Positions 1-63,599 are shown, counted from the first letter of the whole stretch. The stretch: DNA of 63,599 nucleotides, filler included, from Folioceros fuciformis (GCA_049999805.1; 15 parts of 15 records of this genome joined end to end with filler, not necessarily neighbours in it); one strand, 5' to 3'. Numbers and translations are program-made. Notes: generated from the sequence alone by a model not told the origin.

Positions 1-7
1 GCGCGCA

Positions 8-289
8 TATCACTCTGATATCACAACTTGCGTATCACTCTGATATCACAACCTGCATATCACTTTGATATCACATTCTGCTTATCACTCTGATATCACA
101 ACCTGCTTATCACTCTAATATCACAACCTGCTTATCACTCTGATATCACAACCTGCTTATCACTCTGATATCACAACCTGCTTATGACTCTGATATCACA
201 ACCTGCTTATCACTCTGATATCACAACCTGCATATCACTTTGATATCACAACCTGCATATTACTCTGATATCACAACCTGCATATCACT
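8..289. repeat. 25-bp minisatellite, ~11 copies (consensus TATCACTCTGATATCACAACCTGCT/CA)
   Basis: Head-to-tail repeats with few substitutions and no unique spacers. Confidence 0.95.
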
Positions 290-840
290 GGGCCCTTAAG
301 TGATGTGAATGAATGGGACATATGTGCCATGGCGTTGCTCCTCACATGCATCCAACACACATGGTTCACATCCACCATGACATATACATCATCTTTCTAA
401 ACGTGTCACATGGATCCACATATCATCCTTTATTTTTACATGCACACATGCATACATGGCACGCACCCAAGCATACATGTCATGTGCAAGCCATCCATGG
501 GCCATGTACATGGCATCATCAAGCACTCAACATCAGGGCTTATGCCTAGAATGCTCTAGTCAGTATCCAGTCATAGAGTCTCAGGTGCCTTGCTCTTCAT
601 ACAGCAACAACATGACAGCTATAACGCAGCAGCCGCATAGCTGAATACCTAGGCACCTAGCCTGTCCACAAAGCTAGGTATCTAAGCACAAGCTTGCTGC
701 GATGCGATATTCTTGGCCTATGGCCCAAGATCAACAACCTAGCCACAAATTGTCCTTGGCCTATGAACAAGAGCAAGGCTACAAGAAGGGCTGGGTCTGC
801 CTAAGAGAGGCAGGCCTAGGGCCGTGAACAGCCCCCCTAG
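290..840 (-). mobile_element. 3' LTR (5' part) of an LTR retrotransposon, with PPT
   Basis: Minus strand reads CTAGGGGGGC (PPT, 840-831) then TGTTCACGG... from 830. 713-830 and ~430-610 are homologous to 17918-18038 and ~18430-18670. Confidence 0.65.
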
Positions 841-915
841 GGAACTTGGGGGCGTAGCCACCAGGTTTCCCACAAAATTGTCTAGACCACCTTGCCTAGA
901 AAACACAACAACTCC

Positions 916-1890
916 TTACCAATGCCCCCACCATCGCAAACATAACTTGTCCAACCCTAATGATGGCTCTGCTTGAGGATGAGTAACGGAATCATCTTCG
1001 AGATCCTCATCATCTGGTAGGCCTTCACGTGCCTCTTGCTTGATCTCAATCTCGCTAGGCAACTTGAATCTAGAGAGACGGTCAACTTGTTCTTCCATAA
1101 AGCGCTTGTGCGCATCTAGCTGATTGAAAATAGGGTGTATGCCATCCTGCTCGGCATCTAGGTCCCTATTGTAAGCTTCCTGAGTTGGGTAATTGAAAAA
1201 CGGTAACTTACAGTGAGTGTAAATATGTGGGCTTGCGAGCTTCCTGAGGCAGTCGAATGCGTCCTTCTCCTCTCGAGTCCAAGCATGCGAGTCAACATAA
1301 GGCATCCTCAGCTTGTTGGTCAAAATGGAAATTTGCCGAGGCCATCCTACCACATGATGCCCTATCTGCAAATGGTGGAATACTCTAAACCATTCTTTGA
1401 GAAAGACCAAGCGACAAGGGTACATGTTAGACTCTCTTCAATCAATGAACTCTGCTGGCAGCGGCGCTGGAGTTCAAACAAATCTTGGTGTTCACTAGGA
1501 TAATACTCCACCCTGCAGCTTTCATTATGCTCCTTGGCATACAGCAAGAAGGTGTGAAGTTCATCGTAACTTGTATGTGGAATACCTCATTCTGGGTCAT
1601 ACTTGCACGAATAAAAGAGACTCCACTTGCCCGCGCTCTCATCATGCACAAACTAGGGTCCCATCTTGCCCTGAGAAACATGCTTGAATTGGAGACACTC
1701 ATAGCACACCCTGGAGGGCACAACCTCCAGCACCTCCACGCCGCTTGCTCGAGGCCTCCTCCATGGTTGCTATGCAAGATGAAATCTGCTATTCGTGGTT
1801 GCGATCCTGGAATTCACAACACCTGCCGAATGCCTACAAATGTGATATACCTAAGTAGGCTCAGGGGTATGCTCCAGTTGTCGTGGTAGG
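916..1890 (-). pseudogene. Frameshifted accessory (env-like/extra) ORF lying just upstream of the PPT
   Basis: 169-aa ORF 1425-916 ends ~75 bp before the PPT. Segment FHHLQIGHHVVGW loosely resembles LHEVVNGSRIDW at 43323-43829. Position is typical of Athila/Tat-type extra ORFs (inference). Confidence 0.4.
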
Positions 1891-2361
1891 TAGGTGCTGT
1901 GCTCCGCTGCTCTACTATGAGGAGGCGACCGGAGTGTCCTCCTGTTGCTGTCAGCACTAGTTGATCGCTCCCTGGGTTGAGGCCTAAGCCCCTGCTAGGC
2001 TTCCATGGTCTCTGAAGGAGGATGCTTGCATGGACATCCCTTCTTGCACTTAGGTGATGGTGGTGCTTCCCCTTTTAATGCTTTACCTTCAGCAATTGTG
2101 GGTAGGGTAGGGCTTTTACACCTTCTTCTTCACACGTGTGAGGCCGGTCCCATACATCCTCTCTCTAGACACAATTTAGTAAGGTAAATTCAAGTTTAAT
2201 ATGGTTCACAATTGAAGGGCAAGTTGAACATACCTTATAATGCAAATATTCATATCCTTTTGCCAAAAGGATATGAATGTACAGATATTCATCCCAGGCC
2301 AACGCTTACCCCACCCCATCATCCTTGCGGCGCCGACATACATGTGTCCACCCTACATGCT

Positions 2362-2461
2362 NNNNNNNNNNNNNNNNNNNNNNNNNNNNNNNNNNNNNNN
2401 NNNNNTTAATTAATTAANNNNNNNNNNNNNNNNNNNNNNNNNNNNNNNNNNNNNNNNNNNN
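2362..2461. other. Artificial contig linker N44-TTAATTAATTAA-N44 (14 copies in window)
   Basis: Identical 100-bp spacer with stops in all six frames. Also at 5178, 10957, 13787, 17818, 21457, 24022, 29625, 40238, 45463, 48124, 53995, 58152 and 62329. Confidence 0.99.
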
Positions 2462-3562
2462 ATCCTCGAGGTGGTCACGTGGGGTGGTGCGGGTGTCGGA
2501 GTCGAATCCGCGAGTTCGGAGTGGAAGAGACTCCTCTTCCCTTAGCCTCAATACCTCACCATTCCTCAACGTTAATAGGAGCCTAGGAGGGGCATCGCTG
2601 AGAAAGAAGACTGAAGAACCGGAGAAAGGAGAGCGCGAGAGTGAGCGTGTGTGAGAAGGAGGAGGAGCGAGTGGCCGAGTAGTGGGTAAGAGCGAATGCA
2701 AAAAGGAAGCCAAAAGGAGTGGAAGCAGGAAGTGAAGCGGAGTGGAAGTGATTCGACGATTGTTAAGACGGGTAGAATGTATACAGAGAACTGGTGAGTG
2801 GGGTAAGACAGAACAAAGTCGGGGAAACCCTGGACGCGAGGAGAGTAATGTGTGTGGGGTGCAATGAGACGTGGTGTGTATGTGTGACTGGTCGCGATGA
2901 GACTGGAGAGGTTGTGAAGAAGCTGAATTGAGACCGTAGGGGGTGTATCTAAGGTGTGAGATCAAGCGGGTGGAAGGCGTCCAACAGATTGCTGCTGTTC
3001 ATGTGTGCGTGCGCTTGTTCCTAAGGTGAGTGAGGCAGTTTTGTGGTGAACCAAGGAAGGGAAGCGCAAAAGGGGATGTGCGGGCAGGAGGTAATCAGTC
3101 GGGTAGGAACGACCCGGAGGGAGAGAGGGAACTGAGAGAGAGAGAGAGAGAGAGGGAGTGGGGCCCAAGAGCGGTAGACCGTCAGGCGTCCGTCGCCCGA
3201 AAGGCGACGAAGGTAGCCCGAAAAGCGACGGAGGTAGTCCAAGGGGCGACGGTAGTAGTCCATTGGGGAACGGAGGGTAGCCCGGTGGGCAACCAAGAGT
3301 AGTCCAGGGGGAGGTAGTCCCTGGGGCGACTAGGTGGTTGAGGGGTCGTCTGGTGGAAGAAGTAAGGGGGCTTGGTAAGGTCTGAGCACTGGACGTGTGT
3401 GTGTGGGTCAGTCGAGCAGTCGAGCTTTAGGTGTTAATTGACGTTAGAAGCTAACCTCTGTAGTTTAACACAAATCATTCCCTTGGGATCGAATCCCAGA
3501 GCTACAACGACATAGAGGGCTTGTGTGGACCTCGCGGTACCCCCGGTTACCATATTTTAACA
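2462..3562 (+). mobile_element. LTR-like fragment with (GA)n tract and GGCGACGG(A)GGTAG(T/C)CC subrepeats
   Basis: Subrepeats at 3185-3330 resemble those in LTRs at 46140-46210 (minus) and 63480-63550. Ends ...TTTTAACA. Confidence 0.45.
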
Positions 3563-3598
3563 CCACACATGACCATGGCATCGCTCACCACCTAGGCT

Positions 3599-3609
3599 CT
3601 CTGATACCA
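3599..3609 (-). promoter_or_regulatory. tRNA-iMet primer-binding site (PBS) of a minus-strand element, with a short AT-rich LTR to its right
   Basis: CTCTGATACCA = reverse complement of TGGTATCAGAG. Confidence 0.6.
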
Positions 3610-3779
3610 TTTGAAAAATTGTGCAAAAACGGCTGTTGCCAAAACTGAATGAACAAAATAATCAATTACAAAATGTTTACAAAACATGTGTTTAAATATT
3701 CATGACCTGGAGTCATGTTGTTTCACTTTAACTAAACATATTTAATCTAAATTAAATACATACAACCCTAAGTGTGACA

Positions 3780-4971
3780 GGGCTTGTTATCTTAACAAGT
3801 CAAGGCCTTGCAGAGTTGCATTTAGAGATCTTGGGGTGTATAATTAAGAAGGTACTGCTGGACCCTAGTTTTGGGGTCAACATCATGACGGAGGATACAA
3901 CCCGGAAGCTGGGGCTGGAAAAACACCTATGGAAACCAAGGGTTACACTTCTGCAGAAGACACGGCTGGAGGGGAGGATGAGGAAGAGAGGTTCCCATTC
4001 GCCCACATTTCTTGGTCGAATGAGGAAAGGAACTACCAGAGGAACATCCCCCACCCGGTGAGTTGCTATGGCGTGACAATTGACTGCACTGTTGCAAAAG
4101 GACTACCGAGGTAGCTGAAGGAGGAACGCCAGTCGTGAAAAGTGGTGGGGTGGATGCTGAGGATGCTGAGGTAGTAGTTGAATAGGGGGGCAGACCACCA
4201 GACCAAGACTCTGAAGAGCTTGAAGAAGGCAGCAAACATGTGAACGCTGATTTTATCTCACGGCTGAAGACGGAGGAGGTGACTTGTGATAAGGAGGAGG
4301 ATTTTTCCGATGAAGCTCTATTCGCAGCAGAGCTAGAGGAGGAAGTGGCTGCACCGACTGTGAAGATAACGAGCAATGGCAGTGCAGCAGGAAATGAGAA
4401 GGGGAGACCAGCCAGGCCTACTTACAGTGAAACATATGAGTTTGTGGAGTTGGGGGGCAGTCCCTCAGATCTTTGGAAGCAACAGCAACATGCCCTCGTG
4501 CACTATGCACAACCATTTATTCATCACGGGGACAACATGTATCAGGTGGAGCCGAGCGGAGGTGACGGGATGTGGGTGACGGAGGCACAAATCCTATAGG
4601 TGCTGATTGGATTACACGAAGGAGAGGAGCCCGACCACATGATTGTTGAGGGGAGTCAGCTGGACAAACTGGTCAGCCTGGTGAGACACATAAGAGATAG
4701 AGGACAAGCACTGGCTGTCATGCAGGAGGTACACGCAAAAAGGAAAGCATGGCATGACAATCGGTTGTGGAAACAAGAGTGGGTGGAACCAGGGGACTTG
4801 CCACTGCTATATGACAACAGATACATGCATTTTCCAGGCAAGCTTAGAGAATGCATTCATTCGGTTGCAGCAATTGGATGGGCAGCCACTGCCAACCAGG
4901 GTCAAAGGTTGGCGAGTGAGGAAGTATTATGCTGAGGTTGGCGAGGACGCCAACAAGTGAGAAGGGGAGTA
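3780..4971 (+). mobile_element. Internally deleted non-chromoviral Ty3/gypsy remnant (protease remnant, integrase C-terminus, PPT)
   Basis: KVLLDPSFGVNIMT is protease-like. RKAWHD..VEPGDLPLLYDNRYMHFPGKL and RVKGWRVRKYY are integrase-tail motifs. PPT GAGAAGGGGAGTA at 4959-4971. Confidence 0.75.
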
Positions 4972-5177
4972 TGTAGAGGGAAAAAATATTCGCGAACCCC
5001 TTTTAGAGTGACAGATTTGGTGGATTTTGGTTTTTTGTGTGAGGTGAAGGAGAAAGTGGCTTGGGTTGAGAATAAAACCGGGGTATTTATACCCAAAGTC
5101 TCCTTGGGCCATGGTACTTTGGGCGAATCAGTGGCCAGACCAAGTGTCTGGGGGTGGCTGGTTGTCCTTGGCCTTTG
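4972..5177 (+). mobile_element. Gypsy 3' LTR start (TGTAGAGGGAAAA family)
   Basis: TG start directly after PPT. The same start recurs at 21429, 40225 and 46523 (minus), with relatives at 9028 (minus) and 63231. Confidence 0.8.
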
Positions 5178-5989
5178 NNNNNNNNNNNNNNNNNNNNNNN
5201 NNNNNNNNNNNNNNNNNNNNNTTAATTAATTAANNNNNNNNNNNNNNNNNNNNNNNNNNNNNNNNNNNNNNNNNNNNCGCCCAGACACTCAATTTCCACT
5301 AGCGGCTCTACTTCTCGCTCTCAGCCAAGTGCTCTCACCAGCGTGCTGACGTCCCATTTTTCTTGCCTCTTGCACATGCTAATTTCGTGATTCCAGCTCT
5401 TCTGCCAGGAGCACCCAACGTCCGTTGATCCTTGCTAATTTTGGTAGAGCCTGGCATTGTCCCGGAATCCTGCATCGCAACCATGGCTAGACCCTAGACT
5501 CTGGCGATTTTATGCTCCTTGGTAGACGCCCTTCTTCTCACTCGATCGACTTTTGATTTCACTATTGGCTGCCACTAGTCCAACATGCAGAGCCTGTGCT
5601 CACCAACACATCCCAACACTCACAATTTCCATAGCGATTCGTAATACAAGGCACTTCCCTCCTAGTTTGGTTTTGCAATCTTGGCTTTACCAGCAACCCC
5701 CATCATGTAGCATTGATGACTGGCCCTAGTTCTTGCTTGATGTTATCCAACTCGTGCATGGCCTCTGTACGGCCTCCTCCCTAGAGCCCATGCTTGCATC
5801 TTCATTCCCTTTGGCACTATGACTCCTTCAAATCCTACCCAACACTCACACTCAATGTGGATCGTGCATAGTTCATAGTACCCTGAGCCCTAGTTGATGA
5901 CTGTTGCCTATCTCCACCAAAGATAGACGTTGGTGAGAGACAATGACTCCCTCGTTGATCCTCTATCCAAGGTAGTTGTCGGTTAGATT

Positions 5990-6345
5990 AATAATTTATT
6001 AAAATTAATTATTTCATAATGATCTAAATTAACTAGGTTGATTATACATTAATCACTATTTCTGGGCCTAAAACCGAACCTACACTTAGACCTAATACTA
6101 AGACAAACCTATGGTCCGGTACCAATAGGCTTGGTACCAAACCTACTCCATCACAGTGACGACATGAAACATCCCAAGTTAGTTAGTCCAACACCAACTA
6201 TCACTTGGTCAGTTAGCCTAAGTGATTGTAAAAATAGGAAAAATCAAAAGGAAATAAAAATAAAGGAAAAAAACCTTACCAAGCTGCATGTACTAGCCCT
6301 GTTCTAACCAAACTGAACTAATGCCCCAGCATTTAGTGTTTCACA
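5990..6345 (-). mobile_element. LTR 5' end, diverged relative of the TGTGAACCTCC family
   Basis: Minus strand TGTGAAACACTAAATGCTGGGGCATTAGTTCAGTTTGGTTAG aligns with TGTGAACCTCCAAAGTTTGGGGTAGTAGTTTGTTTTGGTTG. Shared ggtaccggaccatagg motif. Confidence 0.55.
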
Positions 6346-8829
6346 TATTGTGTTTGTAAGCTTGAATGTGTGTGTTCCCCAGCAGTTTAGAGGCCATCAA
6401 GGATATGGCTTATGGACACGGAGCCATTAGCTGCTAGTGTGGCTGGTTGTCACATATCCGAAAGGCTATTCCCTCCTTCTCCTTTACTTTTGTGAATGGT
6501 AAAAGCAAGTATTCACCAATTGGTAGATAGCACCAATAGGGTGATAGAGATAGCTACAATGAGCATTGCTATGGTTAAAGAAGCAACTTTTGGTTGGCCA
6601 ACTCTTGTATTCTTGTATTCAATAAACAGAAGGGTGACCATAACCCAAGCTTGTTAAGTGTTGTCAAGAATGTTTGAGCAATGAAGCCCCTATCCTGAAA
6701 GGGAGACAAAATTAGTAGATGCCATCGTTGTAGGCAATAGCATTTACCATTTGTTAGTGATGCAAACATAATGAGCTTTAAGGTATTCATAATTTGGGCT
6801 CAGCCACTACATCTTTACCACGTTGAAAGGTGGTCTGATAAAAAATGAAAGTGGGCACTGTGCTTGGAATTAACAATGATGTTAAATCATATGAACCAAC
6901 ACTAATTAAGACGACGAGAACTAATTCAATGTTCGATTGCCTCCTTACCTAGTAGGTATGTTGCCACTAAGAGAGAAAGAGTATAAGGAGAGAGGAAGGG
7001 TTGTGCATAGAAATGACATGATAGTTAGTCATGTCATAGCGTGGTAAGCTAATACTTAAGCCTAGTCTTCACCAAAAACCAAAAATATGTATGAGCTAAA
7101 GTCACCAATTCATAGAGTTAAAAGTAAGTGAGATTTCAACGTGTAAGAAATCTTACCAATATTCACACTGTGGAAGGTATATCAGCATAATTGGATATAC
7201 AAATCAAGCCTGTGTGGCATACTCGTATTTTTCAAGTGCAAAATGGAGAATACTAGAATTGCTCAAGAGCCTGATATTGGAGATCCTTCCTTCTCTAGAG
7301 TGAAGCCTATAAATGATGAATATCGAATGAAAAGAATTTTGCATAATCCAAATTATTGGTTCTCTGTAAGAATGATTTTGATTCTCTTAATAGCTTGCAA
7401 AAAATTACATTGATTTCTAAGATATTATCTTGATAATTAAAAACAAGTTTTAAGTATCTAAAATGTTAAAACGATGTTGGTGTTACAATATGGCAAGTTG
7501 GATATGGAGAAGTTAAGTGAACAGTGTGTCAATAATCAAAAGAGAAAGGATCAATTTGCCTCCCAAAACTATAGTTATGATCATCGCCGTGCTAAATCTA
7601 TACAAGAATTAAATCGTAGACATTGTGAGGTAAGGCTTCCCAGATACATTGAATGTTTAATTAATTACATAAATCTTTGATAGAAAGTAACTCTATGCAT
7701 CTATTTCAGTTGGCTCTTGTGACAAGGAATAAAAAAATTGCAATTAGACAAGAGAATTCTACAAAGGCGGAGCATTTGAAGAAGAGGTAAGGGCTTGTAT
7801 TAAATCCAATGTTTTAAAAGGAATGTAGAAGATTGTATTGGAAGTAAAGCACTGCACAATTCAACAAAAATAATTTCTCTTGGCAATATCAAATTTTGTT
7901 TCATAGAGAACAAGAAATTCACTTCAAAGAACACACTTATCAATTGGGAAGAGAATATTTCAACCAATTTCAAACCACAAGTCGCTAAGATGTAATACAT
8001 TGTGTTTTATAGATTAACCCAATAAGCATGAATAAAATAGAAAATAGTAACACTCGAAAACAAACAAGTGCTTCTACTCTATTCTATTTAAAATTATTGA
8101 TTATAAAATCTATCCTAAATTCATTTATAAAGTTTCTAGGTTCCACTTTCATAAAAAGGTATAAGCATTTCTTTTACAGGATTTTTACTATAAAAAGTTT
8201 ATCTATTGATTATATGTGTAGCTATTATTTTTTGTAGCTATTATTGTTTTTTGTGCATAATAAGCTTTTCCTATGACATTAGTAGAGACTGAAGATCTCA
8301 AGTTTAGAGAAGGAGATATGATGTGCATACAACATTGTCTAAAGGGAAAATCCATTGTATAAGAGCAATGTGGCATAAAGGCATATATAATTAGGGAGAA
8401 CAATATGAGAAGTACAATTTTAGCCTAGGATCTTATACCAGCTTGAAGTTGAAAATGCAAAAGATCTCTAATGAACAACATAGCTACATATATTTATTTA
8501 ATGAATATATATAGTTGAAATAATTAAATTCATCTATCTAAAATTATTGCTTAACGCTTAATTAATTGCATCATTGTACTATGTACCAAAACCATAGTTT
8601 TCTTTAGAGTTGTTCTACTTGGTCTTACTATATAATGCAAATTGTGGGACCCCTTCTTTATATTGGTCTTGGTCTAGTTTGTTTCATTTTTGGACATTTT
8701 TATTTATTGAAGAATGTAAGCAATAGGAATAGAAACTTGGAAGTTTTCTTAAGATGGTAAAATTGTTAGTAAGATAGAGTCTTTGCCAAGTATGTATGAA
8801 GGTTCCCAAAAAAACTTTAGAGTGACAGT

Positions 8830-9300
8830 TACATGCTAGAGAAGTGAAGAAAGCCTAGTAAGGATTGCCCAGGACTTGTTACCCTTAGACCACAAGCACC
8901 ACCTGTGCCCTAACCGTCCTACTTAGCTCAATTCCCTATCTACTCTGCAAAAGGATTCAACCACAATTCCAAAAAAAAACAAATACTATCATTTTTCTAG
9001 GAGATCTATCTACTATGTGGACTCCACATACTCCCTTCTCGTTTGTTGACGTCCCCGCCAACTACTGATAATATTTCTTCACATGCCAGCCATTGACTCT
9101 AGTTGGCAAGTCAGGCCCATTGAGGTGCTGCAGTTGAATGGATCCATTCTCATACACTTCCAGCACCCTGTAAGGCCCCATCCACTTCAGGTGCAGCCTC
9201 CCTAGAAAATGCATGTACCTATTGTGGTGTACCCAAGCCAAATCTCCAGGGACAACATGCTCCTGTTTACGCCACTTTGGTCATGCCATTTCTTCCTCTT
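8830..9300 (-). mobile_element. Gypsy integrase C-terminus, PPT and LTR start
   Basis: Minus frame VVPGDLAWVHHNRYMHFLGRLHLKWMGPYRVLEVYENGSIQL..VNGWHVKKYY. PPT GAGAAGGGAGTA, then TGTGGAG at 9028. Confidence 0.8.
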
Positions 9301-9502
9301 CCCTTGGTAGGACGACTTACGGAACCCCTCTCTCCCCTTCTCATTCAATGCTGCACCTTCACCTCCCGGTAGTCTAGCATTTGGCTTGGCCCTTCTCCCC
9401 TTCTCATTCGGTGCTGCACCTCCACCTCTTGGTAGTCTAGCATTACCATCAGGCCCACCAGATCTTAGGTCACAGCCTCCTTCAACCAGCCCCCCTTCCT
9501 TC

Positions 9503-10956
9503 TGTTGAAATCCTAGCAGTAGGATTGCATCTAATCTAGCATGATTAGGATTGCATCTAGTCTAGCATGATCAAGACACAATGCTCAGAAAGATATTTCG
9601 TGTTAATCTCTAAAAAGTGTATACAAAGTGTGTCTTAAATAGTGTCACTGGGTGTCTCTTCGGAAGAGGCACACCCGTTCGTAATCATTAAATATTATGG
9701 TCTACGGTAACTAGCTAGTCGGCACGATTATGGGCAGATTATCCATTCCGTAACACTCCCTCTTAAGCTGAACGTAACTTGACTAGTGGTGGAGGCTATC
9801 TCCCATGGAGCGAGACGCTCCTCTTTGATGCGCTCCCTCTAAAGGCTAATGAGAGCTTGTACATGCTGTCTTGAGGCACGGCACTCAAGAGTCACAAGTC
9901 AGGTTTTATGGTCCTGAAAAGGTAGCATGACCCCCTTGAAGCAAGCATTTTAAGATCGCCTTGCTTCAACAGCTAAGTCATGGAGACCAGGTTCTTGCCC
10001 ATCTGTGGGACTAGGAGCACAGACTCCAAGGTAAGCACCGAACCATCCTTGAGGGGAAATTTGCAAGTGCCTTGTCCCATGATTGGCAGGTTGGATCTAC
10101 TTTGTTCGTCACCGAGTAACACCCTTTCCTTGAGAGCACGAGATCCAGCTTGGTGAATAGAGTACGATCGTTGCATATGTGGGCGGTGGCTCCAATGTCG
10201 AGATACCACCCCGCATGCTGATGCAACTGGGTGTTGAGGCAAACTGTAAGTATCTTTACGGTCTTTGTTTCCACTGTGTTGGTGTTCCCCTTAACTGCAA
10301 TACTGGCTGCCTGTCACAAGTCAGCCTTCTGCGGCTCTCCAGCCTCTTTCTTGTGGCACTCTCGTGCCCAATGGCCGGCAGCTCCACACAAATTGCATTT
10401 TCCAGCTCAGCGAGGAGGGGCAACGGTTGAATCACCTTTAGGGGTGAAATTTGCCTCGCCCTTTGAATTCCTCTTGGGCTTGAAGCGGGTGGAAAGCGCC
10501 ATGTCTGCCTTAGGCTTGGACCCTCCTACAGAGCTAAGGCGGCTCTGCTCCTGCTAATACAGAGCGCCGATAATGTCCTCCACTATTAGGGTGGGGCGGT
10601 ACCCGGTTTACCCTGAGTTGATACCAACATCAGGCTAGTAACAAAATTCTGGTAAGACGGTGGTAAGCTCATTAGCAGCTGTGCAGTGGCATCGGTCTCT
10701 GACATGGTTGAGCCAAGGGAGGCAAGCTGCCCTCGCAACTGTTTGAACTTCAAGGTGTGAGCAGAGATCGTATCTGTCTCCTTCATCCTTAAGGAGTTGA
10801 ATTCTTGCCTTATACTACACAAGGTTAGAACGTTGTTAACATTGTAGGTGTTAGACAACTGGTCCGAGATGGCAGATGCATCTGAGAGAAATTCAACACT
10901 AGGCACAAGACTTGAATCTAGGCCGCTGATCAGGAGTGCCACAGCTATCCCATTCA
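9503..10956 (-). mobile_element. Ty1/copia element with only gag and protease before the PPT and 3' LTR (9503-9755)
   Basis: UBN2-type gag (FNSLRMKETDTISAH), zinc knuckle CNLCGAAGHWAREC, protease WYLDIGATAHIC. PPT AAGAGGGAG 9764-9756. LTR TGTTACGG...TTTCAACA. Confidence 0.85.
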
Positions 10957-11899
10957 NNNNNNNNNNNNNNNNNNNNNNNNNNNNNNNNNNNNNNNNNNNN
11001 TTAATTAATTAANNNNNNNNNNNNNNNNNNNNNNNNNNNNNNNNNNNNNNNNNNNNAAGCCCGCACCAGAATCGCTGACGTCAGTCATGGCCGCCACGCT
11101 AAACCCTGGAGATGGAGATGGAAGCCGCTAGTCATCGAAGTCGCACCAAGGGAGAGTGCCTACCGCTATCTTAGAAACTCAATTGCTTTTGTTGTTCCAG
11201 CCGTATTTGGGCTCAAGAGTTGTAAGGATTGATGTTCTTCGTATCTCGCTGCAGCACCTGGTGTGATTTACCTGACTCCAAGCTGCCTATCATAGGCAGC
11301 CAAGTCAATAGCCAATCAAGTTCTCAAGCCAATCAAGCCTGTCATAGTCAATCAAGTTCTTCCAACAAAAACGTCTAGAAATTTGCGTGTGAGTAGATTC
11401 CATGTCACTTCGACAACTAGCTGCAAGCTCTGAGTGCAACTCGGCTTAGAGGAGGTGGTGACGCACCTACAACAAGGCGCCATCCTCCCCGTCTTGCGAG
11501 CCACCAACTGCAACGGTGACTTAACAAGTTTAGGATTACCAACCTTCCAGGGCTCATAGCGCCCGCATTACACATTTTTTGCCATGAATTCTTATACCAT
11601 TCGACTCGCCTTGTCAAGGCAAGCAATTTGGTATGCTTTTTGTGCGATTTGGAGCTCTATCCAGGGACTGACTGCATTTGAAAGTTTCGGACAATAGGGT
11701 TTTGCTCTTGCTGCATTTGTTTTTGATTTTCGATCTGGCATCGCGAGTGAGCGAGGCCGCGTGCTACAATCTTCACATGTGAGCTAGAGTTTTTCTGTGC
11801 TGTGTTCCTAAATCCTATGGCAGACATGGGGAATTGTGGGTGTTGCAGCATGATCAGATCTAGAGTAGTTGTGCTTTCTGTTTTGTGTTGGGGAGGCAT

Positions 11900-13786
11900 C
11901 TAGGGTTCTCTAACATGTGTGCTTGCATGCCACCTCTTGTTGAGAATTGGTCGTTTGTGTCCGAGTTGTTGCATGGGTTATGCAACCTGAGGAGCTTGAA
12001 GGCAGCCCACGTTATCATCTGCGATCGAGGAACGTCCCTGCTAGGGTTACACCGGAGCGTGGACGAGCTAGGAGGAGGAGAGCTGCACGTCAGCGACGTT
12101 TGTCTTGGGAGGAAGAGGTCCAAGAGGACCATCAAGCTGGGCCAAGTGCTGTAGGCCAGCAGCAACCAGAGATCAAGAGTTGGTCTCCGTTTGTGGGCTG
12201 GACAGCCACAGCTGCCCCCACAGTTCCTTTGGGAAGCCAAGGAGCTGGTTTCAATTGTCCAGTAGTCATAATTGCAAGGTTAGGGACTCAAGGTCGGGCA
12301 TACCTCTCTGAGGATCCAGATACTAGATCCATGGAGGGAGGACCACCTTACAAGCAGGAGAGATTCTCCAGGAGACCAGGGACATAGACTTTGCGGGATT
12401 TCAGACTGCACCTCAATGCTGTCATCAGTCGGGTAAAATTCAAGCATGCTGAAGCTTACAACCATTTGTATATGTTCGAGCAGCTTTCAAGTTATCTGAC
12501 AGATGAAGCTTTGGACCTTTATGAGCTGCATCAGGCTGAGCTCACAGCCATGGTGTCCACGCCTAATACAAGGTTCCAGGAGGCTCTTCAGCTGGCTTAC
12601 AACGCCAAGCTGGCTGCAGCCATTCAGGTTCATCAGCAAGCCATTGTTGCAACCACGGTGGCACCAACACTACCACCCCCAACGGCTGTGACTCTTACAC
12701 CAAATGAAAGGATATTAGCCACTGTGGGCATACCCGATGAGTTGCAGGTTCCTAAGTATGCCAACCTCGTCGAAGAATTCATGGGCATTCTAGAGAAAGC
12801 TTCCCATTGAAGACTCCGGAGAAAATTGCAAAGCTGGCATCTTTTGCTAGGAAGAAGGGAGAAACCGTGCAGATGGCGTTCCGTAGACTGCAGAAGCTAC
12901 GTGAGGGCACAGGGATGCTAACGAACCAGGAGGTAGCGGAGAAATTCCTAATAGCCTTGGAAGGAGACCCACTCTTTCACTTTCAGCTCATCACAGCGGT
13001 GGTGGATAAATATGGTGATAGGTATACCTTGGAGCAAGTACATGAAGAAGCTGAACGTAGGGAGATCGCTTTCTCTGCATATGTTCACGACACTCCAAGG
13101 CATTTACTCATTACCAGTCTATGTTCTCCACAAAGGGGTCTACTGCAATAGGTTCATGGGCCAAGTCACAGCAGGCCAACTGTCAAGGCTGGAGTAGCTG
13201 CAGCTACAGTTGCTTCTTCGTGCAACTACTATGGCAGTTCTAAGCATATGAGCCCTGCCTACAAATGCCCACCGGAAGACTTGTACTGTACACATTGTCA
13301 CAAGAATGGACATGTGGTCACAATATGTTTTCAAAAGCATCTAGAGAGAAGATCTCAGAAAAATGCAAGCAGTGGGACAGGGACTACAGCAGTTGATGCT
13401 GGAGGTACAGGTACCACAGAAGCTGATATTAGTGTTGGGGTCTCACGCCGCCGACAGCAAAGGGACAAGGCCAAAGCTAGGGCTGCATCCAATGCAGAGA
13501 AGGTCTTCTCTGTTGCAACGTTATCTTCACAGCTAGGCGTGGTTACAGCCAGTCTCAGTAGTGGAGCAACCTCACCCAAACCAGCCAGTGTTGCTGAACT
13601 GGTTAGAGATAAGGAGGAGGATTACGGCTCACCACATCAGGTGTGTGTCGCCAACGGGATGGAGGCTGAGATGGCAACTACTGAGTTGCCACAAACATGG
13701 GTAGGGCAACATTTATACCCACCAGTGTTGGAGACAGCAGCAGGGCCAGTCACTCGGCAGCGAGGAGTGAGGGCGGTCATGCCCCA
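11900..13786 (+). mobile_element. Ty3/gypsy gag region, degenerate
   Basis: Capsid-like segments (FEQLSSYLTDEALDLYE; ARKKGETVQMAFRRL) and CCHC knuckle CTHCHKNGHVVTIC, split by stops and frameshifts. Confidence 0.7.
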
Positions 13787-13886
13787 NNNNNNNNNNNNNN
13801 NNNNNNNNNNNNNNNNNNNNNNNNNNNNNNTTAATTAATTAANNNNNNNNNNNNNNNNNNNNNNNNNNNNNNNNNNNNNNNNNNNN

Positions 13887-14191
13887 TGTGTGAGGGAAGT
13901 CGCAGATCTAAGAGGTTAGAGTCGTTGTAGTGATGGGAGTGAGTTTGTGGGCACCGAGAGAGGTGCAGCTGACCGCTAGACAACGAGGCCTGTTTTACGC
14001 CTTATCGGAGCTGGAGGGGAGCCCTTGAATCCATCATCGAGTCGATCAAGTCCGGCCCTCCATCCACAGCAGCAAGGAACCCCATCGCTCCTTCGTGGGA
14101 ACGAAACCCAATGTCTCAACGACAGTGGGATAAGTGTGGCCACTAAAGGTGGAACCCATTGGCAATCAGTGCCCGGGGTTTTGCCACCACA
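13887..14191 (+). mobile_element. 3' end of long LTR (TGTGAACC...CCACA family), inserted in a copia RNase H
   Basis: Near-identical to 22240-22543 and to the reverse complement of 44311-44610. Ends GGGTTTTGCCACCACA. Confidence 0.85.
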
Positions 14192-15715
14192 ACAAGGCCT
14201 TAACAGATGCATGCAAAGAAGCTGAGTGGGAGCGCCAATTCCTGGATTCTGTACAACAAACACAAGTTGGATCAACTCAGCTGAAATGTGACAACATGTC
14301 TGCTATTGCCCTTGTGTCCAACCCCCAGTTTCATGCTCGAACAAAGCACATCGAATTATACCATCACTATTTAAGAGATGTGGCTGAGAGAGGACTGGTT
14401 AAAGTTGAATATGTGAACACTGAAGATAACACAGCTGATCTCCTAACAAAAGGACTACCAAAGATCAAACATTATAAACATAGTGTAGCATGTGGGCTGC
14501 GTGCATTTACAGTCACTAGAAAAACTGTCTAAGACTTGTGCTGTAAGCTCAGCAGTGAGATCACACAAAAAAAGAGGAAGAGAACTAGGAGCCTACAAGT
14601 GCTAAGCCAGACTTTCTACTCAGTTAAAGCCTGATTAGTGTTGTTGGCCAAAAAAAAGAAACAAAAAAAAAAAACAATGAACTTGGAAAGGAAAAACGTA
14701 GAGGACAGTAGGTGTTGGTGGTTTTTTTTTGAACTCACAGTTTCATGCTGGAGTTGCACATCCAGTTGCTCCAAGACACGCAGCCTGGCTGATTTGAGGA
14801 GGTTCTCAATTTCCTCACACTTCTGCGAGGTTTGGAGCAAGTGAACAATCTGGTTTCGGTCCGCCTGCGTCGGCCACCACTTCTCACTCGATGCTTCAGT
14901 GCTGATGGTCTCCTAACACTCTTCCTCCACAGCGGGCTGGCCTTGGCGCCTCTTTTTCTGCTTAGTCCGCACCATGGAAGCCCTGCAGGTGCTGAGCCTG
15001 AACATGATGAGATGGTGAGCGTGAACCAACAGCACTCCGCGAGACCTGCCAAGACCGAAAGCAAAGGTGATCAGATTGAGAGCAGAGCAAGAACGAGGAC
15101 GGGGTCAGCCTGCGTCGTTCCTCAATCTCTGGATGGCTGGGTTGTGAGCCTTCTGGCATTTCATCAGCCCGCGCTGAACCAGCAACGGGATCGCCCCGCG
15201 CTTGCGAGGCAGCAGGACAAGTCCCACGCCGGATTGCTGGACGGGCGCCTCGCGGCGGCATCGCGATGTCCTGTAGAGGACTCGCGGATCACAAGCTGGC
15301 TTCATGCTCTGTGTGTTATGTGCCGCGGGTGTGTTCTCGTCGTGGGCCGTTCTCGTGTAGTGGCCGCACGTGTGCGAATCGCCGTGGGGATTTCGTGAGT
15401 TGGTTTTCGCATGTGCAAGTTTATGCGGCTTTAATTTCCCGTTGCACGTTCTCTGGGGTTTTTCTGTTCCGTTCCGTTGCGTGACACTGTTCTGTTATGA
15501 AGTTTTCCTAGTGGTTAAGTTTTTTTTTACTTTTAACATGAGAGGGATTCTACCTTTAACCTAAGAGTAGGTTAAGTGGGAGTGTTAATAATAAGGGGTT
15601 ATTTTAGTATAACCTACCTCAGGGTTAATTAACCATAGTTATGAAAAGACACTTTGTATATAATACCTTTTTTTTGGTTGAGTTTAATTAATTGTCATTT
15701 TATGCAACTTGTGCA
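14192..15715 (+). mobile_element. Ty1/copia RNase H end, ~1.04-kb 3' insert, PPT and short LTR
   Basis: CDNMSAIALVSNPQFHARTKHIE..ADLLTK, stop at 14532. PPT AAGTGGGAG 15574-15582. LTR starts TGTTAATAA at 15583; its right end is uncertain. Confidence 0.85.
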
Positions 15716-16346
15716 CTAGCATCTTTTCTTCTAGCATTCAAGACCTGTATGCAGGCAACAATCAGTCAAGTCAGTTGATAGCCTTGCGAAATCTGCAACT
15801 TTGCAAGATGAGAGATGGTGAATCAATAGAAAAACACCTTGGACATTTCAGAGCACTTGTTTCAAAACTGGAAAGTGCTTCAAATGAGACTATCAAGGAT
15901 TATATGCTTGCCCTTCACTTCCTCTCGTCACTCCCGGAGGCCTGGTCACATTTTGTGACCTCCTTCAATGCTTCTAGACTCCAAACTGAAAAACTGGCAA
16001 AGGCTTCAAGTGTAACCCTGCCAGAGACAACGTTTTCAGAGTTAGTGGGAGGATTATTATAGGAAGAAGAAGCAAGACAGTCTCACGGACGTACAGGCAA
16101 GTAGCAAGCACTCTACACATCTAACAGAGGACGTGGTGGAGGAAGACCCTACAACAGAGGTGGGGGCAGCTTCTCAAGGGGTGGTGGCTCACAAGGACAT
16201 GGATCTGGAGCCAGCCAAAGAAAACCAAAGAGGACAGGCAACTGCAACTGGTGCAAGTTGCCTGGTCACTGGGAGCGTGAGTGCCGGAAAAAGCAAGCTG
16301 GTGTTCCTTGCAAGGAGGGTTCAACCAATGCTGAGACTCACGTGGT
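15716..16346 (+). mobile_element. Ty1/copia gag fragment
   Basis: KMRDGESIEKHL..FLSSLPEAWSHFV and zinc knuckle CNWCKLPGHWEREC. Interrupted by an LTR at 16347. Confidence 0.8.
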
Positions 16347-17752
16347 TGTAAAGAAACAACTGTCAGAGATGGAGACTAGGAGTAGCGTGCAAAGTAGTTG
16401 CTTTATTGCATGCAGAAAAAATGTCTTACAAATTAATTAATTACAATATACCAACCACCGCCCTTACTAAATAACTGCCTATGGGTGTCACGTGCAACGT
16501 TCCACCATCCATGCCGTTCCACCAGCCATACCGTTTTGGGTGGTTTAATTAGTATAATGTATTTATGCCTAAACGGGATTATATTTTAACACCCCCTCTT
16601 AAACCAGATGCGAAACGAGAAGAGGATAGGGCACGCGCCGCCACACGCTGCAGATCAGGGACTGAGGAACGCGCGACAACGGGTGGTGGAGCATGGATGC
16701 TATCTCGAGAGGGCCGCCGCGCATGTCGCTGAAAACGAGTGGAGCTGGGGGCATAGGAACGGGCGTGCGATGCTCACCTGAAGGACTGCAGTGTGTTGTG
16801 GGGATCGGTTGGCCAAGGATCGACGCAACGCTGGGAAGACGTCCACGCTGCAGGGCTGCAGGTTTCTCATCCCGCGCGCTTGCCCCAAAGACTACGTTTT
16901 TCATACTGGCTGGCGAGGAATCGGGTCTGTGGCTGGTTTCCTGATGTTGGGCTGTGTCTCTGCAGGCTGCGCGCACTGGAGAGACATTCGAGCTGTAAAG
17001 GCTGCAGGTATCCCCTTGCGCGCTTGCTCCAGAGACTGCAGCTCTTTTTCTCTCGTTTGTGCAAGGTGGTGAAAAGATCGGATCTGCGTCTTGGCTCTTG
17101 ATCTGTATGTTGGCAAGCCGCAGGCGCCATGGTATGCTGTTGGATCCTAGCGGTACTGAGGCCAGATGCTTATATCAACGCTGAAGCTTCATCCATCTGG
17201 TAAGTCAGTTTTGGTTGCGGGCGGGCATCGTGGCTTGACCACTGATAACCAGCGATGCCTAGTTGTATCTCGTTGGTGAGGTTTAGCTGATCGGCATAGC
17301 CGTGCACCCTCGTGTGATAGGTGAATGTGGAAGCTGGGCTGTAGGGGCTGCAGGGGGAATATGCGGCATCACCTCGGTCACCCGTCCGCAGGTAGCTTGC
17401 TGGTTTCCCCCTCTCATTCACGCAGCCCTTTCATGTGTCAATGTGGGCAGAATAGTCACTGAGGCCAAGCCCCCGCATATGTAGATAGTGGGGGAGCTTG
17501 GGCAAACCCTTTGTAAAAATGTCTGCCGTGTTTGAGTCTGTACTTACGTGACTAACCTTGATGATGCCCCTGGATACCAGATCTCGAATATAGTGATGGT
17601 GCACTTCGATGTGCTTCGTTCGTGCGTGGAAGGTTGGCTTGGATACAAGCTCCAGGGCTGAAGTATTGTCACATAAGATAATTGTGGGATCTGGTTGCGG
17701 GTGGCCAAGACCTGTAAGGAAACTTCTTTCCCACTCTGCTTCTTTGGCTGCT
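16347..17752 (-). mobile_element. Ty1/copia RNase H end, ~0.9-kb 3' insert, PPT and 3' LTR (16347-16591)
   Basis: Minus frame KEAEWERSFL..CDNTSALELVSKPTFHARTKHIEVHHHYIRD..ADIFT. PPT AAGAGGGGG 16600-16592. LTR TGTTAAAA...CTTTACA. Confidence 0.85.
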
Positions 17753-17817
17753 TGTGAACCTCCAAAGTTTGGGGTAGTAGTTTGTTTTGGTTGAAAAAGG
17801 GTTAATAGTGGTATGGT
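17753..17817 (+). mobile_element. 5' end of TGTGAACC-family long LTR
   Basis: Matches 23582 onward and the reverse complement of 48540-48604. Confidence 0.85.
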
Positions 17818-17917
17818 NNNNNNNNNNNNNNNNNNNNNNNNNNNNNNNNNNNNNNNNNNNNTTAATTAATTAANNNNNNNNNNNNNNNNNNNNNNNNNNN
17901 NNNNNNNNNNNNNNNNN

Positions 17918-18670
17918 TTGGCCTTCGGCCCAGGAGCAACAATCCTAGCCTTAATTTGTCCTTGGCCTATGGCCAAGAGCAAGGCTACAAAAAGAGACTA
18001 GGTTTGCCTAAGAGAGGCAGACCCGGGACCCGTCAACAGGTGAAATCAAGCTGGAAAATTCTCCCAACCTGGCAATGCAACGAACCACAAGAACCTCTAG
18101 GAGACAAAGACACAGCAGGGACGAAGTATGGCTGTCTATTGGAACAAGACAAACATCAACAATCCGAGAATCCATGGCTGGGTGCCTACATATATAGGCA
18201 AAAACCCCCAGGAGTTCTCGATGAAGTGTCCACCCGTATCGATGGTGGGCACTTTATAATCCTACTTTCCTTGATTTATGATTTTTATGTATTTTCTAAT
18301 ATCTTCTAATATAAATCTGCTATCTATATATGCGGCATAGCACCGCGCCTTTCATGCACAACCATGCATATAGGTTGCATGCGCCATGACACATCACCTG
18401 CCACATGTCCACATACATCACATGTCATCCTTCATCTCCATATGCATGCATACATGGCACACATGCATATATGGCATACATGTCATGTGCAGGCCATCCA
18501 TGGGCCATGTACATGACATCATCAAGCACTTCAGCATCAGGGCTTATGCCCGAGATGCTCCAGTCAGTATCTAGTCATTTCAGCATTCAGGGCTTATGCC
18601 CAGGATGCTCTAGTCAGTATCCAGTCATAGAGTCTTAGGTGCTCTGTTTCCCATACAGCAACAGCATGAC
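17918..18670 (-). mobile_element. Two pieces of the LTR family seen at 290-830
   Basis: 17918-18038 matches 713-830 (LTR start TGTTGACGG). 18430-18670 matches the CATG-rich block at 430-610. Confidence 0.7.
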
Positions 18671-18894
18671 ACGCCTCTTCAGCTACCGGGGTTGGGGTCT
18701 CGGCTACCGGTGTTGCCGCTCCACGACCAGTAGCTTCTTCAGCTACTGGCGTTGCAACTCGGCTACTCCGCCGAGTCCGGGCCTTCCCCTTCACTTTGTC
18801 TCGGGCCTCGTCCCGCTCTCGCTTGTATCTCTCCACCAGCTTCTGCATTCGCTCCACCGCAGATGCTTCCTACTCATGGGCCCTTAATACCTCC
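18668..18894 (-). pseudogene. Fragment of coiled-coil accessory ORF homologous to 43049-43465
   Basis: MQKLVERYKRERDEARDKVKGK aligns with VQKLADRYKREGDEARSRVKGK. Confidence 0.65.
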
Positions 18895-21428
18895 TGTAGG
18901 GTTATTAAAGCCAGATGTGCTTAGACTAATGTGTTTAGTCTAAGATTAGTGTCTAGTTAAGTATCATTAGTTTAGATTAGCTTAAGCTAATCTGTAGGAA
19001 GCTTCCTGTGCAATTCTTGTGAAGCTTCCTTGGGAGCTCTTCTAGAGGGTATAAATACCTCCTTGAGTTCCCTTGCTATTGAGACTTTGTGTGAGAGTGT
19101 GACCTTTCTTTCTCCTCTCCTTGCTTCCTCCTCTTCTCCTTCACTATGTGGTTCCTCTAGCGATCCTTCAACTAGTATCAGAGCGGGTGTGGAGCAAGAT
19201 GGTGTTGGCTCTAGGTGATGGTTGTAGGTGCTTCGTGAGGAGGGCACTGGAGTGAGTCCGTGTGCGGCATCTTAGGGTGCAAGGGTCTCCAACCCCGCCG
19301 TGCAAGGCAGTGTAGAGCGGAAGCGCGAAGCCAGGATTGTGGGGTGTGCTCCTGGAGCGGGGCGGCACCAGGCCCAGGTGCTCCCAGCCGCGGGCGCACA
19401 AGGCGCCGCGAGCGCAGAAGGGCGCCCTGCAGTGGGGGCGCTAGGCCCCGGGAGTGTCAGGCCTCCCAGCCGCCTCGAATTAGGGGCGCCTAACCAGGCC
19501 GCCCCGAATCGAGGGCGCCTGGCCCGGCTGCGTGGGCCGTCAAGCCCCGGCCAAGCGCTAGACACACCCGGCCATCAAAGTCACCCTGCCCGGCCGCCGC
19601 GGGCGCTAGAGCTCCATCGGACGCGAGCGTCGGATGCCGAGCGCCGGGGCATAGCAAGGTTGTGGGTACCGCCGGGGCGCGGCCAGGCAGGCTGGCGGGC
19701 GCCAAACCCGGCCAGCGGGCACCGAGGGTGCCCCCGGACGCAGGTGCCACAGAGCGACGGAGCGCCATAGAGGGGACGCTGGATCGCGGTCACCAGAGCG
19801 CCGACGCCGAGAGCAAGGGCACGAGCGCCGAACCGTCCCGGCCGCGAGGCGTCGGGATCTCAATCGGATGATGGAACACTACAGTCATGAGCGATCGAGG
19901 CCTACAAGTTGTGGACAGCCAATTCGGAACAAGGTTGAGGGTAACAAAATCTACATTACATTTCGACAGTTTCTAACTAGCCTTTTGCTTGATTTGCATC
20001 AATTTTGAATCATGACGTCCTCGGAAAACGTCATGTTCAATATCGAGAAGTTAGATGGTACTAACTTCCCGTTTTGGAAAGAACAAGTGTATAATGTTCT
20101 AGTGCAGAAGAAGCAAATCAAGCCTATAAAGTTGTTAGGAGTAAAACCTGTTAGCATGACTCAGGATGAATGGTAGGATCTAGATGAGCTTGCTAGGTCT
20201 ACCATCATGCTAACATTGTCAAAGTCGGTCTACTTCAATGTGAAAGACAAGACCACAAGTTACGAGCTATGGCAAAAGTTGTGTGACCTGTATGACAAGC
20301 AAAGTGCAGATTCTAAGGTGCACTGGTTGAAACAGCTGGTGGACTTGAAAATGAAGGAAGGGACGAGGATGTCCGATCATCTGAATGAGTTCAATACCAT
20401 TTTCAGCCGGCTCTCATCTCAAGGTATCTCGTTCCCAGATTCCGTGAGAGCTATGTTTTTGTTGGTCACATTACCAAAGAGCTGGGACACCTTTCGTACA
20501 GCTCTAAGTAATTCCGTTCCTGCCAGTGGTCTCACTGTTGTAAATGTAGAAGGTAGCCTGTTAACAGAGGAGGTGAACAAGAAGAATATGGAACCTTCGA
20601 AAGGTTCCAATGCCCTCATGGTGAGAGGAAGGTCCACTTTAAAGGGGAAGTACAAGGAGCGAAGTCTTTCTTGTAGTAAATCTCGTAGTCGTAACAATGT
20701 TGAGTGTTACCATTGTCACAAGAAGGGTCACATCAGAAGGGACTGCGAGAAGTTCAAGAAAGGCGAAGGAAAGGAGAAGAAGTAGAGCGACAAAAAGGCA
20801 AGCTCGAGTATCAAGCCTGACGAGGTGAATTCTGTTGACGATGGAGATGTTCTTATCTCTTCTTCCTTCGATTCTGCACAACTGACAGCCGTGGAGAGTC
20901 ACTTATTCTCTAATTGGATAATTGACTCTAGAGCATCTTTCAATGTTACTCCGCATAGGGAGTGGTTTAGCACCTATGATGCTACTAGGAAAGGATGTGT
21001 ACGGCTTGGAAATAACTACGCATCTGAGATTGCAGGCGTTGGTGATGTGCAGCTGAAGTTTGACAACGGGTCTTCATTCGTACTGAAGGATGTTAGGCAT
21101 GTTTCGAAGTTGACAAAAAGCATGATTAGCGTAGGGCAATTGGATGACGCTGGCTACCACTGTTGGTTTGGAGATCATTCATGGAAGATCTCTAAAGGTT
21201 CTCTTGTGTTATCTCATAGATCGAAGTGTGGCACTTTGTACTCACTTCAGGTAACCACTGTCAAGGATGATGTGATTTGTGTAACGGAACAACCAAGTGT
21301 TTCCTTGTGGCATTGTCGGTTAGGACATATGTCTCAAAAAGGAATGAAGATCCTATCTGGTTTTGGTTACATCCCTGCTTTTGACTTCTTCGATTTCTCC
21401 GCGTGTGAGCACTGTTTGTATGGGAAAC
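18895..21428 (+). mobile_element. Tnt1/Tork-like Ty1/copia 5' half: LTR 18895-19170, PBS 19173-19184, GC-rich leader, gag-protease-GAG-pre-integrase from 20012
   Basis: TG..CA LTR and TAGTATCAGAGC PBS. IEKLDGTNFPFWKEQ, CYHCHKKGHIRRDC, WIIDSRASFNV, LWHCRLGHMS..CEHC. In-frame stops; truncated by a gypsy LTR at 21429. Confidence 0.92.
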
Positions 21429-21556
21429 TGTAGAGGGAAAAACTATTCGCCCTTTTNNNNNNNNNNNNNNNNNNNNNNNNNNNNNNNNNNNNNNNNNNNN
21501 TTAATTAATTAANNNNNNNNNNNNNNNNNNNNNNNNNNNNNNNNNNNNNNNNNNNN

Positions 21557-22543
21557 AGACATCCTCCGAAGTCTCAGGATAGTCTAAGAGGTGGTAGATC
21601 CTTGTGTTGGTAGGGCCAGCTCATTGGTGGCAGGATGTGCTAGAAGTCTAAGTAAGTGGCTGGTGACAGCCGGCTAGGCTAGTGGTCCTATTAAAATAAT
21701 ATTTGTCAAGTTAGAGAGAGAGAGGCTCCTATAAGGTCAGGTGAGCCTGTAGGAGGAAGTAGTCATTCACTTTGGGAGTCAGTCTATCACTTCGTGAGCT
21801 CTTGGAGGTTCTCTCTTCATGAGGTCTTATGGTCTGTCCCTGCTTGGTTTAGGACCTGCAGTGTGTTGCCGGCTGTGCAACGTCTGGTAGGATCGCAAGC
21901 CGCGTGTTGCCGGTTGTACAGTGTCTGGTAGGATCACAAGGTGTAATGACTAGGGTGAAGGGGCTTGCCCCTAGCTCTTGATTGTAAAGGATGTGTCTTT
22001 CTCTCAACCTGTCCACTCTTGTTCCCTATTTGGACAAGTGCTGTAGGCCTGCCATGTTTCATGGCGTCTGGTAAGGTTGTGGGGAGGAGATATCCGAGAG
22101 GGGAGTGTGTTCCCTTCTTTCTTTTCTTTGGGGTTAGTCTAGTGACTCTTGACGGGTAGGAGGAGTTAGTAGGGAAGTGTAGAAGGTAGTGGTGTCATTG
22201 TTAGTTGCTGGTGTTGGTGCTGGAGTGAGAGAGTGAAGTGAGTGAGGGAAGTCGCAGATCTGAGAGGTTAGGGTTGTTGTAGTGACTAGAGTGAGTTTGT
22301 GGGCACCGAGAGAGGTGCAGCTGACCGCTGGACAGTGAGGCTTGTCCTACGCCCGACCGGAGCTGGAGGGGAGCCCTCGAATCCATCATCGAGTCGATTG
22401 AGTCCGACCCTCCATCCACAGCAGCAAAGAACCCCATCGCTCCTTCGTGGGAAAGGAACCCAATGTCTCAACGACAGTGGGATAAGTGTGGCCACTAAAG
22501 GTGGAACCCGTCGGCAATCAGTGCCCGGGGTTTTGCCTCCACA
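21557..22543 (+). mobile_element. 3' part of TGTGAACC-family long LTR, non-chimeric promoter version
   Basis: 21930-22543 matches the reverse complement of 44311-44938. The upstream part is different and has its own CCTATAAGG at ~21728. Confidence 0.8.
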
Positions 22544-22707
22544 CCTTGACCTACGGTTGAAGGTAGGGGCAATGGAGGATGAACAGGATATCTACAACAG
22601 TAGATGCGAGGGTGGGCATTAAGTTGTTGACATGGATACCATGGATTTGGCTCAACAAACTCGCAAACCTCCACCTACACCAACGTCTTCTCCCTCATCA
22701 CAAGGAA

Positions 22708-22860
22708 CTATTAATGGGGTTAACAAAACATGGGTTATTTAACCAGAGATGGGTTAACTAACAAGGGATTGTCTTAGACATTTAAAAACCAATTTTGTAA
22801 TACTTTGATTATTATCTATTTAGATTTCATGCTTCTGCAACTTTGACATGGTATCAAAGC
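22708..22860 (+). mobile_element. Short LTR followed by tRNA-iMet PBS
   Basis: Ends TTGACA then TGGTATCAAAGC (22849-22860). Resembles the LTR at 15583. Confidence 0.6.
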
Positions 22861-23581
22861 CATGGTCTTTAGCTTTAAACAAAATTCCTTGGAAGTTGAA
22901 ATGCTATTGAGTTATGGTGATGGTTTTTCTAGTCCTTGGTTGTTGATATTCATGCATTTATAAACTTTGTCTATATATGCTTAGGCATATACATCTTATT
23001 TAGATGTATTGCTTGTATTCTATTGTTAGAATTAGAAATTCAATGAAGAACCCATTTTTGTGATAGATGGTTTTGAATTGTTGGTTAAATGGCGCGAGGT
23101 GGTAAGCGGCCTTATGAGGATTTGCTGCATTAGCTTTTGTGGAGGCAACGTTGTGATCCTAGTAGGCCAGATCGAGTCAGTAGGTAGGGTGGCTATCCTG
23201 TGTGACAGGATTTTTTTGGTGACTCAGAGAGGTGGCATAATATTGGATTTCATTCAAGCAAAGCTATTCACAAAAATTTCAGACATAAGACATCTGACGC
23301 CATGCTATCGATACTGATGGCTTGCCTAGAATCCATTGAATTCTTCCTCAGGCATGTGCTAAACAGCCAGACCAAACAAGAGTCACGGGTAAACTATTTT
23401 GCGGTCAGAATTGCTGGATTGATTGAAGATCTTGGTGAAGCTAGTACCAAGCTTGGGTCAATCCTCATTAGCAATTCAAGATTGCTCCTGCCCGTCATGT
23501 GGATCTGGTGAGATGCATCCTGCATCACATGTGCTTGTGCCCAGGCATCATCGCGACGAGCCTCCGCTATGAAATTCATGG

Positions 23582-24021
23582 TGTGAACCTCCAAAGTTTG
23601 GGGTAGTAGTTTGTTTTGGTTGAAAAAGGGTTAATAGTGGTATGGTTTGGTTTTCTTTTTCTACTTATTTTCCCAAATTTTCCTTGATTTTCTGGTCATT
23701 TTTCGTATTTTTCTTTGTGCTAATTAGGTTAATTGACCAAGAAATAGTTGGTTTGGTTATAAGAGTGGGTATAGGTTTGGTCCCAGACCTGAGAAAGTTT
23801 AGGTCCGGTTCCGGACCATAGGGTTATTAAAGCCCAATGTGCTTAGACTAATGTGATTAGTTTAATTAGGCTAATGTGATTAGTTTAATTAGGCTAATGT
23901 AATTAGTCTAAGATTAGTGTCTAATTAAGTATCATTAGTTTAGATTAGCTTAAGCTAATTTTTAGGAAGCTTTGTGCATAGCTTCCTGTGAGCTTCTTGT
24001 GAAGCTTCCTTGGGAGCTTTT
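23582..24021 (+). mobile_element. Chimeric LTR: TGTGAACC-family 5' end fused at 23819 to the Tork-like copia LTR
   Basis: 23582-23818 matches the reverse complement of 48361-48604. 23819 onward matches 18897 onward. Confidence 0.85.
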
Positions 24022-24289
24022 NNNNNNNNNNNNNNNNNNNNNNNNNNNNNNNNNNNNNNNNNNNNTTAATTAATTAANNNNNNNNNNNNNNNNNNNNNNN
24101 NNNNNNNNNNNNNNNNNNNNNTTCACATGTCATCATACTTACCAAAATTTGGACGTGACATGTCTATTCATTGGACACAAACAAACTCTAGATATCCATG
24201 TTTAAATGTCACTTTTTAGTATGTGGAGCAACACTTGTCATTATGGTGCTTAGAAAGTGCAATGGATTTTTTCTTATACACCTCTTAAG

Positions 24290-26119
24290 GTACTTGTGTA
24301 TTATACACTATGATGTTTAATGTTTAATAAAAATCAATGGCGGAAACATTGCTTGAATAATAAAACATAAACTCGAACATACAAAATTGTTAATGTGTCG
24401 TTTAACCTAAAACTACTTTATAATTGAAATACGAAACGTTGTGTCTCTAGGTATCTAACCTATATTAAGTTACCAGCTTATCTAATTAGAGTACCATCAA
24501 TTCTGAGCTCGCGCGTGCCTGTTTTACATGCTGGTGCCGAGAATTGGCCAAGATTGCTACTCCCATTGAATCTCTGCAGGCTTCTGAGGATATTGCTGCA
24601 AAATCCAGTAGATTGTTGATCCTTCTTGCCCTGTGATGACAACGCTGTTGTAGTGCGGCTTGTTCCTCAACCAGCTATTGTAATCAAGCGGATTCATCCG
24701 CTGTAGGATGGAGGAAGGACATGATCTTGTCTCTATTGTCACCTGCTGCCCAAGGGATCTATCTTTGTTCAAGGGCTGCTCACTAGGGGAAACATGTATG
24801 ATCTAGGCAATCCAAGAGCGTAGTACTGCCAAGAGATGAGTTCTAGCATATAGTCTGCACACTTTTGTTGTGTTTTGCTATGAACTGAGTTGGAAATTTA
24901 CCGAGTGCTGACTTGTGTGTGTGCCTTATTTTACAGGAGCTATGAAGTGATACAATCGCCATCATATCTGGATTACGATGTAGAAGCTTGAGATAGACCT
25001 CAATGAAGATGAGTTGTACCAAGTTGAGTTAGAAAGTGACGACGAAGAAGACACTGTCTACTTATCCACTAACACATGTGACTTTGAATATGTTGAAGCT
25101 AATTGACTTAGCTTTACCTCCACTACCGGGATAGCTGGTGAAATTGCTCATCATTTAGTCACTTGATTTGCTGAATAGTCCACCACGCTGAGATTTTCCT
25201 TATGAGTGTGGTGTTTCTCCTTTGAGAGTGGTTTAGTCAGCAAGTCAGCTGAGTTCTCGTCTGTCTTACAGTATTCTAGCTTGATCTCCTTGTTACTAAC
25301 TTTGTCCCTTATAAAATGGTGGTGCACTTCCACATGTTTGGTCCGTGTATGATATATAGGGTTTCTAGCAAAAGCCAACGCTGATTGGTTATTACATAAA
25401 AGGAGAGAAGGTTCAGACTGAGGCTGCTGAAGATCCTTAAGTAATCTTCTTAACCAGATAGCTTCTTTAGTTGCTTGTGTCAATGCTTAGTATTCAGCCT
25501 CCGTTGATGATAGTGAGACTGAGGTTTGCTTTTTACTCAACCAGGTGACCATTCCTCTAGCCAACTTGAAACAATATGCGGAAATTGATTTTCTTGTATC
25601 AGGGTTAGCAGCTCAATCCACATCGCAGTAACCAAGTAGGCTGAGCTTTTCTCCTTCCTTCCTTCTGTAGTAGATTATGCCAGGGCTAGCAGTTGCTTTT
25701 AGGTACCTTAATATTCTTTTAACAACTGACCAATGTATTGGTCTAGGATTGCTAAGAAACTATGCCACTGCACTCACTAGCTGCGAAATATCACATCTAC
25801 AATTATTTGAGAAGTAATTTAAAGAGCCTACCACTTGGCTATAAGGTACGCTAAGCATTAGTTTGATTTCTTCTTCAGTCCAAGGGGACTATTCTTTGCT
25901 GAGTTTAATTCGAGTGGCCATAGGTGTACTAGCAGGCTTAGCATCAGCCATATTGTATCTTGTTAGCATTGTTTTTATCTAAGTTTCTTGATGTATAGTT
26001 ACAATGCCTGCATTTCTATCATGCTGAAAGTGTGTGCCTAAACACCAATGTAACTCACCTAGGTCATACATTTTGAACTCTTGTGAAAGCATGTGATTAA
26101 CTCTCATCAATAGAGGCAT
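24290..26119 (-). mobile_element. Ty1/copia RT end and RNase H, with ~0.85-kb 3' insert
   Basis: FKMYDLGELHWCLG; KEAIWLRRLL..CNNQSALAFARNPIYHTRTKHVE..ADLLTK, stop at 25151. PPT position (~24280-24290) is tentative. Confidence 0.8.
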
Positions 26120-28314
26120 TGTTAAGAAATTACATGTAGATGTAGATTTATTATAAAAATAACATTGTATATATTCAAGAAAAGAGAGTAAGTAAAACAT
26201 TGAAATTTAAACTTAACTATTCATGAATGGGTGTGACTATTCATAACAGTGGTAACCCTAGCAAAGAGGTAAGCCATTTTAAACTATACACACAATATGA
26301 AACTAGATATAATATAACCCTAATCTCATTATGCCAACATCAATACTCCTTCACTCCCACTTGTTGGATTATGACGATTCAGACGTCTCCTCTTCGCCTT
26401 CTCTAACTTGGGTCGAATGTGAGATTGTGAGTTGAGCTGAGTTGAAAGCTTTGCTGTGTGTATGTATTGGGTTGAGCCGACACCTTTGCCTTTAAAGAAA
26501 CGTGATGGAGCATATATGTACAAACTTGGGCAGCAGGTGCGTTGCGACCCTTACAGCATCCCTCTTCACTTCAAGTCCTTTATTTGTGAGCTGTTGGGGC
26601 GTAGGATCTCTAAGCTCAAGATGTCGTCCTCAGCTACTGATTCCCCTCTTGCAAAGCAACGCGTCTGCCATCGTGACAATCTAGGGCGGTTTGTGAGCAA
26701 ACCGACTAGAACAGCCGTCTCCTCTCAATAGCAAGGACCAGCAAAGATGCCTGCTCCTCGTACTCAAGGTGGCAGCAGCGGAAGGCGTTCACGAGGAAGG
26801 CCACATGGCACCACCAAAGCTTTTCTTGATCAGCGGCGCTCATCAGAGGCTACAGCCTGTAAGACAAAGGTTGGCGCTGCGTGTAAGGCAGCTCCCTGCA
26901 AGATGGCTACCCCTAAAGAGAAGTCTCTTTCAAGGGATCATTGTGACAAGCTCCGCTTCAAAGCTGGTGAGTTTGCGTATGCTGATTCTGACTATAAGCC
27001 TGCTGTGCCAATAAGATTTCCAGTTCCAACACACTCTGATGAGGAAACCAAGATTGTGAGCCTTGGTTCTTTTGCTATTCCTTGTACCCCTCTGTGATAT
27101 AAGTGCCCTTACACCCACCTGAAGATGGTGCGAGTGAGGATAGAACACTGCCGCGAGTTTGAGTGCCATGTGGTTAGCTTTTATAGTAAGTGTGCCTTGT
27201 CTACTGTTTATGCCAGCATCCCCGTTGCTTTCTTCTCATAGTTCCCTAATAAGCTCCCACTTGCCCTGCAAGATTTAAATTAAGGTTGGAGGAAGAGCAC
27301 AACCTTGAGACTGAGGAGAGGATCTCTTACATGGAGCGTAGGAAGAGAAACTCTCCAAGATCGGATGAGAGCTTCACCACTCCTTCTGAACATGTCCTTG
27401 ATTCCTCTGAGCTTGATTCCTTTGGCAGTCGTGCAAGTGTGGCTGTAAATAGTGTGGAAGAAAACAGCGTAGACTAGGGATATGACTAGTAGTTTGGGTC
27501 ACTAAACTGCAAGACTGAGGAAGTCACTTGGCTTCCCCATTCTAAGACATTTCAAGTGCCTCTCGTGCAGCTCCCTACCTAGGGCTTTTGTCATAATGTC
27601 TGCTGGATTTTCTATTGTTGGCACATACTCGAGTATAACCTGTCCACTCTTGATCAAATCTCTGATGAAATGATACTCCACCTCAATGTGTTTTGTCCGT
27701 GAGTGATGCACAGGGTTTTGCGCAAGGTTTATAGAACCCTGACTGTCTGTTTTGATCACTGTGCAGGTGGGGAGAGGTAGTCCGAGTTCACTGAAGAGCA
27801 GCTTGCACCAAGCAATTTCTTCAAAAGCGGTTGTGAGGACACGGTACTCTGCTTCTATGCTTGAAAGAGCAACCGTTGGTTGCTTCTTGCTGGACCAACA
27901 GATTGGTCCCCCAGCAAACATGACGATATATCCAGAGACAAATCTTCTACTATCTATGTCACCAGCGTAGTTTGAATCAGTATATACATCTAGTTCAAGG
28001 GTGGCATCAGGTTTGTGTTTGTAAACGATTCCATAATGTGCTGTACCCTTTAAGTATTGAAATACCCTTTTAACACAAGTCTAGTGCTCCTGTGCAAGGT
28101 TTTCTAAGTATTGTGAAACCACACTTGTGGAATATGCCACTTCAGGACGAGCAGTGTTTGCTGCATATATGAGCTTTCCTATTGCCTTGCGGTAAGGGAT
28201 AGGAAGCATTTTGTCCTTTTCAGCTTGCGTTTGTGGACTCATGGATTTGCTGAGCTTAAGTCCACTTGGTAATGGTGTGACTGCAGGCTTCGCATCCTTG
28301 AGTCCAAGCTGGTC
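26120..28314 (-). mobile_element. Ty1/copia RT end and RNase H, ~1.14-kb 3' insert, PPT (26345-26362) and AT-rich LTR sequence
   Basis: WSSKKQPTVALSSIEAEY..DSQGSINLAQNPVHHSRTKHIE..ADIMTK, stop at 27502. PPT AAGTGGGAGTGAAGGAG. Confidence 0.85.
26621..27477 (+). pseudogene. Putative spliced antisense accessory gene inside the copia 3' insert (exons 26621-27185 and 27242-27477; 266 codons, 4 premature stops)
   Basis: GTAAGT...TTCTTCTCATAG intron joins two ORF-track frames in phase. All four stops (TAG, TGA, TAA, TAA) are one C>T change from sense codons. Confidence 0.55.
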
Positions 28315-29624
28315 TGTGCTATCAAGCAGGTAAAGCGGAGCAAGATGCTAGATTGAGCTATGATAATTGAATTGCTTAATTGAGAACGTTGTACATATAG
28401 TATCTGGGATGCGGTTGTAACCGCGGTACTGTCGAGTGCTAGCATAACTGGCAGAACTGCTCTTCAGCAACTAAAACATTTATCTACCTATGCACGAAAC
28501 CTGCCCTAATAACTCTTGGGTACTAAAGCCCAATCCGTGGCGCCAGAGTTTCTACTCCAACACTCCCCCTCACTGCGGATTCCAGCTTGCTGTGATGGCG
28601 TCGATCTCCCACACGTGTCTCAACCTCGTCCTCGATCTTCCAGGTGCAGAGGTGGAAGGTCGAAGTAGCAGAAGCAGGTTGCTGGCAGTGGTGGAGCAGA
28701 GTCGTGTTGTCGGAACTATGGACCTCCCCCTTTCTGTGCACTGGCAGCTGCGAAGGGAATGCTCAGATAAAATTCTCTGCTCACTAGTCCGATGCCTGAA
28801 GTTCAATATGCTTGTCGTGAAGTGGCTAGGGTAGGCCCTTCGTCAACAGATCGATGGTGTTGTCCTTCGTGTTGATGTAACTTAAGGCGACTTGCTTGTT
28901 GGCCACCACGTGGCGAATGAAGTGGTGCTGGATCTCCATGTGCTTGGTCCTTGTGTGCAGCACAGGGTTGAGCGTCATAGCTATGGCTGATAAATTGTCG
29001 CAAAATAGCTATGTGGGCTGATCCTGGTCCTTGCCTATATCATGCAGGAATTGCCTCACCCATAGAATCTCTTTGGTGCCAACGTTGTTGCCGCGTACTC
29101 CGCTTCCATTGATGAGGTACAGATCGTTTGCATCTTCTTACACGCCCATGACACTGTACAGCCATTGATGGCTGTGGAGTAGTTTGTTGTAGATCTTCTC
29201 ATTTCTGGATCTCCAGCCCAATCTGCGTCTGAGAACGAGATTAGAGTGAGCTTGGTAGAGCGGTCACCTCTGTAGGTGAGTCCAAAGGACTTGGTCTTCT
29301 TTAGGTAGTGAAGGATGCGCTTAACGCAGGTCCGGTGAGCCTTCCCGGGGTTCGACAGATATCTGGATACCACGTTCACAGCTTGTGCAACGTCGGGTCT
29401 TGTCCATATTGAGAGGTAAAGTAGGCTACCTACTGCCTCATTGTATGGGATGGCAGACATCTCCATTGATTCTTCAGGTGTATTAGGGCAATCTGCTGCA
29501 GATACCTTCTCTCCTGATGCCACTGGAGTTGATACCGGCTTCGCGTCCTTCATGTTGAATCTCTCCAGCAATTGATCTACATAATGTTCTTGATGGATGA
29601 AGAAAGAGTGGTCCTCCTTGTTGT
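28315..29624 (-). mobile_element. Ty1/copia RT-RNase H end with PPT and 3' LTR (28315-28562), nested in another copia
   Basis: IPYNEAVGSLLYLSIWTRPDVAQAV..FSDADWAGD. Minus-strand GTGAGGGGGAG PPT, then TGTTGGAG...GCACA. Confidence 0.85.
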
Positions 29625-29724
29625 NNNNNNNNNNNNNNNNNNNNNNNNNNNNNNNNNNNNNNNNNNNNTTAATTAATTAANNNNNNNNNNNNNNNNNNNN
29701 NNNNNNNNNNNNNNNNNNNNNNNN

Positions 29725-29921
29725 ATAGCAAGGGAGCTCAAGGGGGTATTTATACCCTCTAGAAGAGCTCCCTAGGAAGCTTTACAAGAAGCGCACAGGA
29801 AGTTGCGGAAGAAGCTTCCTACAAATTAGCTTAAGCTAATCTAAACTAATGATACTTAACTAAACACTAATCTTAGACTAAACACATTAGTCTAAGCACA
29901 TTGGGCTTTAATAACCCTACA
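29725..29921 (-). mobile_element. Tork-like copia LTR 5' portion, inserted into another copia
   Basis: Reverse complement of 18895-19080. Confidence 0.9.
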
Positions 29922-32888
29922 GTAAGAATCGCGCGCTTCGTTGGGGAGGCACTCAAGTGAGGACTTGAGGTAATCTGTCCCATCTGAGGAGAATGTATAA
30001 AGTTGGAAGTGAATGAAGCTTGTTCGAGATTGTCACAGACTTTCTTGCTTGGTTGTATTATCCTGGTAGAACGTCGAAGTGCAGGGGGCTCTTTAACCGG
30101 TAAGAGCAAATCCGGAGGGTGAGTAACGTCTTCAGCGAGAAAAGGAAAATCAGGTTCATCCCGATCACAAATAGTGTCACTGCTAGATGGCAAAACGGGG
30201 TTAGGAGGTTGAGCAATTGGTGGAGTAGCAAGAGCGGCCACGATGTGCAAGGGGGCAGGAGGTAGCATAGCAGCAGCTGGAGGGATAGGCGCAGGCAGCA
30301 CGGGCACAACTGGAGGGGTTGGCAGCTGGGCAACAGCTGCTGGCGCTAGGGCTTGACGGGGTGATAGAATCTCCCACTCATCCTCGCCCCAAGCGCTAGA
30401 GCTCAAATCATCCCCTTGAGTAGAATCTGGAGAAAATACGTCACTCGAGGAAGATACTTTCACAATTACAGGAGAGGTTAAGAGCGGCTGCTCATTAAAT
30501 ATGACGTCACAAGCAAAGACGAGACGTTGAGAGTCCTTCAAGTAAATACGGTATGCCTTCACGGTCTCACCATATCCGAGTAAGATACCTTCCTGAGACT
30601 TGGAATCCAATTTCCTACGAAGGGCCTTGGGAACATGGACATAGGCCTCACATCCAAAAATACGGAGATGACTGAGATTAGGCTTACGGAGGCTCCAAGC
30701 TTCATACGGGGTAACCCCTCGACTGCCTTCGTAGGTAGTCGATTCAGAAGGTAGTTTGCTGTGTTAAGAGATTCAGCCCAAAAATGATTTGAGAGGGATG
30801 CATGCTTCAACATGGACCTACCCATCTCAACTTGAGTCCTATAGCGCCTTTCAGTGACTTCATTTTGCTCGGGTGTATGGGGAACAGTAGTCTGTCTAAT
30901 AATACCATGTGATAGACAATGGTGATTAAAAGCAGCATTGTTAAACTCCTCACCACCATCACTTCTAAGGATCTTGACCTTTCTATTCGACTGAGTTTCT
31001 ACTTCTGATTGCCAAGAGCAGAAAGTAGAAAATGTATCTGACTTGGTCGACAGATAATACACCCATCCATAACGGGTGTGGTCATCAATAAAGGTAACTT
31101 GATAGAGCGAACCCTGCAAGGAAGGGGTCTGCATGGGGCCTAGAAGATCTGTATGAATTAGACCTAGGGGTTCAGGGCTTCTATGGGAACCAACACTTCT
31201 TCCTCTGTTGTTTGCCCAAGGCGCAGCTTGGGCAAAAAGTAAGGTCTACAACAGACTTCAACGGGAAACCTACCATGTAGTAAAGCTCTCATCCTTTGTG
31301 CAAACGGCATGCCCTAACCTGAAGTGCCACAGGTTGCTAGATGGTGAGGACGCAGAAGAGCTAAATGAGGTATTAGGGTGAGTCAAACTACCCACCTCTG
31401 GTTATTGGAGGACATCTTGTGCATGAAAAATGGGACTCGTGCCTAAAACGAACAGTCTGCCAAATCTATGGCATGTAGCCACAAGTTGGTGAGATTGATC
31501 AAACAGAGTGCACTTGTTAGGGGCAAACACGAAGGTAAAACCGGCCTCAAGTGCTTGCCCAACAGAGATGAGATTCTTACTCAAATGAGGAACGAACAAT
31601 ACATCATGGAGCTCTCTTACCTGTGCATCGGGTAAGGTAATAGCAACAGTACCTGTGCCTCGGATTGCACGCCGGGAATCATCACCAAGATACACATAAC
31701 TCTCAACAGTGTTAGGGTGAAAAGAGACAAACCACTCTCTGTGCCCAGTCACGTGCTGGGTCGCTCCAAAATCAATGAACCAGGTGTAAGAATCCAAGGT
31801 GATGTTCAAGCAGACAACGAAGAGGTGGGCACCGTGGGTGGCGCTACTAGAAGATTGATTCTTCATGTTTGCAAGCCTCTTGCGACAATCGCGTATGTGG
31901 TGACTAGGCAACTTGCAATAGAAGCAAGTCCCTAGTTTACGCTTTTCATTAGGGTTTTGAGGAGGGGGTGCACCCCTGCTGGGAAAGCCACGCGAAGGAT
32001 GTCCTCTGAAGGGGACAGATCTTCCAGTGCCAGTACTGTAAAGGGCAATGCCCTTACACATGGAGGGATCGCCTCCTTTATGGCGCTGCTCCTCTTGCTT
32101 TAACAGCGCAATTGTCTCATCCAGGGGCTTGTGGTTGGCAGTCTGTGTCATGACCAAAGCAAACCACGAGGGTGTCATGGATTGGAGCATCTGCACCGAG
32201 GCATCATGGTCAGACACAGTGGTGCTTGCGAGTTCCATCGCATCCTTGAGGTTCATAAAGATGTTTATGAAGTGCTCAACGGATTCAAACTCCGCCATTC
32301 TTAGATTGTAGAACTTTCTTGTCAAGTAGCCCTTGTTGATAGTGTTGTCAAACACATACTTGCTCTTCATGCAGTCCCAGACCTCCTTGGAAGTCAGTAA
32401 GTGCCTCACAAGGTTCATCTGTGTGTCTCTCATGTGGAGCATCAGATTTGCATGAGCTTTTCTGTCCTTAAGGTCCCAGTCTAATTTACTACCGGGTCCA
32501 TTTGCAGATGTGTGGTGTATCGTTCCACCTGGGGTTGCAGGTGGAGTGAGAGGGCGCTTCTCACTCCTGTCGACGACACTAAAGAGGTCTTCTCGCAGGA
32601 GAAACACCTCAATCTTCCTGCTCCAAGAGAGGTAGTTGGACCCATCGAAGAAATTCACCAGTTTGCTAACGGAATCGGAGGACCCCATTGCACAGAAGTT
32701 TCCTGATTACGGGAAGCAAATGTACAAGTGATAACAGGTATGGGTCCAAGGGTTTAGCCTCTTGGATGCAATAGATTGAAAATTGTCATCTGCTGTTTTG
32801 TTGAGCAACTCATCCTTGTACAAAGTTGTCTCAAGTAGCAGTGCATTCTACGCCCGGCTATGGGATCGATGGTACTGCTCTGATACCA
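29922..32888 (-). mobile_element. Ty1/copia gag-protease-integrase with PBS (32877-32888)
   Basis: 428-aa ORF with FDGSNYLSWS, CFYCKLPSHHIRDC and WFIDFGATQH. Integrase VTFIDDHTR..LRSDGGEE..PEQNEVTER. TGGTATCAGAGC on the minus strand. Confidence 0.92.
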
Positions 32889-33752
32889 TATAAAAAGTAT
32901 GCAGGGTCATGAGAATCATCAGAACGGGTAATTACACTCCGTAGTGTTTTCGCTTAAAAGAATGTCTCAGCCCGTAGGCTGTTGGTGTGCAAGCTTGTGC
33001 CTGTTCGAGTTCAAGAGACACGACTCTTCAGCCAGGTCTAACGGAATGCCTAACTTGTTATTGCATTGCTTGACCATAGCCATGAAGGCTACGGGTATAA
33101 GGCCATTCACTTTCGTGATCAATCTGACGTATGCATCCACCGGGTCACACGAGACTGCATGCCTAAGCCATGTAGGCAACATGTTCATGGTAGAGCAGTG
33201 GATGACGTGAGGTTCAGATGAAGGCAACTTCTCTTCCGGGTGGCCTGAAGTGCTCAAGGACGTCCGGCGTCTTTCTCTCACGGCTAAACTTTAATCGTTT
33301 GCTATAGGCATAGAGAATGGAAGACAAATGGCTCAGAAAGGGGCAATATTGCCCAGCCTTCGAAGGGGCAATGTTCGAGCAGTACAGATATGTCCAGGCC
33401 GAAACATGCGTGATACCCCAGGCTTTTTGCAATAAAAAAAGTGATCACACTTCACCACCAAGGCACTTCACTACCACTTTGTTGGGAGAAGGGGATGGAC
33501 TTCGCACTCACGGCAAAGTGAAAAAGCTGTCTTTTGTCAGAAAGAACAAGGTGATCCCAAACCCGGCCACTGCGGTCCAAACCATCATGATGGCAAATAC
33601 AGTATGCCGCGTTGGCTAGAGGCCTCGAGAAGAGGATAGTGGGAACGAAGAGACTGGATAGCAGGAACACCAGGCCCTGAGGAGGGGATTAAGTGACAGA
33701 GAGAAGCATCCCTTAGTCACTATGTCCACATGTTGAAGAGAAGTGTTACTCA

Positions 33753-35781
33753 CTAATAGAGATGGAGTGGCAAGCGAGGGGTTGGAACTACTCTAAGGTG
33801 ACGCTTCATTGGCACAGCCAGTCCAAATTGGTCAGACATGTCTACGTCTTCTGGTTTTTGGCCTTGAGGGAGACTCCAGTCGAAGCTGTGGAGCAGCTTA
33901 GCAAGGAAGAAGCTGGATACAGTCATGCCCATAGCAGCGGCAGGGCAGCTCCTCCTGCCGCTTCCAAAAGGGAGCATGTCGAAGTTTTGTCCTCTGATAT
34001 CAATGTCTCTGTACAGGACGGCAGCAAGCCGATGAACGCAGATGCGATACAGAACATCAGACTAGTAAGCAGACTGTGAGCCTTCATGATCTAAGCAAGG
34101 GGAACCATTTGATGTAGATTAGTTAGACCTACGTACCTTTCAATGAATCTCTCCGGCCGGAATTCTAGAGGATTATCCCAGGCGTCTGGGCTTCTGTGAA
34201 TGCTCCATGAGCTGACGAAGACAGTGGTGTTGGCAGGAATGTCGTAGTCCCCAAGCTTGCAGTCCTCTGTGGCGTAATGTGGGATAAGGAAGGGAGCAGG
34301 GGGATGCAGCCGCACAGCCTCCTTCCAAACAGCTTGGAGGTAGGTAAGACGGACTACATCCGATTCCTGCAATTGCCGGTCCCGCCCGACAACCGAGTCC
34401 ATTTCTTGCATTGCCTTCCTCATCATCTGCGGGTTACGGAGCAGGTAGGCAAAAGCCCATTCTGCTACCACGACAGAGGGTTCAACTCCAGCGAGCAGAA
34501 TGTCCTGAGCCATGACAACGAGCATGTGAACTTGGTGTGGTGCGACGAGTCCAGGGAGAGACATTCACAGGTCCGTCAGGATGTAACTCAAGCATAAATG
34601 TAGATTCCAATACCGTGAGCATTCCTTTCATGGCCTGATCTTTGTCGACGCCTTCTTCCCCCGGGAGCGTCAGCAGCACATCAACGAAACTCTGTGGTAT
34701 CCAATTCTCGGTTTGTATCATTCGCTGCCTATGTGTGTCAATGATGTTGGACAGGAAGGAGCTCAGCCTACTTCGGAGCTTGCGCATGGCCCTTACGCGG
34801 AATGTATCCAGAAATCCCAGGAAAGGGATGTGGTCCCCTACCATTGGCATTCCCAGCAGCCTGTTGATGTCAGAGATCACCGACATGTACTCAGCTACCT
34901 CCTGCGGATCTACCTGCGCGCCGCCGCCGTTGACAAACACCACAAGAAAAAAACAATAGACGGATCAAATTTAAGGTGGCAAATTTTGCGCACAATTCAG
35001 TTTTCAATTGGAGCAAAGATCGAAGAGAAGCTGTGGAGCTAACCAGATCGGATTTCTGTCCAATTGGCTCTCCATGCTCGAACGCACAGAAGCGCGTGCT
35101 CATCAGCATCCGGGACAAGTTGTTAATGGCTATAGATGTTCCTAAGTCGAAGACGTTCACCTCTCCCGGACTCTTCTGCAACACAAATCTCATTGCAGCC
35201 GCCAGTTCCTCTTCTCTAAACTGCTGGAACCGTTCAAGTCTCTTGGGTGTAAACAGCTCCGTCACCATGATCTTCCTGACAATCCAACGATATATAGGAC
35301 TGGCATAATCCGGCTCCGTTCTGTTCAACTCAATGTCGCTCGGGTTTGCAAACGTAAGTGATCAGGTGGCCTACCTCACATACTGGTGCCTGGATCCGTA
35401 GGCTTGGAATCCGCATGTTCCTTCTTGGAAAGCCAGGTGTCGGTAGGCTTGAAGAGGAGCCCGAGATGCGAAACTACGGTCTTGCACTTTCAGCACCTCT
35501 CTGGCCATGTCCGCAGATGAAATGACGACAGCCAGGTTGGAACCCAGGCGGAGGGACATGACAGGACCGTGCTCCTTGGCCAACTCCCCAAGGCGAGCAT
35601 GTGGCCTTTCAGTTGCGAAAATGGAAAGGTTTCCTATCACTGGCCATGCTGATGGGCCTGGAGGAAGGCGCCGCTTCCTTTTGCCGCAGCTGCTGGACTG
35701 TTTGCCAGGAAAGCCGGCTAAGAGCACGATAGTCAGGAATCCCACGACGATAGTCAGGCCTACTACAACCATCAAGTCCAT
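33753..35781 (-). CDS. Cytochrome P450, A-type/CYP71-clan-like, 5 exons (35781-35375, 35275-35044, 34913-34614, 34504-34137, 34008-33753), 520 aa
   Basis: N-terminal transmembrane anchor plus LPPGPSAWPVIGNL, KEAVRLHPP (ExxR), FRPERF and heme motif PFGSGRRSCPA. Four GT-AG introns (99, 130, 109, 128 nt) give an uninterrupted 1563-nt frame. Intron 3 lies just before the I-helix, the conserved A-type position. Confidence 0.93.
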
Positions 35782-36849
35782 GACGTAACTGCGTCTTGCT
35801 TCCCAATCCTTTCAACCTTACAGCAAAGCAGGGCTCTTTCCGAACCAGGTAAATCAAAACTTTAGCTGGAGAGCTGCATGGGATGATGCCCTTCGTAGCT
35901 CGGAGTCGGGAACCAGCTCTGCTACATCTTCGGGTGAATGGAGCGGGTTGAACAATATGTGGCATAAGGCCCGAACTTCGTACAACCACGAAGGCCTCGG
36001 GGCTTGTTAGCTGATTCTCATTCACATGGGCGGCAATTACTGAAGTGACACAGTCCTAAATGCATTTGGTTTGCCGAGTTCGGCCACACTGTTCCTTAGA
36101 CGCGGAAAAACACAGAGAAAGTGTTGCGGCATGCTTTCTGCAGCATATACCTTACCGACTGTTAAAGTTGTCCATGCTCTTCCTATCACAGGATTGTGTT
36201 TCGAACCACTCCCATGTGCGAGCCTTGAGAACGTGGTCAGCCAGAGATTCTGTAGGCGCTCCCCCATCGAGATTGCTCGAGCTCAAACGAGGAAGATTAG
36301 AATTCCAGTCCCCGACATTGGCAAGTTGTAAGATGCCTCCTCCGTCGTTAGCTCATGGCCCGTTCACATAGGACCCGGCGCTCGGCCTAGGGACACCGTA
36401 AAGATCGGGCAAATTTCGTCTTTTTCGTTTCTTTAACCAAAAGATAAGATGCGCCCTGCGCAGTATGACCTTGCTGTGGCCGCGCCTTGGTCCCATGACC
36501 CGTGATGTTATGATATTAATATTATATTACTAAAATAATATTAGGAGTATACATGAGACTCGTCTCCTCGTTTTCTCCTTCATTTTCCTTTATATGGCTT
36601 CTGCATATTCAAGTCCGTTTTTTTGTTTTATGATGAGTCCTAGATTTGTTCTACGTCTTGTCCTAGACTTGTGTATGTCTTGGCTTGGTTTGCTTGGGGC
36701 CATGGATCTCATGATATTTAATATTTTATTTGATTAGTTTATAAAATATTATATAGAATACATGGACCTATCTAACTAACTTATGTTTTTGTTATTCCTT
36801 GAGTACTTTCATTGGTTAGAGCTTACTTCTTTTATTTAGATATTGAGCA

Positions 36850-37850
36850 GCATTCTTCAATAAGATTTTGTTGGAAGCTTCTGCTCCAACATACAACTTG
36901 GAGTTTCTGTCATATCCATGCTTGGCACCCTATGGCACAAGAATAGTTGGATGTTTAATGGAGAAAGAAGTACATGATGACTAACACAAATTTCAAGCTT
37001 GTGGTGGAGGAATTGCATCCTTACATTCAAAAGAAGTCTAACAAGCCACGTCAACAACTTGAGGTTGGAGTAGTCATGCTCTTGCACATATTAGTGTATG
37101 GAACATCTCCTAAAGTTGTCACTAACACATATGAATGATCCATTGTGACAAAGTATACCAAGTTGATTACTAGCATCTTTAGTAATCCAAGAAAGTTGGC
37201 TTCAAAGTTCATCAACTAGCAACACCTAGCATGTGTAGATAAGTTTTTTTTTGAAAGTTACTAGAATTCCAAATATAGTTGGTACAATCGATGGTTCGCA
37301 CATCAAATTGGCCACTACGCTTGCTAACAAGTCCACTCCAACTACATATTTGGACACGTCATGATATGCAAAGGGTCATTATTCAAGGAGTTTGCGATTA
37401 TAATCGATTTTTTTATGTAAATTGTATTGCTCTAGGAGGTGTCCATGACTTTGTTATGTTATGGAAGAGTAGTGTGTGGACAAGATTATGGAAGAGCAGT
37501 GTGGACAAGATTATGGAAGAGTAGTATGTGGACAAGATTATATCGACTTAACATCTAAAGAGAGCCAACAATATTGATTAGCAATACTAATGTTCGGTCT
37601 TTTATTAATGATGATAGTGATTCTCCAATCATGGCTTTTCTTATAAATGCATATGACACACTATGCTTGTTAGACAAATGAAGGTTCAACAAAAGTCTTC
37701 GCAAAAGAAGAGCGAAAATTGAAAATGTGTTTAGAAATTTGAAAAATAGTGGGCATATTTTGAGGGGCATAAATGTAGCTCTCCATTATATGGCGCAGAT
37801 TCTAGTAGTGTACACAATGTTACATAATTTTTGCATCCAAGAAGCCTAAT
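36850..37850 (+). pseudogene. PIF/Harbinger DDE transposase remnant
   Basis: GTIDGSHIK, IIQGVCDYNRFFYV..GGVHD, FNKSLRKRRAKIENVFRNLK and MLHNF follow the DDE_Tnp_4 motif order. Many stops and frameshifts. Internal ~25-bp tandem repeat at ~37458-37545. Confidence 0.8.
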
Positions 37851-39456
37851 ATGGCCAATGTGTGAGAAAATCCACACCCTTATATTATGCAACGTTAGCC
37901 ATTTTATTTGGAGAATGGTGTAAGAAGCAGCTTTAGTGAGTAGGCAACAAACAAAGATAAGTATTGTTGGAGTTTTGGTTTATAACAAATCATTGATATA
38001 TTATTAGAGGTTAGGGTATAGAAATTAATGAGATCAATTGTGATAGTTATTGTATGTTAGCCTATACGTGAGGCCATCCTATCCATTTAGAACTATATAT
38101 GAAAAAAAGATAAAGCCCTACAAACTTAAAAATAAATTCAATAATTATTATGTTCAAATTAGAACATTTCACAAGATAGAAGCTTCAAGTTTGGACTACC
38201 AATCTTTGGATATTGTATCCATGTAGTTGCTTAAGCGACACTAGATACTAACTAAATTCTACGGGACAAAGCATGGGTGGAGGTGGTGCAAAGGGGGTGG
38301 TCGAAGACACGTGACTTTGCGGAGTTGAGTTTACTCCGGCATCTATGAGAAGACAAGGTAGAGTAGTAGAAGAGGGAAGATTGGTTAGAGAGATAGTGTG
38401 AACTGGAGGGAGGAAAAAGATGATCAGTAAGACAAAGCAGAGTAGTGTAGAGCAAGGATGGAAGGCTGGAGGGGGATGCCATGTTCGCCGATAAGAGTCC
38501 AACGAGTTGAGGTATGACTGGGATTGGGGGAGAAGTCCAATGTAAACGGGGTGGCAAAGGGTGTATAGTGCTACGGGTCATTGTGTGTAACAAACCGAGG
38601 TGTGCCCCATGAATGTCGTGGAATCTTAGTTGCTCCTATGTTGGAGTGGATAACTCCCCCTAGAAGAAGGAGAGGACCGATCTAGGACTCCAAAACTCGA
38701 ACGGCCATTGCAGCAAGGCATCATTACAAGCAAGAGGCATGCCCAGAAGGTAGGACTCAGAGTGGGAGGTGCATACAAGAGCACACACGGAAGGGCAACA
38801 AAGTAGAACTTAGAATTGGCGGCCTCTTCCTTAAGGAAATGGTTCGAAATTTATAGCATCCTCCAAACTTAGAGTCCGAACAACTGTCATTAAAGCAAGA
38901 AATATCCTCTCTATCCTAGCATCTCCTAAGCTTCCAGTTGTCCATAGGCTTTAGATCTTGGAAGCTCGGCGAGGCGACGGCCAGCTAGTGAGCTTCAATG
39001 AGGTGCCGAAGCAACGGGGGTGGCAGCAGCTAGTGGGGTCAAGGCCAAGGTGCTCGGCGGAGGCAGCGGTGAAGTGGGCCTAGGAAGAGACTCCTTGGGT
39101 CCAGATCAGGACCCAAATGGATGACTTGCTGTGATGCTATATTTTTATAGGGAAGCATTTTCTATGGCTAGGCACTATGTTTCCTAAACATTCTACGACA
39201 AACAACCTTCTTTTAGCTTAGATTTTCCCTATTCTAAATCGATAGGTCTCGACTAGCATCTACAAGATTCTTCTCGTAGTTCGAATGAAAAAAAAAAAAC
39301 TATCAGGATGTAATGCATGATTTCTTTTGCAGAGCCGAAAAAGCTCATCGAGAAGATCTATCAACAAGCGGGTAAGGTTTCTCAAAACTTTGGATATCGC
39401 TTGCGCAACCTCAACAATATGTTTCTAGCCATGATCAGAAGACCATGTGACCCAAG

Positions 39457-39691
39457 GCTCTGATACCATGATAAAATCCTAACAATAGGATTGTGTAGCA
39501 TGCATCTAACCCATGATGCTACGCAAGATATGTTCTTCGTTCATTAATTAAACAAAAGGTATACAAGGTGTGTTTTAAGGTGGTGCAGGGTGTCCGTTCA
39601 TGAAGAGGCTCACCCTTTCGTAGTGACCTAACCCTATTAACGGTAACTAGATTATAGGCAGGGTTACGAGCAAATTAATCGTTCCGTAACA
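39457..39691 (-). mobile_element. 5' LTR (39469-39691) and tRNA-iMet PBS, related to the LTR at 9503-9755
   Basis: TGTTACGGAA start on the minus strand; GCTCTGATACCA at 39457-39468. Confidence 0.8.
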
Positions 39692-40224
39692 AAGCCAAAC
39701 CTACTATCCTAGATGAGGCATATGCAATAATGAAGCAGGTGCAAGGTCTCCTTATGCAAGTTTCAGCAAGGGTGGACGAAGCGTCAGCCAGTAGACCTGC
39801 CTTGGAAAAGATAGTTTTGAATGAAGAAACGAATAGGCTTATGTGATTTAAAGGTATAGAAGAACGATCACGATCCAAGAAGAAGAAAGTGACATGGAAA
39901 CTATAAGTGTTGTTGCATGTTAGCTTATTTTCGTTTCGTTTTGTTGGCCATGACCATGAAATTTGTGAGTAGTTCACAACATATTCCAAATCGTTGTCAA
40001 AAGATAAACGAGATGCTCCAACTCCTCCTTGCTCACTTTGCCACACGCCTCCCACCTCTGGCTCCTTGCTCCGGCTCCTTGCTCCGGGGTCTCCTTGCCT
40101 TGCTCCTCAAAAGACCGCGCACAGTTTCACGGGTTCAACCCAGTTTCACGGTTGAACATGGTTTCACGGCTTAAACTAGAAGGTGGCAGCACTGGGCGAT
40201 ACGAGTAGAGGCGATCTCGGTATG
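39692..40224 (-). mobile_element. Highly decayed copia gag/protease remnant
   Basis: Gly/Arg-rich stretch then FLDRDRSS..LLADASSTL, resembling protease spacing. Cut by a gypsy LTR at 40225. Confidence 0.35.
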
Positions 40225-40337
40225 TGTAGAGGGAAAANNNNNNNNNNNNNNNNNNNNNNNNNNNNNNNNNNNNNNNNNNNNTTAATTAATTAANNNNNNN
40301 NNNNNNNNNNNNNNNNNNNNNNNNNNNNNNNNNNNNN

Positions 40338-42040
40338 AGATTCCAACGTTTACCGCCTAAGTCGAGGAGCAGATTTTGTCCTTCTGGCCTTGTACGTGGA
40401 TGATGTCATCCTCGCAACAAACAGTCAAGGGTTGTTAGCATAAGTTAAAAATATGCTGAGCACAAAATATGATATGAAAGATATTGGAGAGCTCAGATTC
40501 TGTTTAGGAATCCAAATTCTCAGGGTCAAACAGGAAGGTCTGCTGATTATCCATCAACATAAGTACATAGGAGAAATCATGCGTAAATTTAAGATGGATC
40601 AAGCCAGGCCTGTGTCCACACCTTATGCAACTAGAATGAAACTCACCAGTGAGCAGTGTCCGCAGTCTGAGGAAGAAATTAAGGACATGTCTACAATCCC
40701 CTACATGCACGCTATGGCCAGTCTCTCACAGACGCCTACAAGGAAGCTGAGTGGGAGCGTAGTTTCCTCAAGGACCTTGACCAAGAACAAATGGCACCTA
40801 CAAAGCTGCATTGTGACAATATGTCAGCCCTGGCATTGGTGGCTAATCCTAGATTTCATGCAGGTACTAAGCACATTGAAATTCAGCACCACTATGTTAG
40901 AGATGTAGTCGAGAGAGGTGTGGTCAAAGTAGCAGACATCCTCACAAAGGGCTTGCCAGAACATAAGCACTAAGCACCTTAAGGGACTTGGGTTATCAGA
41001 TTACTATGCCTACTTCAAGGATGGGTCTTAGGACTTATCTGGTAGGAGGGGGCGGGAACCCTGACGTTCCCTGGGTGTGGCATGGTGTGCCAGCAATCCA
41101 ATTACCTGCAAAAATAACTACACGTAGCAGGCTCGTCAGAGGGAGAGTCCACAAAACATGTTAGGTCAGTCACACATTTGACAGCACAATAGCAAGGACA
41201 GACGGGATGGATGAAGCTCACCTTAGGATGAAATCATCCCGTGCTGCCCTGATTCTCACAAGATAGGTTTGACATCCTACGGCTCATCTGAAGGCAGTGG
41301 GACTCCATCAGCAGCTAGTAGCAGTTCCAACTCCGCAATCCTGTTCATGGCCGCCCTGAGCTTGGTCGCAAGGATGGGAGCAGCGTACTCCGAATAGCGA
41401 AAGTCTGGCATTTGCTGTTGGGGCCCCCTCCTCCTGCGGAGCTCTGGCAGTCCCTGGGTATGGTCCTGAGCTCACCAGCATACTGTTCACTCTCGTGACC
41501 AGTTCCTCCAATGAGTTGCAGCTGACCCAAGGTTGCGGGCTTCGCTTCTGCTGTTCTGGGCTCCTACACGGGCGCACGTTCCCTTCTCTTTAGCGCTGCT
41601 TCACACAGGCACAGCTTCGCGTTGCTCGCTTTCCTCTTGCTATGGTTCTTCATGGCTTTGAGGCGGCGGCGGGCGTGGTAGCTAAGTAGCTCAGTTGTGA
41701 CGAGACTAAGGGAGATGGCGCATGCTAGCAGGACTGCAGTATCGAAGGCCGCCATGATAGAGGGTTCAGGGTTTTACGCCTGGAGCCGCCGTGGCACAGG
41801 GCAGCCAACAGGAGCGCTAAGGATGATCCGAGCAATGTGAACCTCCGTTATGTATACGTCACTTACCTAACAGGTGCTTTAGAGGGAGTGTTGGAGATAA
41901 AGCCAACCTCTACTTAAGTAACAGTCGTTAGGGTTAAGTGAAGCGTTATCTAGTCAAGTATAAAAGACAACTCAAACACTTTTTGCATTCGTTTTTATTT
42001 GTTTTGATGAAAGTTTATCTTGTACACTCGTCAGCTTACA
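40338..42040 (+). mobile_element. Ty1/copia RT-RNase H (internal deletion), ~0.9-kb 3' insert, PPT 41881-41888, LTR 41889-42040
   Basis: LALYVDD; MKDIGELRFCLGIQI; CDNMSALALVANPRFHAGTKHIE. AGAGGGAG then TGTTGGAG...CTTACA. Confidence 0.88.
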
Positions 42041-42599
42041 AAAGAAACACTCAGCCGTTCAAGGAATAAGGGAAAGAGAAGGTCTCCTTCCACTCCGCGC
42101 AACTAGCGGATTTGTCCCCCTCACCACTCGCCGCAGAACACAATTAGCGATTCAGGGAATAAGGGAAGGTGACCTTCCACTCAGCAGGTAATTTGCTGAT
42201 TCGTCCCCCTCACCACTAGCTGCAGAGAAAAAGCTCTCGACCACCCCTAGGAGCATCGCGCACACACTTCCCACCCAAACATCTCCAATCCAGCCATGGG
42301 CAGCGCGGGGATCTCAACTGGGAAGCGTCTCCAACATTTGCTGATTAATGAGGCGCCAACAGGCCTCTTTGTACACACGACGAGCGGGATCACGGCCGCC
42401 ATTAAGTTCAGTCTTCAGGCAGTTAGGCGCTCTTAATTATGAGCGGCATCAGGTTCAAGAAAGCATCTTCACCAGATCTTACTAAATGCTATTCTAAGAT
42501 GCAATGAATTCTGTCCTATCCTATCGCCGCACTTGCCTCCTATCCAACCGTCGCATACCCCTCTCTCGGCCGCCAAACCCCCGGGCCCTCCTTCCTTAT

Positions 42600-44310
42600 C
42601 GCTAGTCAAGCATATCTTCCCATAAGACCTCTATCTCGCTCTCGCTGCCGCCTAACTTCTCTTGTTGCGGCGTGGGTGGGGTCCGCCGAGGGGTCCTTCC
42701 CCCACCGTCTGGCCGCCTGTTGCTGAGGACCATCACCGGTTCTTGCTCCACCCATGCCTGCGCTTCTTCCTCCGTTAGTTCCTCCAAGGCTACCTCCGAA
42801 TAACAAGGAGGCAATCCCCACACCCGGAAGCAGTGGGAGAAGCATTCCCCACGAGTCCTCAGTTATAGGCAATAAGCCCTTGTCCCTCCTATTTCCACAC
42901 GCACATGGACAATCAGGTTAAGCACACGATCCCCGTTCACATAGAGGCCAGGAACATAAGTTTCCTCATCCAGATGCTGTAATACAATCTGGCCTCCTGC
43001 TGCAAATGAGGTGCTTACTCCCTCCTCCCGTGGGCTACCCCAAACTACCTATCTTCTGCTCTCCAAGGGTACTAGGGAATCCTCTGCCCCTCCGGCTGCC
43101 GCTGCTGCCAGCCCCATCCTCCTGGTGCGGGTCGTCATCCCAGCTCTTCCGGTTGCGGGCTCCACGACTGTCGCTGCTTCCTCTACCCTAGTAGGGCTGT
43201 CCTCTACTTGCATGGTCTCCCTCTGACCGGTAGTGGCTTCGGCTACCTCGGTCGCGGACCTGCTACTCTGTTTAGCATTCCCTTTCCCTTTCACCCGGCT
43301 CCGAGCCTCATCCCCTTCTCGTTTATACCGGTCCGCAAGCTTCTGGACCTTCTCCACTGCAGCCGCCTCTTGCTCTTGTGCCCTCAATAGCTCGTGTTGC
43401 ATTTCCTGATTGGCTTTGTGAACCTCCTTGACCTGGGTCAAAAGCAGCTCCTGCTGATCCTTCATGGCCTACATTTCCTCCCAAGCAAGGCGTACTTCCT
43501 CCTGTGCCTGTTCCTTTGCTGCATTCAGGGCTTGTCGAGCTTCCTCCAGTTGCTCCCGACTCCCATCTGCCAAACTCGCCCTCCTCCTTTGGTTCCTCTG
43601 GCTTCCACTTGACCTCCCGAACGGGCTTCCACATGTGTAGAGAAGCAACCACCTCTAACTTTGGCAGACTGTTAGCATAAGAATACATATGAACCAGGAA
43701 GGGTGAGATTAGAGACGGGTGGGGGGTTGGAGAAGTCAGACTCTGTCTTTCCTCATTCAGTCGATCAAAGAAAATTTCCCCCCAGTCGATCCTACTCCCA
43801 TTGACCACTTCGTGCAAGAATAGCAGCATGTGGTCCGATAGGTAGTCTTGCTTCCTATTCTACAAAAAGCACAAGAGACACCTGGCCAGACCCATGAGCT
43901 GGGCAGTTGCTATCTCCTATGCCAGCCAGCTGTTGGCCTCCCTTCCGATTCTAGTTTTGAACAGCACTGTTGATGCCGCCGTGGTGTTGCGCTTCCTCAG
44001 GGACTCGATCACGAGTCCCTCGGCTTCCTCCTGACTCTGCACATACACTGCCCAGACCAGCTCGACGTCCTAGTCTTGGGGTCTCTCCCTGGTCCCTTCC
44101 TCTTTTATCTTATTTCGCAACCGGTGCACGCACTCCTGCACCTGAGCGAGGGTCACATCGTTCCACCTCTTGGCCATGAACCTCAAGCTTAGCTCCTCTA
44201 CCAGCCCTCTGGCCCTAGCCTTCCAATGGTCCATGCTAAGCCAGAGGGCTACCTCAACTTGAGGCATCAACTCCAACGTTGTATCCCTGGACGACGCTGC
44301 CGGTGCCAAG
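42600..44310 (-). pseudogene. Retrotransposon accessory (env-like/extra) ORF remnants with a coiled-coil region
   Basis: LLFLHEVVNGSRIDWGEIFFDRL..LISPFLVHMY and a Q/E-rich coiled coil. Second copy at 18668-18894. Family assignment is inference. Confidence 0.5.
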
Positions 44311-45413
44311 TGTGGAGGCAAAACCTCGGGCACTGATTGCCGACGGGTTCCACCTTTAGTGGCCACACTTATCCCACTGTCGTTGAGACATTGGGTTTCG
44401 TTCCCACGAAGGAGTGATGGGGTTCCTTGCTGCTGTGGATGGAGGGTCGGACTCAATTGACTCGATGATGGATTCGAGGGCTCCCCTCCAGCTCCGATCA
44501 GGCGTAGGACAAGCCTCGTTGTCCAGTAGTCAGCTGCACCTCTCTTGGTGCCCACAAACTCACTCCAGTCACTACAACGACCCTAACCTCTCAGATCTGC
44601 GACTTCCCTCACTCACTTCACTCGCTCTCTCACTCCAGCACCAACACCAGCAACTAACCATGACACCACTACCTTCTACACTTCCCTATTGACTCCTCCT
44701 ACCCGGCAAGAGTCACTAGACTAACCCCAAAGAAGAGAAAGAAGGGAACACACTCTCCCCCCACACCCCCTCGGATATCTCCTCCCCACAACCTTACCAG
44801 ACGCCATGAAACATGGCCGGCCTACAGCACTTGTCCAAACAGGGAACAAGAGTGGACAGGTCGAGAGAAAGACACATCCTTTACAATCAAGAGCTAGGGG
44901 CAAACCCCTTCACCCTGGTCATTACACCTTGTGATCCTTGAAGGATTGGAAAGGGAGCCACATGATGAAGGAGAAGAGGAGAGGAGAGGAGAGGAAGAGA
45001 GGAGAAGAGGAGAAAGAGAGGTCTCATAATGTCTCTCACAGCTCTCTCCCATCTCTCTCATCTCTCTCATCTCTCTCATCTCTCTCATCTCTCTCATCTC
45101 TCTTGAAAAGGGAGCTCAAGAGGGTATTTATACCCTCTAGAAAAGCTCCCAAGGAAGCTTCACAAGAAGCTTCACAAGAAGCTCACAGGAAGCTATGCAG
45201 GAAGCTTCCTAAAAATTAGCTTAAGCTAATCTAAACTAATGATACTTAATTACACACTAATCTTAGACTAATTACATTAGCCTAATTAAACTAATCACAT
45301 TAGTCTAAAGCACATTGAGCTTTAATAACCCTATGGCCCGGTACCGGACATAAACTTTCCCCAGGTCTGGGACCAAACCTATACCCACTCTTATAACCAA
45401 ACCAACTATTTCC
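44311..45413 (-). mobile_element. Chimeric long LTR containing a complete Tork-like LTR (44939-45333) with an expanded 9-bp microsatellite
   Basis: 44311-44938 matches 21930-22543; 44939-45333 matches 18897-19170; 45334-45413 matches 23740-23818. Confidence 0.88.
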
Positions 45414-45699
45414 AGTAATGCAATCCAGGATGCGGAGGGGCACGAGCGTGCGGGTGGCAAGANNNNNNNNNNNNNNNNNNNNNNNNNNNNNNNNNNNNNN
45501 NNNNNNTTAATTAATTAANNNNNNNNNNNNNNNNNNNNNNNNNNNNNNNNNNNNNNNNNNNNGCAGTCTAACTCCCTCTTCACTTGTATTGTGTTGTTTT
45601 TGTAATTCTCCTTTTTATTTGAGTTTAAGAGCCTTGTTATAGTGCTCTTAGTTTTGGGATTCTGCATCTTGCTTCAACTAACTTGTTTTAACCTCCTTT

Positions 45700-46523
45700 G
45701 AGCATGGCGGGGGTGACATCTCAACACACACTCCCTGACCAGTTGTGGCGTAGCATGGTTCCACCACTGGGTCATGAACCCGAGGTCCACTTCCCCGACC
45801 AACCCTCCAGCTCTCATCCTCCAGTGCTCCATATTGGGCCAAAGGAGTACATTGATTTTTGGGACAAGAGGCCCTTCCTCCTACTACTTAGGCACCATTA
45901 CTCCTGGCACGAGCTTCGGACGAGACCTCATCCTGCCCAATCCCTTCCCGTGCTCCGGGCACCGCCGACCTCCGGCACCTGTGGTCGCCTAGCATCCTTC
46001 GGCTGCTCCGCTCCATTGCCCCAGCGCCCGCTCTGCTCCGGGTCGTCGTCGCGCTCCTTGGTTACTCTCGCTCCTGCTTCAAATAATGACTAAGTTTCCC
46101 TGACTTCCCTTAGGGTTTTATACTGACCGTTTCCATTCCACTACTGTCGGTTGGGCTACCATCGGTTCCCTTTCCATGACGGTCGCCCCACCGGCTACCA
46201 TCGCCCAGTCATCACACTCCGGTTTTTCGCCTAAGTTCACAACTACCTAAGCCCTTAACCCATTTCCTATTTCTTATTTCGCAGGGGGTGGGGTACATAT
46301 ATAGACACTTGAGTGCCCCCGATCCACCAAGGGCCAAGGACCCACTCGCCCACACTTCTCCTTGGGCCTATCACTTAATCCCATCAAACCACCAAGGGCC
46401 AAGGAGCCTCTTGGGTATAAATACCCAAGTATTATTTCCATACTAAGCCGATTCACTCGCATCTTCACCAAAAAAAACACTACCTGTTCATACTGGGAGT
46501 CCTGCAAGTTTTTTTCCTCTACA
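45700..46523 (-). mobile_element. Gypsy LTR (TGTAGAGG family) inserted in a copia RT/RNase H junction
   Basis: TGTAGAGGAAAAAAAC start at 46523. Shares the GGGTATTTATACCCAA motif with 5081 and 63340. Left limit uncertain. Confidence 0.7.
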
Positions 46524-48123
46524 TAACCCATAACTCAAAGTTCCACGCAGGTAACGATACACACGCTTAACTGCTGCCCAGTGGGATCTGCCAAGATTCT
46601 TCAAGAACTGAGAGACCACACTCACAGAATAGCTGATGTCAAGCCTTGTCCAATTAGCAAGAAAAATTAGGCAACCTATGGCTTCAGCATAAGGCACTCC
46701 AAGCATATCCGACTCCTCCTTAGCAATTTGAGGGGACTGTTGAAAGGTCAGCTTTTCCCCCATTGCTGAAGGCGTGGCAACTGGACCAACCTCATGTATG
46801 TTGAATCGTTTTAAAATTTCCTTTAAATACTTAATCTGGTGCAGAATGACTGTTCCTTGAGATCTATCTCTGAGAATTTGAATACCCAGACAATATTGCA
46901 ATGGTCCTTGGTTAGTCATTTTGAATTCTAACCTAAGCAAGTCCTTGATCTTGTTGAGTTGCGAGGTGCTATTGCTTAGGAGGATTGCATCATCAACATA
47001 TAAGGCAAGCACCACAAATAGTCCAGCATCGGCAAGGTAAAAGACATTAGAGTCAGCCGAGGACTGAACATAGCCAAACTTGTGTAGAAACTTCATTATG
47101 CATTTATACCAGGCTCGAGGTGATTGTTTAAGTCCATACTGTGTTTTCAGTAATTTGCACACTTTATGAGGCCATTGTTTATTAACGAACCCCTCTAGCT
47201 GGTGCATGTAGAGCTCTTCCTCAAGCTCACCATGAAGAAACGCGGTGCACACATCCATATGATGCAACTCAAGATCAAACTCAGCTGCCATAGCTAGTAG
47301 GATCCTTACTGAGGGGGACTTCACAACTGGCGAGAAAGTATCTCCGTAGTCAATTCCAGGAATATGGCTAAACCCCCTCGCAACCAACCTGGACTTATAT
47401 CTTGAGATGGTGCCATCATCATTCAATTTGGTTTTGAAAACCCATTTACACGAGATAGGCTTACGGCCAAGTGGTAAGTCAGCTAACTCCCAAGTGTTGT
47501 TCTTCATTAGGGAGTTGAACTCATCATCAATGGAGACACGCCAATGCTTGCTGTCAGGGCCATTAAGTGCTTCTTCATAGCTCTGTGGATTAGGCCTAAC
47601 CTCAGGTACGTGCACATCTGTAACATGAGTTGTTTGTCTTCTAAAGTCAATGGACTAATACGGTGTCTCAGCCCAATTTTCGCATGCTCTGCGTTCTCTC
47701 GTAGGGTAGCGAGATGAAGGGGGCTCCTCGATAGCATTCTGATCCACAGAAGCTCATCTCCTACATCTGAAGTAGCAACACCCACAGCAAGTTCATCTGA
47801 AACATGTGAGTTAATCGACTGGACAGACTGATCATCTCCTTCATCCTGAACTATTGCATAATCTGGATTGACTACATCATCATGAACTGCCTCATTATCC
47901 TCATCTTGAACAGGGTCTAACTCTGCTACTACAGAAGAATCCAGCTGTTCCTCACCATCAGACTCAGGGTAGTTATGAAACACTTGTGTTGGTTCTAAGT
48001 TTAAACCAGAAAGCACAGAATCACTAATACAAGCAGGATCTACTGGATAGAGCTGCACTATAGAGGAATCTGAACGAGGAGAGGTGAATTCAGTGAAGGT
48101 AGCACTTCTGGATAAGGTAATCC
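46524..48123 (-). mobile_element. Ty1/copia reverse transcriptase
   Basis: CKWVFKTK..YKSRLVARGF, HHMDVCTAFLHG, YGLKQSPRAW, LALYVDD. Confidence 0.93.
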
Positions 48124-48223
48124 NNNNNNNNNNNNNNNNNNNNNNNNNNNNNNNNNNNNNNNNNNNNTTAATTAATTAANNNNNNNNNNNNNNNNNNNNN
48201 NNNNNNNNNNNNNNNNNNNNNNN

Positions 48224-48604
48224 TATCGTCAGACCCTGACCCCTGACACTGACATACCCAGATACCCGTTCCTATGTTCAAACCATTATTATATTATTAT
48301 TATATTATTATTTAATTATTTAATATTATATATCTTTAATTAATATTAAACTAATCACCCAACCCTATGGCCTGGTACCGAACCTAATCCTTCCCAGCTC
48401 TTGGACCAAACCTATACCCACTCTTATAACCAAACCAACTATTTCCTGGTCAATTAACCTAATTAACACACAGAAAAATAGGAAAAATGACCAGAAAATC
48501 AAGGAAAATTAGGGAAAATAAGTTGAAAAAGAAAACCAAACCATACCACTATTAACCCTTTTTCAACCAAAACAAACTACTACCCCAAACTTTGGAGGTT
48601 CACA
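48224..48604 (-). mobile_element. 5' end of TGTGAACC-family LTR, non-chimeric version
   Basis: Matches 23582-23826, then continues into an AT-rich tract instead of the copia LTR. Confidence 0.85.
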
Positions 48605-49409
48605 CCAGGAAAAATCAAGCGAAGCCATCTGCCTATTTCCCTCCAGATCTCTTGGGCAAAGTTGCAATGATAGAACATGTGTTGGCTCTTGTTCGGGGCC
48701 CTAGCGGTGCACAGCCGACACACATCCTCCCTCGTTGCAGCTAAAAGCCCATCCCAACAATCCGCATTAGGCATACATGCTTGAAAGAAATACCAAACCC
48801 TTAACCTGACCTTGGGGGGGATTCCTACGGATTTCCATAGCACCTTGATGGCTTCCCTTTGTCGCCGTCCAGCTAATTGCAATCGGGGAGCCATCAATTG
48901 TCTTTATTTGATTTTCTGCGCTCGCACCAACCGAAGGAACAAGTCCGCCATTGGGAAGTTGAAGAAAGATCGAGGGGGAGCCTTCTTACAACCTGGACGC
49001 CTAGACCACTTGTAGAGATATGGTCTAAAGGTCAGGGCCCAATTCTCTCCTAGTCGGAACCAGCACTAGACCTTTGCTTTATCAAGGATATGTGGCCCAA
49101 TTGGACGTTCGTTAGGGAGGCACCATCGCCTTGCCCGAGCGGACTTAATGAGGACAATGATAGCCCGCAATTCTCCTCCTTGGGCTTCCCCATTGTCCCT
49201 GCCCTGGTGTTACAAAAATCCATCAGGCGACATGACCTTGAAGGACTTCAACGACTTATTGCCCTCCAAACCTGCAAGCCAAACCACCCTATCTAGTTCT
49301 AATGCCTCCACCTGATCATCCTCCTCCTCCGAGTCGACTCCCCTACTATCCATGAACAAAGCATACCACCCTTCACCTCTTATGGTCGGTTGTTGCCTTA
49401 AGAGCTGTT
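48605..49409 (-). mobile_element. LINE ORF2 C-terminal fragment (zf-RVT-type zinc-binding region)
   Basis: LWKSVGIPPKVRLRVW..CRLC..HMFYHCNFAQEIW matches the plant L1 zf-RVT pattern. Confidence 0.8.
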
Positions 49410-50822
49410 CAATGACATGTTCTTCAATGAGAACAAAATGCACACAAAGCCTACTCCAACTGTGGAGGTGCAATGGGTGGTCTTCCAAGAAGATGGACTT
49501 GACCGTCACGGGCAGGTTGAACGTCGTGATGTACAAGAACCTGTTCCTCCACTTGTAGAAGAAGAGAGAGTGCAACAAGCTCCGGCCGAGGCGCCTGTGC
49601 TTCGTAGGTCAGGAAGGATTTCACGTTCTCTTGACAGGTATGTTTCATCTCTTGATTATGTCATGCTAACGGATTGTGGGGAGCCCTCTTGTTACAAAGA
49701 GGCCATGTCAATGACTGACAAGGACAAGTGGGAGAAGGTGATGCAGTCGCCGATAGATTCACTCCGTAAAAACCAAACTTGGGAGTTGGTTCGGTTGCCT
49801 AGGGATAAGAAGGCATTGCCATGCAAATGGGTGTATAAGATGAAGGTCATACCCCATGATGGCAAACCCAAGTACAAGGCACGATTGGTTGCTAAGGGTT
49901 TTAAGCCACAGCAAGATATTGACTTTGATGAAATTTTCTCACCAATTGTCAAAATAACCACTTTGCGATGTGTTCTTGCTCTGGTTGCAAGGAATGACAT
50001 GAAACTTGTCTAGATGGATGTGAAGTCAGTATTTCTACATAGTGATCTCCAAGAAGAGGTATACATGCAGCAACCAAAGGGTTTCATTGAGAAGGGCAAA
50101 GAGAATCTGATGTGTAGGTTAAAGAAAAGCCTTTATGATTTGAAACAGGCACCCAGAGAGTGGTATTACAAGCTCCACTCATTTATGCTTTTTCAAGGCT
50201 ACAAACGTAGTGATGAGGATCATTGCCTCTATACAAAGCAAGCTAAGGATGGAAGCTTGTTCATTTTGGTCTTCTACATGGATGATATGCTACTTGCTGG
50301 GAATAGCAGAGATGAGATTTTAGCATTGAAGTCAAAGTTGAATGCTCGCTTTGACATTATAGACTTGGGAGAGGCCAGCCATATTCTTGGCATGCGTATT
50401 TGTCGAGACAGACATAAGCATTTGCTTTACTTGTCTCAAACAGAATATATTAACAGGGTGCTTCAACGTTTCAACATGAAGAAGGGGAAGGTATTGAGTA
50501 CTTCGTTGCCTCCATATGTGAAACTTTCGAGCAAGGATTGCCCAAGCTCTACGGAGGACAATGCTGAAATGGAGAATGGTCCATAATCATCAGTTGTAGG
50601 GAGTTTGATGTATGCAATGATTGCTACACGTCATGACATTGCTTTTGAAGTGGGAGTAGTTAGCAGGTTTATGTCAAACCCTGGCAAGAAGCGTTGGAAG
50701 GCAGTAAAAGGAGTTATGAGGTATTTAAATGGTACAAAAGCTTTGTGCATATGTTTTGGTAGTGAAGATGCATCTATCGTTGGATATACGGATGCTAATT
50801 ATGTAGAGGATATGGACAAAAG
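49410..50822 (+). mobile_element. Tork-like copia integrase tail, RT and RNase H start (degenerate)
   Basis: CKWVYKMK..YKARLVAKGF, MDVKSVFLH, FYMDDMLL. Same family as 51570-52985. Confidence 0.92.
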
Positions 50823-53800
50823 CGAAGGATCACTCTAGGAGCTACATGGTGAAGGAGAGGAGAGGAGGAGGCAAGGAGGAGGAGAAAGAGAGGTCACACC
50901 CTCACAATAGAGTCACACAATGCAAGGGAGCTCAAGGGGGTATTTATACCCTCTAGAAGAGCTCCCTAGGAAGCTTCACAAGAAGAGCACAGGAAGCTAC
51001 GCAAGAAGCTTCCTACAGATTAGCTTAAGCTAATCTAAACTAATGATACTTAACTAGACACTAATCTTATACTAAACACATTAGTGTAAGCACATTGGGC
51101 TTTAATAACCCTACAACCTCCCCCCTTAAGGGCCAATTTACCTTCATAGGAGAGTGGTCTACCTCATGCCCATGAGTGTCCAAGCTTGTGCAAATTGCTC
51201 TGAAGAGAGACCCTTGATAAGAACATCTACAGGGTTCTGACTGGTGTGAACTTTGACAAGTTGTACCCTCTTGTCTTCCAACACCTCTCGAATGAAGTGA
51301 TACTTCATTCCACATGTTTGGTCTTCGCATGAAACACTGGATTCTTCGCCAATTGGATAGCACTTTGGCTATCACAATGTAACACTGGCAGCTCAACCTT
51401 GATCCCTAAATCTCCCACTAGACGAGCAAGCCACATGGCTTCCTTGCATGCCTCAGTCGCTGCAACATACTCGGCCTGTGTGGTAGATAGCGTTATGCAC
51501 GTTTGCAAATGCGATCGCCATGAGACTGCCCCTCCAGTGCACATGAAGACATAACTTGATGTAGACCTCCTTTTGTCCATATCCCCTGCATAATCAACAT
51601 CCGTATATCCCATGATAGATGCATCTTCACTACCAAAACATATGCACAAAGGTTTTGTACCATTCAAGTACCTCATAACTCCTTTCACTGCCTCCCAATG
51701 CTTCTTGCCAGGATTTGACATAAACTTGCTTACCACTCCTACTGCAAAGGCAATGTCAGGACGTGTAGCATTCATTGCATACAGCAAACTCCCTATAGCT
51801 GATGAGTATGGAACCTTCTCCATTTTAGCTTTGTCCTCCGCAGAGCTTTGGCAATCTTTGCTTGACAGTTTCACATATGGAGGCAACGGAGTACTTAATA
51901 CCTTCCCCTTCTCCATATTGAAACGTTGAAGCACCTTGTTAATGTATTCAGTTTGAGACAAGCACAGCAAATGCTTTTGTCTGTCTCGACGAATACGCAT
52001 GCCAAGACTATGGCTTGCCTCTCCCAAGTCTGTCATGTCAAAGCGACCATTCAACTTTGACTTCAATGCTGAAATCTCATCACTGTTAGTCCCAGCAATT
52101 AGCATATCATCCACATAAAGGACTAGAATGAGCAAGCTTGCATTCTTAGCTTGCTTCGTATAGAGGCAATGATCCTTATTGCTACGCTTGTAGCCTTGAG
52201 AAAGCATAAAGGAGTAGAACTTGAAATACCACTCCCTTGGTGCCTGCTTCAAACCTTAAAGGCTCTTCTTTAACCTGCACACCAGATTCTCTTGGCCCTT
52301 CTCAATGAAACCCTCTGGTTGCTACATGTATACCTCTTCCTAGAGATCACCATGCAGAAATGCTGACTTCACATCCATCTGGACAAGTTCCATGTCCTTC
52401 CTTGCAACCAGACCAAGAACACATCGCAAGGTCGTCATTTTGACAACTGGTGAGAAAATTTCATCAAAGTCAATAATACCTTACTGTTGCTTAAAACCCT
52501 TAGCAACCAATTGTGCCTTGTACTTGGGTTTGCCATAATGGGGTATGTCCTTCATCTTATATGCCCATTTGCATGGCAACGCCTTCTTGCCCTTAGGCAA
52601 CCAAACCAACTCCCAAGTTTGGTTCTTGTGGAGCGAATCTAGGTGCGACTGCATCACCTTCTCCCACTTGTCCTTGTCAGTCACTGACATGGCCTCCTGA
52701 TAACAAGAGGGCTCCCCACAATCCGTCAGCATGACATAATCAAGAGATGCAACATATCTGTCAGGAGGATGTGAGATCCTTCATGACCTACGAAGCATTG
52801 GCGCCTCGACCGGAGCTGGTTGCCCTCTCTGCACTTGTACAAGTGGAGGAACTTGGTCTTGCACATCACGACGTTCAACCCACACGGGACGGTCAAATCC
52901 ATCTTCTTGAAAGACCACCCGTCGCACCTCCACAGTTGGAGTAGGCTTCTTGTGCATCTTGGTCTCATTGAAGAACACGTCATTGCTGCGAACCATCCTC
53001 TTGGCTTCTGGATCCCATAGACGATATCCCATCTCACCAAATTCACCATAGCCAAGAAAAATATATTTCTTGGACTTGGGTGCCAACTAGTCCCGAAACT
53101 CTTTCAGAACATGGTAGTATGCCTCGCAGCCAAACACGCGTAGATGCTTGCATGACGGCTTCTTTCCAGACCACATCTCCTCGGGAACCTGTTCATTCAC
53201 AGCCCTATTACGAGATCTGTTAATAAGATGTACTGCCGTAACTACTACTTCTACCCAAAATCCGTTAGGCAATCCAGAGTTTGACAACAAACTACGCATC
53301 CTCTCCTGGATGGTCCTGTTCATCCATTCAGCCACACCATTCTAGGGAGGAGTATACGGCGCAGTCAATTCTCTCTTGATTCCCTTGGAATCGCAGAATG
53401 ATTGTAAAGCCTTCGAGACATACTCTCCCCCATTGTCTATCCTTAGACACTTCAGTCGGAGGCCAAACTGATTCTCCACAAGGGCGATGAATTTCTGAAA
53501 CACTATCAGAACATCATTCTTTTTCCTCAAAGAATAAACCCACACCTTGCGTGAGAAGTCATCAATGAAAGTAACAAAATAAGATGCACCGCCTAACGAT
53601 ACAATGGGCATAGGTCCACAAACGTCACTGTGAACCAACTCAAGAGGTTTACTTTTGTGTTTACCTCTTGCTCCATGTAGTGACTTCGTCTGTTTCCCAT
53701 ACAGACAGTGCTCACACACAGAGAAATCGAAGAAGTCAAAAGCAGGGACATAACCAAAACGAGATAGTATCTTCATTCCTTTTTTAGACATATGTCCTAA

Positions 53801-53994
53801 GCGACTATGCCACAAGGAAACACTTGGCTGTTCTGTTACACAAATCACATGATCCTTGACAATGGTTACCTGAAGTGAGTACAAAGTGCCACACTTTGTT
53901 CCATGAGCTAACACAAGAGAACCTTTGGAGATCTTCCAAGAACGATCTCCAAACCAACAGTGGTAGCCAGCGTCATCCAACTGCCCTGCGCTAA
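50823..53994 (-). mobile_element. Tork-like copia 3' half: integrase-RT-RNase H, PPT (51116-51129), 3' LTR (50823-51115)
   Basis: VHSDVCGP, FIDDFSRK, LRIDNGGEY, LVLYVDD, CDSQSAIQLAKNPVFHAKTKH. AAGGGGGGAGGT then TGTAGGG. Confidence 0.95.
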
Positions 53995-54094
53995 NNNNNN
54001 NNNNNNNNNNNNNNNNNNNNNNNNNNNNNNNNNNNNNNTTAATTAATTAANNNNNNNNNNNNNNNNNNNNNNNNNNNNNNNNNNNNNNNNNNNN

Positions 54095-54250
54095 GGGAGA
54101 TATCCAAGAGGGGAGTGTGTTCCCTTCTTCCTTTTGTTTGGGGTTAGTCTAGTGACTCTTGCCGGGTAGGAGGAGTCAGTAGGGAAGTGTAGAAGGTAGT
54201 GGTGTCGTTGCTGGTTGCTGGTAGTTGCTGGTGTTGGTGCTGGAGTGAGT
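54095..54250 (+). mobile_element. Internal fragment of TGTGAACC-family LTR
   Basis: Matches 22086-22230. Confidence 0.8.
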
Positions 54251-54849
54251 ATCGCTCAATCACCTAAGACTTTACATGGAATCCGATAACACGTGAATTA
54301 TGTGATACCCGCCATATTAAGAGGTTTTGTCATGTATTTGATTGCAATGACACCCACAAATTTGCTAGTACTTTGGAAACAATTCATGATTAAGTTTATA
54401 CTCAACACTCTTTTATGCCACATTTCGGGTTCTCCTGACAAGAACACGGGAAAATGCGGATATCCGACACGAGTTTTCAATGCCAAAACCTTGCGAAGCC
54501 CGAAATGGCGGAATACGTCCGTCTGGGTTAGACCCTGTTAGACAAGACATACGAGCTACATATGTGAAGATGTTTAAAGCATGTAGGTAGTTGTTCTCTG
54601 TAACAGCTGGATGACGACATTAGGTCTAGTTTAGATTTATTAACATGACCTAATCGTGCATGTTAGAGGTTAGCCTGGAACTTGTAAGCAACAACCAATG
54701 CCCTGATCTTAGGCTTGTGGACAATCACCAATTGATACAAGTCATTGGACTCAAACTAAAACACATACTGCTGTGTTTTAGTTTAACCAAGTCGTTGAAG
54801 TTAATGGTGGCTTGTCTACTAGCAGCTACAGCAGCATATGAGTCCCTTA

Positions 54850-56865
54850 GAGATGCATTGTGGCTGGACACAAACGTCTGATATGAGGCAGGGAGGCTGG
54901 CAATGAGCTATGCAGTCATGTCCACCTCCGAGATCTTACTGTTGAGCCCAGCCAAATGCGCTCTAAGATAAGGCAGCTTAGACATATGTGCTCCCATAGA
55001 TTCTCCATCCTTTAGACGCAATGCATGGAAAGCATTCCAAGCAGCTACGAGAGTAAGTATGTTCTGTACTTCGTATGTGTCGACCAGCTGTTCCATGCTG
55101 CTACTGCTGTTGTAAGAAACTCCACCTCAGTAATGGTGGTTTCATCAAGCCCTGATAGAAGGATCGCAAAGGCGATCTTATTGCCCTTCTTCCACTTGTC
55201 TATGCCATCCTGTGTAGGTTGTTGTCCACCAACAAGAACAATGGAAGGATCCAGGAGAGAACCATCAGCATACTCCCACACGTCGCGAGTGTTGAGATGT
55301 GCCTTCATGCGAGCTCTCTAGCTTTCAAACTGGACCTCTGTCCCGTCAAATCTGCCCTTTTCCTTGAACTCACCTGCGTAAGTTGAGCCCATAGATGTTG
55401 TAACAGGAGGAGATGTATTCATGGTGATTGAGGAGATGGGCAGGGGTAGAGGCGGATTCGAAAACAGCCAAGAGAGTGGCTCTGAATCTGAATCGAACGT
55501 GGACATGGACATAAACTACAGGTAAAATATATGTCCTGAATTTACATGTAAATTATGCTAACAGTGGTCATACATGGACTTCAACTAGGAAGAGAAGTAC
55601 ACGAGAAGAGGAACAAGGCTATCTTAACACAGAGTCCCAGCCAACTCACTACAGGTAAGAATAAATGTAGACGTCTAGGTTTAAATGTGAAACGCCACCT
55701 TAAACCCTAAAAACCAGAAACTAACAGGTGCCACTGACCTAGGTTATTGGCGTGAGTGACACGAGGAGATGCGAGATTAAGCGGTAGATTGGTCCAACCA
55801 AGCAAGAGTATTTAGAGCTAGCAGCCACCCCAACGGGCGCCTTGATTAGGGGTGCCAATTGATAGCAGGGCTATAGGCTTGCACACCTCTTGCCTTAATT
55901 GAGTTCTGCCGTTTCAAATCTGCATCTTTTGCCTCACTATGTGCCTATACCACAGACTTCTCTCATATGGACAAGTGTCTCCAAATACAGCGCCGCTGAT
56001 GGCTGAACTCCAGAGATTGGGGCTGGGCAATATTGTACTGATAGATTATACATATTATTCGCCACTGAAAGCACTTCTCTGCAAATAGATTTAATGTCAG
56101 AAGAGATTTCCACCAAGAAAGGTGAAGTGTTTGCGACAAATTGCACCAACACCGATTCCAGTACTTCCAGGCGAATCAGTATTTTGTCAATTGAACGTGG
56201 ATTGGTGGAGAGATAAGGGGGTTTCCTCTATAAATATCTCCACCCCTCTTGTAGGAGGTGAACGCTCCACGTCTTCACCATCTCTTTCTCGAGAACATGC
56301 TAGGATTCGCTGCCTATGAGCTTAAACTATGTCCTCATAATAATTAGGATTAACCAAAGCTTGTTCAGTGAAGAATCTGCGCCTACTAGCCCTTAGTTTA
56401 TCTCAGTTAAAAATCCAACCTTTAGAGATCAGATCATTATGGCATTGTAAGATGTATTGATCCCTAGACGACCTAGAAGGAGCTGACGATGGTGGTGTAT
56501 TTCTATCACATCGTCTACCGTTCCTTCTAGTCATCTTTCTAAGGAAAAATAGCTAGAATTCATCTAGCTAGAATGATGATTTCTAGATCAAGTATTGAAA
56601 ACAACAACCCAACCTAGATGCCATAAGACTAATCATCATTAGTATAGCGGAAGACTCAAGCATCTTAATGCTCTAATACCATGTTTACCTTATATCATGC
56701 ATTTAGCTAAAACACTTAAGCTAGAAAACATAACACAAAGAGAGAGTATTCTTTAATGAAGAAAGAAGCTCTTATATACAAAACTTGAGATGTCTCTTGA
56801 GTTAAACATCTAACCCCTAGTCTATGAACTAAGGTATAAACTATGTTAGGGTTTCATTCCTAACA
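54850..56865 (-). mobile_element. Ty1/copia 5' portion: LTR 56682-56865, PBS 56670-56681, 1.15-kb leader, decayed gag
   Basis: TGGTATTAGAGC PBS. KGRFDGTEVQFES*RARMKAHLNTRDVWEYADG..LRLKDGESMGAH. Confidence 0.8.
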
Positions 56866-57361
56866 TGATAAGGAGTTGAGATAATGGGCGCTCACATGTC
56901 CAGCTCGACAATGCCAAAGAAGGGAATTTGATTTGGATAGAGACCTAATGGATGACTTTTGGGCATCTACCAGCAAGGAAGTTGACTAAATATTTAGAAG
57001 ATAGAGGTCATTGTATTGGAGACCATGAGCGAGAATAGTTTTAGAGGGATCGCTAAATCTGTGGACGAGACAATGGTTACCCTAGAAGGTGATGACCAGG
57101 TTTTGCTTTGTTGCCAATTTCCGTACTGATAGTAAGTTCTTTGTCATGCTGGGGACATGCAGAACACCATTGATGAGGAGGCTTTCGCCGTTTGATAATT
57201 GCTATGGCCAGGGCGCTATCGTCTCCTAGAAGAACGTGTTGATGTGCAGGCGAATCATTGTAAGACTTGAAAGCTTCCTTGTTGCTGCAGATGTATGTCG
57301 TTGCACCAAAGTCCAGGAATCATCTGTTCACTTCTGTCCTGGTGAGTGCTAGGCATACAGC
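56866..57361 (-). mobile_element. Copia protease remnant
   Basis: FLDFGATTYICSNKEAF..VLLGDD..VPSMTRTY. Confidence 0.7.
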
Positions 57362-58151
57362 TATAGGGTTAATAAAGCCCAATGTGCTTAGAATAATGTG
57401 TTTAGTCTAAGATTAGTGTCTAGTTAAGTACCATTAGTGTTGATTAGCTTAAGCTAATCTATAGGAAGCTTCTTGCGCAGCTTCCTGTGCGCTTCTTGCG
57501 AAGCTTCCTAGGGCGCTCTTCTAGAGGGTATAAATACCCCCTTGAGCTCCCTTGCATATTGAGACTCATTGTGAGAGTGTGACCTCTCTCTTTCTCCTCT
57601 CCTCCTTGCCTCCTCCTTCACCATGTAGCTCCTGTAGCGGTCCTACAAGTGGTATCAGAGCTGGTGTGGAGCAAGATTGGTGATGGCTACACGTGCTACA
57701 GACAAAGTGTCTGTGAGGACAACATTCGACATCTGGAGGTCTGTGTGTAGCATCTGGAGGTGCAAGGGGCTCTAGCTCGTCGGAGTGGGAGCCAAGCCGC
57801 AGGAAGCGGTCGCCATGGAGGGTTGCGGGCACAGGAGATCGCCCGCATGTGAGCACAAAAGAGCACCGTGAGCGAAGGCGCTAGGCCCGGCCACCGGATT
57901 GCGGCCAGGCCGTGCGGGCACAATCTGCCCGCAGGGCGCCAGGCAGGCGCTGGCAGGGTGCCCAGCCTGTTGGGCGACATGACTCAGCCACGGGGCCTAG
58001 GGCCCGGCCCGTCCGGGGCTCCAGGCAGGGCGCACGTGCAAGGCACACGGCCGCAGGGCGCCCCGGATGCCTAGACCGCCATGGGGGCACCAGCCAGGGC
58101 ACCTGGGCCGTCCGGGGGGACGCTGGCCAGGGCACCCGGGCCGTCCGGGGG
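57362..58151 (+). mobile_element. Tork-like 5' LTR (57362-57647), PBS (57650-57661) and GC-rich leader
   Basis: Matches 18895-19200; TGGTATCAGAGC. Confidence 0.92.
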
Positions 58152-58251
58152 NNNNNNNNNNNNNNNNNNNNNNNNNNNNNNNNNNNNNNNNNNNNTTAAT
58201 TAATTAANNNNNNNNNNNNNNNNNNNNNNNNNNNNNNNNNNNNNNNNNNNN

Positions 58252-61200
58252 AGAATGCGATATCAGGTCTTGTCCAATCTGATATGAAGATGAGGCAATC
58301 GACAGCGTGCCTATAGGGAATCTTCTCCATATCAGCAATCTCCTCTGGAGTGGAAGCACATTGATCAGATGTTAACTTAACACCGACTGAACCAGGGGTG
58401 GACACAAGCCTGGCTTCATCAAGCTGAAAACGCTTCAAAATCTCAGATAAGTATTTCTTTTGATGAATGACTATGAGGCCTTTTTCTCTGTTCCTTAATA
58501 CTTGAACACCCAGGCAGAATTTAAGTGCTCCCACATCTTTCATTTCAAATTTATCCCTTAAAAGGTCTTTAACCTTATTCAAGATATGGGTATCTGTACA
58601 GGCAAAGATGCAGTCATCTACATACACTGCAAGAATGCAAAAGGCCGAGCCGTCGACGAGATAATATACAGATGAGTCTGCTGAACTTTGTGTAAAACCT
58701 AGAGCTTTGAGTTCAGCGTCAAGTTTCTCATTCCACAGCATGGCACTTTGCTTAAGCCCATACAGGGCTTTGAGTAGCCTCAGTACCTTGTTAGGAAAAC
58801 GTTTATCCACATAACCCTGGGGCTGCTCCATGTAAATTTCCTCCTTAATCTCCCCATGTAGAAAAGCAGTACACACATCCATTTGATGCAATTCCAAGTT
58901 CAGTTCCGCAGATATGGCTAACAGCATCCTAATAGATTGTGCTCGTACGACAGGGGAAAAAGTTTCCTGGTAATCCAGGCCAGGAACTTGAGAAAATCCA
59001 CGAGCGCAGAGCCTGGCCTTATAACGGGCAATCTCACCTTCAGCATTAAGTTTGGTCTTGAAGACCCATTTACAAGTGACAGCCTTCCTACCAGGTGGCA
59101 AGTCTGTAAGTTCCCATGTTTTATTTTTAAGGATAGACTGGTATTCCTCCTCTACTGCAGCTTGCCACTTATCAGCATCAGGACCAGCATAGGCTTCATC
59201 CATGGAAACAGGATCCAGCAAAATGGGAGTGCTGCCATGAATGGCAGCATGAGTAGAAGGCCGGAAGTCATAAGAAGCATAAGGAGGTTCTGACCATTGG
59301 GCACGAGGTAGGCGGGCACGAGGAGGATTGCGTCTAGGAACGACAACAACAGGAAGATCCTCCTCTTGATCTGGTGTGTCTGGATCAGGGTAGGGTAGAT
59401 CAGCAGGTTCAGGGAAAGGGTCTGCGATAGGGTCCTGAACTGCATCAGGAAGGTCAGGAACATGCACATCCAGAGGATCAACAGGGGGAACTTGCTGTGG
59501 AGCTGGTACAGGAAATGCAGGATTAGCAGCAGGGGAATTAGCTGCTGCTGGAGGTAGAACATGTTGTTGAGGGGCAGGAATACCCTGGGGAAACTGAGCA
59601 GGTTGAATGTCATAACCTGTCAGGTCAACAAAAGTATCCTCATCATCGGATGAGTCAGAATCGGACTTTGCATGAACTCCTGATTTGGCTGGAGACCCAG
59701 GGGCAACAATCTCCTTAAAAACAACACTCCGGGCTAAGACTGGGGCGTAGGTGAGGGGGTCTATCAATTTGTATGCTTTGGCCTCTTCACTATAGCCTAT
59801 AAAAAGCAAGGCTTTGGACCTATCATCAAGTTTCTGACGTTTGGCTTGTGGGATGTAGGCGTAAGCGGGAGACCCAAAAACTCTGAGGTGCATGATACTA
59901 GGTTTGCGACCCCAAAACAACTCAAAAGGAGTCTTGCCTTGTAAAGAAGTTGTGATCAGTCGATTAAGGATATAAGTCGAAGTGACCACTGCCTCAGCCC
60001 AATACTCAGCAGGTAAATTAGACCAACTCAACATACTTCTTGTCATACCCATAAGTATCTGATTTTTACGCTCCGCCACGCCGTTCTGCTGTGGTGTGTA
60101 AGGTACAGTGAGTTGGCGTATGATACCGCGTTCCTGAAGATATTGGTCAAAGAGACTGTTGCAAAATTCTGTTCCATTGTCTGAACGGATACACTTGAGA
60201 AAATTTCCAGACTGCCTCTGTGCCATGGGTAACCACTCCTGAAAATAGCCAAAAGTATCACTTTTCTTGGCCATTGGGTAGGTCCAGGTGTAACGACTAT
60301 AGTCGTCAGTGATGGTCAGATAATATGAAGAACCACCTATGGACTTAGTCTGCAGCTTTCCAGAGATATCAGTATGAACCAGATCCAGGACTGCAAAGGT
60401 GCGAAAACCAGAGTGTGGAAAAGGCTTCTCCCTTTGCTTGGCGAGAAGGCAAGCTTCGCATACAGGTAACTCCTTAAAACAGGATGGCAATGGTTCTTCA
60501 TAACAGCTTTCAGTTGACATTTTAATTAACATATTTTTGTTGACATGTCTGAGTCTGGCATGCCACAATCTGGCTTGTTCTGATGCAGGCAAATAGGCTG
60601 GTGTGGTTGCAGTAGCCACAGGGCTGGTGGTAGGAACCTCACATAGAACGTCCAGTCGATAAAGCTTTGAGTCCGGGACTCCGCGGCCAATACATTGTGC
60701 AGTAGAAGCACGTCTGAATATCTCACAAGTGTTGCCAGAGAATCGAAGTTCAAGATTGAAATGCATGGCGAGAAGTCTCACAGAAAGTAAATTCTTTGCC
60801 ATTCCAGGTACGTACAGAATTCCTGGAACATTCAGGACTGAATTATCAGACATTACAAAACGGCATGTATCGTAGCCTTTGATGGGTAGGCTGGTTGACT
60901 TCTGTTCGTCCCCAAGTAGTACACACTGTGTCGAATGTGAAATGTCCTTGTAGCTGGTGAATAAGCTTTTGTCTTTGCAGATGTGTGCAGTCGCGCCAGA
61001 GTCCAAAAATCAACTGCCAGGATCACTTGAGGAAGAGGAAAGGCAGATGGTGTAAATCTTGACCACAGCTTTACCTCCTTCAGGCGAAGATCTTTCCTTG
61101 GCAACAGAATTAACTTCTGGCTTGGGACGACGAGGCTCGCCAGCCTTCTTACGGCGGCAGTCTCTCTCCCAATGTCCCGGTGTATTGCACCAATTGCAGC

Positions 61201-62139
61201 TACCAGGCTTTTTAGTATTTGAGGAAGATCCAGCAGCGGAGGTTTGGCTGATGTGTCGACCTCTACCGCCTCTGCCTCTCCCCCTCCCAAAACCTCCACG
61301 CTGGGTGGAGGTGAAGAGGACCCTGTCTGTCCGTATCTTGCTAGAACCACCTTGAGTATTTCGAAGGCGGCTCTGTTCCTCCTGAAAAAGGGCTGCAATA
61401 ACTTGCTCCAATGTGATGCCTGCCGGTTGGCCCGCTGTGACGTTCTGACCAGCAACAGCTAAAGGCCCATTCTGAAGTGAAACGAATGTTTGGTATGATG
61501 CAGGCAAAGTGAGAAGAAATCGCGCGACGGCGTCCTCCTCCGACATGGTTGAGTTCAACTGAGCAAGGCGGGAGCGAAGGTAACGAAATCTACTTGTGTG
61601 GGCGGCCACACTGTCACCCTCCCGCATCGTCAAAGTATAAAACTCATGCATTGCTGCAGATTTCGAAAGCACTGTTTTAGCAGCGTATGTACCAATAAGC
61701 TGATCCCATATGTCCTTGGCATTGGTCAGGGATTCAACATCTGGAATAAGGACTTCATCAAGTCCATAGATGAGAATAGCAACTGCTACACTGTTCACTT
61801 CATGCCATTTGTCAATGTCATCCTGAGTTACTTGAGCAGTTCCAGTAGGCGCTACTTAGTTCCAGCAGCAGGAAGGACAAGTAAGGGGTAAGAACCATCA
61901 ACAACCTTCCAGACACCTCTAGCCCTTAAGGTAGTTTCCATACGTACACGCCAGATTTCAAATTTGGTGCCATTAAATCTGTCCCTATCTTTAACCTCTG
62001 CTGTGAAAGATGGAGCTAGCTTAGTTGCCATAACTACAGGACGTGGGATGATCACAGGTGGAGGATTACAACCTTGACCACGACTGCGAAGAAGATAAGG
62101 GGACAGAGGGAAGGAAAGGAGGTGGTCTCTAGTTGACAT
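58252..62139 (-). mobile_element. Nearly intact Ty1/copia gag-pol (gag, zinc knuckle, protease, integrase, RT)
   Basis: RFNGTKFEIWRVRM, CNWCNTPGHWERDC, DSGATAHIC, IRSDNGTEF, PQQNGVAER, QMDVCTAFLHG, LAVYVDD. One frameshift near 61850 and a TGA at 61010-61012 at the protease Trp position. Confidence 0.95.
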
Positions 62140-63230
62140 GCAAGAGAAAGATATGAAGGGGTAAGCAGTTACAAACGACTGAACTCAATTTTAGGGTTTC
62201 ATGTAATTCAGCTGACAAGTTCAACTGAAAAGTGGGGTTTGCTTTCTAGGGTATGTGAGGCTGAGGAAACGGTTACCAACCGTCTAGTGTCAGCGGAAGC
62301 TGCAGGGGAAACTGGCGGGAAAAGCCTGNNNNNNNNNNNNNNNNNNNNNNNNNNNNNNNNNNNNNNNNNNNNTTAATTAATTAANNNNNNNNNNNNNNNN
62401 NNNNNNNNNNNNNNNNNNNNNNNNNNNNGATAATGATCTTGGATCGAGTAGGTTTGGGTACGGCCTTCAAACTGTTAATGTCTCTAGGTCTCTGGATCCG
62501 TATGCCTTTGCGTCCATCGCTTGGCTGGGTTATTCCCGCACCTCCTCCATCACACGAGGTCTCGGCATTTGCCCTAGACGACAAGCTCTCGGCATCCGCC
62601 CTAGGGTTAGGACTCTAAAGAATGGGGACCTCCCTTAGTGATAAGCTAAGTTGTCTTTTTCATTAGGGTTACAACTCTAAAGAAGAGGCACAAACACGGT
62701 CTGCGCCTAACGGTCGTATTCCATGAAGCCCGTTTGGCGCACTTTTGAATGTACACCATCCAAGTCACATACCCACATTTAAGCTGTTTTTCAAAAAACA
62801 TATTGTTTGGACATGTCGTGGACACCACACATAATAAAAAATGTTTAAATCAACTCAATCCAACTAAGACATAAAGTAGAAGACCGATTAAATTTTGCCT
62901 AAATACCGAATCCTCCTTCGAGTGCGCTGGTCTACCGGCGTACTGAACAATGTGATTCACTAAAAAGAACCTCTGCTATGAATAAAAAACCTTTACCAGT
63001 CACTTTTAAATAAAGGCATATTGTACCACAAACTGCAAGTATTTTCAAATCTTGTCTATATCAAGTCATGTACGTCTTGGATGGCCTCATAATTGACAAC
63101 TATCTCTACATCCTTCAAGCGCTGGCCCTCTGTGTCACCGAAGTCATCTCCTTCCACCTCAAGAACCGAGAAATGAGGATCGTCCACTGTCTCTGGCAAA
63201 AGCGTGCCATTCTCATCCCAAATGGTCATT

Positions 63231-63599
63231 TGTGAACGAAATTTTTTTTCGGAATCCCCATTTTGAGCGACGGAATGAGCAGGTTGTGATTCTTTTTGTG
63301 AAGGGACAGGCGAATCGGCTTAGTAAGCGAGTAAGACCAGGGTGTTTATACCCAAAGTCCACCTTGGGCTTCGGGGTTTGGGGGTGTACTGGAGATCGGG
63401 ACAAGGAGGAAGGAGGAAGCAGCGAGTGCCTCCCTGACCCTCGAGTCCTTGAGAACATTTAGGTAGGCCAAAGTAAGGGCCGAGACGACGGGGCGACGGT
63501 AGCCAGCAGGGCAACCGTCGCCGGAGGAACGACTGGTGGTAGCCCGATGGGCGGAGAAAGCAGGCAGGGTATAAAAACCCTAGAGAAAGGGGAGCTTTG
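63231..63599 (+). mobile_element. Gypsy-type LTR 5' end (relative of the TGTAGAGGG family)
   Basis: TG start; GGGTGTTTATACCCAAAGTCCACCTTGGGC matches 5081-5110; TATAAAAACCCTAG at 63570. Confidence 0.75.

Follow-up and report, generated by a model that had tools for sequence, protein, structure and literature searches.

The question raised by this locus of Folioceros fuciformis is whether its copia retrotransposons carry, between pol and the 3' LTR, a spliced accessory gene on the strand opposite to pol, as a preliminary description had proposed for five elements. The window, that is, the whole stretch of 63,599 nucleotides analysed, consists of 15 short contigs separated by artificial linkers (N44-TTAATTAATTAA-N44), and three of these hold all five regions: contig 5 (13887-17817; elements A and B with spacers I1 and I2), contig 8 (24122-29624; elements D and E with I3 and I4), and contig 10 (40338-45462; element 5 with I5). 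A tblastn map, for which the window's own intact gag and pol (gag-PR-INT-RT) ORFs served as queries, placed a copia RNase H end just 5' of each spacer, and Pfam identified a copia gag between both elements of contig 5. The five elements show the arrangement typical of Ty1/copia, with RNase H at the C terminus of pol and, downstream, a polypurine tract and a TG-starting LTR. The distance from the pol stop to the short purine tract and the TG that opens the AT-rich LTR was 0.84-1.15 kb in all five, in agreement with the 0.85-1.15 kb reported previously, and the individual spacers measure ~1050 (I1), 839 (I2), 870 (I3), 1145 (I4), and 857-915 nt (I5). The I2 border, formerly given as ~17480, was ~50 nt away from the pol stop of element B. 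These regions are thus confirmed as five decayed Ty1/copia 3' ends with real post-pol spacers that belong to the elements (Table 1). At least three lineages are represented, since A, B, and 5 are related to each other and D and E are distinct. Element F, also present on contig 8, has a spacer of only ~220 nt.

Table 1. Features of the five copia 3' ends (positions counted from the first letter of the window)
Feature	Position	Strand	Remarks
Element A, RNase H C terminus and pol stop	14194-14532	+	pol stop 14530-14532; tblastn, sequence reading
Spacer I1	14533-15582	+	GC 0.51, CpG o/e 0.82
I1 intron-like unit	14631-14738	-	GTGAGT...CAG, 108 nt; in frame, stop-free inside
Element A, 3' LTR	15583-15745	+	~160 bp, AT-rich; TGTTAAT start after purine tract 15563-15582
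Element B, 3' LTR	16420-16591	-	~170 bp; starts TGTTAAAA after AAGAGGGGG; TG at 16591
Spacer I2	16592-17430	-	GC 0.58, CpG o/e 0.83
I2 intron-like unit	17200-17320	+	GTAAGT...TAG, 121 nt; antisense to pol; score P ~0.03
Element B, RNase H C terminus and pol stop	17431-17817	-	pol stop 17433-17431; tblastn, sequence reading
Spacer I3 (element D)	24281-25150	-	GC 0.40; LTR TG at 24280
I3 intron-like unit	24836-24936	+	mutated donor, ATGAGT...TTTTACAG; acceptor end also given as TTATTTTACAG
I3 antisense ORF remnant	24984-25103	+	acidic, 40 codons; ends 48 nt before D pol stop
Element D, RT-RNase H and pol stop	25151-26110	-	pol stop 25153-25151; tblastn, sequence reading
Element E, 3' LTR	26123-26353	-	231 bp; depth ~2x internal; other copies diverge at 26122/26123
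Spacer I4 (element E)	26354-27498	-	LTR TG at 26353
I4 candidate antisense ORF	26621-27241	+	frame open from 26441; ATG 26621; TAG 27239-27241
I4 intron-like unit	27186-27241	+	donor GTAAGT at 27186, acceptor CATAG at 27241, 56 nt
I4 second antisense ORF	27253-27477	+	74 codons, acidic, other frame; ends 24 nt before E pol stop
Element E, RT-RNase H	27499-28332	-	one internal stop; double pol stop 27504-27499; tblastn
Element 5, RT and RNase H	40338-41031	+	internal deletion 40725/40728; tblastn, sequence reading
Spacer I5	41032-41888	+	GC 0.55, CpG o/e 0.60
I5 intron-like unit	41106-41221	-	AAG|GTGAGC...TTTTTGCAG, 116 nt
Element 5, start of 3' LTR	41889-42040	+	TGTTGGAG after TTTAGAGGGAG, with TATAAAAG box; TG at 41889

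There is good evidence for an antisense ORF in I4, based on stop frequency, codon usage, periodicity, and a copy depth similar to that of pol. The best antisense frame contains 9 stops, compared with 16.7 in shuffled sequences (P=0.002). Using a codon-usage model trained on the gag-pol genes of the window, which assigned 12 of 13 held-out segments to their true frame, the stretch 26441-27184 scored 0.121, a value that none of 500 shuffles reached (P=0.002); for comparison, the mean of true frames is 0.125 and no off-frame score exceeds 0.063, and both remaining frames of this strand scored about 0. Three-base periodicity was also significant, with 0 of 200 shuffles reaching the observed value. 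The read-depth and copy-number data, which cover contig 8 (I3 and I4), revealed a depth of 240-417 for I4, equal to that of the E pol (266-372) and indicative of a high-copy family. Contigs of high depth cross both I4 borders, at 27512 (175 letters to their end) and at 26381 (57 letters to their end), and depth and border-crossing contigs together place I4 in all or most of the family's copies. Independent support for the LTR of element E comes from a word depth that roughly doubles in 26146-26329, with the LTR bin reaching 629, and from the divergence of other copies at 26122/26123. The predicted protein contains an RGRP motif in a basic stretch as well as several Cys/His clusters.

The copy present in the window is nevertheless broken by two in-frame stops (26729-26731 and 27095-27097), and the frame spans ~206-263 codons only if both are read through. 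Antisense extra ORFs of the class referred to as eORF-3'R or aORF-3R have been delimited, in passages of the respective papers, by a length of at least 250 codons (PMC6317226) or of more than 600 bp (PMC11963269), and the longest stop-free antisense ORFs of I4 and I1, with 121 and 129 codons, respectively, fall short of it. These are decayed copies, and intact ones may reach the required length. The coding-like frame 26441-27241 of I4 is located, as in this class, between pol and the 3' LTR and in antisense orientation. Of the 932 differences from the majority detected along the whole of contig 8, only 12 were both readable and assignable to I4, too few to demonstrate purifying selection on the ORF; 6 of these 12 are synonymous in the candidate frame, and the majority variant at 26531 creates a stop in this frame upstream of the ATG. 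The second antisense ORF of I4 had a codon score of 0.127, which is marginal with respect to shuffles (P=0.084).

The other four spacers differ in content. I3 has a depth of ~9-21, well under the 60-125 of the element D pol, and a paralogue that is ~91% alike possesses 79 extra letters at 24836/24837. No three-base periodicity was detected in I3, and its 40-codon remnant had a codon score of 0.231 (P=0.012 against shuffles). Element D keeps at most this remnant of something similar to the E-family gene. In I1 and I2, which are GC- and CpG-rich, the only ORFs above chance run in the sense direction, namely, 14793-15395 in I1 (201 codons, P=0.008 against shuffles) and 17174-16605 in I2 (190 codons, P=0.038). 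Periodicity was significant in I1, and the antisense frame complementary to its sense ORF (15494-14619) has only 2 stops in 290 codons; I2 showed neither periodicity nor a codon-usage signal. I1 also contains an A-rich tract at 14649-14677. Another repeat truncates element A on its upstream side at 14191/14194, and the 3' LTR of A adjoins the 5'-truncated gag of a further element (15748-~16410). In element 5, a TAA at 40971-40973 follows a frameshift, and a C terminus like that of element B continues in another frame to the stop at 41029-41031. No coding signal, periodicity, or codon-usage signal was found on either strand of I5. Transposon genes with a GC content of ~0.45 served to train the codon model, which could miss a GC-rich gene in I1, I2, or I5.

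No sequence or protein similarity was found among the five spacers, in line with the earlier statement that the inserts share no clear homology, except for a single match of 27 residues between sense frames of I1 and I2 and a 13-mer common to I2 and I5, which in both spacers has the same offset from the nominal pol stop, ~235 nt. Even between related elements, the spacers change too quickly for an alignment, and elements A, B, and 5 showed no similarity of antisense proteins. Pfam searches at E values up to 1 identified no family in any of the 15 antisense spacer frames, Transposase_28 (PF04195) of the Retand-type TRP28 included, and no match in the 9 sense frames scanned, those of I1, I2, and I5. 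Word-indexed protein searches returned 0 homologues and the Atlas no usable match. An ankyrin-repeat match, the sole one among 1.84 billion representatives, was judged spurious.

The five antisense intron-like units described before were all found at their places, including the mutated donor in I3, and the argument that an antisense intron would survive retrotransposition is sound. In contig 9, the host P450 gene has a confirmed intron of ~127 nt. No unit in the five spacers is needed to obtain an open frame. In I4, use of the acceptor at 27241 leads to a stop 2 codons past the junction; an alternative AAG acceptor ending at 27253 joins the frame to the second antisense ORF, and this is the best stop-free in-frame join, with a weak acceptor and a score of 8.5, where the best unit per 350 nt averages 9.0 over the window. 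Most E-family copies lack 1 nt at 27206, inside the unit. The I5 unit is placed after the stop of the nearest ORF, and a second unit with a higher score (41105-41039) starts at its acceptor. In I1, the A-run of the sense strand, read on the opposite strand, forms the pyrimidine tract of the unit. By a simple rule, which asked for a GTRAG donor, a YAG acceptor together with a pyrimidine tract, and a length of 50-150 nt, 10 antisense and 7 sense units were counted in the spacers, compared with 4.8 per strand expected from the window, and two of the five units failed this rule. A single, ad hoc graded splice score, applied to the 350 nt after each pol stop and compared with dinucleotide shuffles, resulted in antisense P values of 0.159, 0.027, 0.442, 0.223, and 0.017 for I1 to I5. 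The combined Fisher P was 0.008 for the antisense and 0.49 for the sense strand, and the window background gave similar values. There is consequently a mild aggregate excess of antisense splice-like pairs near the pol stop, driven by I2 and I5, and no single unit is compelling. The motifs are real sequence features, most of which are probably due to chance or by-products of sense-strand purine runs. Among the listed sequencing runs that contain the stretch, none is recorded as RNA, and the single run presumed to be RNA covered element F alone.

It appears quite improbable that each of the five lineages possesses a spliced accessory gene antisense to pol that is under the control of the 3' LTR and encodes a regulator or anti-silencing factor. 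Each element does possess an antisense splice-like unit ~100-330 nt from its pol stop, the combined score of such units is in excess on the antisense strand (P=0.008) and not on the sense strand (P=0.49), and the spacer CpG o/e exceeds that of the adjacent pol (0.27-0.44) in 5 of 5 elements, which would fit a promoter-like 5' region near the LTR; the periodicity and sparse antisense stops of I1 and the equal offset of the 13-mer in I2 and I5 also point in this direction. Yet I2, I3, and I5 are without periodicity, I2 and I5 without a codon signal, antisense ORF lengths in I1, I2, I3, and I5 are those of shuffles (P 0.28-0.40; 0.28 in I1 and 0.30 in I2), two units fail the pyrimidine-tract rule, none is required to open a frame (single P values of 0.017-0.44), and the related elements A, B, and 5 are without similarity at the level of antisense protein. 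An antisense coding region thus has good statistical support in I4, by its stops, codon usage, periodicity, and family depth, whereas the five-lineage claim is not supported by I2 and I5, which have no coding signal, by I1 and I2 with their sense ORFs, or by I3 with its 40-codon remnant.

Rather unlikely, in our view, is the alternative that all spacers are non-coding 3' internal regions, such as untranslated tails, cis-acting RNA, or regulatory or antisense-promoter DNA, and that the I4 signal is a relic or an accident. I4 passes three independent frame- and strand-specific coding tests, I1 is periodic, RNA folding of I1 and I2 was no better than that of shuffles (z of -0.54 and +0.19), and tandem-repeat arrays of the Retand kind are absent, although the lack of any homologue or Pfam family in the frames searched, the lack of a long intact ORF in I3, I4, and I5, the fast evolution, and the CpG-rich composition are what such regions would show. 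A mean pLDDT of 43 in an AlphaFold check also counts against a gene in the E family. Capture of host gene fragments by transduction, some of them antisense and so retaining host introns, has been discussed as an origin of extra ORFs in passages of PMC7264820, and I1, I2, and I5 (GC 0.51-0.58, CpG o/e 0.60-0.83) are nearer to the host P450 exon (GC 0.53, CpG o/e 0.62) than to pol, with unit lengths that resemble the host intron. It is nonetheless very improbable here, as no protein or Pfam match was found in any scanned frame, the spacers have no match in the rest of the window, and I4 reaches the full depth of its family instead of that of a single copy, with a codon usage like that of gag-pol.

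Somewhat better than even is our confidence in a reading of real ~1-kb spacers of unlike content, with a probable antisense gene in I4, a remnant in D, sense ORFs in A and B, and no signal in element 5; the proposed interpretation holds only in part, since the five spacers are not one system. I4 is a fixed part of a high-copy family and most likely carries an orphan extra gene antisense to pol, arranged tail-to-tail with it and encoding a predicted basic product of ~200-260 codons. By analogy, a promoter of its own, within the 3' LTR or beside it, may drive this gene, and its product might act as a nuclear nucleic-acid-binding regulator. The antisense excess of splice-like pairs is left unexplained by this reading.

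In HTLV-1, the 3' LTR drives HBZ, an antisense gene whose transcript is spliced. The layout proposed here, an antisense gene with a possible intron at the 3' end of a retroelement, is similar, but Pfam detected neither bZIP nor any other domain in the spacer antisense frames. The comparison with HBZ follows in part citations in PMC7264820. The sense ORFs of I1 and I2 may be compared with the SIRE clade of copia elements, which have an 'env-like' sense ORF 3' of pol; unlike in SIRE, they comprise 190-201 codons, under the 250-codon limit of the eORF-3'F class, the LTRs are of ~160-230 bp, and the best-supported ORF, that of I4, is antisense. According to PMC6317226, extra ORFs differ greatly from one element to another and are present in 582 copia elements, and PMC7264820 describes gypsy families in which ORFs located 3' of pol and 5' of the 3' LTR run antisense and encode proteins without database similarity. 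Plant Ty3/gypsy examples are maize Grande gene23, rice RIRE2, Silene Retand/TRP28, and bean pvRetro13 ORF2 (PMC7264820, PMC11963269, PMC4093653). Unlike this set, element E is Ty1/copia, its spacer has ~1 kb compared with 3-6.5 kb, no TRP28 (PF04195) or SMC match was found in the spacer frames, and the ORF, interrupted in this copy, has fewer than 250 codons. As in Grande, RIRE2, Retand, and pvRetro13, the E-family ORF is located between pol and the 3' LTR, opposite to gag-pol, in a segment present family-wide, and its predicted protein is an orphan, basic, and possibly nucleic-acid-binding. The gene that I4 of the E family most likely carries would correspond, in a copia element, to the antisense extra ORFs known from the gypsy elements Grande, RIRE2, and Retand.

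The five spacers between the pol stop and the 3' LTR (I1 to I5, belonging to the Ty1/copia elements A, B, D, E and element 5, respectively) most likely form a heterogeneous set of copia post-pol spacers. Within this set, an orphan extra ORF in antisense orientation, of the eORF-3'R kind, is most likely present in the E family, a conclusion that is statistical and drawn from one decayed copy in one of the five cases. The preliminary description had read all five elements as carrying a spliced antisense gene ahead of the 3' LTR; its observation is confirmed and its interpretation is partly supported. The 63.6-kb window is made up of 15 contigs of 1.2-10.5 kb each, separated by artificial linkers, and is not a single locus. 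Contig adjacency is therefore uninformative, and the nesting contexts proposed for the elements are valid only inside one contig. Searches by tblastn with the window's own intact copia ORFs (the contig 14 gag and the 919-residue PR-INT-RT, together with others) revealed copia gag and pol fragments across most contigs, and the five spacer regions are located on contig 5 (n=2), contig 8 (n=2) and contig 10 (n=1). Contig 9 was found to possess a cytochrome P450 gene at 33300-35500 (-), of which one exon matches Pfam PF00067 with E=5e-44; an intron of about 127 nt (GTACGT...TGTACAG) lies between the exon ending near 34137 and the haem-binding exon.

Spacers of 0.85-1.15 kb had been claimed, and reading the sequence bears this out at 0.84-1.15 kb. 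In all five cases the RNase H C terminus and the stop codon are followed by a spacer of this length and then by a short purine tract and TG, after which comes AT-rich, TATA-bearing sequence typical of copia U3. The spacers could in principle have been the 3' LTRs themselves, but this alternative was rejected, given that the purine tract, the TG and the AT-rich, TATA-bearing sequence are all found at the LTR starts originally proposed.

Coordinates of the pol stops, LTR starts, intron-like units and related features
Feature	Position	LTR TG	Intron-like unit	Remarks
Element A (spacer I1)	pol stop 14530-32 (+)	15583	14738-14631	
Element B (spacer I2)	pol stop 17433-31 (-)	16591	17200-17320	
Element D (spacer I3)	pol stop 25153-51 (-)	24280	24836-24936	
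Element E (spacer I4)	pol stop 27504-27499 (-)	26353	27186-27241	
Element 5 (spacer I5)	pol stop 40971-73 (+)	41889	41221-41106	pol stop after frameshift
I4 antisense frame	open from 26441, ATG 26621, TAG 27239-41			two in-frame stops in this copy
Second I4 antisense ORF	27253-27477			74 codons, acidic, other frame, ends 24 nt before pol stop
Linkers (examples)	2362-2461; 13787-13886			N44-TTAATTAATTAA-N44

On contig 5, A and B both end in LTRs of about 160-170 bp that abut a third element's truncated gag. The window also contains a repeat family of three copies, 91-92% alike (13887-14191, 22239-22543 and 44311-44615), whose match extends to up to 629 bp between 21930-22544 and 44310-44938. 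Its copy at 13887-14191 stops exactly at the RNase H cut-off of element A (14191/14194), and for this reason it probably represents the end of a further inserted element. Element 5 carries an internal RNase H deletion (40725-40728), with about 110 residues missing compared with the contig-12 element, and a frameshift just ahead of its natural pol end (40968-41031), so that its B-like C terminus continues in another frame to 41029-31.

Among six sequencing runs, two contain the stretch, and no run recorded as RNA contains contig 5. For contig 8, Logan contigs of DNA runs were placed on the sequence, and word depth and divergence points were read off. Word depth at element E is 629 in 26146-26329 vs 240-420 further in, and other copies diverge at 26122/26123, which places the LTR of E at 26123-26353. 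The E RT is broken mid-domain at 28332/28333, directly abutting the end of the short LTR of element F, another copia element on this contig; contigs of other copies diverge on both sides of this point, which fits an insertion of F into E. Element F has only about 220 nt from pol to its TGTTGGAG LTR start, so a long spacer characterises only some of the elements. Two joints were noted in the DNA contigs, 26403 to 27514 and 27193 to 27266. A run guessed to be RNA (X4) placed a single contig, on F only (28341-29624 (-)), leaving I3 and I4 uncovered. This contig comprises F pol and LTR sequence, is about 91% alike, ends 8 nt from the F LTR end and extends past the contig end; the F family may be transcribed, or the X4 run may contain DNA. 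A DNA run of the same sample, X3, shows 250 C>T and 223 G>A differences vs 2-55 for each remaining type; this pattern suggests a library made by bisulfite or enzymatic conversion, from which methylation states of the elements could be read.

The antisense frame of I4 is the strongest coding candidate. The depth of I4 equals that of E pol, and high-depth contigs cover positions 27512 (with 175 letters to spare) and 26381 (57 letters), so that both the pol/spacer and the spacer/LTR borders are crossed; I4 is part of a high-copy family and no private insertion. Its best antisense frame has 9 stops vs 16.7 expected from 500 dinucleotide shuffles (P=0.002). A codon-usage log-odds model, trained on 16.5 kb of gag-pol from the window and identifying the correct frame for 12 of 13 held-out segments, gave 0.121 for the antisense stretch 26441-27184, compared with a mean of 0.125 for true frames and an off-frame maximum of 0.063 (250-codon windows). 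This score was reached by none of 500 shuffles, and the remaining two frames of the antisense strand scored -0.012 and 0.018. Three-base periodicity, measured by a model-free chi-square in 300-nt windows, is significant in I4 as well as in I1, at levels like those of pol segments, with none of 200 shuffles reaching either mean. Among 40 of the 932 differences from the majority, 6 of the 12 in I4 are synonymous in the antisense frame and one makes a stop upstream of the ATG, vs one synonymous of six in E pol; resting on 40 of 932, this comparison is a hint and no more. The predicted product is basic, with several Cys/His clusters and, in an Arg/Ser-rich stretch, an RGRP motif that may be AT-hook-like. 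Neither of two large protein libraries yielded a homologue; in one of them, a HMMER search against 1.84 billion representatives returned one match, an ankyrin-repeat protein, judged spurious by BLASTP. The 121-residue I4 ORF had no usable match in the ESM Atlas and an AlphaFold pLDDT of 43. The second, 74-codon antisense ORF scored 0.127 in the codon model, with P only 0.084 vs shuffles.

The other spacers behave differently from one another, and the claim that all five carry an antisense gene is supported for I4, on stops, codon usage and periodicity, but not for I2 and I5, which give no coding signal in the periodicity and codon tests, while the long ORFs of I1 and I2 lie on the sense strand (201 codons, P=0.008, and 190 codons, P=0.038, respectively). 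Antisense ORF lengths of I1, I2, I3 and I5 are unremarkable vs shuffles (P 0.28-0.40), the codon model favours no frame in I1, I2 or I5, and periodicity was absent from I2, I3 and I5 against 200 shuffles. The sense frame of I1 is complementary in phase to an antisense frame at 15494-14619 with 2 stops in 290 codons, and periodicity therefore cannot separate the two; its 201-residue product gave three ESM Atlas matches of 0.76-0.77, under the 0.9 lead level. The ORF strand of A and B at most leans to sense, and nothing was detectable for element 5 in the coding tests. I3 has a depth of about 9-21 vs 60-125 for D pol. At 24836/24837, precisely where the supposedly mutated donor lies, a paralogue that is about 91% alike has 79 additional letters, and it is without 14 letters at 25087. 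In I3 the codon model picks out only a 40-codon acidic antisense ORF beside the pol stop of D (0.231, P=0.012), similar to the terminal ORF of I4 in position and composition, with no sequence similarity found; it is possible that D keeps an antisense ORF remnant.

All five intron-like units were located where they had been described and with the same motifs, including the altered donor of I3 (ATGAGT at 24836). A simple search required a GTRAG donor, a YAG acceptor whose preceding 20 nt are 60% or more pyrimidine, and a length of 50-150 nt. The described I1 and I2 units do not satisfy this rule; the spacers contain 10 antisense and 7 sense units that do, where the remainder of the window predicts 4.8 per strand. 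A graded donor-plus-acceptor score, a single ad hoc score applied to the 350 nt after each pol stop, gave empirical P values for the best antisense unit of I1 to I5 of 0.171, 0.036, 0.545, 0.115 and 0.007 against 668 background windows, and of 0.159, 0.027, 0.442, 0.223 and 0.017 against 300 dinucleotide shuffles each. In this control by shuffles and sense strand, Fisher's combined P is 0.008 for antisense vs 0.49 for sense, but none of the five units is significant alone after correction for five tests. There is thus a mild aggregate antisense excess of splice-like units, carried by I2 and I5, the top-scoring I5 unit being 41105-41039 and not the one described. The pyrimidine tract that resembles an acceptor is, in four of the five spacers, complementary to a sense-strand purine run, and such runs would provide these tracts with a non-splicing origin. 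The I1 unit is 108 nt long, in frame and stop-free, so that splicing would alter only 36 residues ahead of an unchanged stop, and the I5 unit lies 60 nt past the stop of the nearest ORF; in both, splicing would matter little to the ORFs. In I4, the described unit places a stop two codons past the junction. The only high-ranking stop-free in-frame join leads from the GTAAGT donor at 27186 to an AAG acceptor ending at 27253 (68 nt) and scores under the window average. Most copies lack one base at 27206, within the I4 unit, and a length change tolerated there would fit an intron and non-coding sequence equally. Splicing stands here as a hypothesis, with motif statistics as its sole support.

That no clear homology links the five inserts was borne out by tblastx and blastn, which gave only a 27-residue sense-frame match between I1 and I2 (E=1.4e-4 in a tiny search space) and an identical 13-mer at about 17197-17185 (-) in I2 and 41206-41218 (+) in I5. 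The 13-mer lies 237 vs 235 nt from the nominal pol stops, that of element 5 being counted from the frameshifted TAA and not from 41029-31, and a match at the same offset is by our own estimate unlikely to arise by chance; it falls on the exon side of the I2 unit but within the I5 unit. The RNase H sequences of A, B and element 5 are related, yet in a MAFFT alignment of their post-pol sequences only the pol C terminus aligns. Pfam returned no family for 15 antisense and 9 sense frames (stops read as X), and word-indexed protein searches with I4 antisense, I1 antisense and I2 sense gave no matches among near-length proteins. No spacer-like sequence was present in 80 metagenome copia loci fetched with the E RNase H, the best locus being 50% identical. 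Tandem arrays are absent from the five spacers, an A-run in I1 excepted, and RNA folding of I1 and I2 is no better than that of shuffles (z -0.54 and +0.19). GC content is high in I1, I2 and I5 (0.51-0.58). All five spacers exceed their own pol in CpG o/e (0.82/0.27, 0.83/0.44, 0.58/0.27, 0.51/0.36 and 0.60/0.35 for I1 to I5; overall 0.51-0.83 vs 0.27-0.44), I1 and I2 approaching CpG-island values.

A bolder interpretation, which we regard as unlikely, is that several unrelated copia lineages of this genome keep a post-pol slot of about 1 kb with genes that evolve fast, contain introns and are transcribed in antisense from the 3' LTR. The E gene would then encode a nuclear AT-hook-like DNA-binding regulator acting on its own element or on host silencing, and the introns would mark genuine Pol II genes that are able to persist only because they are backwards. 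Splicing of even one unit would show that a retroelement is able to carry an intron-containing gene through reverse transcription by virtue of the gene's backward orientation. No plant genes come closer to the accessory genes of retroviruses than the extra genes of LTR retrotransposons, and an antisense ORF in the E family would provide a small system, about 1 kb in size, in which to study the function of such genes.

Grande, RIRE2, Retand and pvRetro13 are elements described as having antisense ORFs in the interval from pol to the 3' LTR; the encoded proteins are without database similarity and some are nuclear (PMC7264820). The same source reports antisense promoters in two copia elements, Mdoryco1-1 and AtRE1, and asks for attention to antisense and spliced transcripts. 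The antisense cases described in three sources are gypsy elements (PMC7264820, PMC11963269, PMC4093653), and in common bean pvRetro13 belongs to Ty3/gypsy, as do the 14 further ORF2 families (PMC4093653). Among the common bean copia families covered there, 63 of 65 are without an extra ORF and 2 have sense env-like ORFs. The survey behind REXdb lists extra ORFs of at least 250 codons for 582 copia elements; these fall into 45 groups without mutual similarity, of which the SIRE sense ORF is the only one singled out in the main text (PMC6317226), and the supplementary tables, arranged by lineage, may include antisense copia groups. A full-text search of a limited collection of papers yielded no description of a copia element whose antisense ORF contains an intron. 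Retand spacers measure 2.9-6.6 kb and carry TRP28 (PMC11963269), whereas the spacers described here are without TRP28. The candidate E ORF is of the known eORF-3'R kind, but its copia host superfamily is unusual, and finding such an ORF in a copia family of high copy number would extend the range of the phenomenon.

Follow-up and report, generated by a model that had tools for sequence, protein, structure and literature searches.

Additional open reading frames (aORFs) are carried by most LTR-retrotransposon lineages, according to the part of PMC12786077 drawn on here. In plants, one arrangement of this kind is the aORF-3R, an antisense aORF located between pol and the 3′ LTR, for which the consulted sections of two reviews name gene23 of maize Grande, rice RIRE2, Silene Retand, Phaseolus PvRetro13, and fungal Boty as examples (PMC7264820, PMC11963269). 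The product of Grande gene23 is described in these sections as a nuclear protein, and a regulatory, DNA-binding role has been proposed for frames of the aORF-3R type (PMC7264820, PMC11963269). A conserved aORF is distinguished from a transduction by its presence in the family rather than in one or few copies, as set out in the section of PMC7264820 used here. Accessory antisense genes are widespread among plant retrotransposons. Grande, RIRE2, and Retand are Ty3/gypsy elements. Retroviruses offer a comparable arrangement in HBZ of HTLV-1 and APH-2 of HTLV-2, which the relevant part of PMC11963269 presents as antisense genes at the 3′ end with a promoter in or near the 3′ LTR, each encoding a nuclear regulatory protein. 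An LTR retrotransposon with a real spliceosomal intron is also on record, namely the Ty3/gypsy element Ogre, as reported in the portion of PMC6317226 consulted. In Ogre, the intron separates the gag-pro ORF from the RT ORF on the sense strand, and it is spliced out of some of the element's own transcripts.

The stretch of DNA analyzed here, referred to as the window, comprises 63,599 nucleotides, filler included, from Folioceros fuciformis (GCA_049999805.1), in which 15 parts of 15 records are joined end to end. Its DNA is eukaryotic, plant-like, and dense with Ty1/copia pieces, and many of its long frames match Pfam copia gag, protease-barrel, integrase, and RVT_2 domains. Between a pol end and a purine-rich run, both on the minus strand, lies a plus-strand frame, opposite in orientation to pol, which is probably a decayed copy of an antisense accessory gene of the aORF-3R type that is borne by a family of elements, with one short intron and a Ty1/copia element as its carrier. 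The features of the locus are as follows:

26513–26518, plus strand: TATATG, a possible TATA box of the antisense gene, about 105 nt upstream of ATG 26621
26559–26580, minus strand: purine-rich run, followed by TG at 26558–26557, as read from the sequence
26621–27185, plus strand: proposed exon 1, with ATG at 26621, an alternative ATG at 26747, stops at 26729 and 27095, and RGRP encoded at 26792–26803
27186–27241, plus strand: proposed intron in phase 1, GTAAGT...CATAG, put forward from sequence and phase
27242–27477, plus strand: proposed exon 2, encoding an acidic Ser-rich tail, with TAA stops at 27247 and 27250 and a terminal TAG at 27475
27502–28347, minus strand: 3′ part of pol (connection and RNase H region) of a 5′-truncated Ty1/copia fragment, assigned by its ORFs and the pol-end motif

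This layout was put forward by an earlier, sequence-only reading, and its coordinates hold on re-reading. The antisense frame and pol stand tail to tail, with 24 nt between the terminal TAG at 27475–27477 and the pol stop at 27504–27502. The proposed intron begins with GTAAGT at 27186 and ends with TTTCTTCTCATAG at 27241, giving 56 nt in phase 1, with the donor placed behind a codon's first base, and the joined path of 565 + 236 = 801 nt leaves no remainder and is interrupted solely at the named places, by TAG at 26729, TGA at 27095, and TAA at both 27247 and 27250. The peptide pieces quoted in that reading are likewise present in the translations when stops are read as X. Its remark that each of the four stops is one C-to-T change away from a sense codon is true, but this is true of every stop codon and carries no weight. 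Taken from the pol stop to the polypurine-like run, the spacer measures about 0.9 kb, of which the antisense frame occupies 93–95%, and a distance of 41 nt separates ATG 26621 from the purine run.

The locus resembles an aORF-3R in its orientation, in its place behind the pol stop and ahead of a putative 3′ LTR, and in its want of clear database relatives, as such frames are characterized in the consulted sections of PMC7264820 and PMC11963269. The carrier here is of the Ty1/copia type, and the supplements of the aORF reviews may list copia elements with antisense ORFs. Retand, called "Gypsy" in the consulted sections, has spacers of 2.9–6.6 kb (PMC11963269), whereas the spacer here is far shorter and nearly filled by the ORF. 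An intron is proposed in the present case, whereas the word "intron" does not occur in PMC7264820 or PMC11963269. The ORF has no sequence relation to HBZ or APH-2, which belong to another host kingdom and element family, and expression has been shown for HBZ, whereas the ORF here is predicted. One HBZ isoform is spliced. In comparison with Ogre, the putative intron here would belong to an antisense gene, and the element's own RNA could not lose it. Antisense extra genes in retrotransposons are already known, and the present case is a modest further example.

The carrier appears to be a Ty1/copia element, as judged by the pol-end motif and by metagenome relatives, and it is known here from a fragment that follows the RT domain. 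The pol frame runs on the minus strand from about 28347, with stop-to-stop ORFs at 28081–28347 and 27502–28080 (both minus strand). A copia pol-end motif occupies 27502–27699 and is common to four other pol ends in the window. Relatives of the fragment are encoded by 168 metagenome stretches, the best of which is 50% identical, and Pfam assigned no family to the fragment itself. The purine-rich run at 26559–26580 is possibly the polypurine tract, and the TG that follows it possibly the beginning of the 3′ LTR; a second LTR copy, looked for within the window, was not found, and the LTR boundary is placed provisionally at the run. In contigs representing other copies, a go-back joint from 26615 to 26563 lies beside the run. 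Further copies of the module were found in the window neither by blastn (word 11 or 7) nor by tblastn, and 26200–27700 contains no tandem repeats.

Sister copies were compared in contigs from two DNA runs, X1 and X2, which derive from one sample of the same organism and are possibly the source of the assembly. One contig, of depth 11.4, is identical to the window over 27067–27357, so the stops in this interval are not assembly slips of this copy. Contigs of depth 144–231 span 26325–27686 and differ from the window by 5–9%, and the difference in depth (144–231 vs. 11.4) suggests a multi-copy family, one decayed member of which lies in the window. Other contigs are 79–89% alike and may represent subfamilies. 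At 26729, all five contigs of X1 and all five of X2 have a sense codon where the window has its stop. At 27475 and 27487, too, the sisters have sense codons in place of the stops, positions 27476 and 27488 differing across all depth in X1 and X2, so that the sister frame would end at 27490–27492, 9 nt from the pol stop. Among the differences listed, the stops at 26729, 27475, and 27487 are therefore private to the window copy. At 41 + 34 = 75 places a T or A of the window stands against a C or G in the X1 contigs, compared with 20 + 17 = 37 places of the opposite kind; this excess fits decay of the window copy through transitions.

The positions of the gaps in the contigs listed can be compared with the proposed exons. 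Four distinct diverged contigs cover exon 1 with 34–69 other letters each, three of them without a gap and one with a gap of 15 letters. In the high-depth contigs, one gap of 5 letters precedes the ORF, at 26428, and another of 1 letter falls at 27206, in the proposed intron; the latter is the only gap over 27078–27361, and none falls in exon 2. Inside the ORF, the listed differences between the window and the high-depth contigs amount to 4 silent and 9 replacement codons (hand count), and no sign of codon-level constraint is seen among them. This is what free decay of the window copy would produce, and it does not count as support either; the comparison sets one decaying copy against the majority and says nothing on constraint within the family. 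One contig, of depth 15.1 in X1 and 18.6 in X2, joins 26403 to 27514 and so omits 1110 letters.

Whether the antisense frame is more than a chance opening can be answered partly in the affirmative. Over 26441–27477, stops number 6 among the 345 codons of the exon-1 frame, compared with 10 to 28 in the remaining five. However, the window has 29 intervals of 248 codons with two stops or fewer, which makes the stop count alone weak evidence, and of the 20 such intervals that were submitted to Pfam, 9 matched families and 11 did not. What lifts the frame above chance is its codon usage together with the sister-contig comparison. Codon usage was scored with a model trained on 13–14 pieces of the window recognized as coding, all of them clear of the ORF, and the training pieces themselves score 0.02–0.10. 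In the proposed frame, exon 1 scores +0.099 to +0.103 per codon, compared with −0.064 and −0.072 in its shifted frames and no more than 0.001 on the opposite strand. Exon 2 scores +0.138 to +0.144 in the proposed frame and negatively in the other five. Across both exons, the shifted frames range from −0.02 to −0.09 and the reverse frames do not exceed 0.001. Null windows, defined as having at least 8 stops, have a mean of −0.027 (sd 0.038), and the exon 1 score is attained by none of 680 of them; for each exon, none of 2000 shuffles attains the observed score. Low-stop frames that look spurious score negatively, at −0.073 (2569–3450), −0.105 (11863–12669), and −0.025 (14619–15494), all on the minus strand. 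The claim of an antisense gene thus has indirect support, in the coding-like usage of both proposed frames and in a frame that is open in the sisters at the three stops checked, while the intron that was part of the same claim is only plausible.

The 56-nt segment at 27186–27241 is a plausible, putative intron. There are 38 GT..AG pairs of 40–200 nt that join the two frames in phase, so a GT..AG pair alone is weak evidence, and the full GTAAGT occurs only at 27186. The segment consists of 22 T, 15 C, 11 G, and 8 A (T/C 37/56) and has a pyrimidine-rich tail. In the codon model, 27185–27243 (59 nt) scores 0.008 in the exon-1 reading frame and −0.085 and −0.147 in the other forward frames, and one reverse frame, about 19 codons long, scores +0.083. 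The intron is favored by its full-consensus donor, by its T/C-rich body, by a phase that fits two coding-like frames, by a score near 0 in the exon-1 frame, and by the 1-letter gap at 27206 within it. A second acceptor AG at 27252–27253 would define a 68-nt intron in the same phase that encloses both TAA stops and keeps the path open from 27098 to 27474; this version fits equally well. If the acceptor at 27253 is used, two internal stops are left to explain, one of which (26729) is private to this copy. The sequence CTCAT at 27235–27239 could be a branch site, which would then stand too near the AG at 27240–27241 for that acceptor to be used. Against the intron, four introns of a neighboring P450-like host gene, measured by eye, are about 98–130 nt long, and the proposed intron is shorter; the acceptors of all four are CAG, whereas neither candidate acceptor is. 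Such an intron would be kept through retrotransposition because it is antisense to the element's genomic RNA and thus in the wrong orientation for splicing.

The predicted protein, read with X at the stops, begins with a basic portion that contains one RGRP, continues through a middle rich in Cys and His, and closes with an acidic tail rich in Ser. AT-hooks have an RGRP core with basic flanks. The AT-hook-like motif of the sequence-only reading is present to the extent that the core occurs once, within GRRSRGRPHG, a basic stretch rich in Gly, Arg, and Ser, and Pfam returned no AT_hook match at E up to 1. A single four-residue core can arise by chance, and RGRP is found 5 times in the 127,194 six-frame residues of the window. 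The faint resemblance of the middle segment to a BAH/SH3-barrel found no support, since Pfam gave no family, matches in the PDB were at chance level, no homologue was retrieved, and a single-sequence AlphaFold2 model had a mean pLDDT of 38.8 and a pTM of 0.20. Exon 1 matched no Pfam family at E up to 1, and no similarity to the TRP28 domain (PF04195) was detected by Pfam. BOP1NT, a candidate for exon 2, was rejected at 14.9 bits against a cut-off of 29.6, and a PDB sequence search produced three chance matches to designed ankyrins (E 0.012–0.032), with no stretch passing. An exhaustive phmmer search returned 0 matches among 1.84 billion representatives, and a word-indexed search with proteins of 136–434 aa returned no homologue. 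For the 121-aa open stretch, 127 patterns were matched in metagenome contigs and none was confirmed, and comparison with the Atlas gave no usable match. At 80 distant copia loci reached through the pol fragment, nothing similar was seen (best E 1.0). Language-model recognition of the 121-aa stretch was 1759, below the value of 2300 attained by 91 in 100 proteins of known families. A nuclear, DNA- or chromatin-binding regulatory role is suggested by composition and by analogy with known aORFs.

Several other explanations of these observations have to be weighed. The frame may be coding and yet differ in structure, in that it is left unspliced, has the 68-nt intron ending at 27252–27253, or is followed by an exon 2 that is in fact a separate ORF. 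This we regard as unlikely. The number of alternative in-phase GT..AG pairs, the absence of a CAG acceptor, the position of the possible branch site, and the clean run beyond the acceptor at 27253 all speak for some such arrangement, and the unspliced frame would stop at 27239–27241 in this copy and yield a shorter protein. An unspliced product, however, leaves unexplained that exon 2 has the strongest coding score, a score confined to the frame for which a phase-1 intron is required; the 68-nt version, for its part, refines the favored reading and is no true rival. That there is no gene, and that a low-stop run in the non-coding tail of a retrotransposon happens to be bordered by chance splice sites, is less probable again. 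It agrees with the abundance of low-stop intervals in the window, more than half of those sent to Pfam having no family, with the absence of a homologue in all searches, with the low language-model recognition and low-confidence fold, and with the predominance of replacement over silent changes among the listed differences. It does not agree with codon scores that reach the level of recognized genes in just the two proposed frames and are matched by no null window or shuffle, with the negative scores of frames that do look spurious, with the three private stops, or with gaps that either spare the exons or amount to 15 letters.

Two explanations remain. The module could have been captured from a host gene, by transduction, or be left over from some unrelated mobile element that inserted behind pol, in either case as a passive passenger, which we hold to be very improbable. 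The contig that joins 26403 to 27514 indicates that some copies or relatives may be without the entire module; in the nearest metagenome relative of the pol fragment (50% identity), about 660 nt separate the pol stop from the next gag-like ORF and no comparable spacer is present; and an intron in a gene borne by a retroelement would fit capture as genomic DNA. On the other hand, no homologue in a host gene or transposon was found by the Pfam, word, phmmer, metagenome, or PDB searches, and the module occurs in high-depth contigs and apparently not in one or few copies, which would be the mark of a conserved aORF in the cited section of PMC7264820. Finally, it could be the antisense RNA that matters, with a plus-strand transcript pairing with the element's RNA and feeding silencing while the frame is incidental. 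Regulatory antisense transcripts of LTR retrotransposons are described in the consulted parts of PMC7264820 and PMC12786077, and the protein function proposed here has no homologue to support it. A role of the RNA alone, which we consider most improbable, would nevertheless leave the frame-specific codon usage in two frames and the pattern of gaps unexplained, and roles for RNA and protein are not exclusive.

Under the favored reading of a decayed family-borne antisense gene, a multi-copy Ty1/copia family would carry, on the strand opposite gag-pol and in the aORF-3R arrangement, an accessory gene in the interval that separates the pol stop from the polypurine-like run, ahead of the 3′ LTR. 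The gene would be transcribed on the plus strand from a promoter in or beside the 3′ LTR, and one short intron, of 56 nt or, with the alternative acceptor, of 68 nt, would be removed. The product would have about 265 residues, with RGRP in its basic N-terminus, a middle rich in Cys and His, and an acidic tail rich in Ser, and it may be a nuclear protein that acts on DNA or chromatin and modulates the element's own expression or integration. The intron would remain unspliced in the element's genomic RNA and would be copied faithfully in each round of retrotransposition, while the window copy would have gathered transitions, among them no fewer than three confirmed private nonsense changes, and become a pseudogene. 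More tentatively, and with some doubt on our part, the case could represent a copia family with an intron-bearing antisense gene whose product forms a protein family without relatives, a plant-retrotransposon counterpart of the retroviral antisense regulators. On this more tentative reading, the gene may have arisen de novo within the 3′ spacer of the element.

A compact case such as this, with about 265 codons, one short putative intron, and a copia spacer of 0.9 kb, would provide a handle on what such antisense genes do, and the RGRP motif in so compact an antisense ORF suggests DNA binding. It would also help to show how antisense accessory genes arise and how they survive reverse transcription. 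For annotation, the stretch would be recorded as a pseudogene copy in a patch of truncated copia elements and not as a host gene. The window copy of the module lies within a 2-kb 3′ fragment of its element, and since the pol fragment begins after the RT domain, the element is truncated on its 5′ side. Two more pol ends, of unrelated copia families, stand on the same minus strand at 28826 and 25151, and with the middle fragment beside them the region forms such a patch of truncated elements.

Within 25151-28951, the copia pol genes end three times in succession, and each end belongs to a different, unrelated family:

28826, - strand, 3' end of a copia pol
27502, - strand, 3' end of a copia pol
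25151, - strand, 3' end of a copia pol

No LTR pairs were found within the window between these pol ends; the interval forms a patch in which copia elements are truncated or nested. The antisense module, the region holding the probable decayed antisense ORF (+ strand; proposed exons 26621-27185 and 27242-27477), lies inside this patch. In other copies, the sequence goes back from 26615 to 26563 with 7 letters in between, at a depth of 90.4 in X2, which together with X1 is one of two DNA runs from a single sample of this organism. This joint looks like a tandem duplication of ~59 nt, adjoining the purine run and located just 5' of the ATG at 26621. A single contig links 26403 to 27514, omitting 1110 letters, at depths of 15.1 (X1) and 18.6 (X2), and the whole antisense module, along with the last pol codons, may be absent from some copies or relatives. 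Over 26300-27700, contigs from the further run X3 often differ by C>T or G>A and have many loose ends composed only of T; X3 looks like a bisulfite-type library. If this is the case, sites where X3 retains C would be methylated.

Further frames with few stops occur elsewhere in the window:

14619-15494, - strand, another antisense frame lying tail to tail with a pol, with 2 stops in 292 codons
42605-44069, - strand, overlapping low-stop frames of a Glu/Ala/Arg-rich, coiled-coil-like protein
4084-5175, + strand, low-stop frame (364 codons, 3 stops)

Pfam searches of the frames at all three locations returned no family. A copia pol on the + strand stops at 14532, and the frame at 14619-15494 lies 87 nt beyond that point. 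The frame's codon score, the per-codon value from a model trained on recognised coding pieces in the window, is negative (-0.025); it looks a much weaker case than the antisense ORF at 26621-27477. Codon scores are positive in two of the three frames at 42605-44069 (0.043-0.049) and -0.012 in the third (43326-44069), and these frames are possibly a gag or accessory ORF from another element. The frame at 4084-5175, which scores +0.061, is a coding remnant without an assigned family.

The window also contains 28 runs of 44 N, arranged as 14 pairs with 12 bases between pair members. The pairs are spaced every 2.6-10.6 kb from the first (2362-2461) to the last (62329-62428), the closest to the antisense ORF being 29625-29724, and copia RT regions contain at least some of them. 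These pairs look like deliberate masking rather than assembly gaps.

A further gene was read by eye:

33753-35811, - strand, P450-like gene with four introns

These introns are ~98-130 nt long, and all four end in CAG. An AT-hook-like motif fuller than that of the antisense ORF, GLGLPKRGRP, is common to two short + strand frames at ~806 and ~18013. Since each frame has a similarly worded His/Met-rich frame within a few hundred bases, both are part of one repeated unit.
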